Positions 1-64,000 of a stretch of DNA of 64,000 bases are shown here, one piece after another. The notes under the pieces were generated by a model. The model saw nothing but the letters and a program-made list of their open reading frames with translations, was not told the DNA's origin and ran no database searches. This DNA comes from Halobacteriovoraceae bacterium (GTDB lineage Bacteria > Bdellovibrionota > Bacteriovoracia > Bacteriovoracales > Bacteriovoracaceae): NCBI GenBank assembly GCA_963719505.1, contig CAVRCF010000005.1, positions 128,001 to 192,000 on the forward strand, in the 5' to 3' direction. Numbering within the stretch: position 1 is the first letter of the stretch; each line of letters begins with the position of its first letter. Made by a program: the position numbers and the translations under genes.

Positions 1-174
1 CTCCACTTGCATTGCCTTAGATTAACCGCCACAAAGTATATCTATTATCCCAGAGTATCAATTCAATATCTACCTCTTTGCTCAAGAATCACTATATTAA
101 TTTTAGGGGGCCTCTGGAAACTCAAAAGGATAATAGATTCAATAAAAATGCAGAAATATTGGAATTATTTTGGT

Positions 175-199
175 CGCACAAATGGCGCACAAATCGCAC
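175..199. repeat. CGCACAAAT direct repeats (two full copies plus a partial CGCAC) just beyond the tRNA 3' end; possible integrase arm-type sites
   Basis: cgcacaaat at 175-183 and 186-194, cgcac at 195-199. Confidence 0.45.
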
Positions 200-266
200 C
201 TAGTTATTACGGATACTTATGAAGGCGATGATTTTGTGGAAAACTAGGATAAATACTTGAAATAAA

Positions 267-343
267 TGGTAGTGAGAGGCAGATTTGAACTGCCGACCTT
301 CGGGATATGAATCCGATGCTCTAACCAACTGAGCTACCCCACC
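267..343 (-). tRNA. tRNA-Met (CAT), probably elongator
   Basis: Reverse complement GGTGGGGTAGCTCAGTTGGTTAGAGCATCGGATTCATATCCCGAAGGTCGGCAGTTCAAATCTGCCTCTCACTACCA: D arm, CAT anticodon, GGCAG-TTCAAAT-CTGCC T arm, encoded CCA. Confidence 0.93.
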
Positions 344-436
344 ACATTGAAAAACGAGTCCGTGTATATTAATTTGCTAGTCCTGTGATGTCAATAAGTT
401 GTGTACACTTATGTTAAAATTTTTTATGCTCAACAG

Positions 437-1678
437 ATGAAATATCCAACTGGAAAATTATACTTGGCGAAAGTCGAAGAGACAGTAAAAGCCTTTGTTG
501 ATAAGCATGAGCTCATTATGGGCCAAAAAATTATCGTCGCGGTATCAGGTGGAGTCGATTCATTGGCCCTTCTTCATATCCTTCAAAGATGCGGATATTC
601 CACAAAAACCTTATACATAAACCATGGAACCAGAGCATCTCAAAATACAGAACAAAACTTAGTCAAAAAAACCGCTGAACTTCTAGGGGTCAGCTGCGCG
701 ACTTTTAAAATAAAAAATTTGCAGATGAGTAACTTTGAAAATAGTGCAAGAGAACAAAGGCAGAGGATATATGAGTATATGTCTCACGATGGTCATCTTG
801 TAGCCTTGGGTCATCATATTGATGACTCCTTTGAATGGTCGTTGATGCAAAAGTCAAAGTCTTCCAATGTCTTAAGTTCTATAGGAATTCCGGTTAAGAA
901 TAAGCATTTAATTAGACCTTTAATGTGTTTAACCAAAAAGCAAATTAGGCGCTATGCAAAGATTGCGGGAATTAAATCCCTTGAAGACCCAACTAATAAA
1001 GAAAATAGGTTTGAGAGAAATTACTTTCGAAATGAAGTTATACCTCTTATTGCTAAACGCCATCCACAGTATTTAAAGCATTACGTGAATCAACAAAATG
1101 AGCTCGTGAGAATCATGGGCTTAGGCCTAAAGCGTTCAAAGTCTTCATTTAAAATTGATATTAAAAAGGATTCTGTTCTTATTTATTCTTTTGATAAAAA
1201 TAGTGATCTCGATTCTTTAGAGAAACTTATCCTTGAGGGTGTAAAGAGTTTAAGTTCCAAAAAGAGGGGAACTTTAAATATTCAGATTAAAAAAATTAAA
1301 CAAGCATTAGTGAATAATAAAAATGGACCTCTTCTTTTGACAGACGGTGTTCACGCCTTTGTTTCCACCAATGCTATTTTACTTAGTAAGAAAAAGTCTC
1401 GAAAGCCTTTAGGCAAAAAGTCCTATAAAAATCTGGATCTGGATGGATTTAAATATCTTTTGAAATCAAAAATTTCTCAACATGAGAATTTTCCGCACTG
1501 GGTAGAGCTTGATGAGTTCACTCGGGTAGTAACGGTAAATAAACGCGTCTATCCCTATAATAAAGATCAATCAGTTGATTTAATACACAGGCAAGTACCA
1601 CATCAAAATGCTTTTAAATTATTGTTGCAATGGGACACAGATAAAAATCGTGGGAAAATGCTAGATCTTACTTTTTAA
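437..1678 (+). CDS. tilS: tRNA(Ile)-lysidine synthetase (start uncertain; ORF open from 401)
   Basis: PP-loop SGGVDS, GHHxDD, IRPL, EDPTN, RNxxR motifs; tilS-ftsH synteny. Confidence 0.9.
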   Translation: MKYPTGKLYLAKVEETVKAFVDKHELIMGQKIIVAVSGGVDSLALLHILQRCGYSTKTLYINHGTRASQNTEQNLVKKTAELLGVSCATFKIKNLQMSNFENSAREQRQRIYEYMSHDGHLVALGHHIDDSFEWSLMQKSKSSNVLSSIGIPVKNKHLIRPLMCLTKKQIRRYAKIAGIKSLEDPTNKENRFERNYFRNEVIPLIAKRHPQYLKHYVNQQNELVRIMGLGLKRSKSSFKIDIKKDSVLIYSFDKNSDLDSLEKLILEGVKSLSSKKRGTLNIQIKKIKQALVNNKNGPLLLTDGVHAFVSTNAILLSKKKSRKPLGKKSYKNLDLDGFKYLLKSKISQHENFPHWVELDEFTRVVTVNKRVYPYNKDQSVDLIHRQVPHQNAFKLLLQWDTDKNRGKMLDLTF

Positions 1679-1759
1679 CTCAATACCGTGCTTGCACAAC
1701 AGACTTATTCCCTTTAAAATTATCTGGTTACAAATGTTGTTACAGTCTAAGGAAAGAAA

Positions 1760-3679
1760 ATGAAAAAACAGCAAAAAACATTGGCCTTGTGGATCGTCGT
1801 TATTTTAGCTTTTGCTTTTATCGCGAAGGTCTTTGATGAAAGAGCGCCAATTGCTAAACCAATAGAATACTCTGACTTTATCAATGCGGTTGAACAAGAT
1901 CGCGTTCAAAGTGTCACTTTTAAAGGGACCAATACAATTGAAGGTCAGTTCGTCGATGGATATGAAAAAGGAAAAGCCTTCTCATTAACTGGTAATACAG
2001 GGGATGAGACTTTTAAGATTTTAAGAGATAAAGGAATTATTCCTAATTATAAAAAAGAAGAGAAACAAAGTTTTCTAAGCACATTGTTTATCAACTGGTT
2101 TCCAATGATTCTTCTTTTTGTGATCTTCTTTTTCTTTTTAAGACAGCTTCAATCCGGTGGCGGAAAGGCCATGAGTTTTGGAAAGTCAAAAGCAAAAATG
2201 CTCAATGAAAATGATAAGAAAGTGACTTTTATTGACGTCTCTGGTGTTGAAGAAGCAAAAGAGGAGTTAGTTGAGGTTGTCGATTTCTTAAAAGATCCAA
2301 GAAAATATACAAAGCTTGGTGGTAAAATTCCTAAAGGTGTTTTACTTGTCGGTCCTCCGGGAACGGGGAAGACTTTATTGGCAAGAGCTGTTGCCGGAGA
2401 GGCAGGAGTTCCATTTTTCTCAATCTCTGGTTCGGACTTTGTGGAAATGTTTGTCGGTGTTGGGGCTTCAAGAGTAAGAGATCTCTTTGAGCAAGGAAAG
2501 AAGAACGCTCCTTGTATTATCTTTATCGATGAGATCGATGCTGTTGGTCGCCACAGAGGTGGTGGAACCGGTGGTGGACACGATGAAAGAGAGCAAACTC
2601 TCAACCAGATGCTCGTTGAGATGGATGGTTTTGAATCGAATGAAGGGGTCATTATTATGGCCGCAACCAACAGAGTTGATGTTCTCGATCCAGCTCTTTT
2701 AAGACCAGGTCGTTTTGATAGAAGAGTAACAGTTGGACGCCCAGATGTTCGAGGAAGACTTGGTATTTTAAAAGTTCACACAAGAAAAACTCCGATGTCA
2801 GATAAAGTAGATTTAGAAGTGATTGCAAAAGGTACTCCAGGATTTACTGGTGCTGACCTGGCAAACCTTGTTAACGAAGCTGCTCTACTAGCGGCCAGAG
2901 AAAATAAAACTCAACTAGAGACTATTGATTTTGAAAACGCTAAAGATAAAGTTCTTATGGGTGTTGCTAGAAAATCAATGGTGATCTCAGATGTTGAAAA
3001 AAGAAATACAGCTTTTCACGAAATTGGTCACGCACTGGTTGGGCTTAAACTTCCAACTTGTGATCCTATTCATAAGGTCTCTATTATTCCTCGAGGAGGA
3101 GCACTAGGGGTTACTGTTTCTCTTCCAGCGGAAGATAGGCTGAGTATCTCTAAAAAGCGTGCCAATAATGAAATTGCCATGATGTTAGGGGGAAGACTCG
3201 CAGAAGAACTCATTTTCAGTGACTACACAGCGGGTGCTTCAAATGATATTGAAAGAGCGACACAGATGGCCCGCAGAATGGTTTGTAACTGGGGAATGAG
3301 TGATAAGCTTGGAACGGTGAATTTCACTAATAACCCTCATACACCTTTTGGTTATGGGCAAGGAGCTGATAACTCTTCTTACTCTGAAGAGACAGCAAGA
3401 ATGATCGATGAAGAAGTGTCGATGATTATTAGAAGTAATTATGAGGTCGCAAAACAGATTCTTCAAGATAACCAAGACACTTTAGTTAAATTATCTGAGG
3501 CGCTCATTGTGTGGGAAACCTTAGACGGTGCTCAAATTAATGAGATTATCGCCGGTAAAGATATTGGTCTGCCATCAATGACTGATGTAGAAGCTAAAAA
3601 TGCTGAAGAAATAAAAGAAGAGAAGAAAGAATCAAGTGATAAGGGACCTGCAATAGATCCCACGCCAACTCCCGCATAA
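1760..3679 (+). CDS. ftsH: ATP-dependent zinc metalloprotease FtsH
   Basis: Two TM segments, GPPGTGKT Walker A, IDEIDA Walker B, RPGRFDR, HEIGH zinc motif. Confidence 0.98.
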
Positions 3680-4546
3680 ATGAAAACATTAAAAAGTATG
3701 GGGGTAATTAATATTACCCCTAACTCTTTTTCAGACGGTAACCTTTATAATTCAACTCAATCCTTTCAAAAAAAAATTAAGTCTCAAAAAAATTGGGCCG
3801 ATATTATTGATATAGGTGCTGAAAGTACGGCTCCAAAAAATTCAGCTATCTCGGCTTTGGATGAATTCAAACGCTTTGAGCAAACTCTTCTTCCCTTTGT
3901 TCAAAATCATAAGCCTCTATCAACAATCTCTATTGATACTTATAAACCAGAAGTTTTTTATGAGGTTTACCACCTGATAAAGTCTTATTGGCCAAAGACG
4001 AAAATTATTTTTAATGATGTATCGGGAGTTCTCGATGACGATCTTTATTCTCTTTTTGGTGACAAAAAAATGAAATTTGACTACGTCCTTTGCCACAATA
4101 GGGTCAAGGATAGAGGTGATGTGCAAAATCACAGTAAACGCATCTTTAAAGGCACAGATGATGAGCTTTTAGTTGAGATGATTATCTTTTTTAAAAAGGC
4201 CATCGATAAACTCTCTTTTTCAAAAAGAAAAATTATTGTGGATCCTTGTTTTGGTTTTGCTAAGTCTCGCACGCAAAACCAATTTCTTTTAAAAAATATC
4301 AATAAGCTCATCTCCAGTCTTCCTATTGAGAATGCATTTCTATACGGCATTAGCCGCAAATCCTTTTTAAGATTCCCAAAAGAGATGGATGCCAAAACGG
4401 TTGAGAATCAAATGATACTCGATCAGATGCAAGCTATTCTTATTCATAAATTGATTCAACAAAATCATCGTCGCGAGTTTATTTTTAGGCTTCATTCTCA
4501 GGAGAGTCTAATTAGTGCTTTAAATATCGAAAAAATTCTACAATAA
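3680..4546 (+). CDS. folP: Dihydropteroate synthase (divergent)
   Basis: NITPNSFSDG, DIGAEST, SIDT, DPCFGF, SRKSF; ftsH-folP synteny. Confidence 0.85.
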   Translation: MKTLKSMGVINITPNSFSDGNLYNSTQSFQKKIKSQKNWADIIDIGAESTAPKNSAISALDEFKRFEQTLLPFVQNHKPLSTISIDTYKPEVFYEVYHLIKSYWPKTKIIFNDVSGVLDDDLYSLFGDKKMKFDYVLCHNRVKDRGDVQNHSKRIFKGTDDELLVEMIIFFKKAIDKLSFSKRKIIVDPCFGFAKSRTQNQFLLKNINKLISSLPIENAFLYGISRKSFLRFPKEMDAKTVENQMILDQMQAILIHKLIQQNHRREFIFRLHSQESLISALNIEKILQ

Positions 4547-4553
4547 TCTGAAG

Positions 4554-4955
4554 ATGAATATTCGTCTCAATAAAATCATGGTTGCCACCAAGGATAGAGT
4601 GAAAAGTTTTAACTTTTTCTCCTTTGTGTTTGATGCTGATATTGAGACAGATAGTGAAGGGGTAGAGTATCTGGTTCTAGACTCGGTGAGGCTGTACTTT
4701 GATGAATCTATGAAAGTCTCCACAAAGTACTACAGTTTCATTTTTAGCCTCACAACAGCTCAGGACTTTATCTACTTTAAGCAAAAACTTAAGCTTGCCT
4801 ATTATAAAGACGCTATGAAGTCTAAAATCACCAAAGAGAGTGAAACATTTGTTGAGTTTAAAGATCCCTCCGGTAATCTTTGGCGCACCGAGGTGCAAAT
4901 ACCTCGAATAAAGGCAAATTATCCCGCAGAAGCCAGCAATGTAAGAAACTTTTAG
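4554..4955 (+). CDS. Hypothetical protein, possibly VOC/glyoxalase fold
   Basis: 133-aa ORF; C-terminal FKDPSGNLW resembles the VOC DPxGN motif. Confidence 0.5.
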   Translation: MNIRLNKIMVATKDRVKSFNFFSFVFDADIETDSEGVEYLVLDSVRLYFDESMKVSTKYYSFIFSLTTAQDFIYFKQKLKLAYYKDAMKSKITKESETFVEFKDPSGNLWRTEVQIPRIKANYPAEASNVRNF

Positions 4956-5016
4956 TTCTCACACCCTGATTATATATCTAGACTATAAAGTACAAATCAA
5001 ACATCAAGGATGAAAT

Positions 5017-6354
5017 ATGAAAAAATTATTATTAGGCGCAATGATTGCAACTAGTTTCAGTGCCACAGCAGCGACGATTGCTGTCATCGACTCTGGAACG
5101 GACGTAGAGCATGTAGATTTTCAAGATAAGATCTGGACCAACGCTAAAGAGATAGCAGATAACGGTAGAGATGAAGACGGAAATGGATATCAAGATGATG
5201 TTTATGGATGGAATTTTGCTGAGCAAAATAATCTTGTTATGGATAGAAGTTATTTAGGGACTTTCTCAAATGACCCTTATAAGTTTTTCGACATTCAAGG
5301 AAAGTCTTTCTTAGGTGAAGCAACTGAAGAAGAGATTGCTTGGGTAAATGAGAAAAGAAAAGATCCAGACTTTATTAAAGAGATGGGAATTTTTGGAAAC
5401 TTTGTTCACGGAACACATGTTGCTGGTATTACAGTTAAAGATGTTACTGATGCTAAGATTCTAACGATTAAGCTCATCCCTACAGAAGTAAAACTTCCTG
5501 GAAGCAAAAAATACAAGACAATGGATGAAGGTGGTCGTGAGAGAGCTCTTCATGCAGCTTTAGATGCTTTTGCTAAATTACAAATGACAATGATTGAAGA
5601 AGCTTTCTACTATGTTGGTCAACACAAAGCAGATATTGCCAATGGATCTTTCGGAACTGGTCGTGACCAAATTAGAGCGATTACAGATGTCATGTATAGA
5701 GTAATCTTCTTCAAAAAACCAACAGAAGAGCAGTCTATTAAAACGGCTAATTATATGATGAATAGCTTAATTAAGTATGGACAGAAAGCGGTTGCTGCTG
5801 CTCCTAATACGCTTTTCGTTTTCGCTGCTGGTAACTCAGGTCTAAATAATGATGAGATTCCAACGAGTCCAACAAACGTTCAGGCAGATAATGTTATCTC
5901 TGTTGCTGCAACTTATAAGTATAACTTTATTGCACCATTTTCTAACTATGGATCAAAGATGGTTGATGTAGCGGCTCCAGGGATGCTTATTAATTCTCAA
6001 ATTCCTGGAAATGAGTATTTAAAAGTTTCTGGAACGTCTCAAGCGGCTCCTTATGTTGCAAGAATTGCTGGGCAAATAAAAGATTCAAATAAGAACCTAA
6101 CACCTAAGCAAATCAAAGAAATCATTATGGGAACTGTTGATAAAAAAGACTTCCTTGATATGAAAGTAAAAACTAACGGAATTGTTAACCTTAATAGAGC
6201 TGTTCATGCTGCAAAGTTAAGTTTAACGATGAATGTTGGTGATGCTATTCAAGCATCAAATGTAAGTGTTGCTGACGTACAAGTTTTTGAGGAAAAAACT
6301 TTCTTTAATCCTGAGCTTATTACGCCAATTCCATTGCCATCACTTTTCAAGTAA
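5017..6354 (+). CDS. Secreted S8 family (subtilisin-like) serine protease
   Basis: Signal peptide; VIDSG, HGTHVAG, AAGN, SGTSQA catalytic motifs. Confidence 0.95.
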   Translation: MKKLLLGAMIATSFSATAATIAVIDSGTDVEHVDFQDKIWTNAKEIADNGRDEDGNGYQDDVYGWNFAEQNNLVMDRSYLGTFSNDPYKFFDIQGKSFLGEATEEEIAWVNEKRKDPDFIKEMGIFGNFVHGTHVAGITVKDVTDAKILTIKLIPTEVKLPGSKKYKTMDEGGRERALHAALDAFAKLQMTMIEEAFYYVGQHKADIANGSFGTGRDQIRAITDVMYRVIFFKKPTEEQSIKTANYMMNSLIKYGQKAVAAAPNTLFVFAAGNSGLNNDEIPTSPTNVQADNVISVAATYKYNFIAPFSNYGSKMVDVAAPGMLINSQIPGNEYLKVSGTSQAAPYVARIAGQIKDSNKNLTPKQIKEIIMGTVDKKDFLDMKVKTNGIVNLNRAVHAAKLSLTMNVGDAIQASNVSVADVQVFEEKTFFNPELITPIPLPSLFK

Positions 6355-6383
6355 CTTAAACTATATAGATATAGTAATTTTCT

Positions 6384-6412
6384 AGCCGTGCATTTATGCG
6401 CGGCTTTTTTTT
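6384..6412 (+). terminator. Rho-independent terminator
   Basis: agccgtgcat-tt-atgcgcggct hairpin followed by a T run. Confidence 0.8.
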
Positions 6413-6439
6413 ATCCACTTCAAATAAGGACAGAATATT

Positions 6440-7819
6440 ATGGATGGTTTCATGAAAAGTTTAGAGGTTTTGACCGGCGAGTTCGTTGGGGCAGTATGGG
6501 GTTTGCCACTAGTAGGGTTACTCGTAGGTGCCGGTATCATATTTTCTTTTTTCTTTGGCTTCCCACAATTAAGTCTGTTTAAACATGCTATAGATATCGT
6601 TAGGGGAAAGTATGACAACCCTGATGATCCAGGTGAAATTTCTCACTTCCAGGCACTAACGACTGCTCTGTCTGCAACAGTTGGTCTTGGTAATATTGCC
6701 GGAGTTGCCGTTGCGGTTGCCGCTGGTGGACCTGGAGCGGTTTTTTGGCTTTGGGTTGCGGGCTTCATTGGAATGACGACCAAATTTACTGAGGTCACAC
6801 TTTCATTAAACTATAGAGAAGTTAGAGAAGATGGTTCAGTTCACGGTGGACCGATGTACGTTATAAAAAATGCACTTTCTTCCAAGTTTGCTTTTCTTGG
6901 TTGGCTCTATGCTTTTTTTGTTATTCTCTCTTCTTTTGGTGCTGGAAACATGTTTCAGTCTAACCAAATGGCGTCAATTATTAATACCTCAGCAGGTGTT
7001 CCAGAGTGGATATCGGGTTTAGTTTTTGCTCTTTTGGCCTTTATTGTTCTTATTGGTGGTATTAAAAGAATTGCTCAAGTAACTGAGAAGTTAGTTCCAG
7101 CGATGGTTGTTCTCTACGTTGGTGGGGCACTGTTTGTCGTTTTTTATAATTATTCAAATATTGGAAATATGTTTGCCCTTATTTTTGAATCAGCATTTTC
7201 TGGTACTGCCGCTGCTGGTGCATTTTCAGGTGTTGTTGTAAAAGAGGTTATTATTCAGGGTATTCGTCGTGCAACGTTCTCAAGTGAGGCGGGTATGGGA
7301 TCTGCAGCAATGGCTCACGCCGCTGCTAAATCAACTCCTATTCAAGAAGGGATTGTTGCTCTTTTAGAACCATTTATTGATACAATTGTTGTTTGTACGA
7401 TTACAGCTCTTGCCATTTTAAGTTCAGATGCTTGGATGAATAGTTCAGCGGCTGGAGTTGATTTAACGGCTGCAGCTTTTTCTTCAGCTATGGGTCCTCT
7501 TGGGGCATGGATTGTTACTATTACTGTTACGATGTTTGCTTTCTCAACTCTTATCTCATGGTCTTATTATGGTGAACAAGGTGTGACTTTTATCTTTGGT
7601 GATAAAGGTATTTTTACTTATAGAATCATCTTTTGTGTTTTCGTTTTCCTTGGATCGATTGCTAATCTTCCCGTTGTTCTCAATATCTCGGATGGAGTTT
7701 ATGGACTTTTGGCCATTCCAAACATGATTGCTTGTTTTATGCTTCTGCCTAAAGTGAAGGAGCTTCTTGTCGACTACAGGAAACAACTTAAGTCTGGTGA
7801 AATTAAAGCTTTTAAATAA
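6440..7819 (+). CDS. Alanine/glycine:cation symporter (AGCS family)
   Basis: ATVGLGNIAGVA, GGPGAVFW, GGPMY, FSSEAGMGS, SWSYYGE. Confidence 0.95.
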   Translation: MDGFMKSLEVLTGEFVGAVWGLPLVGLLVGAGIIFSFFFGFPQLSLFKHAIDIVRGKYDNPDDPGEISHFQALTTALSATVGLGNIAGVAVAVAAGGPGAVFWLWVAGFIGMTTKFTEVTLSLNYREVREDGSVHGGPMYVIKNALSSKFAFLGWLYAFFVILSSFGAGNMFQSNQMASIINTSAGVPEWISGLVFALLAFIVLIGGIKRIAQVTEKLVPAMVVLYVGGALFVVFYNYSNIGNMFALIFESAFSGTAAAGAFSGVVVKEVIIQGIRRATFSSEAGMGSAAMAHAAAKSTPIQEGIVALLEPFIDTIVVCTITALAILSSDAWMNSSAAGVDLTAAAFSSAMGPLGAWIVTITVTMFAFSTLISWSYYGEQGVTFIFGDKGIFTYRIIFCVFVFLGSIANLPVVLNISDGVYGLLAIPNMIACFMLLPKVKELLVDYRKQLKSGEIKAFK

Positions 7820-7827
7820 TTAAAACT

Positions 7828-7858
7828 AAGCCTCTCTATTTTGGAGAGGCTTTTTTTT
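7828..7858 (+). terminator. Terminator between convergent genes
   Basis: aagcctctc-tattttg-gagaggctt followed by a T tract. Confidence 0.85.
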
Positions 7859-10800
7859 ACTCTCTTTCTAGAGCAGGACTTCTGACTCTTTCATCACTTT
7901 CATTTCCCCAGAAAAAATCATTCCCAAGACTAGATATATCTTCAGTTATTCTATCTCTTATCGTCTCGTTGCTATTATATTTATGTCCCATAAGGATGCC
8001 TTCAACATTTCGATCCATATGACTTTTATACAAGTTTGCTTTAAAGAACTCTACTGTTTGATCCAAGGTATACGATGGCTTTTTAAAGAGCCTCGCAAGT
8101 TTAAGGGCCTCTCGATCGACATTTTCATCGTAATTCCTATAACCATTCGTAATTTTATCCACACTTTGATTTAGTTTATCCATCACTGTTTGTTGACTAA
8201 ACTCATTATCCATTCGTGGTGGATAGTCACCTTTGTCGACCGTTGCTAGAACAGCATCATTGATTACCGAATGAATCATTATATTTCTATTTGATTTTGG
8301 TATTCTCTCCCAATCAATAAGGTTTTCTATGTTTTTTGCGTCACTAAAGTAGGTTTCAGCGGCTTTCTTTCCGGCATTACTACCAAAGGTGATGCTTCCC
8401 CAAAGAAATTTCTTTCCTCTAGTCGCTTGCTCAAATGTTTGTTCAATCGCTGAGACTCCAAAATTTCCTAAGACTTGAATCTTCACAAAATGATCGGCAA
8501 AGTCTTTGTCATTGAAGACTTGGTTGATGAGAACTTTTGAGAGCTCTTTTTTAACCTTTTCAGAAGAACTTAAAAGTGCATCGATATTAGCATGCGCATA
8601 CTTCATCACCTCACCATCAGAGAAGAGGGTAGAGTAAAGTTTCTTAGATTCTAAGTTCTTATCTAAAAGCTCTTGCATTGATGTTATCATTTTATTAGCG
8701 TGCACAAGCTTAATATCTTTATAAGGGTTTTGAATGGACTTAAGTTTATCTTTTAAATTGTCCATAATACCATTTTCAAACTCAGCTTTAAATAAAGTCT
8801 GTATCTGACCTTTAATAATAAGGTCGTAAAAGCGTGACTTTTGAAACTGCTGGTTATTTGAAAACCTTTGAATGTTTTGACACTCTTCTTTTATCTCACT
8901 CATTTTATCACTATAAGTTTGTCTTCCTTGTTCTCGATAGAGGTTTATTCCAATTTTTAAATAATCAGCGAGCTTTGTCATTGACAGTGGTTCGCTATCT
9001 GGGCTTTGATCTGTTTGAGTTATCTTGTAAAGTCCAAAAAGACAGGCTTTATCAAAAGATGAGCTAAAGCCTTGATCGTTGACCTTTGCTAGAAGATTTT
9101 TATGAATAACACCTACAGTTCTTTGTTCTAGGTTGGCAGTAGCATCATCTAAAAAGGCGTCAACTGTTTTACCTTCTTTGAGGTGAGTTTTTAAAGCTTC
9201 TCTAAAAATATAGTGCGTTCTTTTATCAGGGTTGAGATCAGAAGGCAGGTTAACCGAATACTTCTCTTTTAATTGATTGGCCTTAAGACTTAATATATTG
9301 AAAACCTCAGTTCGACTGTTAAAGAACTGATTCTCTACTAAAGGATCAAGAGCGGCTATAGCTTCTTTTATAACGACATTTGATATGACTAAAGAGGTGG
9401 CCTCTTGTTCGCATTTATTTTGAAGTTTTGTTAGACCATCGTTTTCATTAAAGGCCAAAAAGCTCGTCCACGGTTGTTGAGTTCCCATTTGAGTGAATTC
9501 GCGTGAGAAGCATTCTTTTATTTCATTTTGAACTAATGGTCTCTGATCTTTTAAATAGTTCTTATCTTTAACCTTCTCAAGATTTGACTGGATACTTTTG
9601 TCAAATTCAAGTCCCGCAATAATATAACTTGAGTCTGCGATAGCAGTTTGAATACAGCTATAGAAAGCGGGATTTCGATCGAGGTACGTTTTTGTTTGTT
9701 CCGCAGTATTAATAGGGTAGCGAGAAGTTGAATTTTGAATATCTGTAAAAGATGAAGTTACACTTGTATTTGTACAGGCCTTAAATTCCTTAATAATCAG
9801 ATTGAGATCGGCGCGTTCTTGTGAGTTGTTATCTTTCAAGCTTTTTTCAATAACCATTGACGCCGCTTTCATTTCAATTGAAGGCGTACAAAGGGTAGCA
9901 TCTTTTGTGCCTTGTTGTGAGTCCATGCAAGGAGTGTAGGCATCAGTCAAAATTTTCTCTGTTATTGCTGTCAGCTGATTTGATCGAGCGATACCGTATT
10001 GATCGATTGTTGTAGAGCCTTCATTGTATGAATCTTTCAATGTTTTATTATTTAAAAGAATCAAAGAGACAAATTTTCTTGAAACGTTCTCTTGAGCAAA
10101 ATCACCACATTGACCAATATACTTTTCATAAGCGGTGGGATCAATTTTTCTAAGAGCACTTGGATCATTCAAAATAGAGTTGGATGATTCAAGCTTTTTA
10201 TTGAGACAACTGGTCAGATCATTCCACGTTCCTTCTTTTAAAGAGGTCGCCATTTTATCTGTCATTTCAAAATCTTTTTTAAAGACTTCTTTTTGATCTT
10301 CAATTAGTTTTTCAAGGTAGGGCTTTATACTGGTGGTGATCGATTGGACGACACATCCTTGAACCCTTTGAGTATCGGTTGCTGAGTCATCCTCAGACAG
10401 AAAATTTACCTGAGTACCACAAGAGTTTTCAGGACACTTTTCGGGGTGTTTTTGACAGAAATTATTCTTTAGACTGGCTCTGTAGTGGATTTTGTCTTTT
10501 AGTCCTATAAAGCTTTGATTGAGTCCAGAATAGTTTATCTCACTTGCCAGACATTTTTTATAGTTTTCAACTGCTTTTGGAATCAAAGTATCATTGGTAA
10601 ATCTCTCTTTTTCAGAAGGGGTCCACGTCTTTGGTAAACGGTCAGAAAAACTATTGGCCACAATGAGGGGGAGAACTTTCTGTCCTATTTCAATCGGGGC
10701 TTCCACTGAGTAAACAAGACTTACATATTGAGTGAGATCATCTGTTTTTATACTTTCTAATTCCTGATAGCTTTCAAGGCCTTCTAAAAACTGATCCGTC

Positions 10801-11618
10801 TGAGCGTTAATATCTCCTGTTAAGTAGGGAGACAATAGACCTTTTAGTTGATCTGTCGTAATTTTTCGAGCAAACATGGAGACGGCATCTGTGGTAATCT
10901 CTTTTTGCTTTTTTTGAATGCGCATAAGACTCATGGATTCATAATCACTTGAGATTTCTTCAGCTATCTTTTCGGCGTCACTCCAGTCGAGCGCACCTTC
11001 AGGTTTAGGTGCTATACAGGCTTCTTTTACATTGAGTAAAATCAGATTTTTGATAAAGCTTGAAGATCCTCTTTTGCCTCCACAAGCAAAAAAGTGATCA
11101 ATTAGTTTATCCGTATCATTGTCGGTTAAAAGTTTTAGTAATTTTCCTGAGAGCCTTTTTGTTTTTCTTGGTCTCACAAAGTCTGCTTCAGTTAGTTCAC
11201 TGATTTCATCTTGTAGTTTTATAAAGGGAATTATATTGGCACAAATGGCATCTGAATCAGAGTTAACAATGGTGGTAATACTTCTAAAGAGATCGATAAA
11301 GTTTGGAGTATACTGTCGTTGCTGGGGCGTGCAGCTTGAGTTTCCAAAATCGAAATTTTGGACGACTTCAGAAGCTGGGCAGTAGTCAGAGCTGGCCTTA
11401 TTAAGTTCTTCTGTTAAAGCCGATAGATCATTGAGATCCCTGAGTGTCGTCTCAATATAATAACCGAGTGAATTTTGATGAGGGATTCTAACCTTAAAGA
11501 TATCATTATGAGCTTTATACTCCAAAGTGACTTCACTACAGTGAAGAAGGGGCTTCATCTTTTGCCAATCTGAGGCAAAGATATTGAATGATAATAACAA
11601 GATTATAAGTTTAAGCAT
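7857..11618 (-). CDS. Large secreted hypothetical protein with regularly spaced Cys in helical segments
   Basis: ~1250-aa ORF with an N-terminal signal peptide; no recognised family motif. Confidence 0.8.
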   Translation of the reverse strand: MLKLIILLLSFNIFASDWQKMKPLLHCSEVTLEYKAHNDIFKVRIPHQNSLGYYIETTLRDLNDLSALTEELNKASSDYCPASEVVQNFDFGNSSCTPQQRQYTPNFIDLFRSITTIVNSDSDAICANIIPFIKLQDEISELTEADFVRPRKTKRLSGKLLKLLTDNDTDKLIDHFFACGGKRGSSSFIKNLILLNVKEACIAPKPEGALDWSDAEKIAEEISSDYESMSLMRIQKKQKEITTDAVSMFARKITTDQLKGLLSPYLTGDINAQTDQFLEGLESYQELESIKTDDLTQYVSLVYSVEAPIEIGQKVLPLIVANSFSDRLPKTWTPSEKERFTNDTLIPKAVENYKKCLASEINYSGLNQSFIGLKDKIHYRASLKNNFCQKHPEKCPENSCGTQVNFLSEDDSATDTQRVQGCVVQSITTSIKPYLEKLIEDQKEVFKKDFEMTDKMATSLKEGTWNDLTSCLNKKLESSNSILNDPSALRKIDPTAYEKYIGQCGDFAQENVSRKFVSLILLNNKTLKDSYNEGSTTIDQYGIARSNQLTAITEKILTDAYTPCMDSQQGTKDATLCTPSIEMKAASMVIEKSLKDNNSQERADLNLIIKEFKACTNTSVTSSFTDIQNSTSRYPINTAEQTKTYLDRNPAFYSCIQTAIADSSYIIAGLEFDKSIQSNLEKVKDKNYLKDQRPLVQNEIKECFSREFTQMGTQQPWTSFLAFNENDGLTKLQNKCEQEATSLVISNVVIKEAIAALDPLVENQFFNSRTEVFNILSLKANQLKEKYSVNLPSDLNPDKRTHYIFREALKTHLKEGKTVDAFLDDATANLEQRTVGVIHKNLLAKVNDQGFSSSFDKACLFGLYKITQTDQSPDSEPLSMTKLADYLKIGINLYREQGRQTYSDKMSEIKEECQNIQRFSNNQQFQKSRFYDLIIKGQIQTLFKAEFENGIMDNLKDKLKSIQNPYKDIKLVHANKMITSMQELLDKNLESKKLYSTLFSDGEVMKYAHANIDALLSSSEKVKKELSKVLINQVFNDKDFADHFVKIQVLGNFGVSAIEQTFEQATRGKKFLWGSITFGSNAGKKAAETYFSDAKNIENLIDWERIPKSNRNIMIHSVINDAVLATVDKGDYPPRMDNEFSQQTVMDKLNQSVDKITNGYRNYDENVDREALKLARLFKKPSYTLDQTVEFFKANLYKSHMDRNVEGILMGHKYNSNETIRDRITEDISSLGNDFFWGNESDERVRSPALERE

Positions 11619-11661
11619 CACACTCTTATCGGCGTGATGCCGCTAATACTTGAGTAAAATG

Positions 11662-12855
11662 CTAATAAATAATAATTTCTTTTCTTTGCTCTAAGTACTT
11701 AGAAAGATGTTCAAATTCTAATGTATTGAGCTCTTGAAGAGTGCCATTGTTCTCAAGCCACGATCTCAGTCTATCGGTGCCGTTGATCATATCCAGTGGA
11801 TGTTGACCTTCACCGTACTCATAAGCCTCTTCTTTGTATTTGAAATCGTCCCCAATAAGGTTTCTGATTTCGCGACAAAGAATTTGGCACACCCGCCAAG
11901 GCTTAAAGGTGTGTCGGTCAGTAACGTGAATTTGAAAACCACCACAAGATATTCCAGCGTGCTTTTGAAATGTTGGCTGAAAGTTTATAGGGCGAAGAAC
12001 AAAGCCTGTAAGACAATTTTCTTTAAAGACTTCATCCATTTTTGTTTTAAAGGTCCAAGGGTTAATTTTTGGATGTCCCACGATCTCTAGAGATCGGGTC
12101 GTGCCACGTCCTTCAGAGATATTTGTCCCCTCAAAAAGAACTGTTCCTACAAAAGGCAAGCACCCCTCAGGTGTTGGGAGATTGGGCGACGGCAGCACCC
12201 AAGGCAGATACGTATCTTCAAAATACATCTGTCGGGAATAGCCTTCCATTTTTATAATATCAACTTTAGCTTTTTTATCAGTCCAAAACTTTTGATGCAT
12301 TCTGGCCACTTCACCCATGGTGAGACCATGTCTTACAGGAATAGGGTGTCTTCCAACAAAAGAAGAAAAATTAGTATCTAGGACATTTCCTTCAACGTCA
12401 TTGGCATTAATAGGATTTGGTCTATCTAAAATAATAACTTCTATGTCCTTATCCGCACACGCTTCTAAGACATATGTCATGGTGTAAATATAGGTGTAAA
12501 TTCTCGTGCCTACATCTTGAAGATCGATAAAGAGGTGATCAATTCCCTCGAGCATTTTATCGGTGGGTCTTCTTGTTTCACTGTAGAGAGAGTAAACGGG
12601 AAGATTAAAGTAGGGATGAACAAAATGGTCCGTTTCAATCATATTGTCTTGAACATCTGTGACAAAGCCGTGTTGAGGTCCAAAGACCTTTACCACTTGT
12701 TTGCCGAAGATCTCAATAAATTTTACTAAGGCGTGCTCATAGTTTTTATCGATACTTGCAGAGTGGCAAAGAAGGCCTATTTTCCCTTTGTATTTTTTTT
12801 GTAACTCTTTTGACTCAATTAATTTTTGCAATCCAGTTAGTACTTGATTAGACAT
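11662..12855 (-). CDS. namZ: Exo-beta-N-acetylmuramidase NamZ (DUF1343) family
   Basis: FGPQHG, YSLY, DLQDVGTRIYTY, LDRPNP, RHGLTMGE, PSPNLP, SEGRGTT. Confidence 0.88.
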   Translation of the reverse strand: MSNQVLTGLQKLIESKELQKKYKGKIGLLCHSASIDKNYEHALVKFIEIFGKQVVKVFGPQHGFVTDVQDNMIETDHFVHPYFNLPVYSLYSETRRPTDKMLEGIDHLFIDLQDVGTRIYTYIYTMTYVLEACADKDIEVIILDRPNPINANDVEGNVLDTNFSSFVGRHPIPVRHGLTMGEVARMHQKFWTDKKAKVDIIKMEGYSRQMYFEDTYLPWVLPSPNLPTPEGCLPFVGTVLFEGTNISEGRGTTRSLEIVGHPKINPWTFKTKMDEVFKENCLTGFVLRPINFQPTFQKHAGISCGGFQIHVTDRHTFKPWRVCQILCREIRNLIGDDFKYKEEAYEYGEGQHPLDMINGTDRLRSWLENNGTLQELNTLEFEHLSKYLEQRKEIIIY

Positions 12856-12935
12856 GCCGTTTTGACCTTTTTTTAGTTAACACTTTATAAATGATATTTT
12901 ACAATTAACAATAACACCACACAAGAGAGAAAGAC

Positions 12936-13730
12936 ATGAAGCAGTATCTAGAATTAATGAAAAGGGCCTATGACAATGGAGTCTCAAAAGAGGATCGAAC
13001 CGGAACAGGTATTCGTTCAGTCTTTGGGCATCAAATGCGATTTGATCTCTCTGAGAGCTTTCCTATGGTAACGACCAAAAAATGCCATATGAAGTCTATC
13101 ATTCACGAACTGTTATGGTTTTTAAAGGGTTCTGGAAATATTAATGATCTCAAAGAGCATAAAGTTCGCATTTGGGATGAGTGGGCCGATGAAAATGGAG
13201 ATTTAGGTCCTGTTTACGGTGTTCAGTGGCGTTCATGGAAGGGTGTTGATGGAAAAACTCACGACCAAATTAAAGATGTTATAGAACAGATCAAGACTAA
13301 TCCAAACTCCAGACGTCTTATCGTCAACGCGTGGAACGTAGGGGAGCTTGAACACATGGCTTTACCACCTTGCCATATGTTTTTTCAATTTTATGTGGCC
13401 AATGGTCGCCTGTCTTGCCAGCTCTACCAAAGAAGTGCTGATATTTTCCTAGGCGTGCCTTTTAATATTGCAAGCTACGCTCTTTTGACGATGATGGTGG
13501 CTCAGGTTACAGGTTTAAAACCAGGTGAGTTTGTCCACACTATTGGAGATGCCCATATATACAATAATCACATCGAACAGTGTGAGCTGCAAATGAGCAG
13601 AGAGCCATTTTCATTGCCAAAAATGATCATAAACCCAAGTGTGAAAAATATTGATGACTTTAAGTTTGAAGATTTTGAGCTGGTCGGGTATGAAGCTCAC
13701 CCGCATATTAAAGGAATTGTCGCAGTATGA
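12936..13730 (+). CDS. thyA: Thymidylate synthase
   Basis: [37 protein letters not shown]. Confidence 0.98.
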
Positions 13731-14245
13731 TCGTCTCGGTCATTACAGCTTTTGATAAAAATGGCGCCATCGGCTCCAAAGGAAATCTTCCTTGGTCGGT
13801 AAAAGACGATTTTGAAAATTATAAAAAGATAACAAGTGGTCACTGCCTTATCATGGGGCGAAAAACTTTTGAATCAGACACTCAACCTCTTCCAGGTCGA
13901 ACAAATATCGTTATCACCACAAATAGACAGTACAAAGTTGAGGATCAGCGCACACATATCCGTCACAGTGTCGAAGATGGGCTTAAATTGGCCTTAGAAC
14001 TTGGATTTGAGCAATGCTTTATCAACGGTGGTGGTCAGATCTACGAGCTTGGCATGCCCTATGTCTCAAAAGTCTATATCTCAACAATAAATTGTCAAAT
14101 TAGTGACGCCGATTCTTACTTTCCAAAAACAGATTTTGGAAGCTGGGAAAAAGTGGAAAGTGCTCACTACCCAAAAAATGAGAGAAATGACTACGCTTGG
14201 GATTTTAATGTCTATACAAGAATCGCTCCCTCCCACTTTGGTTAG
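13727..14245 (+). CDS. folA: Dihydrofolate reductase (copy 1)
   Basis: [30 protein letters not shown] overlap with thyA. Confidence 0.95.
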
Positions 14246-14420
14246 TACTTGATTAAAAAGATCATTTAACAAAGTCTTACATTTGTAACCTTTAAGCTTG
14301 GGTATCTTTCCATATCGTTTCTCTATGCATAAAGTGAATGTGAATAAATATTCATAATTTATTTACATTTTTTGGGTTGAAAACAACGGATGTTTTTTTT
14401 TGGAAATAGGAGGTTTTTCC

Positions 14421-15125
14421 ATGAATCTTATAGAACAATTCCACGCTGGTGGATTCTTTATGTACTTTATCTTACTTTTTGGATTGCTAACAATCGGATT
14501 TATTTTCGAAAGAGCAATTGCGCTTTATACTCGTTATAAGACGGCTCCAAAAGATTTTAGACAAAATATTCTAAGCTTTATTGCTAACAATGATTTTGAT
14601 TCTGCAAAAAATTATATTGAAATGTCCGCAAAGAATACTTCAATTGGAAATATCGCAGCTGTCGGTTGTAAAATGAGACAAGCTGGAGCTGGAGACGAAG
14701 CTCTTCAAGCGAGAATGGACGAGCAGCTTTCAAAAGAAATTAGCTCTGTCGATAAAAGAACTGGATTTCTTGCGATGTTTGGTAACGTGGCAACTTTATT
14801 CGGTCTTCTAGGAACTGTTACAGGTCTTATTAGTTCATTTGCCGGTGTTGCAGCGGCCAGTCCAGTAGAAAGAGCAAACCTTCTTTCTCAAGGTATTTCT
14901 GAAGCCTTAAACTCAACAGCTTTTGGTCTTCTTGCTGCTATTCCAGCACTTGTTGCTTTCGCAATTTTTACAGCGAAAACAGAATCAATTGTTACGAAAT
15001 TAACTGAAGAAGCATCAGCTATCTATCACGACTTTCTTTTTTATACAGAAAATGATTCTGAGAATACGGGTAAGGGTTTTAAGAAACCAGAAGCTTCTGA
15101 ATTTGAAGCGACAACTCGTAACTAA
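14421..15125 (+). CDS. MotA/TolQ/ExbB proton-channel protein (AglR-like)
   Basis: GLLGTV.G, GISEAL..TA.GL..AIP motifs; AGGAGG RBS before ATG 14421. Confidence 0.92.
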   Translation: MNLIEQFHAGGFFMYFILLFGLLTIGFIFERAIALYTRYKTAPKDFRQNILSFIANNDFDSAKNYIEMSAKNTSIGNIAAVGCKMRQAGAGDEALQARMDEQLSKEISSVDKRTGFLAMFGNVATLFGLLGTVTGLISSFAGVAAASPVERANLLSQGISEALNSTAFGLLAAIPALVAFAIFTAKTESIVTKLTEEASAIYHDFLFYTENDSENTGKGFKKPEASEFEATTRN

Positions 15126-15193
15126 TTATAAGCTCTCTTTCTAGAGAGCTTGTGGAGAATTAATTTTGGTCTACGGATAGACCGAGGATAAAA

Positions 15194-15679
15194 ATGAGAA
15201 AGAATACAGGCCTTGGTGGCCCTAAAAAAGATTTAAATGCTGAGCTAAATCTCACTCCCTTTATCGATCTGCTTTCAACATGTGTTTGTTTCCTTCTGGT
15301 GACAGCTGTTTGGATAGAAATTGGAACAGTTGAAATCAAACAAAGCCATGGAACAGAAGCGGCGGCGAGTAAGAAGATTAGCTACGACCTTGATGTTGTT
15401 TATCAAGGGGCAAATAAACTTCGCATGAATTTAAAGAAAAACGGTCGAACGATTAAAGGCTTCAATGTTCAAGGTGAAAACTTTGAACAAATGACTGAGC
15501 AGATGAACACAATCGTTCAAACCAAAGTTTTAAACTTTAAAAACAAAGCGATTGAAATTGCGACAGCGACAATCACTCCTAGATCAGACGTCAATTACGG
15601 AAGCCTAGTCAAAACACTCGATGTGCTTCGTAAAAATCAGATCGTCAATATCGGGGTTCTTTCTGCGAGGGGTAACTAA
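15194..15679 (+). CDS. ExbD/TolR family protein (AglQ/AglS-like)
   Basis: LNLTPFIDLL with conserved Asp, then one TM segment. Confidence 0.9.
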   Translation: MRKNTGLGGPKKDLNAELNLTPFIDLLSTCVCFLLVTAVWIEIGTVEIKQSHGTEAAASKKISYDLDVVYQGANKLRMNLKKNGRTIKGFNVQGENFEQMTEQMNTIVQTKVLNFKNKAIEIATATITPRSDVNYGSLVKTLDVLRKNQIVNIGVLSARGN

Positions 15680-16191
15680 TGAGAATAAGTAATAGCCTTG
15701 TTCAAAGCTCTGCCTTTGAAAAACATTTAGTCAATAGAAGAAGAAAAAGATCATGGGCCTTAAAAGCGGCGGGATTTACTCTCATGCTAACGTCTATGGT
15801 TGATATGTTCAGCATGCTTGTGGTTTTCCTTTTACAAACTTTTTCAAGCTCTCCTGAGATTCTTATCACTAAAGGGGTTGAACTTCCAAACTCTTTGACT
15901 CCTTCAATTGTTAAGGAGGCACCAGTATTGTCTCTTTCCAAAGATGGAAATTTGTATCTTGATCAAAAGCTTGTTGGTGAGACTAAAAATGTTTCTAAAA
16001 GACCACAGCTTCTTTTAAAGAAACTTTCAGATATCAAACAAAATTGGGCCAAAGGTCATGCGGGGGCTTTTCCTGGTGAAATCAACCTTCAAGCCGATAA
16101 AGAGGTTCCAAGCACGACTGTCTCTGAGATTATGGGTGTTCTCACCAGTAGTCAGTATCAGTCTATTCAGCTCGCTGTTATAGGAAGGTAG
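15679..16191 (+). CDS. ExbD/TolR family protein (AglS/AglQ-like)
   Basis: LTSMVDMFSMLVVFLL, LQADK. Confidence 0.9.
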   Translation: MRISNSLVQSSAFEKHLVNRRRKRSWALKAAGFTLMLTSMVDMFSMLVVFLLQTFSSSPEILITKGVELPNSLTPSIVKEAPVLSLSKDGNLYLDQKLVGETKNVSKRPQLLLKKLSDIKQNWAKGHAGAFPGEINLQADKEVPSTTVSEIMGVLTSSQYQSIQLAVIGR

Positions 16192-16195
16192 TAGA

Positions 16196-18973
16196 ATGAA
16201 ACTATTAGTTCTTCTCCTTTTATCCGTTTTCTCTGTAAGCTCTGTGGCCAATACAGGAGAGTATCTTATTTCCGAGATGGAAGACTTAAGAAATTCTTTA
16301 AAGCCAGATGATCCAGCGAAAATTGATTTAACTCTAAGGCTTGCTGATCTTTATTTTGACGTCTCAATTAAAGAGGAAGGTAAAGTTGATAGCAAAGAGA
16401 ATCGTGCTATTCAAAGAAAGAGAGCTCTCTCTTTGTACACTTCAAGTCTTGAAGGTGCTGATAAGGCCACAGGATTAACTGAGGCAAAAATTATTTTTCA
16501 AATGGGAAGACTTCACTCTCGTTTGGATGAGTTTAAGAAAGCGGAAAATTATTATATAGACGTTTTCAATCATAAAGATGCAACAAAGAAACTTAAAGAG
16601 CAGTCAGCATTGGCTTTAGCTGAGTGGTATGAAGAGGACGCTAAGTTTTCTTCGGCCAATAAGTACTACGAAGAAGCTAAAAGCAGATGTGACTCTAAAG
16701 AGACTTGTAATTATATTTACTACAGAAGATCTTGGCTTTTATACAAAGACACCAAACTTGTTGAGGCAATTGAAGAGATTAAAAAGTCTCTTTGGAATAC
16801 TGATGGCAGCGTTCGAGAGAACTCTCTGACAGATATGATTATGTTTATGTCCAATGCACCAGGAAATGGTGATGATGAGTATAAGTTTGTCGCACAGCTT
16901 GCGGCTAAAATTAATCGCCCCAAATTAGAAAGTGATTTAACAGAAGCTTTTTACGCTGCCGGTAATAGAATGGCCGGAAGCAATCTTTTAATGAAGTTAA
17001 ATAATAAAAACCCTGAACTCTTTAATGAAGTAAGACTTCTTGAAGAATTTTATGGTTTTAGAAACTGGGACAATGTAGAGCTTTTTCTATCAAAACTCGA
17101 AAAAAGGCCAAGTCTAACCCTTCCAGCGAACAAAGATAAAAGCGAAGAGATGAAAAAAATCATCCGTCGTTATATCGTCCAAATTGATGCTGAATCTCAG
17201 GTGGCAAATGATCTTTTTCCTTTTTTAAAGAGATCAATCGATATTTACTTGGCGCTTTATCCAAATGATGATCTTAGAAAAAATATGCAACAAGGTTGGC
17301 TAAAAGCTGAGGACTCTAAAGAGAGAAAAGTTGAGAGACTTGGACGTTGGATTTCTGAAGACGTGGCTTTTAACAAAGACAAAAAAGATATTAGAGAGCT
17401 TAGACAAACAAGACTGTCATTAGCTCAAGAACTTAATAAAGATAAGATCGTTTTAGAAGAGTCATTGGCCTTGAGAGAAATCCTTAAGGGCTCTGATGAA
17501 GCGGACGAATTTACTTATATTGCCGCACGCGAATACTACGGTAAAAAAGAGTTCAAAAAGGCCCTTCCTCTTTTTAATGAATTAACAAATAAGGTTGTGG
17601 AGACCAAAGAGCTGACCAAGTGGTCGATGCTGTCTCAAAACCTAACACTTGATATCTATAATCAGCAAAAAAGCTTTGATCTTTTAATGAAACAAGTGGC
17701 GCTTTGGAAGTCAGTGGAAGGGTTAGCAAAACCTAAAAAATACGAAGAGGATTTTAAAAACTTTGATCAAGTCTATGTCCAAGCTGAGTTTGAAAATGCA
17801 GCAAAGCTTGGTGAAACACCACAGGGCTTAGCAACCTTTTACAAATTTTGTTTTGATAATGTTTATCCAGAAAAATCCTGTCCAAATGCTAAGGTTTTGG
17901 CCGTAAAGCTAAAAGATCAACAAAAGCTTGTCTCTCTTCTTGAAAAGGAAAACGATGAGACGGCCCTTGTCACTGAATATGAGATGATGGGACGCTTCTC
18001 TGATGCAGCAAAATTGCAAGAAAAACTGAACCTTAAAAATGACTCTGACTTTCAGGTCTATTTAAAGATTGCTCTTTTATACGAACTTGATCAAGACTTT
18101 AAGAATAGAGATAGAATCTTAGATAAAGTTATCGCTAAGTTTAAAAAGACAAAAGATATTGATCCCAATATGGAGACTCTTATATTTGTCACTTTAGATG
18201 AAGCCGGCTTAATAGATTCTTCTTCTTTGACTCTTCCTTGGTCACTTAATAGAAAGATCACACTTGCTAATAAGTTTGAAACTCTTTCAGGATCTAAGAT
18301 CACAAAAAACTTTATCCTCTCTCAAGAACAGTCAACTGGACCACAGTGGTCAAAGCTTGTGCTAGAGAAGGTTCAAGCTGAATACAAAAAACCTGCTCGA
18401 ATTAACTTCTACGGAAGCAATTCTAAGTGGAAATTTAAAAAGCGTGTCAAAGCGATGGATAAGTTTTCGACTTTGGCAAAAAGCTACCTTGAGGGCGCTG
18501 ATAGTGAGACGCGTATCTATATTCTTCAGATGCTTAAAAGTACCTACGATATTATGGCGATTGAGCTCCAAAGTACTCCTCTTCCAGAGGGACTGGATGA
18601 AGAAACTCTAGGAAGGGTTATGAATCAGCTTGCTGATATGGCCATGCCTTATTCTAAAGTTGCATCAGACTATGATCGGCTTTTAAATGAAGAGCTTGCA
18701 AAGGCTCCAAATAAAGAGCTTATTGTTAAAAATCTAGAATCCGCCAATGAGGACTACGCTTCATTTATTAAAGCCAATGATTACGATCAAAAAGAGGATC
18801 TTAGAAATTTTGATTATGCAGCTTATAAAACGAGCAAAGAGCTTCTCAATAAAAAACCTGAGGACATAACGATCATTTCTAAGATGGAAAATTTTTATAA
18901 AAATAACAACTCAATGAGACTGGCTTCATATTTCACGGGCAGAAAACCTAGTGAACAGCCAGTTCAAAAGTAA
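16196..18973 (+). CDS. Large periplasmic TPR protein (GltD/AgmU-like)
   Basis: Signal peptide, TPR-like helices (LRLADLYF, LALAEWYEE), position in cluster. Confidence 0.7.
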   Translation: MKLLVLLLLSVFSVSSVANTGEYLISEMEDLRNSLKPDDPAKIDLTLRLADLYFDVSIKEEGKVDSKENRAIQRKRALSLYTSSLEGADKATGLTEAKIIFQMGRLHSRLDEFKKAENYYIDVFNHKDATKKLKEQSALALAEWYEEDAKFSSANKYYEEAKSRCDSKETCNYIYYRRSWLLYKDTKLVEAIEEIKKSLWNTDGSVRENSLTDMIMFMSNAPGNGDDEYKFVAQLAAKINRPKLESDLTEAFYAAGNRMAGSNLLMKLNNKNPELFNEVRLLEEFYGFRNWDNVELFLSKLEKRPSLTLPANKDKSEEMKKIIRRYIVQIDAESQVANDLFPFLKRSIDIYLALYPNDDLRKNMQQGWLKAEDSKERKVERLGRWISEDVAFNKDKKDIRELRQTRLSLAQELNKDKIVLEESLALREILKGSDEADEFTYIAAREYYGKKEFKKALPLFNELTNKVVETKELTKWSMLSQNLTLDIYNQQKSFDLLMKQVALWKSVEGLAKPKKYEEDFKNFDQVYVQAEFENAAKLGETPQGLATFYKFCFDNVYPEKSCPNAKVLAVKLKDQQKLVSLLEKENDETALVTEYEMMGRFSDAAKLQEKLNLKNDSDFQVYLKIALLYELDQDFKNRDRILDKVIAKFKKTKDIDPNMETLIFVTLDEAGLIDSSSLTLPWSLNRKITLANKFETLSGSKITKNFILSQEQSTGPQWSKLVLEKVQAEYKKPARINFYGSNSKWKFKKRVKAMDKFSTLAKSYLEGADSETRIYILQMLKSTYDIMAIELQSTPLPEGLDEETLGRVMNQLADMAMPYSKVASDYDRLLNEELAKAPNKELIVKNLESANEDYASFIKANDYDQKEDLRNFDYAAYKTSKELLNKKPEDITIISKMENFYKNNNSMRLASYFTGRKPSEQPVQK

Positions 18974-18982
18974 GGATTACTG

Positions 18983-19234
18983 ATGAGACAAATTGTTAAA
19001 GGAATAACAATTGTTACTTTCTTATTTTCACTCAGCCTTATGGCCGCGCCAAAGGTTAAGTACAAGAAAAGTAAAAACATTGATTTTGAATCTCTTCTTA
19101 TCGAAGGGGAGAATAAAAAACCGGACATGAGTATTGTCACGGGAAATATCGGTGAAAAAGATTTAGGTCTTTTAAAGCTGAGAGAAAATTTTGTTGATTA
19201 TATGAGTAACGATGCTGGGGAGATAATTAAATGA
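18983..19234 (+). CDS. Small secreted protein, GltF/CglF-like
   Basis: Signal peptide; IDFE..LIEG...KP and L..LRENF pattern typical of CglF-like proteins. Confidence 0.65.
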   Translation: MRQIVKGITIVTFLFSLSLMAAPKVKYKKSKNIDFESLLIEGENKKPDMSIVTGNIGEKDLGLLKLRENFVDYMSNDAGEIIK

Positions 19235-20430
19235 TTTCAATTCAAACTATTGACGGACAATTGATTAAAAACCTCTCAAACTTTAAAGGTGGAACCTTCG
19301 GCTTTCACAAGCTCTTTGGATTTATCTCGGAAGCTCGTGCCAACCAAAGAATGGTTGCGCGTAAGAGACAGTCTTTTGATTACTCAGATGATTCATGGAA
19401 CTTCTCTTTTGAGTTGAAAAAAAATGGAAGTGATTATGAGTTTAATAATCTCAATAACTGCGAAGTCATCTCTAAAGATAAAGCGGGCTGGACCTTAAAG
19501 TCTGAGCAAGGAACTTTTAAGATTCTAAAATCAGCCTCAGCTGCATTGTCAGCTCCTGCAATAGAGATAGAAAGAACGGGCTCTAGACTTCCAAAGCATT
19601 TAGAAACTCTTCTTCTCGCTCTTTTAATCACAGCACCTATTCTCTACTTTATGTTTAACCAACCGGTTGAAGAAGAAAAGAAAGATGAAATTAAAGAAGT
19701 TATAACCGTAAAAATTGTGAAAAAAGAGAATGTTGTCTCTATTAAACAAAATAATCCAAAACTTAAGGCAAAGCCTTTAACTAAAGCGCAAAAATCAAAG
19801 ATCGCTGTTCAAAAGAACCTAGGGTTCTTAAGTATGGTGGGATCAAAAGATCTTAAGAAAGTTGTGGGGGGAGTTCCTCAAAAACTTAAAGCTGCTACAG
19901 CTGGTGCTGGTAAAGGCGGAGATGCTGGTAGTGGAGGAGAGCTCTTAACGGGTCTTGGTAAAGGTCTGAGAAAGACAACTGTTGGTAATACAGGTGTTGC
20001 GGGCCTTGGTGGAGTAGGAACTAAAGGTGCCGGCGGCGGTAAAGGTGGATACGGAAGCTCAATGGTTGCCTCGGGAACTGGAAAAGGTATTTCGGCCATC
20101 GCAGTCTCTAATTCTAATATGGCGCTTGAAGGTGGTCTTTCTCGTTACGCTATAAATGCCACGATCGCAAAATACCTCTCTCAGGTAAGACGCTGTTATG
20201 AAACAAGTTTAAAAACAAATCCAGATATTCAAGGTTTAGTTGAAGTGAGTTTTATGATCAATGGATCAGGTGGACTTGATTACTCTAAAGTTAAAAGAAC
20301 TACTCTTAAGCACCCTGAAACTGAAAAGTGTATCACGACAAAAATGATGGGCTGGCAGTTTCCAAAGCCAAGAGGTGGAGTGAAGGTTCCCGTGAACTAT
20401 CCATTTATGCTTAGACCGGTTGGGAGATAG
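19231..20430 (+). CDS. GltG/AgmX/PglI-like protein (TM, Gly-rich linker, TonB-like C-terminus)
   Basis: VRRCYE..L..NP..G.V...F.I and W.FPKP.GG..V.YPF C-terminal domain. Confidence 0.8.
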   Translation: MISIQTIDGQLIKNLSNFKGGTFGFHKLFGFISEARANQRMVARKRQSFDYSDDSWNFSFELKKNGSDYEFNNLNNCEVISKDKAGWTLKSEQGTFKILKSASAALSAPAIEIERTGSRLPKHLETLLLALLITAPILYFMFNQPVEEEKKDEIKEVITVKIVKKENVVSIKQNNPKLKAKPLTKAQKSKIAVQKNLGFLSMVGSKDLKKVVGGVPQKLKAATAGAGKGGDAGSGGELLTGLGKGLRKTTVGNTGVAGLGGVGTKGAGGGKGGYGSSMVASGTGKGISAIAVSNSNMALEGGLSRYAINATIAKYLSQVRRCYETSLKTNPDIQGLVEVSFMINGSGGLDYSKVKRTTLKHPETEKCITTKMMGWQFPKPRGGVKVPVNYPFMLRPVGR

Positions 20431-20468
20431 TTAGAATGAAAGAAAATAATCAGGCACAAGGAAATATA

Positions 20469-22511
20469 ATGAAGTTAGTAATGTCACTTATGTTAATCGC
20501 TTTAGTTGGATGTAATGCAAATCCATATCCTGAGGCGGAAAATTCAAGAGATTCAGTGAGAACTCCTACCAGCCAACCAAACCCAGAGGACAATGAAAAG
20601 CCACCTAAGGATCCCCTTGCTATGGCCATCGTCGCTCAAATGGATTTTAAAGAGGGAAGAAGATCACAGTATCAATTCAAAGTTGAAGTAAGAAAACCAG
20701 GAACACCAATTGTTTGGATTGATAATTTACCTCCAGGTGCTGTCTTTGACGATGAAAAGATGATTATTACATGGCAACCAACTTTCTTTGATGGAAACGA
20801 TCCAAAAGATCCATCAGTCAAGGTGAGAACATATTCAATTGTGGTGAATCTTAGAAGCTCGATTCTCTCAGAACAAAGAATTAAAGAAAATGTTATCTTA
20901 AAGGTAACTGATACCCCAAGAACGGTAAAGGTGGACGGGAGTTCATCAGTTTCTGTTGATGAGGGTAATAAACTCATCTATAAATTTGATATCAGTAATG
21001 ATGACTATCCACAGGGACCCTTTAAGGTTCTGACTAAGGATATGCCACCGAACACGACTTTAGTTAAAAACTCAGAGACTCAATATCAATTAGAGTTCTC
21101 TCCAGATTATTATCACGTTAATAGAAATACCGATGGGCGTGATCTTGAATACAACGCTAAAATTATCGTCAACAACCCCGCAAATCATATTGGGGAAAAA
21201 GAAGTTGAAATCACTGTTAACGATAAAAGACTTGGAGTTAACCTTCAAACGCCTAATACTGCACAGACTCCTGTTTTGGAACAAGGTCTCGATGCTAGTT
21301 TTCAAGTTGTTGCCTATGACTTAAACAAAGAGGTGACTCCTGACATCGAATTTACTTCGACAAAACCAGAATATGGTAATTTTAAATACGAACTTGTCAC
21401 CAACTCAGATAGTTACTCTTCAATTTTTAATGTTCAGTGGTTAGATATTCCACCAGCTTATAATGGAAAGACGATTAGCCTTGGTTTTAAGGCCTGTGTT
21501 CTTGGAGAATACCGAAAAGATAATTGTTCAACTAAAACTCTTAAAATTGCGATAAAAGTAAAAGATAGACAACCTCCAGTGATCAATAGATCAAATTGGC
21601 CAGTTGGAGAACTTCTTTATTTAGGTTTCAATCAAACGGAAACAAGAAGAGTAAAAATTACTGACGGTGAAGATCCAAGAATTACGCCTAATATTGAAAT
21701 CTTTCCTAAAGAGATGAGACCTTTTGTTGAGTACTCAGGTGACATCTTAAGAATGAAGTTTGATAAAGCCGGAACGTATCAGTTTACCGTTAAAGCGACT
21801 AGTGATTATAAAACGTCAACGACTGAAAGTTTTATCATAGAAGTCTTTCCAAAAGACAGAAGCAAGGTGCTTTTCTTTGCAGACTCGACACGTGATCCTG
21901 AAGTTAAGTTTTATAAAGAGAATTTAAAAGAAGTCTCTTTGATGAATCCTCTTATTCAAACGATAAGTCTAAGGTCAGTTAAAGATAGAGAAACTTTAGT
22001 TCTTGGGACAAGTGTTCTTTTTGATAAGGAAGCGAATCCTCAGATCTTAAAAGCGATGAATGAGATTAAAAATCTTGTTATTGCTTCACCACTGATGAGT
22101 AATATGCCTGAGAAGTTTTTAAGTGAGCTCAACGATACTTATTCAACTAAATTCATCGGAAGATACTCTGAACTTCCTACGGCGCCTGCGATTGAGAAAA
22201 TGTTCTTTAAACATACAACTCAGTTTCAGACTCCTATGCATCAGGTTCAGCTAAAGCTTCGTTCATCAAGTGAATCATACGATCCTCTTATTTTTAACGG
22301 TTCACTAGATAACCCAAATAAAAACTGTAAAAGTGTTCTTGGGATTACACCAGATGGGAACTCGCCCTATGTTATAGGTGTTGTTTGTACGAGAACAAAT
22401 GGTGGAAAACTTGTTCTTCTTGGAACAGAATGGGCCGATCTCAAAGTTCATGAGGACGATGCGTTGATTCCAGCTCTTTGGTTTAATACTATGCTTAAAG
22501 GAAGATTCTAA
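20469..22511 (+). CDS. Lipoprotein with Ig/cadherin-like beta-sandwich domains
   Basis: Lipobox LVGC; NLPPGAVFD...ITWQP He_PIG-like motif; beta-rich sequence. Confidence 0.7.
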   Translation: MKLVMSLMLIALVGCNANPYPEAENSRDSVRTPTSQPNPEDNEKPPKDPLAMAIVAQMDFKEGRRSQYQFKVEVRKPGTPIVWIDNLPPGAVFDDEKMIITWQPTFFDGNDPKDPSVKVRTYSIVVNLRSSILSEQRIKENVILKVTDTPRTVKVDGSSSVSVDEGNKLIYKFDISNDDYPQGPFKVLTKDMPPNTTLVKNSETQYQLEFSPDYYHVNRNTDGRDLEYNAKIIVNNPANHIGEKEVEITVNDKRLGVNLQTPNTAQTPVLEQGLDASFQVVAYDLNKEVTPDIEFTSTKPEYGNFKYELVTNSDSYSSIFNVQWLDIPPAYNGKTISLGFKACVLGEYRKDNCSTKTLKIAIKVKDRQPPVINRSNWPVGELLYLGFNQTETRRVKITDGEDPRITPNIEIFPKEMRPFVEYSGDILRMKFDKAGTYQFTVKATSDYKTSTTESFIIEVFPKDRSKVLFFADSTRDPEVKFYKENLKEVSLMNPLIQTISLRSVKDRETLVLGTSVLFDKEANPQILKAMNEIKNLVIASPLMSNMPEKFLSELNDTYSTKFIGRYSELPTAPAIEKMFFKHTTQFQTPMHQVQLKLRSSSESYDPLIFNGSLDNPNKNCKSVLGITPDGNSPYVIGVVCTRTNGGKLVLLGTEWADLKVHEDDALIPALWFNTMLKGRF

Positions 22512-23188
22512 TGAAAAAAATATTACTACCCCTTCTGTTAGTTAGTCTAAGTGCACAAGCCTCTTTAGAGAAAAAGCTAGATGCTCTTAATATTCCAGAT
22601 GATAAGGTTACCCCTTTGGTTTCAGAGGATAAGCTCTATATCGTTAACACCAGATACTCTTCTCTTAGAAATAGACATGAAGTAACCCTTGGTGGAGCCC
22701 GTGATTTTATGGCCGACTCACATCTTGAATCGACTCAGGTGACGGGAACTTACAGATACCATATCAATTCAAAATTCTCTTTAGGTCTTCGACACTCCAT
22801 TTTTGAAAACGACTTAACGGAGTCAGGGGATGAGCTTTTTGGAAATGAAAGTATTTTACCAGATTCAGATTATGCCGTTAAAAGTACGGAGATTTTTGGA
22901 ACTTATAACTTATTCTACGGAAAACTTAGAGTGAGTTCTAAGCGAGTTGTCTACTTTGATAACTATATCTCTCTTGGTTATGGAACTGTTGAATTAGCCT
23001 CAATGGAGACTTCAACATATTCTGCTGATATTGGTGTCGCTTTTTGGTTAGGAAAGCATATGAGTGCTAGGATTGGGATCAAAAACGATTTTTATATGCA
23101 ACAAAAAATTAAAGGAAATGAAACAGCTCATAATGGTCTTGGTTATGTTGAATTTGGATACCTCTTTGGTGAAGGTAGTAGACTGTGA
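22511..23188 (+). CDS. Outer-membrane beta-barrel protein (GltA/B/H-like)
   Basis: Signal peptide, RHEV, FYGKL, VVYFD motifs, amphipathic strands. Confidence 0.75.
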   Translation: MKKILLPLLLVSLSAQASLEKKLDALNIPDDKVTPLVSEDKLYIVNTRYSSLRNRHEVTLGGARDFMADSHLESTQVTGTYRYHINSKFSLGLRHSIFENDLTESGDELFGNESILPDSDYAVKSTEIFGTYNLFYGKLRVSSKRVVYFDNYISLGYGTVELASMETSTYSADIGVAFWLGKHMSARIGIKNDFYMQQKIKGNETAHNGLGYVEFGYLFGEGSRL

Positions 23189-24705
23189 GATTACTTTTAC
23201 TCTTAGTAACACTTTCTTCTTTTGCCAATGATGGAACAAACCTTCTTTTGAAATCGAAAGGAGAGGATGTCGATCTAACGTCAAAGCTAACTCAAGTTAA
23301 GCAGCTCAGTCTCGACGATGCTTTTAAAGTACAACTTTTTGGAAAGTGGAAAGCCTCTGGTGCCATGGATCCAAAAGTGAACGATTGGGTTAATCTCGTT
23401 TTAGGTGGAGATTTTAAAGCTAGTTTAGAGGCCATGCCAGGCATTATTGGCCTCGCTCCACAGCGGTTTCGTTCAACGATTGAGACAACTAAGTTGTACT
23501 TATTCTCAAAGCTTAATCTTCAAACCCTTTTTGTATCAAACTGGCTTAAAGCCACTAAAGATCCGAGCTTTTTAAACTCAGAAGTTGGTCTGGCTCTGGA
23601 TTTTGTGGTTTCAGGTGATCTCACGAAAAACCTTATGACTTCAGGTGTTTTCTTTTCTGAAAACGAAAAAGCTCTTTTAAAAAATATAGAAACAAGACAG
23701 TCTAAGATTAATTATATTCTTCAAGGGTTTAGCTCGCTTCGTTCGGGAAAAGATGCTCTTCAGTGGATTAGTAAACTTGATGTTAATAATCCTCTAAGAC
23801 TTATGATTGCCAACACAGCACTTATTGATTACGCCAAAGATGGAAGCTTAAAAGCATCAGCAAGGCTTATCAAAGAAGTTGTAGAGCCTATTATTGAAAA
23901 ATCAAATGATACAGAGAGAATCTCTCACTATTATTTAAATCTCGCGAGACTTCTCTATCAGGCAAAAGCTTATGAAGCGGCTAGGGGATATTATTCTTCT
24001 ATTCCAGAATCTTCTCGTTATTTTTTAACCGCTTCAACAGAGCTTATTTGGGTTAATCTTCGCCTTAAAGACTTCCCTTCAGTTAAAGGAACTCTTGCCA
24101 CACTCAAGCTGTCTCTTTTTGAAGATACCTTTAATCCTGAGATTTATCTTGTGAGCTCTATTGCTAATCTCCAAACTTGTCAATTTACAGAGGTGAGAGA
24201 TAATTTTAAAGTTTTCCTTTCAGCAAATAAAAAATGGGCAAAGTTAATTGATTCAGAACTTAAAAAAGAAAATGCAACTATCATTGAAAATGATTTTTTC
24301 ACTGATAATCTTTCGCGTTTTATGACGTCGGCTAAAGCTGATGCACTGACTTTGAAAAACCTTTCAAATAATTTTTGGAATGTTAATCTCTCTTCGTTAG
24401 AAAAAGACGTTAAATTGGCAGAAAGTTCACTTGAAACTGAATCTAAAAGGCGCTGGAAAAACAGAGAAACAATACTAAGTGAAGCCATTTATAAAATGAG
24501 ATTTGTGAAAATTGAATTCATCTCTCAGATGAGAGACTTCTCACTAAAACTCTCTAAGTCTTATGAAGATAAGGTCTCCACATATGCGGCAGCGAATGCG
24601 AGGGATAATCAAATTCGCTTTAAAGCCGATCATGTGATTTGGAGTGATGAGCTTTTTAATACGACAGCTCAAGTTGAAAACTTATGTATGCAAGGAAGAA
24701 AATAA
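23185..24705 (+). CDS. TPR protein (GltC-like)
   Basis: LARLLYQ..Y..A..YY..I..S, E..W, P.......A.L..CQF, C-terminal W.DEL. Confidence 0.7.
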   Translation: MRLLLLLVTLSSFANDGTNLLLKSKGEDVDLTSKLTQVKQLSLDDAFKVQLFGKWKASGAMDPKVNDWVNLVLGGDFKASLEAMPGIIGLAPQRFRSTIETTKLYLFSKLNLQTLFVSNWLKATKDPSFLNSEVGLALDFVVSGDLTKNLMTSGVFFSENEKALLKNIETRQSKINYILQGFSSLRSGKDALQWISKLDVNNPLRLMIANTALIDYAKDGSLKASARLIKEVVEPIIEKSNDTERISHYYLNLARLLYQAKAYEAARGYYSSIPESSRYFLTASTELIWVNLRLKDFPSVKGTLATLKLSLFEDTFNPEIYLVSSIANLQTCQFTEVRDNFKVFLSANKKWAKLIDSELKKENATIIENDFFTDNLSRFMTSAKADALTLKNLSNNFWNVNLSSLEKDVKLAESSLETESKRRWKNRETILSEAIYKMRFVKIEFISQMRDFSLKLSKSYEDKVSTYAAANARDNQIRFKADHVIWSDELFNTTAQVENLCMQGRK

Positions 24706-25804
24706 TGAAATATCTTTTTGTTTTACCTCTTTTTATTCTCCTCGGATCTTGTATGAAAGAGGAGGGGGCTCGAACTTTGTCAGACAATACGATCCACCAC
24801 CAAGGGAAAATAATCGCTCTGAGCCTAACGCAAATATCTATCAGCTTAAAGATCTTGGTCTTGATAATAAAGTCGATGTTCTTTTTGTTGTCGATAACTC
24901 AGGAAGTATGGGGCCTATTCAACAAAATATTGTCGATAATGCCAGACTCTTTATGAGTGAGTTTATCAACCAAAGACATATTGATTGGAAACTTGGGGTT
25001 ATTTCGACGGATAATAATGAGGAGCCTTTTTTAGGTTTTAACTCTCCTTTCTCTTCAGCGCTTATTGACTATGAGAGTCCGGCAAGTATTGAGCAGACAA
25101 TTGCAACCTTTCAAAGTGCTATCAACTCCTTGGGAACAAGCGGTTCTGCATCCGAGTATGTTTTTCATAATGTTTTAAGAAATATAAAAAAATACAACGA
25201 TCCGGGAACCACGAGACCTGAATTTGTGCGTGGCTCTTCTCACTTAGCTGTCATTATGGTGACTGACGAAAGAGAACAAAGTGGAAGCTTATCGGGGCCA
25301 TATGCACCTTTAGAGATGCTCAACACTGTCAGCGGTTATGTTGGCTCAAATAAAAAAGTACGCTTCTATGGTGCGCTTCAGGCCAGTGACTTTGAAGGTT
25401 GCTCTACATGGGATGAAATCACTTATGAAGGCAGTCGTTATGAAAATATTATTAAAGAGTCTGGAGGATTTGCCATTTCAGCTTGTGTTGATGACTTTGG
25501 GGTGAAGCTTGCTGATATTTCAAAAGATATTTCTTCACTAGTAAAAGCGCCTGGTATTCCTTTAAGAGGTGTACCAAAGGTTCACAGTATTAGAGTTTTT
25601 TACAAAGGGGAGGAGCTTCATCCTGGTGCCGTGGATGACTGTGGAAAATGGTATTACGATGCAAGAAATAGAACCATTAATTTTTATACATTTGATTTTG
25701 TCGATAATTTTGAAACCGATCACCTTGTTATCAATTTTGAATACGACGATGGGATTCCAAGAGATACAGATCCCGAGGATGGTTCAAGAGGTGGTTGCCA
25801 GTAG
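24705..25804 (+). pseudogene. VWA-domain lipoprotein (CglB-like), frameshifted at a G5 run (24764-24768)
   Basis: Lipoprotein signal MKYLFVLPLFILLGSC in one frame, VWA MIDAS VDVLFVVDNSGSM in another; one extra G joins them. Confidence 0.75.
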
Positions 25805-26298
25805 TGAAAGTCTCTTTAATTGTGGCCTATTCAAAAAATAAGGCCATTGGACTCAATAATAGAATGCTCTGGCGCTTAAAAGATGATTTTAAAAATTATA
25901 AGAAAATCACCATGGGGCACAGCCTCATCATGGGGAGAAAGACCTTTGAGTCTATCGGCTCACCCCTTCCAGGAAGAACAAGTATCGTTATTTCCAGAAA
26001 CAAAGATTATGAAGTTCCAGATGGTGTCTATTTAACCGACTCGGTTGAGGGGGCTCTAGAGATTGCTAAATCCTTGGGTGATGATGAGTGTTTTATCAAT
26101 GGTGGCGGTGAGATTTATACTCAGGCCATGCCTTTTGTCACCACCGCTTATATTACAAAAGTAGATGTTATTATAGATAAAGCTGATGCCTTTTTTCCAG
26201 ATATTGATTTTTCAAGCTGGAATGAAGTTGAAAGTTTCACCCACCAAAAAGATAAATCAAACGATCACAATTGGTCATTTTCAAAATACGAGAAGTAA
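25804..26298 (+). CDS. folA: Dihydrofolate reductase (copy 2)
   Basis: [28 protein letters not shown] start overlapping the upstream stop. Confidence 0.93.
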   Translation: MKVSLIVAYSKNKAIGLNNRMLWRLKDDFKNYKKITMGHSLIMGRKTFESIGSPLPGRTSIVISRNKDYEVPDGVYLTDSVEGALEIAKSLGDDECFINGGGEIYTQAMPFVTTAYITKVDVIIDKADAFFPDIDFSSWNEVESFTHQKDKSNDHNWSFSKYEK

Positions 26299-28035
26299 AT
26301 GCTATTTTCTGAAATTTCTAAACGTTACCCAAAAAAGTTTAATAAAACTGCCGCTTACACTATTGCCAATAAGATCTTTGACTTGGCCCCGCCTTTTCTG
26401 ATCGGTGTTGCTGTGGATATTGTGGTAAAAAGAGATCAAAGTCTGGTGGCAAGTCTTGGTATAAAGGACTCATGGGATCAACTTCTTTTTGTCTCACTTC
26501 TTACAGTTATTGTTTGGGTATTGGAGTCCTTTTTTGAGTATCTTATGTCGGTGGGATGGAAAGAGCTGGCCCAAACAGTTCAACACGATTTTCGAGAACT
26601 CGCTTTTAGACACACCTTAAATCTTGATCTCTCCCAGGTGGAACAAAAGTCATCTGGTGAATTAATGTCTATTCTCAATGATGATGTAAATCAACTGGAG
26701 CGGTTTTTAAATATAGGAGCTTATTCTCTTATTCAGTTAGGTGTGACGATTTTAATTATCGGAGGGGCTTTTTTCTATCTTGCACCACAAGTTGCTCTTT
26801 ACGGTGTGCTTCCCATTCCTTTTATCATTTGGGGAAGTCTTCGCTTTCAAAAATTTCTTGAACCCAAATATAAAAAAGTTCGCGACAATGTAGGGCTTCT
26901 CAATACTGAGTTTTCAAATTCAATTCAAGGAATGCAAACCATTAAAGCTTTCGCTTGTGAAAAATTTGAAGCCCAAAAAATATCAAAATACTCGAGCTCT
27001 TATATGGATGCCAATTATTCGGCCATTAAAGTTTCTAGCCTCTTTACTCCTTTAATTCGTATGCTTATCCTTTGTGGATTTCTTGTGAATCTTCTTTATG
27101 GAGGTTATCTATGTCTCAATGGACAACTTGAAGTGGGAACTTATTCTATTTTGATTTTTATGATTCAGCGCCTGCTTTGGCCTTTGACAAGTTTAGGCCA
27201 GATGCTTGATCTGTATCAGCGCTCAAATGCTTCTTATAATAGAATTGCTAATCTTTTAAAAATTAAATACAGCATCTTTTCAAACGAGGAAAAATTTCCA
27301 AGCGGCGATCATACGATTAAAGTGTCAAATATTAATTTTAGTTATAGTGAAAGAGAGAGCTTGTTTGAAAATTTAAGTCTAGAAATTGAGCACAATAAAA
27401 CGATTGGTCTTGTTGGAGGGACTGGTTCTGGAAAGTCCACCATCACAAAACTTTTATTAAGATTCTATGATGTGAATTCAGGCAGTATCACTCTTGGCGG
27501 AGTGGAGCTTTCCAAATTTAATTTGGATTCTTTAAGATCGAGTATCGGTTATGTTGGGCAAGACGTTTATCTTTTTCACGGAACGATTAGGGAGAATATT
27601 CTCTACGCCGACCCATCGATGACGGATGAGGAGCTTATTAAGATTTCAAAACTCTCAGAAGCTCATGACTTTATCACAAAGCTTCCTATGGGGTATGATA
27701 CTGTTGTTGGAGAAAGGGGCTATAGACTCTCCGGTGGACAAAGACAGAGGATCTCGATTGCTCGTGCTCTTATTAAGAACCCTCCGATACTTATTTTAGA
27801 TGAAGCCACAAGTGCCGTTGATAATGAAACCGAAGCGGCCATTCAGCGCTCGCTTAAAAAGTTAAAGTCAGGCAGAACGACCATCGTTATCGCCCACAGA
27901 CTTTCAACTATCGTTGATGCAGACAAAATATTTGTCCTTGACCATGGCTCAGTTGTGCAAAGTGGATCCCATAGAGACCTTATAGCCTCTGAGGGATTGT
28001 ACAAAGATCTTTGGAGTGTTCAGACAGGTGCTTAG
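26299..28035 (+). CDS. ABC transporter, fused permease/ATP-binding (MsbA/MdlB-like)
   Basis: TM domain, GGTGSGKST, LSGGQRQR, ILDEATS, IAHRLS. Confidence 0.95.
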   Translation: MLFSEISKRYPKKFNKTAAYTIANKIFDLAPPFLIGVAVDIVVKRDQSLVASLGIKDSWDQLLFVSLLTVIVWVLESFFEYLMSVGWKELAQTVQHDFRELAFRHTLNLDLSQVEQKSSGELMSILNDDVNQLERFLNIGAYSLIQLGVTILIIGGAFFYLAPQVALYGVLPIPFIIWGSLRFQKFLEPKYKKVRDNVGLLNTEFSNSIQGMQTIKAFACEKFEAQKISKYSSSYMDANYSAIKVSSLFTPLIRMLILCGFLVNLLYGGYLCLNGQLEVGTYSILIFMIQRLLWPLTSLGQMLDLYQRSNASYNRIANLLKIKYSIFSNEEKFPSGDHTIKVSNINFSYSERESLFENLSLEIEHNKTIGLVGGTGSGKSTITKLLLRFYDVNSGSITLGGVELSKFNLDSLRSSIGYVGQDVYLFHGTIRENILYADPSMTDEELIKISKLSEAHDFITKLPMGYDTVVGERGYRLSGGQRQRISIARALIKNPPILILDEATSAVDNETEAAIQRSLKKLKSGRTTIVIAHRLSTIVDADKIFVLDHGSVVQSGSHRDLIASEGLYKDLWSVQTGA

Positions 28036-28036
28036 C

Positions 28037-28555
28037 TTAAAGAGCTGGTTCTTTTTGCATTAAGCCCTCGATCGTTTTTTCGAGTTCTATTATTTTCATT
28101 TTTAATTGGTGATTGGTCTCTTCTGTTGGAATGAGCTGAGATTTAAAACTTTCGACAACTTTTGACCTTAACTCTTCTATTGTAAAGGGCTTTGTTAAAT
28201 AGGCACTGGCCCCAAGTTTAGAAGATAAAATATGATCGTCTATGGAAACACTTCCCGTTAATACAAGCAGTGGAATATTTCTATACGATTTTTTAGACTC
28301 TCTGATGGCCTTCAGTAGCATATCACCCGAGCCATCTGGCAATTTTTTATCAGCAATAATAAAATCGATTTTGTTTTGAACGATAAGCTGCTTGGCTTCT
28401 TTAAGGGTCGAAGCATGGAAGTAATTACCGTTGAAGCCAATAACCAAAAGGTTTTCTTCAATAATCTCTGCAATATCTGATTCATCTTCAATGAGTAAAA
28501 TGTTGATTTGAGTTGGTAGGATAAGATCTTCTAACTTGATATAACTTGCCTTCAT
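28037..28555 (-). CDS. Response regulator receiver protein
   Basis: LLIEDE, D..LPDGSG, LT, KPF. Confidence 0.9.
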   Translation of the reverse strand: MKASYIKLEDLILPTQINILLIEDESDIAEIIEENLLVIGFNGNYFHASTLKEAKQLIVQNKIDFIIADKKLPDGSGDMLLKAIRESKKSYRNIPLLVLTGSVSIDDHILSSKLGASAYLTKPFTIEELRSKVVESFKSQLIPTEETNHQLKMKIIELEKTIEGLMQKEPAL

Positions 28556-28656
28556 GCACCACCTTATAGCATATTGGTTTTTTCTACATATTTATTATTC
28601 AGTGCTTTTATAAAAGATGCAATATATTAAGAAAATTTAATGCTCTAAAATTTTCT

Positions 28657-29586
28657 TTAGCATCGAGGGTGTGAAGATGCTCTATAATTAAAGATAAATG
28701 GAATCTTTATAATCTTCCCTTCATCTTTAAATTGAACCCACATTTTTTGAAGTCCCGGTTTCATTTGATTTTGATCGTGAAAATTAAATCTTAATATATG
28801 ATCATAAACTCGCTCACTTGTTCCATCTTCTTCAAGAATAAAAGGACTATGCATATGAGCAAAAGGCATTTTTCCATTCATGGAAGACATATAGTTCTCA
28901 CTTAGCCACACCGAGTGAGCGGCTTCACTGAGCCAAGGCTGAAAGTCGAGCATTTCAACATACTCCACTGTGTCGTGCTTATAAATCTCAACTTCAAAAT
29001 AGACGATATTACCTGAACAACCCGAGAGTTGACGGTGGGAAAAAACTGTCTTGTATCTGGGAGTCGACTCATTTTCTCTTTTGAAAAATTTGGTAATGAC
29101 TCCATTGACCTCATGATCAGCTTGTAGCGCTTGATCTGTATTATTGCCGTGAGCATGAAGCATCATATGATCCATTCTCATGCCGATGCCTTTAACAATA
29201 ACGTCTGTCATAACCATATACATTCCTGCGCTATCAATGGCTTGTGAGACATCTTGGTTGTCAGGGTCTTGATAGGGAAGATTAAGTGTCAAAGAAAAGC
29301 GACCAGTGGTGGGATCGAAATAGGGGTGAACATGTTTAAACTGGGATAAGTCTTTTTTGGCAATAACCATATGCATGTACTTTCCGTGCATAAGCTTAAA
29401 GTCTGTATAAACCGTCTGATCTTTGGGGTTGGTAAAGAAAACTTCAATGACAATGGGGGCGCCAGGCATGACCATAACATGATGGGTGGTCACGGCTTTT
29501 CCATTGACGAAAAAGTGAGATTTGAAGTCTGAAGTTTCAGCGTATAAGGCAGAAGTTAAAAGGAGCATTAAGCATAATATTTTCAT
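28657..29586 (-). CDS. Secreted His/Met-rich protein, possibly metal-binding
   Basis: Signal peptide; MHGKYMH..DLSQFKHVHP and AH...FAHMH motifs. Confidence 0.65.
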   Translation of the reverse strand: MKILCLMLLLTSALYAETSDFKSHFFVNGKAVTTHHVMVMPGAPIVIEVFFTNPKDQTVYTDFKLMHGKYMHMVIAKKDLSQFKHVHPYFDPTTGRFSLTLNLPYQDPDNQDVSQAIDSAGMYMVMTDVIVKGIGMRMDHMMLHAHGNNTDQALQADHEVNGVITKFFKRENESTPRYKTVFSHRQLSGCSGNIVYFEVEIYKHDTVEYVEMLDFQPWLSEAAHSVWLSENYMSSMNGKMPFAHMHSPFILEEDGTSERVYDHILRFNFHDQNQMKPGLQKMWVQFKDEGKIIKIPFIFNYRASSHPRC

Positions 29587-29692
29587 CTAAATACCGTAGC
29601 AGTTTTGTTTTAAATTAACTTCTCAAATGATCTTACATGTATTTACATTTGAGCTGAATACTAAGGATAATAAGAAGAAATGGAGTTTTTTT

Positions 29693-30877
29693 ATGATAAC
29701 AAAGATGTTGGTTTTATCCCTTCTGTGCCTAAATTCGTTTGCCAGTGGTTTTAATGTTTCAAATTCGGAAAATGCTAAGCTTGAAAGTGGACTTGACCTC
29801 ACCAGTGGCGCTGTTAGGGCCAGAAAAGGAAATGATATTTGGGGCTGGACCGATACCCAATCAAATAAAGAGTACGTTATTATGGGGCTGGATTCCAAAA
29901 CCTCATTTGTCGATGTAACAGACCCAAAAAAACCTCTGCATCTGGCTGACCTAAAGACGGCGACGATCTCTTCAGCTTGGAGAGATATAAAGATCTATAA
30001 GCACTACGCCTATATTGTGAGTGAGGCTTGGAGCCACGGAATTCAAATTTTTGACCTGCACAGACTAAGATCTATGACGGGCAAAAAAGTTGAAAAAGTA
30101 GACGCCGATGCTAGAAATAAAGACTTTGGAAGCGCTCATAATATTTTTATCAACACAGACTCGGGCTTTGCCTATGCCGTTGGTGCTAAAACCTGTGATG
30201 GTGGTCTGCATATTATGGACCTTAAGGATCCTCTGAAGCCAAAATTTGTCAACTGTGTCGGCAGAGGGGTCTATGAGATTCCAACCAAACACGGTGACGC
30301 TTACACCCACGACGTTCAATGTGTTATTTACAGCGGTCCAGATATTAAATTCCTAGGCCAAGAGATCTGTGTCTCTTCAAATGAAGATACGGTAAATATC
30401 GTTAACGTCACTGATAAAAATAAGCCTTATCAAATAAGTGCGGCCAGTTATGATGGGGTTAAATACACTCACCAAGGCTGGTTGACTGAAGATCATAAGT
30501 ACTTTCTTTTAGGGGATGAGCTGGATGAGCAAAAGTTTGGAACCAACACCAAGACCTTTATCTGGGATTTTAGTGACCTTTCAAATCCAAAAAACTTTGC
30601 CGTTTTTGAGCATAATTCAAAGGCCATTGATCACAATATGTATGTAAAAGGAAATTACGTCTATCAGGCAAACTACAATGCAGGTCTTCGAATCCTCGAT
30701 CTTACTAATATTGCATCAGGGACTATAACTGAGGCCGGATTCCTAGATACTATGCCCAAAGATGATGGAGCTGTTTTTGAGGGAGTTTGGTCGGTATTTC
30801 CTTACTTTGACTCTGGAACGGTTGCGATTTCTGGAATTAATGGAGTGTTGTACCTAACAAGACCCACTCTTAAGTAA
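29693..30877 (+). CDS. Choice-of-anchor B / LVIVD-repeat family protein
   Basis: NDIWGW, WRDIK, HNI, YTHDVQC, YTHQGW, DELDE, IDHN, GVWSVFPYF.SG. Confidence 0.85.
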   Translation: MITKMLVLSLLCLNSFASGFNVSNSENAKLESGLDLTSGAVRARKGNDIWGWTDTQSNKEYVIMGLDSKTSFVDVTDPKKPLHLADLKTATISSAWRDIKIYKHYAYIVSEAWSHGIQIFDLHRLRSMTGKKVEKVDADARNKDFGSAHNIFINTDSGFAYAVGAKTCDGGLHIMDLKDPLKPKFVNCVGRGVYEIPTKHGDAYTHDVQCVIYSGPDIKFLGQEICVSSNEDTVNIVNVTDKNKPYQISAASYDGVKYTHQGWLTEDHKYFLLGDELDEQKFGTNTKTFIWDFSDLSNPKNFAVFEHNSKAIDHNMYVKGNYVYQANYNAGLRILDLTNIASGTITEAGFLDTMPKDDGAVFEGVWSVFPYFDSGTVAISGINGVLYLTRPTLK

Positions 30878-30945
30878 ATCTTTCAATTTGGTTTTTTTTC
30901 ATCTAGGGGTTTGTTAGTCTGACTAAACAAAATTACCCCTGGAGC

Positions 30946-31524
30946 ATGAAAATGAGTTTAAAAAAACCGATTATTCTTTTACTGGCCCTCTTCTCACTGA
31001 GCGCATTTGCCGGGCTAAACCTGCATGTAATTGACGAAGATCCCGAAACTGGCTTTGCCATATATAGAACCTCAAAACCCGATAGTGAAGGAATGCGTGA
31101 ACTTTGTAATAAAGGCATCACCGAAATTATGGTTATGAGCGGAAATGCCTCTGAATACGAGGACTTCTACTCATCCGATTGTCCTAATCTTAAAGTAACC
31201 TACAATAAACAAATGAAGGCGAAGGTGCCCATGTCTGCAAGCTTTTTAAAAGAGTTTGATGCTTGGGTAGAAGACGCTCAAAAAAATGGAAAGAAGATCG
31301 CCTTTAGATGTAACTGCGGATGCCACAGAACGGGGCGACTTGCGGCGTACTACCAGATGAAATACCAAAGGCTTTCGGCCATTGATGCTAAGATTATTAT
31401 GAAAAAGCATGGAAAATTTATGTTTCTTTTTCCTTATCTAAAGCCACAGGTTGATGCACTTAAAGACTATATTATGGGACGAGAGTGTTCCACAAAACAA
31501 AAATACTGTGTTCGCGACCTATGA
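30946..31524 (+). CDS. Secreted protein-tyrosine-phosphatase-superfamily protein
   Basis: Signal peptide, IYRT..P, Cx5R motif CNCGCHRTG. Confidence 0.7.
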   Translation: MKMSLKKPIILLLALFSLSAFAGLNLHVIDEDPETGFAIYRTSKPDSEGMRELCNKGITEIMVMSGNASEYEDFYSSDCPNLKVTYNKQMKAKVPMSASFLKEFDAWVEDAQKNGKKIAFRCNCGCHRTGRLAAYYQMKYQRLSAIDAKIIMKKHGKFMFLFPYLKPQVDALKDYIMGRECSTKQKYCVRDL

Positions 31525-31614
31525 AATAAATCTTAATCTTCAGCGACAGCGACCACAGATAAAACCCTAAAATTCTCCGTTTCATATTGGGCAAAAAACC
31601 TCTACACTAGAACA

Positions 31615-32961
31615 GTGAAAAGATGTTATTTGGACGCGATATTCTTTAGTCTCATGGTGGGGCTTGGTGAAACCTATTTTGTGGCCTATGCTATTAAACT
31701 TGGTTTCTCCGATCTTCAAGCAAGTCTCCTTGCGACTTTACCCATGGTGATTGGTGGTGTCTTTCAGCTGTTTGTCCCCAATATAATAAATTTCATTGGC
31801 TCCTACAAGATTTGGACTGTCGGGGGAGCCTTTCTTCAAGCTTTAAGCTTTGTTCCTTTATTTTTAGAATTTGAAATCGTTAAGACTAATTATTGGTTTC
31901 TCTTTTTTATCGTGACCTTGTACTGGATATTTAACTTAGGGATCGGTCCATCTTGGAATACTTGGATTTCAAAGATTATTGATAGAGAAGACCTCGATGA
32001 TTTTTTTACCAAACGAAGTTTTTTCGTGAGCTTTGGCTCTTTAGTTGGGCTCTTTATCGGAGGCTATGCTCTTAGTCACGTTGAATTAGTTGTCGGGCAG
32101 TTTAATTCTTTCTCACTCCTTTTTCTTATGGGCTTTATTTTAAGAACATTGTCTTCTTTAACCTTGGCAACCCATAAGAGTGTCGACTTTGAAAAACAAG
32201 CCTTAAAGTCCATCTCTAAAGCCTATTTTGCCTTTCCCAATCAATATGCTTATTTGAAAAAGATTGTGGCCTTTGTCGTCCTTTTTAAATTTGGTGTTTT
32301 CTTCTCCGCGGGATTTTTCTCGCCTTATATGCTTAGTGTGCTCAATCTCACTTATATTGAATATATGAATATTCTTGGGGCGGCTTTTCTTGGACGAATG
32401 ATCTTTAACCTCCTTGCAAAACGTATGCTCAAGAGGCTAGAGCTCACGAAGGTTCTTTTTTATTCGTGTTTCGGCATTTGTATTATCCCTATCTTATGGG
32501 TTATTTTTAAAGACTATAATACACTTTTATTTTTAGAGGTTTTTACGGGGATTCTTTGGGGTGGCTTTGAGCTGGCCTTTGTTCTCATCTCCTTTAGAGA
32601 AGCGCCTAGTAGTTTTCAGTCATTCTATGTTTCTTATTTTAGTTTTTTCCACGTGATCTTTGGGGCCTTGGGTGTTTTTCTTGGTATTATGGTTTTTAAG
32701 ACTTTTGAAAGCTATGCCAATGTTTACTACCTTATCTTTATCCTCTCCGGTGGATTAAGACTTTTATCCCTTGTCTCCTTTCCTGGATTTAGAGAAATTA
32801 GATTTAAAGACAATATTAAAATGTACTACCGAGTCTGGGCCATTAGACCAAATATGGGATGGATTCAGCGTCCCTCAATTTCGATTATAAATAAAAGTGG
32901 AAAAAGAAATTTGAAGTTTAAAAAATCCAAGCACGATGAGATTGATATTCCAAAAATTTAG
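31615..32961 (+). CDS. MFS transporter
   Basis: About 12 hydrophobic segments in two halves; PSWNTW motif. Confidence 0.8.
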   Translation: MKRCYLDAIFFSLMVGLGETYFVAYAIKLGFSDLQASLLATLPMVIGGVFQLFVPNIINFIGSYKIWTVGGAFLQALSFVPLFLEFEIVKTNYWFLFFIVTLYWIFNLGIGPSWNTWISKIIDREDLDDFFTKRSFFVSFGSLVGLFIGGYALSHVELVVGQFNSFSLLFLMGFILRTLSSLTLATHKSVDFEKQALKSISKAYFAFPNQYAYLKKIVAFVVLFKFGVFFSAGFFSPYMLSVLNLTYIEYMNILGAAFLGRMIFNLLAKRMLKRLELTKVLFYSCFGICIIPILWVIFKDYNTLLFLEVFTGILWGGFELAFVLISFREAPSSFQSFYVSYFSFFHVIFGALGVFLGIMVFKTFESYANVYYLIFILSGGLRLLSLVSFPGFREIRFKDNIKMYYRVWAIRPNMGWIQRPSISIINKSGKRNLKFKKSKHDEIDIPKI

Positions 32962-33773
32962 GACTGGCATTTTGGGCAGTGATAGGTCCCTCTTTGACCT
33001 AGAACGGTCTTAACGACTTGAGTCTTTTTACACTGCTGGCAAATCTTTTGGTAAAAGACAACCAGGTGATTGACTCCGCCTCCCACACTTCCTGTGGTGT
33101 CGGCGTAACCTCCAGCGAAAGTTGTGCCTCCCGTTTCAGTTGCACCATCAATAACCACAAAGACGGCCTCATAGAGCTTTTTTATCTCTTTTGGTTTTAA
33201 AGTCTTAACTTGTCGGTTGGGAAGAACAAAGGCCCTGGCACATATTTCATTGGCGATATAGTTTCCGGTTCCCGCAAAAAGTGATTGATCGAGGAGAGTG
33301 ACTTTTATAAATCTTTCCGGGTATTTTAAAATTTTCTCTTTGAAGTATTCAAAAGTAAAAGTGTTGCTTTTAAGGTCTTCACCAAGTTCGCTGAGTTTCC
33401 TATCAGCGTCCGCTTTTTCATACAGATACATATGACCAAAACGCCTTGGATCGACATAGGCGATAAACACCTTCTCATCGTTATGCATGCCCATAAACTG
33501 CAAGTGTGTGTGTTTTTCGACAACCTTGGTTTTTGATATTCTCCATCCACCGGTCATGCCAAGATGGGAGAGTATATGTCTACTATCTGAGAGAAGGAAA
33601 TTTAGCATCTTACCTTTTCTTTGAACCTCTAAAATGATTTTGCCTTTAAGTTTATCCATTTTGGTGTGGATGATGGAGTCTGAAACACCTGATAGGGCAA
33701 CACTTTTGATCGTGAAGGGTGTGATCAAGTTGAGTTGATTTTTAATTGTTTCGACTTCGGGTAACTCAGGCAT
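32958..33773 (-). CDS. mutM: Formamidopyrimidine-DNA glycosylase / AP lyase
   Basis: MPELPEVE, RKGK, HLGMTG, DPRRFG, LLDQ..AG.GN..A.E, C-terminal CxxC..CPxCQ zinc finger. Confidence 0.97.
   Translation of the reverse strand: MPELPEVETIKNQLNLITPFTIKSVALSGVSDSIIHTKMDKLKGKIILEVQRKGKMLNFLLSDSRHILSHLGMTGGWRISKTKVVEKHTHLQFMGMHNDEKVFIAYVDPRRFGHMYLYEKADADRKLSELGEDLKSNTFTFEYFKEKILKYPERFIKVTLLDQSLFAGTGNYIANEICARAFVLPNRQVKTLKPKEIKKLYEAVFVVIDGATETGGTTFAGGYADTTGSVGGGVNHLVVFYQKICQQCKKTQVVKTVLGQRGTYHCPKCQS
33757..33763. repeat. att core, left junction (TCGGGTA)
   Basis: Identical 7-mer at 48667-48673, within mutM codons 4-6. Confidence 0.8.
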
Positions 33774-33803
33774 ATCTTTCTAACCTTCTGAAAATACTGA
33801 TTG

Positions 33804-33812
33804 ATTATAGCA
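33804..33812 (-). promoter_or_regulatory. Extended -10 promoter (TGCTATAAT) supplied by the island upstream of mutM
   Basis: Minus strand reads TG-C-TATAAT about 30 bp before the mutM ATG. Confidence 0.65.
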
Positions 33813-33824
33813 CTTTATCACTCT

Positions 33825-33853
33825 ATGCCATCCCATGCCAGCCGTATGCCAGC
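33825..33853. repeat. ATGCCA(G/T)C x3; putative Int arm-type sites (inverted copy at 33911-33918)
   Basis: atgccatc 33825, atgccagc 33835 and 33846; same motif at 48530 and 48539. Confidence 0.7.
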
Positions 33854-33859
33854 AAAAAG

Positions 33860-35134
33860 CTAAGAATCTGTGCCATTTTTGTAGTTTGATAGTGAAATAA
33901 CATTAGAAAAGCTGGCATGAGTTTCCTCTTCCTTTCTAGTTTTCTTTCTAATATGTTCCATTATCATTTGCGAGAAATGCTTTTGATCATCTTCATTACT
34001 TTTTGAATAGTGATCAGCAAGTTTTAAATCCTTATGGCCTGTCATCGCTATTACCGCGTCTAGGCCACCACCAATTTTACGAGCAAGCTTCGCCATCCCA
34101 TGTCTAAGAATATGAGTACCCGAATAGGGAACTCCACTTTTTCTTTGAGCTTCACGGTAGTTTAGCTGAATTGTGCCGTAGTTTAATGGATTGCCTTCTA
34201 CATGAAAAACAAAGTCACAGCCATGTACTCTAAATGCATCACGCTTAGTTAGAATTTCCATGATTTCATCAGTAATGAAAACAGGACGTGATTCTTTATT
34301 TTTTGGAAATGCTTTTAGCTCTAAAAAAGTCTTGTTACTCGGATGAAAAATACTCGTGTGTTTGATCATCATTCTTCTATTTTTCATATCAATATTGCTC
34401 CACTGAATTCCGCATATCTCTCCGATACGTCCAGCACAGTAAAACTGCATTTGTGCCAACTCTCTATAAAGAGGTGGTAGATAATCAAAAAATAAAAGAG
34501 CACTATCAAGATCAATTTGTTTTCTCTTATCCGGTACAGGTCTGATAAAACCAAGCTTTCGATGCTTGGTCTTAATTGGACATGTTAGTAACATGGCTTC
34601 TTTTTCAAATTCTTCACTTTGCTTGTACCAATTAAAAATTGTGACCAGAAGATTTAACTCATTATTGAGATTACATCTTCTAGCATTTCCTCTACCTGAT
34701 TCTAGATACTGTTCACTTTTAAAGTATTCTACAGTCTTGTTTACCCATGCCGTTATTTTTGAAGGAGTGATCCTGTCCATAGGTAAATGCTCAATACTCT
34801 TTAAAAGATGATAGCGTCTAAGCCAAATAGTTTTTGTACTGGTTGCAAGGGTCGGGAAGTGATGCTTTTGCATCACCTCCCACACTTCCCTTAATGTTGA
34901 AAAACTTGAATTTAATTCATTGTTTGAATTTGCTGTTGTTTTGGAATACGAGATTCCATCAAATGTTTTGCGCCACTGCTTTGCTTCAAATAAAGTCTCA
35001 AAAGTTTCTTGGAACTGCTTGCCATTGATTTTTTTCATAGCAAGATAGGTTCCAGACTTTTGATACTTATAGATTGCAGTTGCATTTTTTACTTTTACGT
35101 AACCTTTTTTACTCATAGTTCTCCTTTGAGCCAA
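33860..35134 (-). CDS. int: Tyrosine recombinase / integrase
   Basis: R (GRIGEI), HILRH, GH and catalytic Y (LADHYS); N-terminal arm-binding-like extension. Confidence 0.93.
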   Translation of the reverse strand: MAQRRTMSKKGYVKVKNATAIYKYQKSGTYLAMKKINGKQFQETFETLFEAKQWRKTFDGISYSKTTANSNNELNSSFSTLREVWEVMQKHHFPTLATSTKTIWLRRYHLLKSIEHLPMDRITPSKITAWVNKTVEYFKSEQYLESGRGNARRCNLNNELNLLVTIFNWYKQSEEFEKEAMLLTCPIKTKHRKLGFIRPVPDKRKQIDLDSALLFFDYLPPLYRELAQMQFYCAGRIGEICGIQWSNIDMKNRRMMIKHTSIFHPSNKTFLELKAFPKNKESRPVFITDEIMEILTKRDAFRVHGCDFVFHVEGNPLNYGTIQLNYREAQRKSGVPYSGTHILRHGMAKLARKIGGGLDAVIAMTGHKDLKLADHYSKSNEDDQKHFSQMIMEHIRKKTRKEEETHASFSNVISLSNYKNGTDS

Positions 35135-35361
35135 CTAATGACTTCACTAGGAATGAACCAGAGCCTTCCGCGCTTTTTTCTATATGGTATATCGCCTTCA
35201 GATACTAAGTTATAAATGGTTCCCTTAGAATACCTTGTAAAGCGAGCTACCTCATCAATACCCCATATTAATTTGTCAAAGAACACTTCCGTTGTACGGA
35301 TATCACTAGGGTTATGATCATAGCTTAAATTCCCAGAATTGTAATTATTTTTGTAAACCAT
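35113..35361 (-). CDS. Excisionase-like HTH (HTH_17/AlpA) protein
   Basis: IDEVARFTRYSKGTIYNLVSEGDIP..K..GRLWF. Confidence 0.85.
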   Translation of the reverse strand: MVYKNNYNSGNLSYDHNPSDIRTTEVFFDKLIWGIDEVARFTRYSKGTIYNLVSEGDIPYRKKRGRLWFIPSEVISWLKGEL

Positions 35362-35551
35362 TCACTTCCTTTGATTTAGAGTGTTTAGTTGTTTTATTCT
35401 TAAAATGCTCCATGACTTCATCATAAGAAAAGCGGATATGTTTCCCCATTTTTATATAGGGAATTTCATCCTTACTTATCCAGTAGTAGATCGTATTAAC
35501 GGGAACATTAACAAGACTTGCTAACTCCTTTGGAGAAAGATTATTCTTCAA
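35345..35551 (-). CDS. Second excisionase-like HTH (HTH_17) protein
   Basis: LSPKELASLVNVPVNTIYYWI...IP..K.GKHIRF; TTG start with AAGGAG RBS. Confidence 0.85.
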   Translation of the reverse strand: MKNNLSPKELASLVNVPVNTIYYWISKDEIPYIKMGKHIRFSYDEVMEHFKNKTTKHSKSKEVNGLQK

Positions 35552-35900
35552 ATTTAATCTCCTTTCCCCATACGGGATTTGAGTAGCGCTTACCATCAAA
35601 ATCCATTTTTACAGGTAAAAGTCTGTCCTCGTAACAATCAGCCTCCCACTGATCCCATTGAAACCATTTGATCTGATTATGAGGAACGTTTCTCAAATTA
35701 TGCATTCTTACGTCTGATGCAAAATTTTCAAAGTTCATTTCTAGTCCAATCCCTTTATAGTTTTTATCTCTGGATTTAAATAAAATGATCTCGTACCCTG
35801 TATCCGTTTTTATTATTTTGTGACCGTACTTTCTTTTTTGCCCTGCTTTATTCCACGTAACTTCTTCTGTATGATATTTTAGATTTTCTTTTGTTGGCAT
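35541..35900 (-). CDS. Hypothetical protein, first gene of the xis-xis-int run
   Basis: 119-aa ORF with RBS, overlapping the next gene. Confidence 0.7.
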   Translation of the reverse strand: MPTKENLKYHTEEVTWNKAGQKRKYGHKIIKTDTGYEIILFKSRDKNYKGIGLEMNFENFASDVRMHNLRNVPHNQIKWFQWDQWEADCYEDRLLPVKMDFDGKRYSNPVWGKEIKFEE

Positions 35901-35926
35901 ATATTTTCCCTTGTCTAATCGGCCCG

Positions 35927-35976
35927 CTTTCTGACCTCCTTCTCCAAGTTTACGTAGCGAGAGGGAGGTCAGAAAG
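35927..35976. other. 18-bp inverted repeat with a 14-nt loop
   Basis: ctttctgacctccttctc / gagagggaggtcagaaag, one mismatch; weaker pairing extends outward. Confidence 0.75.
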
Positions 35977-36246
35977 TAAGGGTCGAAAAAGTTAATAATT
36001 TAAAAGATTTGCCAACTAAAGCATAAAGGTATTGGAACGCAGTGGATGCGTATTACCCTATGAGTAGATTGGCATTCTCTCTTTCTATATATTTAATAAT
36101 TGTTTTAAACTCGTCTCATATCCTCGGTGCAAGGCCTTAGAGTTTATTAAATTAAATGTCTGATTATTAAAGTCTTTTTCATAAATAAAGATGAACTTGT
36201 CTGTATTTATTTCTTTTCTAAGTTCTGGATTGGACCCCGTTTTAGG

Positions 36247-37050
36247 CTACCTTTGATTTTCTAATAAATACTCTTTCGGGCTCAACATGCCAAGCCCTGA
36301 ATGAGGTGCTATTTCATTATAATCTTTCATCCAACCCTTGATCATCTTCAGCACTACATCCGCACTGTAACAGTCGCTGTTGTAGACATAGTCTCGCTTG
36401 ATCGTTTTCACAAAAGCTTCACTCATTCCATTTGATTCTGGGCTATAGGCAGCTGTATAACAGCTTTTTAAACCAAGATGGTTCGCCAAATTCTTAACAG
36501 AATGGGCTCGATAAATACTTCCTCTATCCGATAAAAATTCTATCGTTCTCAAAGTTTTGTAATCTTTAAACCTGTATTTAACTGCTTTCAGCATCAGACT
36601 CTCAATATCAGTCGCAAGCAGTGGTGATTTTGAAGCTACAAATGAGAGAACCTCTCTGTCACATGTATCTAAAACAAAAGAAACAAAAACTTTTTCTCCG
36701 TTAAAGCACTTAATCTCAAAACAATCACTGCACCACCTTGTATTTGAATGCAGAGTCATTACTTTGCCAGTTGGAGTGTGAGTTCTCGTCACAGCAGACT
36801 TTGGAAGAAGAAGTCCATTCACTCTCATGATCCTGTAGATACGCTTCTTATTAAGCCTTGGATGCCCCAGAGTAAGTCGAAGACGATTGACCATGGCCGT
36901 AACTCGTTTATAACCATAAGTTGGTCGTAAGGAAACAATTGACCTAATCTGGCTTAGTATTTCTCCATCTTCAGCTTTAAAGTAAAATTTCTTTGAGCTA
37001 GTCGTTTTATAAATTGATTTTGAGTGGACTCCAAACATTTCACAGATCAT
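36247..37050 (-). CDS. IS3-family transposase OrfB (DDE)
   Basis: YGYKR, WCSD, DTCDRE, SDRG, SPESNGMSE.F..TIK, YN..PHS.L. Confidence 0.95.
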   Translation of the reverse strand: MICEMFGVHSKSIYKTTSSKKFYFKAEDGEILSQIRSIVSLRPTYGYKRVTAMVNRLRLTLGHPRLNKKRIYRIMRVNGLLLPKSAVTRTHTPTGKVMTLHSNTRWCSDCFEIKCFNGEKVFVSFVLDTCDREVLSFVASKSPLLATDIESLMLKAVKYRFKDYKTLRTIEFLSDRGSIYRAHSVKNLANHLGLKSCYTAAYSPESNGMSEAFVKTIKRDYVYNSDCYSADVVLKMIKGWMKDYNEIAPHSGLGMLSPKEYLLENQR

Positions 37051-37412
37051 TTTTTTTGATCCTTTCTTTTTGAGTTTGATGAATTCTTTTGCTCGATCAA
37101 CTCCTGTTCCAAGATCTTTTTTTTATAAAAATCGATGATATCCTGAGCGACCTCTTCTCTGAGGGTAGATTCACCAACTTTCTTGAGTAGTTTATCTTTG
37201 TCTTTTTTAAGTTGATCAATTTGTTTCAAAAGGTCAGCAACATCGATATTAGTATCAGGTTTGTCTTTCATAGCTCTTTTCCATTGGTATAAAGTTACTG
37301 CATTTATATCATGGACTCGTGCTAAAACTGAAATTGGAACACCTTTTGAACGATGTTCCTGTAGAATTTGGATTTTTTGATCTTCGGTAAATCTTCTTCT
37401 TTTTCTTTCCAT
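37047..37412 (-). CDS. IS3-family transposase OrfA (HTH)
   Basis: RRRFT..QK..I, LYQWK, leucine-zipper-like tail, A AAA AAG slippery site. Confidence 0.93.
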   Translation of the reverse strand: MERKRRRFTEDQKIQILQEHRSKGVPISVLARVHDINAVTLYQWKRAMKDKPDTNIDVADLLKQIDQLKKDKDKLLKKVGESTLREEVAQDIIDFYKKKILEQELIEQKNSSNSKRKDQKK

Positions 37413-37722
37413 TTTTTCCTCCGTTAAGAGGTAGCCGTCAAAAGGGGGTCACGAACAAAAAGTTCTTCACATAAAAATTTATTTTCTTCTCTGTCACGGC
37501 ACTTGAACATTATCCATCTTTGATTTCTGTTCATGGCCGCTTCAAGATCAGGGTGTAAGCTCATAATTTAACCTAATTTTGTTACCTTCAATGTACTAGT
37601 GCCAAGAAATCCAAAAACATCATCGAAAAACTTGGAAGAACTTAAATAAAATTAGATTATCTCATGAAAATTAGGTACTTATATATACGGGAAAGTTGTT
37701 CTTGCATTGAGTTAGGGGGAGT

Positions 37723-38196
37723 ATGTTAGATTTATACAGAAGGTTTAGAGTTAAAAAATTTTATGATGAATTTTATAAAACAAAGACTGAGTCTGGGAAA
37801 AAACTGGGAAAGTGCTTACCTACTTGGATTTATAAACATGACATAAAGTGTTGGACTAATAACATGCTAGCTGACTCTATTAAGTGCTATGTTCAAGATA
37901 ATATGACAGCTTTTAGGAATGACGGAATTGTTCCATATATACAGGGGGAGCAGAACCGTCGAGGGAACATTAGATTTTTAATTATTAACTCATTACTTTC
38001 ATTAATCGTTCTTTCTATTTCTCTTTTGGTATCTGTAAGATTATCGAATGATGATTCAAGTTTTGAAAAGGAATGGCTACAAGAGCAGAAAAGACAACAT
38101 GCTGAGAGTATAAAATATTTAGAAAATATAAGTGATAAGTTTTCGATTTCTGATAAAAAATTAATTAAAAGTAATATAAAGAAGAAAATAAAATAA
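37723..38196 (+). CDS. Hypothetical membrane-anchored protein
   Basis: 157-aa ORF, GGGGAG RBS, one TM segment. Confidence 0.65.
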   Translation: MLDLYRRFRVKKFYDEFYKTKTESGKKLGKCLPTWIYKHDIKCWTNNMLADSIKCYVQDNMTAFRNDGIVPYIQGEQNRRGNIRFLIINSLLSLIVLSISLLVSVRLSNDDSSFEKEWLQEQKRQHAESIKYLENISDKFSISDKKLIKSNIKKKIK

Positions 38197-38208
38197 TAAA
38201 TACTTAGG

Positions 38209-38637
38209 TTAAGCTTCCATCAAATGAATTTCAGAATACAGGGAGTTTTTTGCAGGTACTTTCTGAACTGGTTTTCTTAAAACTTCAATAGCTTTTTGGA
38301 AAATTTCAATTAGCATTGGCTTGTCGTATTCTTCATGAATAGCAGTAATAACATCAACCTTCCAACCATCTTTATCTTTAAAAGCTGGGAGAGTAAGTAG
38401 GCGATGAATGATAGGTGTATCTAGCGACTCATCGCTTTTTACACATTCTAATAAAAATAAAAGTGAATCTAGGCGCTTTCCAACTTTGTTATCTAAGATT
38501 TCTTTGAAAGGACGTTCAATATTTTGAGAAAGGGCCACACTAGATACACCAATATAGCGTGCGACAACCTTGTGAGATGAATCTCCGAGTAATAGTCTGA
38601 TACGATCTACCACTTCTCTTGTTAATACGTTTTTCAT
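38209..38637 (-). CDS. HTH protein, putative antitoxin/regulator (Xre/MbcA-like architecture)
   Basis: N-terminal HKVVARYIGVSSVALSQN helix-turn-helix; palindrome over its promoter. Confidence 0.6.
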   Translation of the reverse strand: MKNVLTREVVDRIRLLLGDSSHKVVARYIGVSSVALSQNIERPFKEILDNKVGKRLDSLLFLLECVKSDESLDTPIIHRLLTLPAFKDKDGWKVDVITAIHEEYDKPMLIEIFQKAIEVLRKPVQKVPAKNSLYSEIHLMEA

Positions 38638-38685
38638 AATGAAGTCCTTATCTTTCTACACAGCCTTTCGGCTTATAAAATATAT

Positions 38686-38723
38686 AGCTTTAACAAAATA
38701 CCACCTTTTGTTAAAGCTGTCAA
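38686..38723 (-). promoter_or_regulatory. Sigma70-like promoter overlapped by a perfect 13-bp inverted repeat (operator)
   Basis: AGCTTTAACAAAA-N7-TTTTGTTAAAGCT at 38686-38718; minus strand TTGACA-17bp-TATTTT. Confidence 0.7.
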
Positions 38724-38786
38724 TGTTGTGTTGTAATTTCAGGTAGTTATTGATAATCTTTAATGGTCTAACTTATTGGAAATACG

Positions 38787-39482
38787 ATGGCTTATAATAT
38801 TATTTATTCAAGAACATTTTTGGAGAAGGTTTCTAACTGGCCTGAGAGTTTGAGAAAAATGGCATTCGAAGCAGCAGAGCACGCAGCATTAGATCCCAGT
38901 TTAAATGATTATAAAAGGCCTTATTTAACTCCCTATAGACAAAAGCATCCAACAACAGACCATCAATATACATTGTACTTTTTAGAACTTTCAACTACAG
39001 AAATATTTATTGCTTGGATCAATGATAGTACATGCTTGCATGACACAAGAAATAAGCAAACAGACCCGTGTTTAAAGGAGTTTGAAAAACTTCAGGCACA
39101 AGGCTCTATTGAAAACTTTGATCCAAAATACCACCAAATTGTTTTTGAGGTTCATCCAGACGTATCTAAGCCCATTAGATGTCGCTCGCAGTTTTTAGGC
39201 CATGAGACATATTTGAATACATACTTAGACTCCAGTATCCCTGCTTTTGTTGGCCATGCTTTTAATTGTGATGAACCGAATACCGATATCGCTAAAAGAC
39301 ATGTTAAAGAATTCTTAAGTGAGCTTCATTCTTCTCTTACGTCTTCATCGAAAGAGTTAGAGATTCATCTTGATAAAAAAAGTCACCTTCATGAAATTAT
39401 GCTTCTAACTGAAGGCCATAATCAAAATCAATGGGAGATTATAGCAGATCCAGATGATTTCATTTTAAAGAAGAAATCTTAA
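38787..39482 (+). CDS. Putative YhaV/RelE-like toxin domain with an extra C-terminal domain
   Basis: QYTLYF...IFIAWIND..L..DP...F resembles the YhaV C-terminal pattern (LFFR...IIxAWVND..T.R...D.Y.VF). Confidence 0.55.
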   Translation: MAYNIIYSRTFLEKVSNWPESLRKMAFEAAEHAALDPSLNDYKRPYLTPYRQKHPTTDHQYTLYFLELSTTEIFIAWINDSTCLHDTRNKQTDPCLKEFEKLQAQGSIENFDPKYHQIVFEVHPDVSKPIRCRSQFLGHETYLNTYLDSSIPAFVGHAFNCDEPNTDIAKRHVKEFLSELHSSLTSSSKELEIHLDKKSHLHEIMLLTEGHNQNQWEIIADPDDFILKKKS

Positions 39483-39567
39483 ATATATACCTTTAACTGA
39501 TGAAATATATTTGTCAGGTGTTAAGATAAATTAATTTTTTGCTTTGGCCCCCAATTCAGTAGACACT

Positions 39568-40308
39568 TTAATTAGCACTCCGGTACTGGAGTGGACTCAT
39601 CATCTTTAATGCTGAATGTGGTGCTATTTCATTATAATCCGCAAACCACTCTGGCAACATTTTTAAAACTGTTTCAGCATCCTTACAGTCTGCGAGATAA
39701 GCATAATCTCTTTTGATAGTGTGAACGAAAGATTCTGCCATTCCATTTGAAGAAGGGCTATATGGAGCTGTATAACATGTCAGAAGCCCTAAGTCTCTGG
39801 CCGCATTACGTGTGATGTTTGCTCGATAAATTGTTCCTCTATCTGTTAGCCATTGAATTTTATGTGGCGTCTCAACATCCTTAAATCTATTTAAGACTGA
39901 CTCGCTCATCAAATCTCGAATATCTGTTGCTTGAAGTGGTCGATCTTTGGCCACAAAACTTATTGCTTCCCTGTCCTTACAATCTAAGCTGAAAGCAACG
40001 TAAACTTTTTCTCCGTTAAAGCACTGAAGCTCAAATCCATCAGAGCACCAACGAGTATTTGAATGAAGAGTCATTACCTTTCCAGTTCCAGGATGCTTTT
40101 TTCTTGATGGATATTTTTTAAACAATAAATCGTTCATATCCATAACCCTATATATTCTTTTGCGATTAACAATCGCTTTGTTATGAAGAACTCTTTCTCT
40201 ATTAAGCATCGCTGTAATCCTCTTATATCCGTACGTTGGGCGTTTCTCTTTTAACTCCTTTATGGATTCTAATATTTCAGCATCATCTTTTTTCCTATAT
40301 CTTTTCAT
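39568..40308 (-). CDS. IS3-family OrfB (frame open further upstream, reached by -1 frameshift from orfA)
   Basis: YGYKR, WCSDGFE, DCKDRE, TDRG, SNGMAESF. Confidence 0.93.
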   Translation of the reverse strand: MKRYRKKDDAEILESIKELKEKRPTYGYKRITAMLNRERVLHNKAIVNRKRIYRVMDMNDLLFKKYPSRKKHPGTGKVMTLHSNTRWCSDGFELQCFNGEKVYVAFSLDCKDREAISFVAKDRPLQATDIRDLMSESVLNRFKDVETPHKIQWLTDRGTIYRANITRNAARDLGLLTCYTAPYSPSSNGMAESFVHTIKRDYAYLADCKDAETVLKMLPEWFADYNEIAPHSALKMMSPLQYRSAN

Positions 40309-40415
40309 TTCTAAGCCTTTTGATTTTTTATAAAAAGCTGCCCTTGATACTTTTAAATATCTACAGACGAGACTTACCTTGAATCGTTTTAACTTAACGA
40401 TTTCTTTGGCAGCTT

Positions 40416-40748
40416 CTACTTTTCTTTTTTGGGATTTTTTTTAAAGATCTCTACCGCTTCATTCAGAATTTCTTTTTCTAAAGAAAGGTCCCCGACAATC
40501 TTTTTGAGTCTTCGGATTTCTTCTTTTTGCTTTTCATTTTCTGAAATTAGCTCTGATTGAGAATGATTCATCTTTGGATTTTTGTCTGACATCTGTCTTT
40601 TCCATTGAGCTAGAGTTACTGGGTGTATGCCATGTTTTGTGGCAATACTGATCATTGAATTCTTTTGATCAAAGTACTCTGCTAAGATAGCACATTTTTG
40701 TTCTTTGCTAAAATGCTTACGTTTTTTCGGTGACTTAGTAGTCGTCAT
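40416..40748 (-). CDS. IS3-family OrfA
   Basis: RKHFSKEQK, TLAQWK, LKKIVGDLSLEKEIL; A8 run near the end. Confidence 0.92.
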   Translation of the reverse strand: MTTTKSPKKRKHFSKEQKCAILAEYFDQKNSMISIATKHGIHPVTLAQWKRQMSDKNPKMNHSQSELISENEKQKEEIRRLKKIVGDLSLEKEILNEAVEIFKKNPKKEK

Positions 40749-40870
40749 AACTTCCCCTTATTGGTTGGAAAAGTGTCTACTTGAAAAGGGGGTTACAAAC
40801 ATTTTATTCACTCATAATCCATTCAGAATATCCGATAACTAACTATAAACATTAAGATTTGGGGTTTGTA

Positions 40871-42031
40871 ATGACGAAAGGAAGATCGTCTCGTTTTAAC
40901 GAGAATTGGGAGAGTGTCCGTGATGAAAAAGGTAATTTAACAGATTTTGGCGAGTTTTTAAAAAGTAAGTTAATTAGTTTTTTGGAGCATGATTATTTAA
41001 ATATTTTATGTGGGCTCGGTACTTCTCTTGACTGTACTTCTGAAGGTAAAAAAGTTGCTCCTACTATGGGAGATCTATGGAGCGGTATAAAGACACAGAA
41101 AGAAGAGCTTCTTTTAAAGGTAATTGAGCTAACACCTTATGACTCTTCTGATGATAACATCGAAGAACTATTGTCATGTTGTAAATTGGCAATGGGATTT
41201 TATAAAGAAGGCTCCAAAGAATATAAAGCAGTAGAAGAGTTTGTCACATTCGCAGAAAACCTAATCGTAGACAGATGTAATTTCTGTGAAGATGATAAAC
41301 TCGACTTGAGCAGTCACCAAAGCTTTTTATTGAAGTTTGCAAGGAGAGGGAATAAATCAAGAAGAGCGAACCTATTTACAACTAATTATGATTTAGTTTT
41401 TGAAGTCGCAGCATCAAACACGGGGTATATTTTAAATGATGGTTTTTCATTCTCATATCCACGAAAGTTTTTATCAACAAATTTCAATATAGACTTTGTT
41501 CAAAGTCGTATAGCCAACAAAGAACCTAATTACTTAGAAAAGGTTATAAATTATTATAAGTTGCATGGATCAATTGATTGGGAGAGAGCTGGTGACTCAG
41601 GAGTTACTAAGAAAAACGGTAAGGCAGATTCTCCATTGATGATTTTCCCAAGAGCTTCAAAATATGAAATGTCATATCAATCTCCATATTTGGAAATGAT
41701 TACAGCTTTTCAGACACAACTATTGAATAACAATAGTTGCTTGATCATCTGCGGTTTTGGTTTTAATGATAATCATATTTCAAGTCACATTCTGAATGCA
41801 TTAAGAACAAATCCTACGATGAGTATTATTATCGTTGACCCTTCAATAGAGGAAAAAGCAAAGGGTAATAAAGAAATATCTGAAATCTCAAAAATGATTG
41901 ATGCAGGTGATGGTCGTATTGTCCTTCTAACATTAACGTTCAAGGAATTTGTAGAAGTGTTTCCTGACCTTGTATCTGAGTCTGAGTGGGAAATTCATAT
42001 GAATAGAGTTAGCAAGACTAAAGGAGAGTAA
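40871..42031 (+). CDS. SIR2-family NADase of a SIR2-HerA defence system
   Basis: GLGTS (GxGxS), FTTNYD, YKLHGSIDW, GFGFNDNHI. Confidence 0.88.
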   Translation: MTKGRSSRFNENWESVRDEKGNLTDFGEFLKSKLISFLEHDYLNILCGLGTSLDCTSEGKKVAPTMGDLWSGIKTQKEELLLKVIELTPYDSSDDNIEELLSCCKLAMGFYKEGSKEYKAVEEFVTFAENLIVDRCNFCEDDKLDLSSHQSFLLKFARRGNKSRRANLFTTNYDLVFEVAASNTGYILNDGFSFSYPRKFLSTNFNIDFVQSRIANKEPNYLEKVINYYKLHGSIDWERAGDSGVTKKNGKADSPLMIFPRASKYEMSYQSPYLEMITAFQTQLLNNNSCLIICGFGFNDNHISSHILNALRTNPTMSIIIVDPSIEEKAKGNKEISEISKMIDAGDGRIVLLTLTFKEFVEVFPDLVSESEWEIHMNRVSKTKGE

Positions 42032-42032
42032 T

Positions 42033-43682
42033 ATGAATTATTTTTCTCCTGAAAGAATTATAGGCAGTGTAAATTCCGTTAATGCAAGTTCATGTGTAGT
42101 AAACTTACCTGAGGCCGCTAACAAAAATGGCAGAAGTTTATATGGAAACAACTTAAAGGCAGGGGTTGTAGGAGAGTTTGTTGTTATAGAAATGCACCAG
42201 TATGCTTTACTAGGAAAGATTATAACAACAAAGGTGCCAGAGTCTGAACGTTTATCAGTGAATGTAGATCTCGGGCAAAGTGTAAGTGCAAATCCATTAG
42301 GTATTGTTCAGCTTTTAGCAAGCTTTGACTCAATAAATGACAGATTCACCCCTGGCTTGAAAGAGTATCCCAGGATTGGAGCTAAAGTATATGCAGCACA
42401 CCCTGATTTGATTCAGAAACTTTCAAGTGTTGATATATCCAAGAAGGTATTTAAATTAGGTGAGATACCGGAAGCAAACTATATAGATATGAATGTAGAT
42501 GTGACGAATCTTGTAGGTAGGCATTGTGTTATTTTAGGGACCACTGGTGGGGGAAAAAGTTGGACTACTGCTACTATTGTAGAAGGTCTTGCAAAAAACA
42601 AAGTAAAGACTATTCTCCTTGATCCGACTGGAGAGTACCATACAATAAGTTCAAGTGTTAAGAATGTTTACTTGGGTGACTATGATTCAGCTCCAGATTC
42701 TCAGCAATGCTTCTTCCCATATACATCTTTAGAAGAAAGAGATTTATTTGCAATTTTTCAACCTAGTTCTGCGAGTCAGATACCAAAGTTAAAAGAGGCA
42801 ATCGCAAGTTTAAAACTAGCTAAAATTGATCCTACAATTGCAACATCAGGCATGGTTTTAAAGGCAGGAAAAGATAAGACAAATTTTGAAGCTTCTATGA
42901 TAACAAACGGTAAGGCAATTGTTAGTGGTACATCTGACTTTGATATAAGCCTGTTGTCTAAGCAAATAGTAGAAGAGTGTGTCTGGCCTCAAGACTTCAA
43001 GAAGCCGACATTCTGGGGTGGGCGAAATGACCAAATGTATGGTTACAATATAAGTCTTATTTCTCGAATAGATTCATGTTTGAATAGTAATAGTTTAGAT
43101 TGTTTATTTGATACCTCACAGGGGAATAGCTTTATTGATGAAGTTGATAAGTTTCTAAAGGGAGAAGACTCAATTTTAAGGGTTTCTGCAGAGTCTATCT
43201 CCTTTGAAAATAATGCAAGGGAGATCACAGCAAATGCAATAGGAAGGTACCTCTTGAAGTTAGCAAGACAAAATTGTTTTAAGAAAAATCCCGTTGTTGT
43301 TATTGTTGATGAGGCACATCAGTTTATGGACAAAAGCGTTGGAGATGAAATAAGCAAGGTTAAACTTGACTCTTTTTCCTTAATTGCTAAAGAAGGGAGA
43401 AAATACGGATTGAATATAATTTTAACAACACAAAGGTCTAGGGATATTTCTGAGGGAGTTTTAAGCCAGATTGGAACATTTATTGTACACAGATTGATTA
43501 ATGAGTCTGATATTAGAGTTGTAGAAAAAGCATCAGGAGAGGTTGATGGAAAAGTAATTAATTTCTTACCGACACTATCTCAAGGTGAAGCTATCGTTCT
43601 AGGAGTCGACTTTAATATTCCATTGACTGTTAAAATACATAAACCAACAAATCCGCCAAAATCTGAAGGACCAAAATACTAA
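42033..43682 (+). CDS. HerA/DUF87 FtsK-like ATPase
   Basis: N-terminal HAS-barrel-like region, GTTGGGKS, DPTGEY, IVDEAH, KEGRKYG, TQR. Confidence 0.92.
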   Translation: MNYFSPERIIGSVNSVNASSCVVNLPEAANKNGRSLYGNNLKAGVVGEFVVIEMHQYALLGKIITTKVPESERLSVNVDLGQSVSANPLGIVQLLASFDSINDRFTPGLKEYPRIGAKVYAAHPDLIQKLSSVDISKKVFKLGEIPEANYIDMNVDVTNLVGRHCVILGTTGGGKSWTTATIVEGLAKNKVKTILLDPTGEYHTISSSVKNVYLGDYDSAPDSQQCFFPYTSLEERDLFAIFQPSSASQIPKLKEAIASLKLAKIDPTIATSGMVLKAGKDKTNFEASMITNGKAIVSGTSDFDISLLSKQIVEECVWPQDFKKPTFWGGRNDQMYGYNISLISRIDSCLNSNSLDCLFDTSQGNSFIDEVDKFLKGEDSILRVSAESISFENNAREITANAIGRYLLKLARQNCFKKNPVVVIVDEAHQFMDKSVGDEISKVKLDSFSLIAKEGRKYGLNIILTTQRSRDISEGVLSQIGTFIVHRLINESDIRVVEKASGEVDGKVINFLPTLSQGEAIVLGVDFNIPLTVKIHKPTNPPKSEGPKY

Positions 43683-43683
43683 A

Positions 43684-45618
43684 ATGTTTACTATGCCATA
43701 CAGTCTTATTCATTATGCACACGAAAAAGGTCTTAAAAGAGGCAAGAAGTCTGTATTTGGTAATATCAATGGACAAATAATTACGCTTACTCCAAGCGCA
43801 GATGCTACTATTCTTATTACAATTCACTTGCATGATCCATCTAGTATAACAACTGAAAGGTTGCGGTCCTTCGACTCATTCAAAAAATCTTCTGCTCAGC
43901 CTCATGACGTTGTAGAAGATGTATGTCGCTTTGGAATTACTCATAAGTCATTCGAGAAAAAACAAATTAAAGTACTACAGGATGGCATAGACGATATTAT
44001 CAAAGTCGTTGAGTCTTTTAATAAGCCAACATATCAAAAGGATTTAATTCTCATAGGTGGAGTTGCAAGACCAAATTCTGAAGAAGAAATAGAAAAGTAT
44101 AAGGCTAAGAATACTGAAAAGTTTAATAGGAAGGTCGATTATATGTCCGCTGGGATAGTAACTTTGTTATCCTCCATTATAGGTGGCTATTTGTTTGGCT
44201 ATGGTATGGCCATGATTTTTTCTAAGCTTAAAGCTGGCCTACATATGATCTCAAGAGCCTTTTTCTACTATATGATTCCTGGTGGGATTTATCTCAAAAG
44301 AGCAAAGAAAATAGATCGGAATGGTAGGATAATTGTAACACTATGTGCTCTAGTCATGCTCGTCGTGGCCGAGTTTATGCTTATCTATTATGGAACTAAC
44401 TCTAAAGGATATGGATACTCTTTTAATGAAGCCATGGACTTGTTTATAAATCTTCTTTCAAATAAGGGGCAGTATCAAAGAGAGTTCATTATAGGGCTTG
44501 TTATTGTTCTAGGGTTGAATTTCTTACCAGCACGACTCCAATTTAATAAAGACATTAGGATTGAGGAAGGTATTGATGTAGATGATGAATACTATAATAG
44601 AGCAACAGAGCTAAAAAGTGCGAATAAGTGGAGGACAGGTATCCTAGTTTCTTCGATATTTATCGGAATGTTTGGGTTTGTTCGTCATGTAACCTTGGGA
44701 GCTGACTTTGATTACGTATACCCGATACATCAATGGGGTTGGTTTTTTGGATCTTGGCTTCTTTCATTTATATTTGTTGCCTTGCTTGTTCAGCTAGTTC
44801 CTATGTTGAGAAAGAGTGTTGGCTCAAATGATTATAAACCAATAAAGAAATCTATTAAGACCCTTGAGATATTAGTTTATTCAGCATCTATAGCTACTTG
44901 GATCTTGTCAGGGGTGAATTACGTTAATCTAGAGTTTCCTTCTAAAGAAATAACTCAAGAAGGCTTGGTTACTAAGCTTGATTATAATTACAAGACCAAG
45001 GAATACTTCCTAGAATTTAAATCCGATAAGTATCCTAATGTGTTTATGAATGCGCATACTAAAAAACAACCATATTTGATAGATAATACAAAGGCACGAG
45101 CCACGATTAAAGAGGGATACTTAGGGTCACCATTAATAACAGAAATGAGCTATTTCGAGGTGAATACCTTTGAATCAGCAAGTAAACACTTCAAAAGTGA
45201 AAATGAGCTTAGAAGCTCAAACATTGAAGCATTTGTTAAATTTGATAAGAGTGATGCTTTTTTAGTTCAAATTGATAAATGGGCAACTCAATGTAAAGAA
45301 AAGAAAGATTACAGCTGTAGACTTTCTAGTTATGTATATGCTCACAAGAAAGATACCTTGAATCAAGCTCGCTTTGTAAAAATGGGTTGCTTAGAAGCAG
45401 ATGATCCTATTTCTTGTTATGGATATTTCTTTGGAGGTAAGTTTGATGATACTTCAAAGAAGACGGCACTTGAAAGACTTGAAAAGGGCTGTGATTTATA
45501 TAAAGCTGATCACTGTCTTTACTGGGCATATTCTTTAAGAAAAGTTGATCATCCTAAATACCACAGAAAAATAAAAGAATTAATCAAGAAAGGTGCGGAG
45601 TTGAAGAGACTCAAGTAG
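43684..45618 (+). CDS. Multi-pass membrane protein with C-terminal Cys-containing Sel1/Hcp-like repeats
   Basis: About 7 hydrophobic segments; C..K..YSC, GCL...ISC, GCDL...HC helical repeats. Confidence 0.65.
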   Translation: MFTMPYSLIHYAHEKGLKRGKKSVFGNINGQIITLTPSADATILITIHLHDPSSITTERLRSFDSFKKSSAQPHDVVEDVCRFGITHKSFEKKQIKVLQDGIDDIIKVVESFNKPTYQKDLILIGGVARPNSEEEIEKYKAKNTEKFNRKVDYMSAGIVTLLSSIIGGYLFGYGMAMIFSKLKAGLHMISRAFFYYMIPGGIYLKRAKKIDRNGRIIVTLCALVMLVVAEFMLIYYGTNSKGYGYSFNEAMDLFINLLSNKGQYQREFIIGLVIVLGLNFLPARLQFNKDIRIEEGIDVDDEYYNRATELKSANKWRTGILVSSIFIGMFGFVRHVTLGADFDYVYPIHQWGWFFGSWLLSFIFVALLVQLVPMLRKSVGSNDYKPIKKSIKTLEILVYSASIATWILSGVNYVNLEFPSKEITQEGLVTKLDYNYKTKEYFLEFKSDKYPNVFMNAHTKKQPYLIDNTKARATIKEGYLGSPLITEMSYFEVNTFESASKHFKSENELRSSNIEAFVKFDKSDAFLVQIDKWATQCKEKKDYSCRLSSYVYAHKKDTLNQARFVKMGCLEADDPISCYGYFFGGKFDDTSKKTALERLEKGCDLYKADHCLYWAYSLRKVDHPKYHRKIKELIKKGAELKRLK

Positions 45619-45994
45619 ATCATCCTTATGAAAATTGTAAAGTCTTTGTATATAATTACATTTGTTTTGACTATTGTTTCTGGTTTTTATGCAAATCATA
45701 TCTTTGAAAGAAGTATAGAGATTAATGATGTCGAAATATCTAATATTAAAAATATATTAAATTCACATGGGTTAAAGGCTGAGAATCTAGATGATTACAA
45801 AATTTATGTAGCAGATATTGGTATTTTGCAGGTAAGTTTGTTTGATAATATAATTCTAGTAAATAGTAGATATTTAAAAAACCTTCATGAAAATGAAAGT
45901 CATATAGCATTCTTTTTTGCACATGAAACAAGTCACAATCCTATATATTTGTTCGTGACCCCCTTTTGACGGCTACCTCTTAACGGAGGAAAAA

Positions 45995-46360
45995 ATGGAA
46001 AGAAAAAGAAGAAGATTTACCGAAGATCAAAAAATCCAAATTCTACAGGAACATCGTTCAAAAGGTGTTCCAATTTCAGTTTTAGCACGAGTCCATGATA
46101 TAAATGCAGTAACTTTATACCAATGGAAAAGAGCTATGAAAGACAAACCTGATACTAATATCGATGTTGCTGACCTTTTGAAACAAATTGATCAACTTAA
46201 AAAAGACAAAGATAAACTACTCAAGAAAGTTGGTGAATCTACCCTCAGAGAAGAGGTCGCTCAGGATATCATCGATTTTTATAAAAAAAAGATCTTGGAA
46301 CAGGAGTTGATCGAGCAAAAGAATTCATCAAACTCAAAAAGAAAGGATCAAAAAAAATGA
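45995..46360 (+). CDS. IS3-family OrfA
   Basis: Identical protein to 37047-37412. Confidence 0.93.
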   Translation: MERKRRRFTEDQKIQILQEHRSKGVPISVLARVHDINAVTLYQWKRAMKDKPDTNIDVADLLKQIDQLKKDKDKLLKKVGESTLREEVAQDIIDFYKKKILEQELIEQKNSSNSKRKDQKK

Positions 46361-47159
46361 TCTGTGAAATGTTTGGAGTCCACTCAAAATCAATTTATAA
46401 AACGACTAGCTCAAAGAAATTTTACTTTAAAGCTGAAGATGGAGAAATACTAAGCCAGATTAGGTCAATTGTTTCCTTACGACCAACTTATGGTTATAAA
46501 CGAGTTACGGCCATGGTCAATCGTCTTCGACTTACTCTGGGGCATCCAAGGCTTAATAAGAAGCGTATCTACAGGATCATGAGAGTGAATGGACTTCTTC
46601 TTCCAAAGTCTGCTGTGACGAGAACTCACACTCCAACTGGCAAAGTAATGACTCTGCATTCAAATACAAGGTGGTGCAGTGATTGTTTTGAGATTAAGTG
46701 CTTTAACGGAGAAAAAGTTTTTGTTTCTTTTGTTTTAGATACATGTGACAGAGAGGTTCTCTCATTTGTAGCTTCAAAATCACCACTGCTTGCGACTGAT
46801 ATTGAGAGTCTGATGCTGAAAGCAGTTAAATACAGGTTTAAAGATTACAAAACTTTGAGAACGATAGAATTTTTATCGGATAGAGGAAGTATTTATCGAG
46901 CCCATTCTGTTAAGAATTTGGCGAACCGTATTGGTTAAAAAGCTGTTATACAGCTGCCTATAGCCCAGAATCAAATGGAATGAGTGAAGCTTTTGTGAAA
47001 ACGATCAAGCGAGACTATGTCTACAACAGCGACTGTTACAGTGCGGATGTAGTGCTGAAGATGATCAAGGGTTGGATGAAAGATTATAATGAAATAGCAC
47101 CTCATTCAGGGCTTGGCATGTTGAGCCCGAAAGAGTATTTATTAGAAAATCAAAGGTAG
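46357..47159 (+). pseudogene. IS3-family OrfB, frameshifted near 46935
   Basis: aaccgtattggttaaaaag versus aaccatcttggtttaaaaag in copy 1 (two substitutions and a 1-bp deletion). Confidence 0.85.
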
Positions 47160-47552
47160 CCTAAAACGGGGTCCAATCCATATTTTATAATCTCTTTATG
47201 TTCTTTATGCCTTGGTGCTTACCTAGTTTTTAAAAAGGAAAAGGTAAAGCAATCTTTAATTAGGTATATTTTAGGATTATCGATAGCTTGCTATATGGAG
47301 AGTAATGCAGATATTGAAGGTTGTAAGCTAATAAATAATCAACAAGCCGCCTTGTCGGGCCTAGACCATCTTGATCAAGAAGTTAGTAGTATAAGAAGTA
47401 TTTTAGGCTTATTTAAGCTCAATGCACATCCTCCTATTTTAGTAAGAAAGCTAGTATTAAAATCTTATTGTCGTGATGCGTCATTCTTGAAAACTGATAA
47501 ATAAGTTATATTTTAGGTTCTATGAGTGAATTCTATCTGGCATAATATATTT

Positions 47553-48476
47553 ATGGATAAATTAATTAAAAACAGAAACATTATATTGCTTCTTGTAGCG
47601 CTAGTTCTAATGACATCATGTGCACTCAATAATGGTTATAAAAATTCACCTGGTAAAACAGATGAAGAGAAAAAGTATAACTTTATAATGAGTCTATATG
47701 AGCAAGAGCGATTCATTCTTTCATATGAAAACATAAAAATGTTTATAACTGAGTATCCAGAATCAGATAAGTTACAAAAACTTAGATGGATGAAGGTTAG
47801 GATTGCAAACGATCAGCAGGACTATAAAAAACTACAAAGAGTAAGTCGAGATTACTTAGAAAAATATCCTGATACAGACAAAAAAGATGAACTTGTTAAA
47901 ATGAAAGATCAGGCAGATGAGAGATTCAATACATTTGATACTCATATGGAATTCAATTATTACTTTGGTTGGGCTATGGGGCAAAGTGGAAATTTTGATG
48001 ATAACCATAAAGACCGCGTTACAAATATGGGACTGCACTATTATTTCAAGGAAAACTATGCATTTGGAGTTGATAGGACTGTAATACTTTATGATGGAGA
48101 TGATTCTCAGTTTAATTCAGTAGATACTTCTGAAAAGAATGATCAAGTCAGTATCACTCTCGCTACGCCAACGTTTACCTATCGCAATTTGTTTCACGAT
48201 AAGTTTACATTTATGTACCGTGTAGGTTACTCATGGGTTCAAAATGGTCTTGGTGATCGGTTCGAGAGTTCAGATGAGGTAAACGATTCAGGGCATGCCA
48301 TTTCTCAAAAGTTCCTGTTTAATTACTGTTATGACAAAGAAGGAAAGGTTAAATGTTGGAACGGAGACAATGTTTCATTTGGATTCTTTACCTTTAATTT
48401 TATTGATGGTGCGGTAGGAAAAACAGAATTAAAAGATAGTATGCTATGGGGGTTCTTACTAGGAATATCAACATAG
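47553..48476 (+). CDS. Lipoprotein with a BamD-like TPR N-terminus and beta-barrel-like C-terminus
   Basis: Lipobox LMTSC; F..EYPES and YL.KYP.T motifs; amphipathic strands. Confidence 0.65.
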   Translation: MDKLIKNRNIILLLVALVLMTSCALNNGYKNSPGKTDEEKKYNFIMSLYEQERFILSYENIKMFITEYPESDKLQKLRWMKVRIANDQQDYKKLQRVSRDYLEKYPDTDKKDELVKMKDQADERFNTFDTHMEFNYYFGWAMGQSGNFDDNHKDRVTNMGLHYYFKENYAFGVDRTVILYDGDDSQFNSVDTSEKNDQVSITLATPTFTYRNLFHDKFTFMYRVGYSWVQNGLGDRFESSDEVNDSGHAISQKFLFNYCYDKEGKVKCWNGDNVSFGFFTFNFIDGAVGKTELKDSMLWGFLLGIST

Positions 48477-48529
48477 TTTACAGGTCCCATTTTTTATTAG
48501 TCCTTGTCTAAAATTCATTTCGTTATTTT

Positions 48530-48546
48530 ATGCCAGCCATGCCAGC
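48530..48546. repeat. ATGCCAGC x2; putative Int arm-type sites at the right end
   Basis: atgccagc at 48530 and 48539. Confidence 0.7.
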
Positions 48547-48666
48547 CGAATTCTGAAACATAGTTAAATCGAATGAAGTATTATGAAATCGAAAAAAGCG
48601 CAAAAGGCCTGTATCCATCGCTAGTATGTTGAAATTAAAAAACTTTTCAAATTGTAGAACGACGCC

Positions 48667-48683
48667 TCGGGTAGTTCTGGCAT
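48667..48683 (-). pseudogene. mutM: Displaced native 5' end of mutM / right att junction
   Basis: ATG CCA GAA CTA CCC GAG (MPELPE) with a GAGAG RBS, then reads into island sequence and stops after 20 codons. Confidence 0.85.
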
Positions 48684-48831
48684 AAATTATCTCTCTTCGG
48701 CATTACTACTTAAATTTAGACTGACTCTTCTATCATGACACCATATTAATTTTAGTTAAATTTACAGCCAAAAAATGGTGTAGTAAAGGTCGAAGGTTTC
48801 TGTCATAATAATTTAAGGGGCTTGTATCAAA

Positions 48832-49341
48832 ATGAAAAAAACTTATTACGATATATTTATGATTGTTGGCTGTGTTGGAATGATTATACTTGCAAGTATA
48901 TACTATCTAATCATGCGCGATTTCATTCCTTCTTTGTTCATGTTAGCTATCTCTTTGGTCTTTTTTCTGTTTTCAAGAAGACAGGTTCCTGACTTGGAAG
49001 ACTTAGGTCTGATCCACGAAGATATGGATAAAAGGTTTGTTTGGGGTGATCCTCAAAAATACGTTTGGGATAATGAACAATTCAAAATGTTATTTACCGA
49101 ATACAAAATCGCTGATTTGAAAGGTAAAGGTAGTCCTGTCACAAACGGGGGAATTCTTGTTACAGTTATTCTTAAAGGCTCTATGCCCTCTACTTTAGAA
49201 GAGTTAATAAAGAATGAAGGTTTTGAAAAAGATGATGGGGATGAAAGTCATTTTTGGAAAGTGTCTAGGGAAAGTACTTACAGCCCCGTTTCTGTCCAGA
49301 AGTTAGCTACTCATTATCAAAGTGTCCTTGTCAAAGTTTAA
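48832..49341 (+). CDS. Hypothetical membrane protein
   Basis: 169-aa ORF with two N-terminal TM segments. Confidence 0.7.
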   Translation: MKKTYYDIFMIVGCVGMIILASIYYLIMRDFIPSLFMLAISLVFFLFSRRQVPDLEDLGLIHEDMDKRFVWGDPQKYVWDNEQFKMLFTEYKIADLKGKGSPVTNGGILVTVILKGSMPSTLEELIKNEGFEKDDGDESHFWKVSRESTYSPVSVQKLATHYQSVLVKV

Positions 49342-49352
49342 ATACCTCTTTC

Positions 49353-49381
49353 TTGACAGTCCTATAAAATAGACCTAAATT
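49353..49381 (+). promoter_or_regulatory. Sigma70-like promoter
   Basis: TTGACA-17bp-TAAATT. Confidence 0.55.
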
Positions 49382-49407
49382 GAAAATTCATCACCAAGGA
49401 GGTTCTT

Positions 49408-49461
49408 ATGAAAAATTCAAACACAATTTCAAATAGAACATCTTTGGGTCTTTTAAAATAA
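49408..49461 (+). CDS. Putative 17-aa leader peptide (MKNSNTISNRTSLGLLK)
   Basis: Strong AAGGAGG RBS between the promoter and the GNAT gene. Confidence 0.4.
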   Translation: MKNSNTISNRTSLGLLK

Positions 49462-49530
49462 TTAAATCCATCCATTTTTGTTCTTTATCTTAAGTTTAAT
49501 TTTTTAACTAATTTAAAGGGTATTATTATT

Positions 49531-50469
49531 ATGTCATCGAATCATGAAAATGTGCAGCTATTTGCTAAGGCTGCTTTAGATACGTTTAACCTAAAACAAT
49601 TTAGCATTGATAAAGAAAAGGCTCTTGTTGGTCTTAAAGATGATATTGGCTCTGAGTTTGAGGATTTAAATGCCAAGGAGACTAAGAAGGCGAGATGCGA
49701 TCATTTTAAAGTTACTGGAGCAAAGCCAAAGGGATATGAAGAAAAAGTTCTTTTCTTAGACTCAGGAAAAAGCGTTATTTATGGAATTCGGCATATGGGT
49801 GGGAACCCTGATTTACCATTTATTCAGTTCACTCCTAATTATCCAATATCTTCTAAAGCCGAGGCTTTAGAAGTATATGAGAAAGTTGGACATGAGTTTT
49901 TGGTGTTTAAACCAAAATATCTAAGCTTTTGGTCTAGAGATGAAATTGATGCAGACTTTTTAGGTTCAACCTTTATGGTTTCGACGTCAAATGAAATGAA
50001 AAATTTAAATGAATGGCCTCTAGAGAGAGATCTAAAATTTACTAAAATAACTGATGATTCTTACTATGAATGGTATGAAAACGGTTACAAAGAGTTTCAC
50101 GAGTCTTCTCCAGAATTAAGGGAGAAGGTTACCGTTAACAGTGTTGATTCGATGAGAGATTCAATGCAGGAAGGATTACTTTACTTTGTTGAGCTCAATG
50201 GACAAAGAATGGGGTTAATCGCTGGAGAGAAGAGTAAGCTTCTTGGTCACGACGGGCTCTATTTTCATGAAATATATATTTCTAAAAAATGGAAAGGCAA
50301 GGGAGTTGCTAAGGCTATCCAGAGAAAATTTGTAGCATCTAAAACTGCCGGACACGAATTTGTTTGGGGAACGATAGACTCTCACAATTTGCCGTCATAT
50401 AAAACTGCGAAGTCTAATGGAAGAATTCCCATTCGATTTGAGTGTTTTATCAATATAGTTTCAAAGTAA
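49531..50469 (+). CDS. Protein with a C-terminal GNAT acetyltransferase domain
   Basis: EIYISKKWKGKGVA acetyl-CoA motif A; N..S..A..NG. Confidence 0.75.
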   Translation: MSSNHENVQLFAKAALDTFNLKQFSIDKEKALVGLKDDIGSEFEDLNAKETKKARCDHFKVTGAKPKGYEEKVLFLDSGKSVIYGIRHMGGNPDLPFIQFTPNYPISSKAEALEVYEKVGHEFLVFKPKYLSFWSRDEIDADFLGSTFMVSTSNEMKNLNEWPLERDLKFTKITDDSYYEWYENGYKEFHESSPELREKVTVNSVDSMRDSMQEGLLYFVELNGQRMGLIAGEKSKLLGHDGLYFHEIYISKKWKGKGVAKAIQRKFVASKTAGHEFVWGTIDSHNLPSYKTAKSNGRIPIRFECFINIVSK

Positions 50470-50827
50470 AATATCAAAGAATTGTGAAAGGGAAGTGAGC
50501 TCTTATTTTAAAGTAAGAGTTCTTATCCTAATAAAGCTAGACGTCTCATTGGGCAACTAGGTGAGATCAGATTTTTCTATGACTTCGTGTTTATCCTTAA
50601 GTTTTTCTTAAACTTTTAAATTCAGATTTACTCCACATAAGGCTTATCTATCTCTATGGCACGCATGGGTTAAACCTTAACCTATGTTAACGAAACACCG
50701 ATTTTTGTAAGTACACCCTGTAGTAATTTCTAAAGATATTGAGATCGATCATTAGTTCCTCTATTTTGACATTAAAATTTATATTATCTAATTGAATGTT
50801 TGAAAAAACGAAGTCAGGAGTATCAAA

Positions 50828-51799
50828 ATGAAAAAAAGCCAGTCAATTTTTCAAAAAGGTGGATTATCTTTAATTCTACTTTTAAGTCTTACTTTCATCT
50901 CATCAAGTGCCTTTTCAGAAGTTATCAAAATTCCTGAGTTTAAGCATACTATTTGTTTAACAAATACTGCACAGATGCAAGAGCAGAAACTGTATCTTTC
51001 ATGTAATTATCGAAATTTTTTAGAGTTCTTAACTGGTGTGCGAAACAGTGAAGTTGAAAATGTTTTGGTAAATCAATACACAGAAGACAAAAAAAATGAA
51101 TTTGGAAAAACTAACTGCTACGAGTATCTTGTACCAAGACAGAAGGTGAGAATCAGAACCCGTGGTAAATTTATGTGTAGAATGAGAATGAGAGCTACTG
51201 CGATAACAAGTGCAGGTGTCACCCACTCAACAATGGATCAAGGTCTTGATGCTTTTAATTTAACTCTTTCTGCGACTTATTTTGGTCGGGAGATCTTTGG
51301 CGTAAATGAATTAACAATGAGTGGTATTCAGGCATCTATCGAGAGTTACCAAAGGTATTCAAACGGTAAATTTTATTTCAAGCCAATGAAACATATATCC
51401 CAAGATAGAGACATATTAGGTGGGATTCAAAATCCATATACACAAAGAATGGAATACTATTCTTGTAGAGAAAAGCGAGAAGCATATGGGAACGGTATTC
51501 CAGAGATAAATATCACTGAGTATCGCGGAAAAATCATTAAAGTCGAGTCCATCCCTGGTATGACTGAGGATACTGGCGTTTATGTTCCAGAGTTTAACGA
51601 TAACAATGGTGTCCTGGTTTCGTCTAGCTCTAATGGTCTTCATAAAGAATACGTGGTGAGAGCTAAAGATACTGATGGTAGAGAATATTGCCTAAAAGTT
51701 ATCGGCTCTTTTGAAGATGGCAGAAAGATGTATATGACTGATAATTCTTGTAAGTTCGAGGAAAAGGAAAGCCTAGGCTTCTGTATTAATCCGTCATAG
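50828..51799 (+). CDS. Secreted hypothetical protein
   Basis: Signal peptide, AGGAG RBS, several Cys. Confidence 0.75.
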   Translation: MKKSQSIFQKGGLSLILLLSLTFISSSAFSEVIKIPEFKHTICLTNTAQMQEQKLYLSCNYRNFLEFLTGVRNSEVENVLVNQYTEDKKNEFGKTNCYEYLVPRQKVRIRTRGKFMCRMRMRATAITSAGVTHSTMDQGLDAFNLTLSATYFGREIFGVNELTMSGIQASIESYQRYSNGKFYFKPMKHISQDRDILGGIQNPYTQRMEYYSCREKREAYGNGIPEINITEYRGKIIKVESIPGMTEDTGVYVPEFNDNNGVLVSSSSNGLHKEYVVRAKDTDGREYCLKVIGSFEDGRKMYMTDNSCKFEEKESLGFCINPS

Positions 51800-51867
51800 A
51801 TATTGAGGATACATTCACGCAAACTATTAAACTTTTTTAACTACCCCAAAAATAAGGAAAAACTAAC

Positions 51868-52638
51868 ATGAAAAAAATTATTTATTTATCAATTTGTACT
51901 ATTATTCTCTCAAATACAGCTTTAGCAGCTGATCAGGATTTTATCTGTAAAAAGGTATATGAAGACAAAATAGCTAAACTTGAATGAAGCTATGGCCTGC
52001 GTCGAGCTGGAAGATTTGTAGGCTTCTCTTTAGTTGGTGCCGCAGGTGTAGGGGCTCTCGTTTTAGGTGCAACTGCAGGTGGTTTAACTCCTCTAGGCGT
52101 CGCTCTTCTTGGTGGTGGATTAGGTGCACCATTTGGTGGTTCATTGGCCTTGGATATGGAGCCGGCTAAAGATGAACAGATAAAAATGGCCTATGAAGCT
52201 CAAGGCCTAATGAGAACAAGTCATGACGAGTTAGTTGATGAGGTGAGAGCTGAGCGAGAGGGTGTACTAGCTGAAGCTATCAATACATTTGAAAGTAAGT
52301 TAACTCATGCAGGCTTTAGAAGACAGGTTGTTGCTGAGGTTAATGAGCAGAGATTTCAAAATGGTCTACCACACTTAAATGATCAAGAAGCTATTGAAGA
52401 AAGAAAAGACGAGATAGAAAGTAGTATTTTACATGGAGAAATAGTTATTCATAACTCTATTTCATATGCACTAGAAATCTCAAAAAATAAAGGTTGGTTA
52501 TCTTCAGATGCCAATTATGATGACATGAGACTTTTATTAGTTAAAAATGAAAAAGAATTTTGTCCTGAGGGCAATCTTTCTGGCAAGCCTAAAGCCCTAC
52601 GCTTAAAAAAGGTTTTAAAGAATATCCTTAAAAAATAA
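51868..52638 (+). pseudogene. Secreted protein with a glycine-zipper hairpin, interrupted by an in-frame TGA (51985-51987)
   Basis: Signal peptide MKKIIYLSICTIILSNTALA; frame continues after the TGA into the 52144-52638 ORF. Confidence 0.75.
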
Positions 52639-52650
52639 AATCTCAGTTCA

Positions 52651-52687
52651 ATAAAAGCCGGTAGACATTAAATCTATCGGCTTTTAT
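52651..52687 (+). terminator. Rho-independent terminator
   Basis: ataaaagccggtaga-cattaaa-tctatcggcttttat. Confidence 0.8.
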
Positions 52688-52813
52688 ATTTCTTGGCGCC
52701 ACCATAGAAAGTCTTTGCCCTATAAATTTAACCCAGAGACTAAAAGGGTCACTATCTAGAGTCATTAAGCCCCTTTATTATCCTTAAATATTGAAAATCA
52801 CATATATTCTTCT

Positions 52814-52829
52814 TGGCATTCTTTTGGCA
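52814..52829 (+). promoter_or_regulatory. Possible sigma54 promoter
   Basis: TGGCATTCTTTTGGCA, GG-N10-GC spacing. Confidence 0.35.
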
Positions 52830-52867
52830 ACTAAGATGATTAGATATTTGTCACCAAGGAGGGTTGC

Positions 52868-52993
52868 ATGAATTTAATGAGATTGGCCTTTATTATTTCC
52901 CTTACTCTTTCACTTGATCTTAAGGCTTCTGATGAGAACTTTACGATTAAAGAGACACAAGTTCAGACTGTAAAATACTGGGTGATTGATTAG
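52868..52993 (+). CDS. Small 41-aa protein with a signal-peptide-like N-terminus
   Basis: AAGGAGG RBS; MNLMRLAFIISLTLSLDLKASDENFTIKETQVQTVKYWVID. Confidence 0.5.
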   Translation: MNLMRLAFIISLTLSLDLKASDENFTIKETQVQTVKYWVID

Positions 52994-53069
52994 TTGATTG
53001 TTTTAGTATTTTAGTTTAAGGATTTTTTAATATTACTTAAAAAATAAGCTAAATATCCGATAAGTCGAT

Positions 53070-54413
53070 GTGAAGCTTTTTATTCAATTAATATTCATTT
53101 TATCATCTCAGTATTCTATGGCCCAGGATCTTCAAAGCGTAGTGAAAGATTCTGATATGGTTTTAAAAAGTTTATCCAATATTCAAAACTGGAGCGCTAA
53201 TTGCTCTGATGGCCCAGATGCAATTAAAAATAAAGCCACCAATACTTATGATTGTGCCTGTGATGAAAGTAAAGATCGCGAACAAGAATATGTGGTCGTC
53301 CCAAAAGAGCATAAGCTTAATACAAAACATGGAATAAGACTTATTGGTGTCAATACAAAGTTTAAAGTGGTCAATGAAAATCATATCGCTCATTACCTAG
53401 GTGTTGAGGGAGATGATCGTGGTAATACATTTGGTGGAGACATAGGCATCGGTGCCCAGTTTAAAACATCTAAGAATAGAATACGAGTAGGTCTTGATTA
53501 TAAACTTCGTCAATACACTCTTCCCATCGAGGGATATACATTAATCAATAAAGAAAAAGATCAGTTACAAGTCTTTGCAAGAGATCGTGACAATGGGACA
53601 TTCCACCTCGATACACGGACAAGAAGGGAACTTCAAAAAGAATATGGATCAGAAGAATTTTTAAAAAACCAAGCTTCTGTTACGATGGATATTCTTGAAG
53701 TCGACATGGTGATTGAAAGACCAAAAAGTAAAAATGGTATAGGCCTTGAATATGGAATTGGTGTGGGTTATAAAACCTTAGATGACTCTACCGACCAGCT
53801 CGGGGCCAATATTCAAGACAACCATCACAGTAGTCAGAAAATTTATCGCTTTGAATGGGATAGTTTCTCGAACCTTTTAATTGGTGGTAAAGAAAATTAT
53901 CTGACTTTGAGACCTAAAGCTAAAATAAACTTTCCTGACCTTACTCATGGTATATGTACTTTAAAATCAAGCACCGAGTTTTCAGTGCTCTTTAATACTC
54001 CCATTCAAAAATCATCGCCCAATTATTCACTCAACACGGTTGAGCCAAGCTTTCGCTCCAGTTTTGAAGTAGGACTTATCCCCCTAAAGAAAAATAAAGA
54101 TAACTCTGTCTTTGAGCTCTATGCCAACTATGCCTATGACCCAAATAATCGATTACCAACAAACACTGATCCTGGAAATAAGTCACTTTTAACGACGGGC
54201 CTTAAAATAAATGGAAACTTAGGGAAGAGAACAAGCTTCTACATTATTCCGATTGAATTTTTCATTCCTATGGGAAAGAAAGATGAAAAGAATATTTTAG
54301 GAAAAGACTTTTTGGAGGTTGATGGTCAATACATCAAAGCTAAAGAGCTTGACCGAGATGTGCTAGGAACATGGGGCGAAGTTGGCCTTACTTATCGAAT
54401 AAGAAAAAATTAG
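53070..54413 (+). CDS. Secreted / outer-membrane protein with weak resemblance to LpxR (DUF2219)
   Basis: Signal peptide, NE...DDRGNTFG and IQDNHH motifs, beta-strand pattern. Confidence 0.5.
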   Translation: MKLFIQLIFILSSQYSMAQDLQSVVKDSDMVLKSLSNIQNWSANCSDGPDAIKNKATNTYDCACDESKDREQEYVVVPKEHKLNTKHGIRLIGVNTKFKVVNENHIAHYLGVEGDDRGNTFGGDIGIGAQFKTSKNRIRVGLDYKLRQYTLPIEGYTLINKEKDQLQVFARDRDNGTFHLDTRTRRELQKEYGSEEFLKNQASVTMDILEVDMVIERPKSKNGIGLEYGIGVGYKTLDDSTDQLGANIQDNHHSSQKIYRFEWDSFSNLLIGGKENYLTLRPKAKINFPDLTHGICTLKSSTEFSVLFNTPIQKSSPNYSLNTVEPSFRSSFEVGLIPLKKNKDNSVFELYANYAYDPNNRLPTNTDPGNKSLLTTGLKINGNLGKRTSFYIIPIEFFIPMGKKDEKNILGKDFLEVDGQYIKAKELDRDVLGTWGEVGLTYRIRKN

Positions 54414-55552
54414 TTTTTCTCCAAATGCTTAAGCACCGCAACTATAGGCTCCAGCATATCAAAACCAAGTTTCTGGCTTCTTTCTCCACTCCATCCAAAC
54501 TCATGAGAGGGATGATTCTTATTGTCTTTAAAAGGCATCTCAAGCGTATAGGCCATGCAGCCAAATCTATTGGCGATTGCTGTGGTCGCTATGCTCAGAT
54601 TTCCTTGTCCTGGTTTAGACAGGGGATACCCAAACTCAGTTTGAAACTCTTTAGTGGCTTTTAGAAAAGCATCTTTAAAAATGGTTTCTTGTTTTGCAAT
54701 GTCATCGGTATAAGTTGGATTTCCTTCACTTCCTGCAACAAAATTATAAGGAAGGTTTTCATCTCCGTGAATATCTAAAAACAAATCAACGCCAATCTTA
54801 TCCATCTCGGCTCTTGTGTAAAAAACCTCGGGACCAGTTTCTAGGCTTGGTTCTTTCCATTCTCTATTGAGGTTAGTCCCTTTAGCGTTGGTTCTCAGGT
54901 GCCCTCTAAAAGAGCCGTCTGGATTCATATTGGGAATAATATAAAAGTTGGCTTTAGCTAAAGCCTCTGTCGTCAAGCTATCATTTTTGTCAAGGAGTCG
55001 ATTGAGAAAACCTTCAACGAACCACTCGGCCATGGTTTCACCTGGGTGCTGCCTTGCTATCATCCAAACATTTAATTTCTTTGTGTCAGAGCCAACTTTT
55101 AAAAGATCGATATCTCTGTTATCAAAAGTTTTTCCAATTGATTTTAAAGAACAATTCTCAAAGCTTTGAGAATGAGCGATTAAATCGAGATGCCTTTCAT
55201 GACTATAGGGAGTGAAATAAGACAAATAGAATGAATCGTGTTGGGGGGTATGACTTATCTCTAATTCTTCTCCATCAAAGACTGTATCGACTCTAAACCA
55301 ATTTTTTCTATCGTAAGAGCAGACGGCTCTGTATTCCTTCCACCCCGGAGGGTAGGAGCTATCTTTGGCATTGATAATTTTTAAGGTATGGGGAGTATTC
55401 TTTGTTGAGGTTACTCTAAAGTAGAACCACTGAAAAAACTCAGATTGATGGTCTTTATTTATCTCAAGAGTAATCTTGTTGGCGTCGTCACAATTGATCA
55501 CCTTTATATTACCACCGTCAAAGTCTGATGAAATCTGTATGTCTTTTTGCAT
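54410..55552 (-). CDS. M14 cytosolic carboxypeptidase
   Basis: FDGGN, QWFYF, RQHPGE, NPDG, NLNR.W, DIHGDE, TLEMP. Confidence 0.92.
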   Translation of the reverse strand: MQKDIQISSDFDGGNIKVINCDDANKITLEINKDHQSEFFQWFYFRVTSTKNTPHTLKIINAKDSSYPPGWKEYRAVCSYDRKNWFRVDTVFDGEELEISHTPQHDSFYLSYFTPYSHERHLDLIAHSQSFENCSLKSIGKTFDNRDIDLLKVGSDTKKLNVWMIARQHPGETMAEWFVEGFLNRLLDKNDSLTTEALAKANFYIIPNMNPDGSFRGHLRTNAKGTNLNREWKEPSLETGPEVFYTRAEMDKIGVDLFLDIHGDENLPYNFVAGSEGNPTYTDDIAKQETIFKDAFLKATKEFQTEFGYPLSKPGQGNLSIATTAIANRFGCMAYTLEMPFKDNKNHPSHEFGWSGERSQKLGFDMLEPIVAVLKHLEKN

Positions 55553-55643
55553 GTTAATTCTCCTTTTGCGTTAGTATAATTCTTCTGCTCTATTAATTCA
55601 CCTTTAAATTGCCCATCATTGGAATTTTACTTATACTCCTGTG

Positions 55644-56081
55644 ATGAGTGATCTTTATGAATTTGTTTTAAAGCGTACGGCCAATATTTCTGACATTACT
55701 TGTCGAAAGCTCTATGGATTGGACGCTTTTTATATTAGTGATAAGCCTTTTATTGTGATTTCTGCAAAGGATCAGATTATTGTCAAAGTAGAGGATTTTG
55801 AAGTTAGAAAGAGTCTTCAAAAAATACCAAATATAGAGCTTTGGAAGTTAGGTTCTAAAATTATGGAAGACTGGTTTGTCCTTCCTGAAACTTATAATAA
55901 AAAGAAAAATAAACTCTCTCCTGTTATAGAGATGACGGCAAAAGTTCTTCTCAATCCAAAGAAAAAGCCCAAGAAAAAGAAAGTAAAATCTAAAAAAATT
56001 CAAATGACACCCAAAAGAGAATCTAAAGTCAAAGAAGATGAACCGTTTTTAAAAAAGCTCTTTAAAAAAATATTCAAATAA
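55644..56081 (+). CDS. TfoX/Sxy N-terminal-like protein with a basic tail
   Basis: RKLYG..AFY..DKPF pattern, M.DW..LP. Confidence 0.55.
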   Translation: MSDLYEFVLKRTANISDITCRKLYGLDAFYISDKPFIVISAKDQIIVKVEDFEVRKSLQKIPNIELWKLGSKIMEDWFVLPETYNKKKNKLSPVIEMTAKVLLNPKKKPKKKKVKSKKIQMTPKRESKVKEDEPFLKKLFKKIFK

Positions 56082-56236
56082 GTCGAATAGGCGCTTTTTA
56101 TTGATGCGTAAAGCACAGGTGCTCAGTTTTATTCTTCTTTGCCTAGACAAAGGTTAGTTGTGTAGCGTTTGAGGTATAAAGATATTTGCGTCTTAACTAT
56201 CCTTTGGTGGTTATTAATGAATCAAAAGGAATAGTG

Positions 56237-56917
56237 ATGAAAAAGAAAGTTTTAGTTTTTTTAACCAATCATGCCACACTTGGAGAAGAGAAAGAGAAGA
56301 ATGGAACCTATCTGGCCGAACTGACTCATGCAGTAGAGGAGTTTAGCAAAGCAGATATTGGTTATGATCTCGTTTCTATTGACGGTGGTAGTGCTCCAAT
56401 TTATGGACATGAAGATGCGGATAATAAAGATCCTATGAATGAGAAGTACCTGTCTGACGAAGAATTTATGTCAAAGCTTAATAATACTCATAAAGCTTCA
56501 GATATTAAAGCATCCAACTACGATGCTGTCTTCTATCCAGGGGGATATGGACTTCTCTACGATCTCGCTAAAAATGAAGAGGTTGCAAATATCACAAAAG
56601 GTCTTTATGAAAACAATAAGACAGTGGCCGCTGTTTGCCATGGTCCGGGTGGACTTCTTCCTATTGTTCTCTCAAATGGTAAATCGATTCTTGATGGTAA
56701 ACATATTACAGGTTTTACGAGGGAGGAGGAGATAGCATTTGGTACTATTGATAAGATTCCTTATCTTTTAGAGGAGAGTCTAATGCACAAGGCTTATAAG
56801 TACTCAAAGCTTCAACCTGGTGTTGAGCATGTTATTGTCGATGGGCATTTGATTACTGGTCAAAACCCTTCTTCAGCCGGCGCTGTTGGAAGAGAAATCG
56901 TTAAACAACTTCAATAG
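56237..56917 (+). CDS. DJ-1/PfpI family (class I glutamine amidotransferase-like) protein
   Basis: E.TH, FYPGGYG, AVCHGP, LITGQNP.S. Confidence 0.92.
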   Translation: MKKKVLVFLTNHATLGEEKEKNGTYLAELTHAVEEFSKADIGYDLVSIDGGSAPIYGHEDADNKDPMNEKYLSDEEFMSKLNNTHKASDIKASNYDAVFYPGGYGLLYDLAKNEEVANITKGLYENNKTVAAVCHGPGGLLPIVLSNGKSILDGKHITGFTREEEIAFGTIDKIPYLLEESLMHKAYKYSKLQPGVEHVIVDGHLITGQNPSSAGAVGREIVKQLQ

Positions 56918-56925
56918 TATAATTT

Positions 56926-56956
56926 TTGCTCATATCTTATTTGAGGATATGAGCAA
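56926..56956. terminator. Hairpin between convergent genes (probable bidirectional terminator)
   Basis: ttgctcatatctt...gaggatatgagcaa. Confidence 0.7.
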
Positions 56957-57751
56957 TTAAAATTTAATCACAGCTGCTCTTGAACCTATGACAACATTTT
57001 GTAGGTTTTCAATCATGCCCTGTCTTATCAAACTTTTTGTTGGAACAGTGATGATATTTGAAAGAATGTATTGTGTAACTAAGGTTTCATTTGCATTTTG
57101 ATATTCATAAATAATAAGGGCACTGGCCATTTTAGCGGTCCTAAAAAACATCACTCTTCCAAAGCTGTCTTGTTGCATAAATGAGACTTTCATTTTTCCC
57201 TCAGTCATCTTTTTAGGGTCAATTTGTTTCATTATCTTCAACTTTGGATCATCTGCTTTTAGAAAACGAACTGAAACATTAAAATCGGGAGTCATAAAAG
57301 ATCCCCCTACATGAAAGCCGTTAACAATCTTTGTGACTTCGTATTGGGGAAGAGTTTGTTGAAGGTACTCTTTACTTGTAAATTTATCTTCATCGACTTT
57401 CTCTATAGAAATAGGGAGAAGGTAGCTAAATTTAGAAACTGCTAAATAGTGCTCCTCTTTAGGTTCCCACAGATTCTCTACATCTAGAGGTAGGAAAAAG
57501 TCTGCTATGACGGAAGCCTTGGTTTTTGATTGCTCGGCGGTGAGATTTTTAAAATGCAGGCTTCCGTCTTTCTCTACTTGTTTTAAAAGAGTATAGAAAT
57601 ACTGAAAGTCTCCCTCTCTTAGGGAATCAAGCTTTATTTGATAGTCAAGTTTGTCTTCAAGGAGGGCTTCATTGTCTTTTGCCAAGACTCCAAAGGAGAG
57701 TAATAATAAAAGGAGCGAAGCCCATGAGAAATGTGATTCTTTATCTTTCAT
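56957..57751 (-). CDS. Secreted hypothetical protein
   Basis: 264-aa ORF with a signal peptide. Confidence 0.7.
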   Translation of the reverse strand: MKDKESHFSWASLLLLLLSFGVLAKDNEALLEDKLDYQIKLDSLREGDFQYFYTLLKQVEKDGSLHFKNLTAEQSKTKASVIADFFLPLDVENLWEPKEEHYLAVSKFSYLLPISIEKVDEDKFTSKEYLQQTLPQYEVTKIVNGFHVGGSFMTPDFNVSVRFLKADDPKLKIMKQIDPKKMTEGKMKVSFMQQDSFGRVMFFRTAKMASALIIYEYQNANETLVTQYILSNIITVPTKSLIRQGMIENLQNVVIGSRAAVIKF

Positions 57752-57754
57752 AGT

Positions 57755-58447
57755 TTAATACTTTTTGCTTTCTGTTCCCATCCACTTATCCCAAAAAGTG
57801 AAATAGAGTCCATAGTTTGTCTTAAATTCTTTGTGGTGGAGCGCGTGGTGTGAAGCCCCGATAAGTTGATTAAAGGGAAATGTATGTCTAAAAAATTTGG
57901 GATAGATTTCGTGGTTAAGATGATTAATGGTTGCCGACACACTCATGAGTGTGAGGAGAAAAATGATGCTGTAAAGGTGCAGAGGCACTACTAAAACAAT
58001 GAGATAAAAAGGAAGCACCTGAAAGAGAGTTTCTAGGGGATCAAAGGCGAAAGCTGTCCAGGAGGAGACTTCAACTGAATCGTGGTGACCTTTGTGCAAA
58101 AGGCGATAGAGTTTTTTATGGTGCATGATTCTATGAAGCCAATAATAGTATGTTTCATGGATAAACATAGCAGCGGCTATACTCAAAGGATGATACCAAA
58201 GGGGATAGCTAGTATCCGCCAAATTAATTTTACCGTTTAACCAAAGAGCATAGAATCCTGCGAATGAGAGTCCAAAAATGATTGATGAATAAAGAGAGAG
58301 GATAATTTCCTTTTTTCTTTGATTCTCGGGACGCTTAAAAACAAAAATCTTTTGATGTTTAGAGTTTTTTACCACTTTTTCAACAATGATACTCAATATT
58401 ATGTAGCGGATGAAAATGGCTGTGATGAGGATGAGAGCGACTATCAT
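57755..58447 (-). CDS. Sterol desaturase / fatty-acid hydroxylase family protein
   Basis: YW.HR.MH, HKGHH, NH, HHALHH, NYG..F.FWD..GT. Confidence 0.92.
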   Translation of the reverse strand: MIVALILITAIFIRYIILSIIVEKVVKNSKHQKIFVFKRPENQRKKEIILSLYSSIIFGLSFAGFYALWLNGKINLADTSYPLWYHPLSIAAAMFIHETYYYWLHRIMHHKKLYRLLHKGHHDSVEVSSWTAFAFDPLETLFQVLPFYLIVLVVPLHLYSIIFLLTLMSVSATINHLNHEIYPKFFRHTFPFNQLIGASHHALHHKEFKTNYGLYFTFWDKWMGTESKKY

Positions 58448-58448
58448 A

Positions 58449-58853
58449 TTAAAACTGTTTGAGCTCTATATTGACTTTATTATTAACTTTTCGGACTTTA
58501 AATTTAGCGTTTTCAAATGAAGGAGGGCCCATTACTCCCAAGACATTATTTGAAAAACCAAAAGCTTCTTTAGGAATACTGATGAAGTTCGTGTCCAATT
58601 TCTTGTTCTCATTTTCATCATGAAAAAGAGAAATAGCGTAGTCACCTTCTGGAAGATCGATTTTATACGGAAAACTCTTGATAGATATAAAATCTTTGAA
58701 AATAGCCTTCTTCGCCTTATCAGGAAATCCTATCTCTGAATTAAAGATTACGATTCCAACACTTCCAAGATCTGACGGCTTTTTAGACAAATCAATTTCT
58801 AAGTCATAGCTATGACTCAATGTGCTTAAAACGATCAAAAAAAGATATTTCAT
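58449..58853 (-). CDS. DUF2141 family protein
   Basis: YAIS.FHDEN.NKKLD.N...IPKE.FGFSNN...GPPSF. Confidence 0.88.
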   Translation of the reverse strand: MKYLFLIVLSTLSHSYDLEIDLSKKPSDLGSVGIVIFNSEIGFPDKAKKAIFKDFISIKSFPYKIDLPEGDYAISLFHDENENKKLDTNFISIPKEAFGFSNNVLGVMGPPSFENAKFKVRKVNNKVNIELKQF

Positions 58854-59033
58854 GGGAAATTCTTATCAAATGGGGCTTCAAATGAAAACTCCAAAAGTAG
58901 ACACAAGCAACGGGGGCCAATGGTCTGTCTCTTTTCAACTGTACCCTTGAAAATAATTCATAGTATAAGCGTTGTCTTGGTAAAAATGAAAGTAAGTGCG
59001 TTATATATGGAAAAATTTAAAAACGGGGTATAT

Positions 59034-59840
59034 ATGATCAAATTATTCATGATTCTAATCGTGTCTTCTACTATTGCTTCGGCATCTGAGTGTGAAAATC
59101 TTTATGAGCAAAGAGGGGAGAGTCTCCAAACAACACTAGAGGCCTTTGAGTGTTTTGAAAAAGCTAATGAAGGTGTCTCGGATCAGTTTGAAAAGTCAAA
59201 GAACCTCAATAAAATGGCCTATTTGAAATTCTTCCAAGGCTCTTTTTATGAAAACGATTCCTTAAATGTTCTATACAAATCTTTCTCCTTGGTCCAAGAT
59301 TCTATCAAGTTATTTGGTCCACTTTTTAATAGAGACGCCATTGAAGTCTTAACACAAGATCAAATAGAAGAAGTGGCCCTCTCGTATTATCTGTATGGAA
59401 CTTCGGTATCTAAATATGTTGATTTAAAGGGAAAATGGGAAGCGATCAAGAGAATGTCTGAGATCAAAAATACCATGAAAATGATTCTCTCTCTCAAGCA
59501 GCCAAGCACGTTTCATTTTGGCGCTTATAGAACACTTGCTATTTTCAATTTGAAAGTTCCAAAAATTGCTGGGGGAAGCCTCGCGCGCTCTAAAATGTTT
59601 TTTGAAAAGTTAATGGAAGAAAGTAAAACCTCTCTAGGGGTTATCTCTTATCCTGTAGGACATATCTTTTATGCTGAATATTTAATTAAAACAGGAAACA
59701 AGCAAAGTGCCTGTGCAGAGTTAAACCTGGTTAAATCTTTAACTGATGAACAAATTGAAGCAAATTTTAAAGATCTTGTTTATGAGACCAAAAAAGATAG
59801 AGAAGTCGCAAAAGAGACATTTGAGAACTACTCTTGCTAA
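59034..59840 (+). CDS. Secreted TPR-like protein (TatT-like)
   Basis: Signal peptide; GAYR.LA....P.IAGG...S...F motif. Confidence 0.55.
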   Translation: MIKLFMILIVSSTIASASECENLYEQRGESLQTTLEAFECFEKANEGVSDQFEKSKNLNKMAYLKFFQGSFYENDSLNVLYKSFSLVQDSIKLFGPLFNRDAIEVLTQDQIEEVALSYYLYGTSVSKYVDLKGKWEAIKRMSEIKNTMKMILSLKQPSTFHFGAYRTLAIFNLKVPKIAGGSLARSKMFFEKLMEESKTSLGVISYPVGHIFYAEYLIKTGNKQSACAELNLVKSLTDEQIEANFKDLVYETKKDREVAKETFENYSC

Positions 59841-61054
59841 AATTTTTACTTCTTTTATCTCTTTTTAATGTCGCCAACGCCAAAGAGGTTTTGTCTTCAT
59901 ATAATTTTTTGGCAAATGATCTGTTGCCCCAAGGTGTCTTTACCTTTGGCTATAATAGAGGGCGCACATCAGTCATCACCAACCGTTACAATGATAATGG
60001 TAGAAGAATAACGAATGATGCTTGGAACTCCAGAGATTTAAGCTTTAATGATCTGGTTGAATCATCAAAAGACAAAACGGATAAAGTTTTATCCTCATCA
60101 GCTTTTAAAGCTTTTGGTGTTGAGCTCGATTCTCAAGCGGGGAGTGTTGAAAATAATTTAAATGTTAATACTTCTTCTGAAGTCTTTGTCTTGGGGTATG
60201 GGATTAATAAGAAATCAAACTTCTTTATTATTATACCCACGGTAAATGTAAGTTTTGATATAGAAAGTACTTTTAAGGCTTCAGATTCTTACAATAAACT
60301 TATCGGAGATTTAAGAAATAGCGGCCAGGCCCAAAAAGCGGACTACTTAGAACAGGTCAAAAGAGCCCCGTTAAAGACACGACTAAATGATAACGGACAG
60401 AGGCTTCCAACTGATATTAACTCTATCTCAAATATCTATCTCAATTATAGAAGACAGTTTGATGGCCTTATATCTGACACCTTTGCGATTATCCCTTATG
60501 GATACAAATATAAAACTTCTGATTTTATCGATTTTAGACTCAATGATAACTCTTTGGGGATCAAGCAAGGTCTTGGCTACGATTACTATTTAAATAAAAG
60601 TTCAATTTTAGGTCTCTATGGTAGTTACCACTATAGGTCCCCTTTTAAGATGGACTATAGGATCCCAAGAACACAAAACGATCCCATGTCTTCAGACGTA
60701 GAAGAAGATGTTAATATCAAATACGGTGATCAGGTCGATATGTCGACTCAGTTTGCTTATAAGTGGAATTCTCTTTTAGGCAATTATATTAATTTTAGGT
60801 ATCTCTATTCTTTTCAAGACAGTTATCAGGGGTCAAGGTTTGGGCAAGAACGATATGAGCTCCTTGAAAGAGAGACCGATTCAAAATCTTTAAGTGCACA
60901 GGTGGGCCTCACAATTAATACGATCTCCTCCTTTATAGCCAAAAAGTTTATTCTACCGATTGACTTTAATATTCAATATTCAAAAACTCTTTATGCTCAA
61001 AATTCTTTTGATGCGGATTGGGTCTCTTTGAATCTGATGGTGTTTTACAAATGA
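59834..61054 (+). CDS. Putative outer-membrane beta-barrel protein
   Basis: Signal peptide, aromatic amphipathic strands, C-terminal aromatic residues. Confidence 0.6.
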   Translation: MLKFLLLLSLFNVANAKEVLSSYNFLANDLLPQGVFTFGYNRGRTSVITNRYNDNGRRITNDAWNSRDLSFNDLVESSKDKTDKVLSSSAFKAFGVELDSQAGSVENNLNVNTSSEVFVLGYGINKKSNFFIIIPTVNVSFDIESTFKASDSYNKLIGDLRNSGQAQKADYLEQVKRAPLKTRLNDNGQRLPTDINSISNIYLNYRRQFDGLISDTFAIIPYGYKYKTSDFIDFRLNDNSLGIKQGLGYDYYLNKSSILGLYGSYHYRSPFKMDYRIPRTQNDPMSSDVEEDVNIKYGDQVDMSTQFAYKWNSLLGNYINFRYLYSFQDSYQGSRFGQERYELLERETDSKSLSAQVGLTINTISSFIAKKFILPIDFNIQYSKTLYAQNSFDADWVSLNLMVFYK

Positions 61055-61803
61055 TTAAGTTTCTTTTGATCGCTATTTTTCTCGTTTCTTGTCAGCCAGA
61101 GGTAGATTATAAAAATCTATCAACTTCTTCGGCGACTAATTCAGTTGAGGCTTTAGAGATGCTAGAATTTAATCCTCAAATTGAGATGATGATTCTTTTT
61201 TTATGGCCAGAGGATTTAGGACCAGAAGATGAAAAAGAAGTTGTTGAGATTATTTCAACATCGAGAAAGATCTCTGAAGATAAAGAGAGGTATCTAAAAA
61301 ATCTCTATAAGCTCAATATTGAATACTCTCAAAATAATTGCGACTGTCACTCATTTGGCTTGTGTGATGATGAAGTGGAGATGGATGATGAAATCTTGCT
61401 CATCTGTGATGATATTTCTTCTAACCAAGCTTCAAACAATATGATTCTTGCTAATCTCACCTTAGACCATGAATTTATTAAAGAGAAGCTTGCAGCTATT
61501 GGGGCCATTAATATCGATGTTGGAGTAGACGACGACTATCTTGATATCGGAACTTACGACACGGGATCAAAAATTTTAGTTCTCAATAAATTTGGGTATC
61601 TCGGACAAGAAAAGAAAATTGAATTTAAAATTATTCCTTATTTAGATCTCAATCCAAAAGCAAAATTTGAATTCTCCCTTGATGGAGAGGTTTTCAAAGG
61701 AGATCTTGGGATCTCCAATAGAGAGCATAACGTCATCTACTCAGGCGAAATTGAAACAAGTCGTGGTCTGAGAGGCTTAATCTACTGGGAACATCTAAAA
61801 TAA
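61051..61803 (+). CDS. Acidic lipoprotein
   Basis: Lipobox LVSC; ATGA overlap with the upstream gene. Confidence 0.7.
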   Translation: MIKFLLIAIFLVSCQPEVDYKNLSTSSATNSVEALEMLEFNPQIEMMILFLWPEDLGPEDEKEVVEIISTSRKISEDKERYLKNLYKLNIEYSQNNCDCHSFGLCDDEVEMDDEILLICDDISSNQASNNMILANLTLDHEFIKEKLAAIGAINIDVGVDDDYLDIGTYDTGSKILVLNKFGYLGQEKKIEFKIIPYLDLNPKAKFEFSLDGEVFKGDLGISNREHNVIYSGEIETSRGLRGLIYWEHLK

Positions 61804-61896
61804 TTCTCTATTAATAAAGTTCTTTTATCAGTTATTCTCATTTTTTTGACTATTAGAGGTGGTTTTGTAACTCTATTGTCTTAAAAAGGAGCTCTT

Positions 61897-62700
61897 ATGG
61901 ATAAAACGAATATAACGAACGAATTTAAAGAAATCATCAAACACGGACCCTATAAACTTCGTTTTCCTGAGGGTGAGCTACTTGATCAAGATGAAGAGTG
62001 GTGTGAGATCTTAATTGATGAGGCTTGGGAAAAAATTAGGTTTCACGACTATAGTGATATCTATAAAATCCCAGGTCTTTACGAGACTATCTTTTATAGA
62101 ACACTGGGGACAAATTCACCCTTTCGTATGAGCGAATTTTTAGAGTCCGTCATGACGGAGAAAATGATCAAGCCCAAAGAACTTAGAGTGCTTGATTTTG
62201 GTGCCGGCAATGGGATGAGCGGTGAAGCTCTGCAAAACATTGGGGTTAGAACAATTGTTGGATCCGATCTTTTGCAGGAAGCTAAGAAGGCCAATTGGCG
62301 AGACCGTCCTTGGGTGTATGCTGACTATTTTGCAGAGGACTTTACAAAACTTTCTGAAAGTACTGTCAAGGAGCTTGAAGGTTATAAATTCAATTGTCTT
62401 CTCACCGTGGCAGCTCTTGGATTTGGCGATATTCCACCAGTGGCATTTTTTAAGGCCTATAATCTTATTGAAGATGGTGGTCTGGTGGTCTTTAATTTAA
62501 GAGACGAATTTCTAAAGACCAAAAATAAAAAAGGTTTCTCCAAACTTATAAGCCATATGCTGCAAGAAGAATTTATGGAAATAGAACTTTATAGAAGGTA
62601 TCAACACCGTTTTAATGTTCATGGAGAGGCGCTTTATTATGTTGGAATAGTTGCCACTAAACATAAAGACTTATGTCTTGATGATTTAAACTTTGATTAG
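61897..62700 (+). CDS. Class I SAM-dependent methyltransferase
   Basis: VLDFGAGNG motif I. Confidence 0.85.
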   Translation: MDKTNITNEFKEIIKHGPYKLRFPEGELLDQDEEWCEILIDEAWEKIRFHDYSDIYKIPGLYETIFYRTLGTNSPFRMSEFLESVMTEKMIKPKELRVLDFGAGNGMSGEALQNIGVRTIVGSDLLQEAKKANWRDRPWVYADYFAEDFTKLSESTVKELEGYKFNCLLTVAALGFGDIPPVAFFKAYNLIEDGGLVVFNLRDEFLKTKNKKGFSKLISHMLQEEFMEIELYRRYQHRFNVHGEALYYVGIVATKHKDLCLDDLNFD

Positions 62701-62728
62701 TGCTTAATCTTACCTCTAGGAATTACAG

Positions 62729-63250
62729 ATGAGACATCTCAAAAGCGTCATCCATCCCGATATCGACACCCTTGAAAATAAGTCTATTGTGGTGAGAAAA
62801 GCTGCCAGAGCGATTGCTCTTAGGGCACAGAAGATTCTTATGTTGTACACGCAAAGATATGATGACTACAGTCTGCCTGGAGGGGGCTTGGATCAGGATG
62901 AGCAAATCATTGATGGAATGAGACGAGAATTAGAAGAGGAGACTGGAGCAAAAAATATAAGAGATATAAAAGAGTTTGGGATCTATGAAGAATTTAGACC
63001 TTGGTATAAGAGTGACTATGATATTCAGCATATCATTTCGTTTTGCTACACCTGCAGCGTTGATGAACGTCTTGGCCAAACGGCTTTTGAGCACTACGAA
63101 GTAAGCAATGGCATGAAGCCGGTTTGGATCAATATCCATGACGCCATTGCTCACAATGAGAAAACCCAAGCTTTTAGTGACAAAAAAGGCATGTCTATTG
63201 AAAGAGAGATCTCTCTTTTGCATCTGATAAAGAATGAACTCATCAAGTAA
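62729..63250 (+). CDS. NUDIX hydrolase
   Basis: LPGGG.....E......RELEEETG Nudix box. Confidence 0.92.
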   Translation: MRHLKSVIHPDIDTLENKSIVVRKAARAIALRAQKILMLYTQRYDDYSLPGGGLDQDEQIIDGMRRELEEETGAKNIRDIKEFGIYEEFRPWYKSDYDIQHIISFCYTCSVDERLGQTAFEHYEVSNGMKPVWINIHDAIAHNEKTQAFSDKKGMSIEREISLLHLIKNELIK

Positions 63251-63281
63251 GTTGATAAAAAATATCTTGTGTGATCAGCTT

Positions 63282-63818
63282 TTATAATCTCTTTATTACG
63301 CTAACTGGGACCGCTCTTTCATCTGAGGCCAGATTCATGATGCCATCTTCAATCGTGCAAGTCAGCCTCATCGATTTTTCGACAAGGTCTTCAAGATTCC
63401 CATCTTCCAATAGCTCAAAGTGATAGATATTGATTTTTTCGTTATCAATGAATTTATCCTTGATTTTGGTTAGCCACTCTTGGGTTTTATTTTTGTGGTA
63501 GGTATAAATACTCACTTTCTTCGATTTACCAGCAGCTTGCTTTATTCTTTTCTCATCCGGTAAACCCAGCTCAATCCAGTGAAGAATGTCACCTGTAAGA
63601 CTTTGTTGCCATAACTCGGGCTCATCCACATTGGAGAGTCCTTGTGTAAATTTTAAATCCTCATGAGCACTATGGATGAAGGCCAAGAGGCGAAACATCA
63701 TACGCGACTCACTTTCTGAGGGGTGCTGGGCCAATGTCAGATCAAACTCTTGGTAAAAGTGAGTTTCAAGATTTGAGATGAAAATATTTAGTTTATATAT
63801 GGTCGCACTCAAGGCCAT
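63282..63818 (-). CDS. yaeQ: YaeQ family protein
   Basis: MAL.ATIYK, AQHPSE..RMM.RLLA, GLS..DEP.LW, WIELG.PDEKRI. Confidence 0.92.
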   Translation of the reverse strand: MALSATIYKLNIFISNLETHFYQEFDLTLAQHPSESESRMMFRLLAFIHSAHEDLKFTQGLSNVDEPELWQQSLTGDILHWIELGLPDEKRIKQAAGKSKKVSIYTYHKNKTQEWLTKIKDKFIDNEKINIYHFELLEDGNLEDLVEKSMRLTCTIEDGIMNLASDERAVPVSVIKRL

Positions 63819-64000
63819 TAAAACTCCTAAGATTGAGATTGAGAACTTAAAGCTTAGCTTTATGACGTACTCAAGACAATAACTTTTACTAAGTAGTAAC
63901 CTGTAATAGTCAGCTACTTCGTTCAAGAAAAGTAAATAACATACAACCTTAATAACTTTTAAGGTTCTTTATTAAATATTTAAAGTAAAATTGTCGATAG

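Follow-up and report, generated by a model that had tools for sequence, protein, structure and literature searches.

Organization of the locus

The window, by which we mean the whole 64-kb stretch of DNA analysed (64,000 nucleotides), carries an intact mutM gene on the minus strand, an integrase gene and two excisionase-family genes immediately upstream of it, and a second, truncated mutM start at the far end of the intervening segment. The features, with the evidence for them in brackets, are as follows.

32958..33773, minus: mutM/fpg, intact, 271 aa (ORF; Pfam PF01149 and PF06831; NCBIfam TIGR00577)
33757..33763, minus: integrase-proximal core TACCCGA (nt 11-17 of mutM), putative overlap/crossover
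33774..33859, minus: P arm, with a ribosome-binding-site-like block, three arm-type repeats and a promoter-like site
33860..35134, minus: tyrosine integrase (PF00589; invariant catalytic residues; lambda-Int-like model)
35113..35361, minus: xis1, excisionase-like HTH_17 gene (Pfam, NCBIfam; beside the integrase in 54 loci)
35345..35599, minus: xis2, second excisionase-family HTH gene (TIGR01764 excise, 3.2e-13; PF12728)
35541..35900, minus: orf119, no assigned function, common to elements in 5 loci
36226..37459, minus: IS3-family copy A (orfA 37047..37412, orfB 36247..37050)
37723..39482: three ORFs without a family match, of 157 aa (plus), 142 aa (minus) and 231 aa (plus)
39568..40748, minus: a different, second IS3-family transposase pair (Pfam)
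40859..43682, plus: predicted SIR2-HerA anti-phage defence pair (SIR2 40859..42031, HerA 42033..43682)
43684..45969, plus: 644-aa protein and 113-aa ORF, no family match, directly past HerA
45948..47180, plus: IS3 copy A', orfB cut to 193 aa
47526..48476, plus: 316-aa ORF, weak lipoprotein-like matches at most
48530..48547, minus: two tandem copies of GGCTGGCAT, the arm-type repeats of the P' arm, lying 120-137 nt from the core
48551..48589, minus: P' arm block rich in TTCAY, with similar blocks in other elements (P' sequences compared)
48621..48683, minus: displaced mutM 5' end (ATG and MPELPE, followed by 14 codons from the element and a stop; sequence and ORF reading)
48667..48673, minus: integrase-distal core TACCCGA (sequence, motif scan)

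The mutM translation begins MPELPEVET, and the PELPEVE start and the N-terminal catalytic and H2TH domains of Fpg/MutM are all present: Fapy_DNA_glyco (PF01149) matches residues 1-115 at 6.3e-23 and H2TH (PF06831) residues 130-218 at 3.3e-15. Fpg models top its NCBIfam matches, ahead of Nei, with a score against fpg (TIGR00577; 2.5e-55, 187.7 bits) just below the curated equivalog cut-off of 203.3. Pro2 and Glu3 of Fpg/MutM are catalytic residues.

Within the segment, the SIR2 and HerA genes lie 1 nt apart and match PADLOC models (SIR2, 3e-87; HerA, 9.1e-179) as well as Pfam SIR2_2 and DUF87/HerA_C; their adjacency and their fit to system models predict a SIR2-HerA defence system. IS3 copy A' is inverted with respect to copy A, at 99.8% identity with one gap. 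A Pfam scan of the segment recognized neither T4SS genes nor a relaxase or Replic_Relax gene. At 0.34, the GC content of the right flank (48684-52000) is island-like, and the flank may for that reason be older foreign DNA and not native chromosome. Beside mutM in relatives it has no conserved counterpart, except that G006 has a GNAT gene some 8 kb away from mutM.

Attachment sites and integrase

An earlier note on this DNA had pointed to two MPELPE starts 14,910 bp apart, sharing a 7-bp core and differing only at synonymous positions, with int and xis just inside the mutM-proximal copy; sequence reading, a motif scan and the gene positions given above bear this out. The mutM start reads ...aggttagaaagatATGCCTGAGTTACCCGAAgtcgaa at 33773 on the minus strand, spanning the MPELPE codons, and the second start, ATGCCAGAACTACCCGAGgcgtcg at 48683, opens a 20-codon ORF, MPELPEASFYNLKSFLISTY. 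The two 18-nt starts are identical at 14 of 18 nt, the mismatches falling at nt 6, 9, 10 and 18, and the core, read on the plus strand, is TCGGGTA at both 33757-33763 and 48667-48673. The codon motif CCNGARYTNCCNGA matches the 64-kb window exactly twice, each time on the minus strand, against 0.02 expected, and none of 100 shuffles gave two. Across the whole 3.69-Mb genome TGCCNGARYTNCCNGA has three matches, as does a backward-read control pattern; two of the three are the att copies, and an unrelated aminotransferase-like ORF contains the other. Because identity between the copies in the source genome extends over just 7 bp, the crossover is mapped by comparison only, and in all stubs compared, from relatives and public loci, att-copy identity stops after ...CCCGA. 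We infer that codons 1 to about 4-6 of mutM, together with the ribosome-binding site and upstream region, are element-derived and that the remainder is chromosomal.

The P arm contains an AGGTTA ribosome-binding-like block, conserved across elements, 9-14 nt before the ATG, and three repeats (ATGGCAT at 33825-33831, GGCTGGCAT at 33835-33843 and CTGGCAT at 33846-33852). All three occurrences of GGCTGGCAT in the 64-kb window are at element ends. Across elements, the tandem arm repeats are element-specific and keep a fixed spacing, about -70/-60 from the ATG and +120/+130 past the core. They match between the two arms in 18 of 23 own-element cases versus 99 of 506 mismatched pairs, shared arm words being absent in five of the 23 element pairs. 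The integrase N-domain probably binds these repeats, and the TTCAY-rich block is a candidate for accessory-factor sites of the Xis or IHF type. A promoter-like site overlaps the P-arm repeats (-35 at 33831..33826; -10 TATAAT at 33809..33804, with a TG extension); it scores no higher than shuffles and has no visible conservation in the other elements compared.

The integrase matches PF00589 at 4.5e-16 (59.5 bits; cut-off 27.1) and likely starts at the ATG at 35116, giving 418 aa; this ATG and the xis stop overlap as ATGA. Its catalytic residues R230, K262, H335, R338, H361 and Y370 are invariant across 71 sequences, and the same six are invariant in A1. In a structure model with a mean pLDDT of 84, strands 6-39 and helix 42-51 form an N-terminal sheet-plus-helix domain, followed by a low-confidence linker and two helical or mixed domains. 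Full-length lambda Int chains are the best structural matches, aligned over 370-390 columns (top match 1z1b_B, E 7e-11 over 389 columns), and the predicted fold is a lambda-Int-like one of three domains, arm-binding, core-binding and catalytic. The HTH genes xis1 and xis2 presumably act as excisionases.

Recurrence across the Bacteriovoracaceae

The arrangement recurs widely. Among 40 relatives, every long integrase match of at least 46% identity lies on the mutM contig, and integrases of 25-35% identity sit away from mutM. The distance between integrase and mutM is 88-179 nt in eight genomes (G001, G018, G023, G002, G021, G003, G032 and G004) and 5.6-5.9 kb in G012 and for second copies in G001 and G023, which are tandem members or remnants. 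Stubs form tandem arrays upstream of mutM in G001, G021, G012, G013 and G016, and many relatives keep just integrase fragments or bare stubs beside the gene. Applied to 24 mutM genes in relatives, the tandem-repeat test of our script scored the upstream region as P-arm-like for 10, among them the gene of G020, a genome without any integrase match.

A public survey added 77 further Bacteriovoracaceae loci with 84 integrase matches, one of them counted twice (L093 and L107 overlap). Full-length mutM follows 56 of these matches and an MPELPE stub 22, so that, as the earlier note had proposed checking, homologues of the integrase do lie beside mutM with a duplicated MPELPE. In these 78 of 84 cases mutM or the stub begins 75-481 nt past the integrase; of the six others, four run into a contig end, and in two the motif comes later, at 689 and 1374 nt. 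About 100 MPELPE sites in the public loci are on the integrase strand and two on the other. Where mutM is full-length, the element-supplied start codon is other than ATG in 19 of 56 cases, and ATT or ATC is the sole possible start before Pro2 in 10 of 56. These comparisons place the integrase in a widespread family whose members, in the Bacteriovoracaceae, appear nearly always at the start of mutM.

Element ends that are 93-100% identical over 300 nt stand beside mutM genes that are only 28-54% identical right past the core. L065 and L066, for example, are 100% identical over the 300 nt upstream and 28% identical after nt 17, and L064/L121 and L074/L084 behave likewise. Identical ends beside such different mutM genes point to horizontal transfer of the element and, with the recurrence, support the earlier proposal that it targets mutM and carries a replacement 5' end. 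Replic_Relax genes occur in 29 relative loci, and T4SS or coupling genes (VirB4/TraC-like, CagX/VirB9, TrbI/VirB10, TrbL/VirB6, coupling protein, FtsK-like) in 5-14 loci each; from this gene content the relatives of the island would be conjugative or mobilizable.

A probable gene-restoring island and its alternatives

We consider it very likely that 33764-48673 is a 14.9-kb site-specific integrative island that rebuilds the 5' end of mutM by means of a lambda-type tyrosine integrase. The anatomy of the locus, its repeated occurrence in other genomes, the co-variation of the arm repeats and the horizontal spread can all be read from sequence; the exact cleavage positions and the source of mutM transcription we infer. 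The integrase would recombine attP with the DNA coding for the invariant Fpg/MutM N-terminus, with crossover in or beside TACCCGA. As attP would carry its own ribosome-binding region, start codon and first codons (M-P-E-L-P-E), the native end would be displaced as the stub at 48683 and the element-borne end fused to mutM, keeping the catalytic Pro2 and Glu3 after integration. In the integrated state mutM would sit directly downstream of xis-xis-int, and, given the promoter-like site and no terminator-like site between those genes and mutM, the element would supply the start signals for translation and probably also for transcription. The source-genome copy, which carries IS elements and SIR2-HerA, would have lost, or never had, transfer genes.

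The short identity between the two starts and the inverted IS3 copies flanking the defence genes could also be read as chance, or as local duplication of the mutM start, with no link to the integrase, in an island assembled by IS3-mediated transposition. We regard this as extremely improbable: the motif is expected far less than once per window, the arrangement repeats after nearly all public integrase matches, arm repeats pair the two ends, and the IS copies, which have no matching duplications, are set well in from the att sites. The public-locus recurrence, the arm-repeat pairing and the identical ends beside divergent mutM contradict it. A prophage or phage satellite, in place of a conjugative or mobilizable island, is also very improbable. 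Small size (3-10 kb) is common in the family, and the integrase has weak full-length matches, at 22-25% identity, to streptococcal satellite phage and unnamed phage integrases, but Pfam, NCBIfam and PADLOC scans detected no capsid, terminase or other phage family, and relatives carry the VirB4/TraC-like, CagX/VirB9, TrbI/VirB10, TrbL/VirB6, coupling-protein and Replic_Relax genes described above.

The strongest competitor concerns the present state of the island and not its origin: having entered as proposed, it may now be a fixed, non-transmissible remnant remodelled by IS, with mutM permanently dependent on the element's 5' end. We put this at somewhat below an even chance. The source copy, unlike its relatives, contains no recognized relaxase, Replic_Relax or T4SS genes, and it has three IS3-family copies with no matching target duplications; the integrase fragments, bare stubs and P-arm-like regions in relatives, that of the integrase-free G020 among them, fit this reading. 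However, the integrase ORF, both xis genes and the arm repeats at both ends are intact, no catalytic residue of the integrase is missing, and the cores are identical. A near relative without the element, joining the flank from 48674 onwards to mutM, was not found among the genomes searched, and two metagenome scans were blank; G009, from a different genus, carries one site and no integrase near it.

Relation to known elements

By analogy, the mutM island would be of the same kind as the gene-restoring islands of prfC and dusA: its integrase is co-oriented beside the target 5' end and recurs there, the mutM ORF is intact, and a stub marks the far end. SXT/R391 conjugative elements insert into prfC at its 5' end and bring with them a replacement for that end as well as expression signals. 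The mutM elements likewise target the 5' end of a conserved gene, provide a new 5' end and expression signals and belong to a conjugative family, but they differ in target and integrase, and conjugation genes are found in the relatives and not in the source copy. The integrases of dusA-associated islands and prophages adjoin the dusA 5' end and recur in many genomes; there too the element's own sequence replaces a conserved gene's 5' end and leaves the displaced fragment at the far end (Farrugia et al. 2015, PMC4482086). The mutM elements differ in their target (mutM/fpg), their Bacteriovoracaceae hosts, the rebuilding of codons for a catalytic N-terminus (Pro2, Glu3) and the non-ATG starts in about a third of cases, and the likeness drawn is one of arrangement.

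With tRNA- and tmRNA-gene islands, in which, according to the Islander work, the split gene is restored and a displaced fragment marks the far end, the mutM elements share gene restoration, the far-end fragment and tandem accretion at one site (PMC4383910). Their target, unlike a tRNA or tmRNA gene, is a protein-coding start, so restoration must preserve the frame, the start codon and the ribosome-binding site. Lambda integrase (PDB 1z1b, 5j0n) is the best structural match to the predicted three-domain architecture, and lambda shares the arm-type repeats in both arms, the excisionase-like genes upstream and the short overlap. Sequence identity to lambda Int is only 16-18%, however, the arm repeats are placed elsewhere, and the target is coding sequence. 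Literature searches returned no report of mutM as an integration target, in keeping with the earlier suggestion that it is an undescribed one, although searches of this kind cannot prove absence.

Implications

Gene-restoring islands land in the 5' ends of only a few protein-coding genes, and a DNA-repair gene would now join this short list. The target comprises the codons for the catalytic N-terminus, among the most conserved short coding stretches of mutM, and conservation of the MPELPE codons would explain the spread of one integrase family over many genera of predatory bacteria. The integrase family is a candidate tool for inserting DNA site-specifically into a near-universal gene, and it may be, though this is not likely, that the att site, lying in such strongly conserved PELPE-coding DNA, offers a landing pad in a broad range of hosts.

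For the hosts, the region upstream of mutM in the Bacteriovoracaceae appears to be a hotspot: conjugative or mobilizable elements accumulate there in tandem, together with defence genes and remnants, and many mutM genes of the family now probably use element-derived start signals. Because some supplied starts are ATT or ATC only, and because the arm sites lie 45-80 nt upstream of the start, where the source copy has its promoter-like site, it is conceivable, if doubtful, that the elements take over mutM expression too, through the replaced promoter region, ribosome-binding site and start codon, and could set or modulate the level of 8-oxoguanine repair. If so, host G-to-T mutation rates could vary with element type or integrase occupancy. 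Finally, the regular attP layout, with its core within codons, co-varying arm repeats and fixed distances, offers a system in which to study how arm-site specificity evolves.

Two mutM starts bound the island

The island at 33764-48673 appears to have inserted into the 5′ end of mutM and to rebuild it. The earlier note read it in this way, and comparison across relatives and public loci indicates that this reading is right. On the minus strand at 33773, ATGCCTGAGTTACCCGAA, with aggttagaaagat before it, opens an ORF of 271 amino acids (32958..33773) whose product matches Pfam PF01149 (Fpg N-terminal domain; residues 1-115, 6.3e-23) and PF06831 (H2TH domain; 3.3e-15); its best NCBIfam models are fpg equivalogs, with TIGR00577 (2.5e-55) scoring 187.7 bits, slightly below the cut-off of 203.3. 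Also on the minus strand, ATGCCAGAACTACCCGAG at 48683 opens a stub that stops after 20 codons, giving MPELPEASFYNLKSFLISTY. The two starts differ at nucleotides 6, 9, 10 and 18, all synonymous, and have TACCCGA in common. The degenerate motif CCNGARYTNCCNGA matches the window exactly twice, both on the minus strand and at these two starts, against an expectation of 0.02, and none of 100 shuffles reached two matches; the duplicated MPELPE start with a shared 7-bp core, as first noticed, is real.

Across the full 3.69-Mb assembly, three sites match a motif that is slightly longer, and a backward-read control pattern likewise gives three. The third match (G000:C5:764184-764199, on the window's contig; about 285-300 of locus L131) is an internal MPELPE in an aminotransferase-like ORF (...RMGMPELPEEIF...) and is unoccupied; it is probably a chance peptide match and possibly a secondary site.

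Features of the island, from the mutM side to the stub side
33757-33763 (plus-strand positions), core TACCCGA, first copy
86-nt spacer from mutM to the integrase
33860..35134, tyrosine integrase (PF00589, 4.5e-16)
35113..35361 and 35345..35599, two HTH_17/excisionase-family genes (the second TIGR01764, 3.2e-13)
inward of these two genes, orf119, unknown
36226-37459, IS3-family element
between this and the next transposase pair, three ORFs without a family match
39568..40748, second, different IS3-type transposase pair
40859..43682, SIR2-HerA pair (PADLOC; SIR2 3e-87, HerA 9.1e-179)
after HerA, 644-amino-acid and 113-amino-acid ORFs without a family match
45948-47180, second copy of the first IS, inverted and 99.8% identical, with a 1-nt gap that shortens the transposase
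last before the stub-side end, 316-amino-acid ORF
48667-48673 (plus-strand positions), core TACCCGA, second copy, 14,910 bp from the first

GC content is about 0.34-0.36 in the island and 0.37-0.40 to its left. The inverted IS3 copies bracket 8.5 kb (37460-45947) that hold SIR2-HerA and a third IS3-type transposase. A composite transposon built from the pair was considered and rejected, as no matching 3-nt flanks occur in the direct, inverted or outer-pair arrangement.

Integrase homologues adjoin mutM

Among 40 relatives' genomes searched (G handles; C denotes a contig and L a locus), ten have integrase matches of at least 46% identity, and we compared their positions with that of mutM. G001, G018, G023, G002, G021, G003, G032 and G004 have a match 88-179 nt away from mutM and co-oriented with it; several of these are C-terminal integrase fragments only. 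The G012 match and second copies in G001 and G023 lie 5.6-5.9 kb away, and G021 has further short fragments 42 kb from mutM and on another contig. Full-length integrases of 25-35% identity occur on contigs without mutM (G017, G010, G018 C10, G001 C19, G002 C24 and C105, G013 C16); the association is thus a property of the clade to which the window's integrase belongs.

When public genomes, one per species, were scanned with a five-integrase alignment as the query, 77 loci in about 62 assemblies (by accession prefix) emerged, these being the best 80 of 129 confirmed stretches, with integrase identities of 51 to 91%. Within this best 80 of 129, 84 hits cover the integrase C-terminus (one is counted twice, since L093 and L107 overlap): mutM, either full-length or truncated by the contig, follows 56 at a distance of 75-481 nt (median 97), at 22 the motif opens just a 7-38-codon stub downstream, four reach a contig end, and two were scored as having no motif within 700 nt; the downstream distance to the motif is 689 nt at L129 and 1374 nt at L125. 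About 100 motif sites in the same set are on the integrase strand versus two on the opposite strand. The expectation that homologues would adjoin mutM or an MPELPE stub thus holds for 56 + 22 of the 84 hits.

The flank and movement between hosts

The DNA right of the stub, from 48684 to about 52000, has an island-like GC content (0.34) and shares no conserved synteny with the neighbourhoods of mutM genes. As none of the 40 relatives searched has a match to the ORF beside the stub (48832..49341), flank synteny is unusable; this DNA may be an older accreted, decayed insertion at the same hotspot and not native chromosome. In relatives, the 3′ side of mutM is conserved (a dihydrofolate-reductase-like gene and an LVIVD-repeat protein); 5′ of mutM, the one recurring gene is a GNAT gene, in G006. 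Metagenome contigs held no exact match to a 27-nt string of flank plus core, and none of 129 pattern matches to the flanking GNAT-like gene there was confirmed.

As a substitute for an empty site, we compared the same element in different hosts. In the pair L065/L066, the 300 nt before the start match at 100%; from nucleotide 17 on, identity is 28%. Identity falls similarly from 98-100% upstream to 54% after the core in L064/L121, from 90-93% to 32% in L074/L084, and from 94-96% to 48% in L097/L101. A break just after the core means that the upstream region, the ribosome-binding block and the first codons travel with the element, while the remaining mutM is the host's.

We also sorted the ORFs within the elements from all loci into clusters, representatives of which were run against Pfam. 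Among loci from the best 80 of 129 stretches, the integrase cluster is present in 75, a small HTH gene in 54, a Replic_Relax protein in 29, and SSB and a serine resolvase in nine each; smaller sets encode VirB4/TraC-like, CagX/VirB9, TrbI/VirB10, TrbL/VirB6 and coupling-protein or FtsK-like ATPases. This transfer-gene content of relatives identifies the family as conjugative and mobilizable elements. The window's copy has just the integration module and orf119, plus IS and defence cargo, and a Pfam scan of it found no relaxase, replication or type IV secretion families.

After the dusA-associated integrases and their islands, SXT-type elements, which reside in prfC, are a second close case. 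A literature search returned no report that elements integrate into mutM or fpg, although an uncommented entry in an island catalogue is possible, and two papers on Bacteriovorax and Halobacteriovorax genomes do not mention mutM. To that extent, the earlier suggestion of a previously undescribed target stands, and comparative evidence gives good support to the view that the target and the integrase clade are both new, within a kind of element already known.

Probable crossover region and arm repeats

In all stubs, similarity to mutM runs through ...CCCGA, as far as base 2 of codon 6, and no further; together with the differences at nucleotides 6, 9 and 10 in the window, this limit places the exchange at roughly nucleotides 11-17, TACCCGA. 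Tyrosine recombinases use an overlap of 6-8 bp. The variant CTCCCGGA is present at both ends in G018, which would fit a need for matching overlaps. The cleavage sites themselves we infer.

The 64-kb window has three copies of GGCTGGCAT, all of them on the minus strand and at the island ends. One copy, with CTGGCAT and ATGGCAT on either side, stands in the P arm (the element end beside mutM), 62-70 nt before the rebuilt ATG; the other two are in tandem 120-137 nt inside the stub-side end, in the P′ arm. Other elements show the same geometry with words of their own: CTGATTAC in G018, GGCTGTAT in G023, GGTTGGCAT and AGTCGTG in the two G001 elements, and GTCGGACT in G021. Two fixed windows share an 8-mer in 18 of 23 elements with both ends, versus 99 of 506 mismatched pairings, and the five non-sharing elements include short remnants. 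Such matching repeats indicate that the two ends derive from a single attP, and are the pattern that would be expected of arm-type sites read by an N-terminal domain. At a catalytic-domain identity of 0.75-0.85, N-domain identity is 0.55 for pairs with the same arm motif versus 0.46 for pairs with different ones, a modest signal of covariation only, from pairs that are not independent.

Just before the P′ repeats there is a TTCAY-rich block (48551-48589 in the window, about 75-115 nt from the core), and it is similar in P′ arms of elements with differing arm repeats. It is a candidate site of a shared accessory protein.

Start signals supplied to mutM

Pro2 and Glu3 are the catalytic residues of Fpg, and the rebuilt mutM, in keeping M-P-E-L-P-E, keeps both. 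Elements have in common a conserved block before the start (...AGGTTA, then 8-9 nt to the start codon); the start codon itself varies. Among the best 80 of 129 stretches, the 56 starts supplied are ATG (37), ATT (9), TTG (5), GTG (4) and ATC (1), so that 19 of 56 are non-ATG and 10 of 56 are ATT or ATC. ATT is found at L056, L057, L058, L060, L061, L091, L098, L099 and L115, and ATC at L117; G012 (L045:12951) and G016 (L051:11640) are likewise ATT/ATC entries. No other in-frame start precedes the ATT codons; the ATT and ATC starts suggest that Fpg translation may be weak or specially regulated in those hosts.

By a tandem-repeat test, 10 of 24 mutM upstream regions in relatives are P-arm-like, including that of G020, which has no integrase match; several other relatives' mutM genes have the AGGTTA-type block alone. 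Much of the family's mutM expression region therefore seems, as far as such likeness can tell, to be of element origin. In the window, a promoter-like site overlaps an arm repeat (-35 at 33831..33826, TG-extended TATAAT at 33809..33804); in a promoter scan, shuffled sequence yielded such sites just as often, and the scan showed no terminator-like site between int and mutM. Transcription of mutM may start at this site, in the xis-int operon or at both. P-arm-like upstream regions (repeats and/or AGGTTA) also precede mutM genes that have no nearby integrase at L026 (G020), L025 (G007), L027 (G017), L034 (G005) and L031 (G024).

The integrase

Residues R230, K262, H335, R338, H361 and Y370 (418-amino-acid numbering) are invariant across 71 family members. 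Alignment with homologues suggests that the probable start is the ATG at 35116. This ATG and the stop codon of the HTH gene before it share the sequence ATGA (35113-35116), an overlap that suggests translational coupling of xis and int.

An AlphaFold model from the 71-member alignment (mean pLDDT 84, pTM 0.69) predicts a small sheet-plus-helix domain (residues 6-51) and, after a linker modelled with low confidence, a helical domain and the catalytic domain. Full-length chains of lambda integrase are its best structure matches (1z1b_B, E 7e-11, 389 aligned columns); Tn1549 integrase comes next. Sequence resemblance to anything known is low: a phage collection gave integrases of 22-28% identity only, and a PDB sequence search gave one match, at 6e-6.

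Tandem arrays

Integrases with a stub downstream are upstream members of tandem arrays. L103, L055 and L095 lie on one contig with three integrases about 30 kb apart, the last beside mutM, and G001 has two successive elements of 4.9 and 5.6 kb. Stub arrays stand upstream of mutM and in its orientation in G021 (four sites), G012 (five), G016 (five), G013 (four) and G006 (two); G009 has a single site.

Despite their arrays, G013, G016 and G006 have no close integrase match, nor did the mutM locus of G013 or G006 show one. These arrays are either remnants or integrase-less hitchers that would use the family's integrase in trans. They span 10182-17516 of L048 (G013), 11637-15649 of L051 (G016) and 10238-14191 of L049 (G006), and include a 1.1-kb unit and two G013 stubs with near-identical P′ sequence. 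Elements with both ends in the examined DNA range from 1.2 to 14.9 kb.
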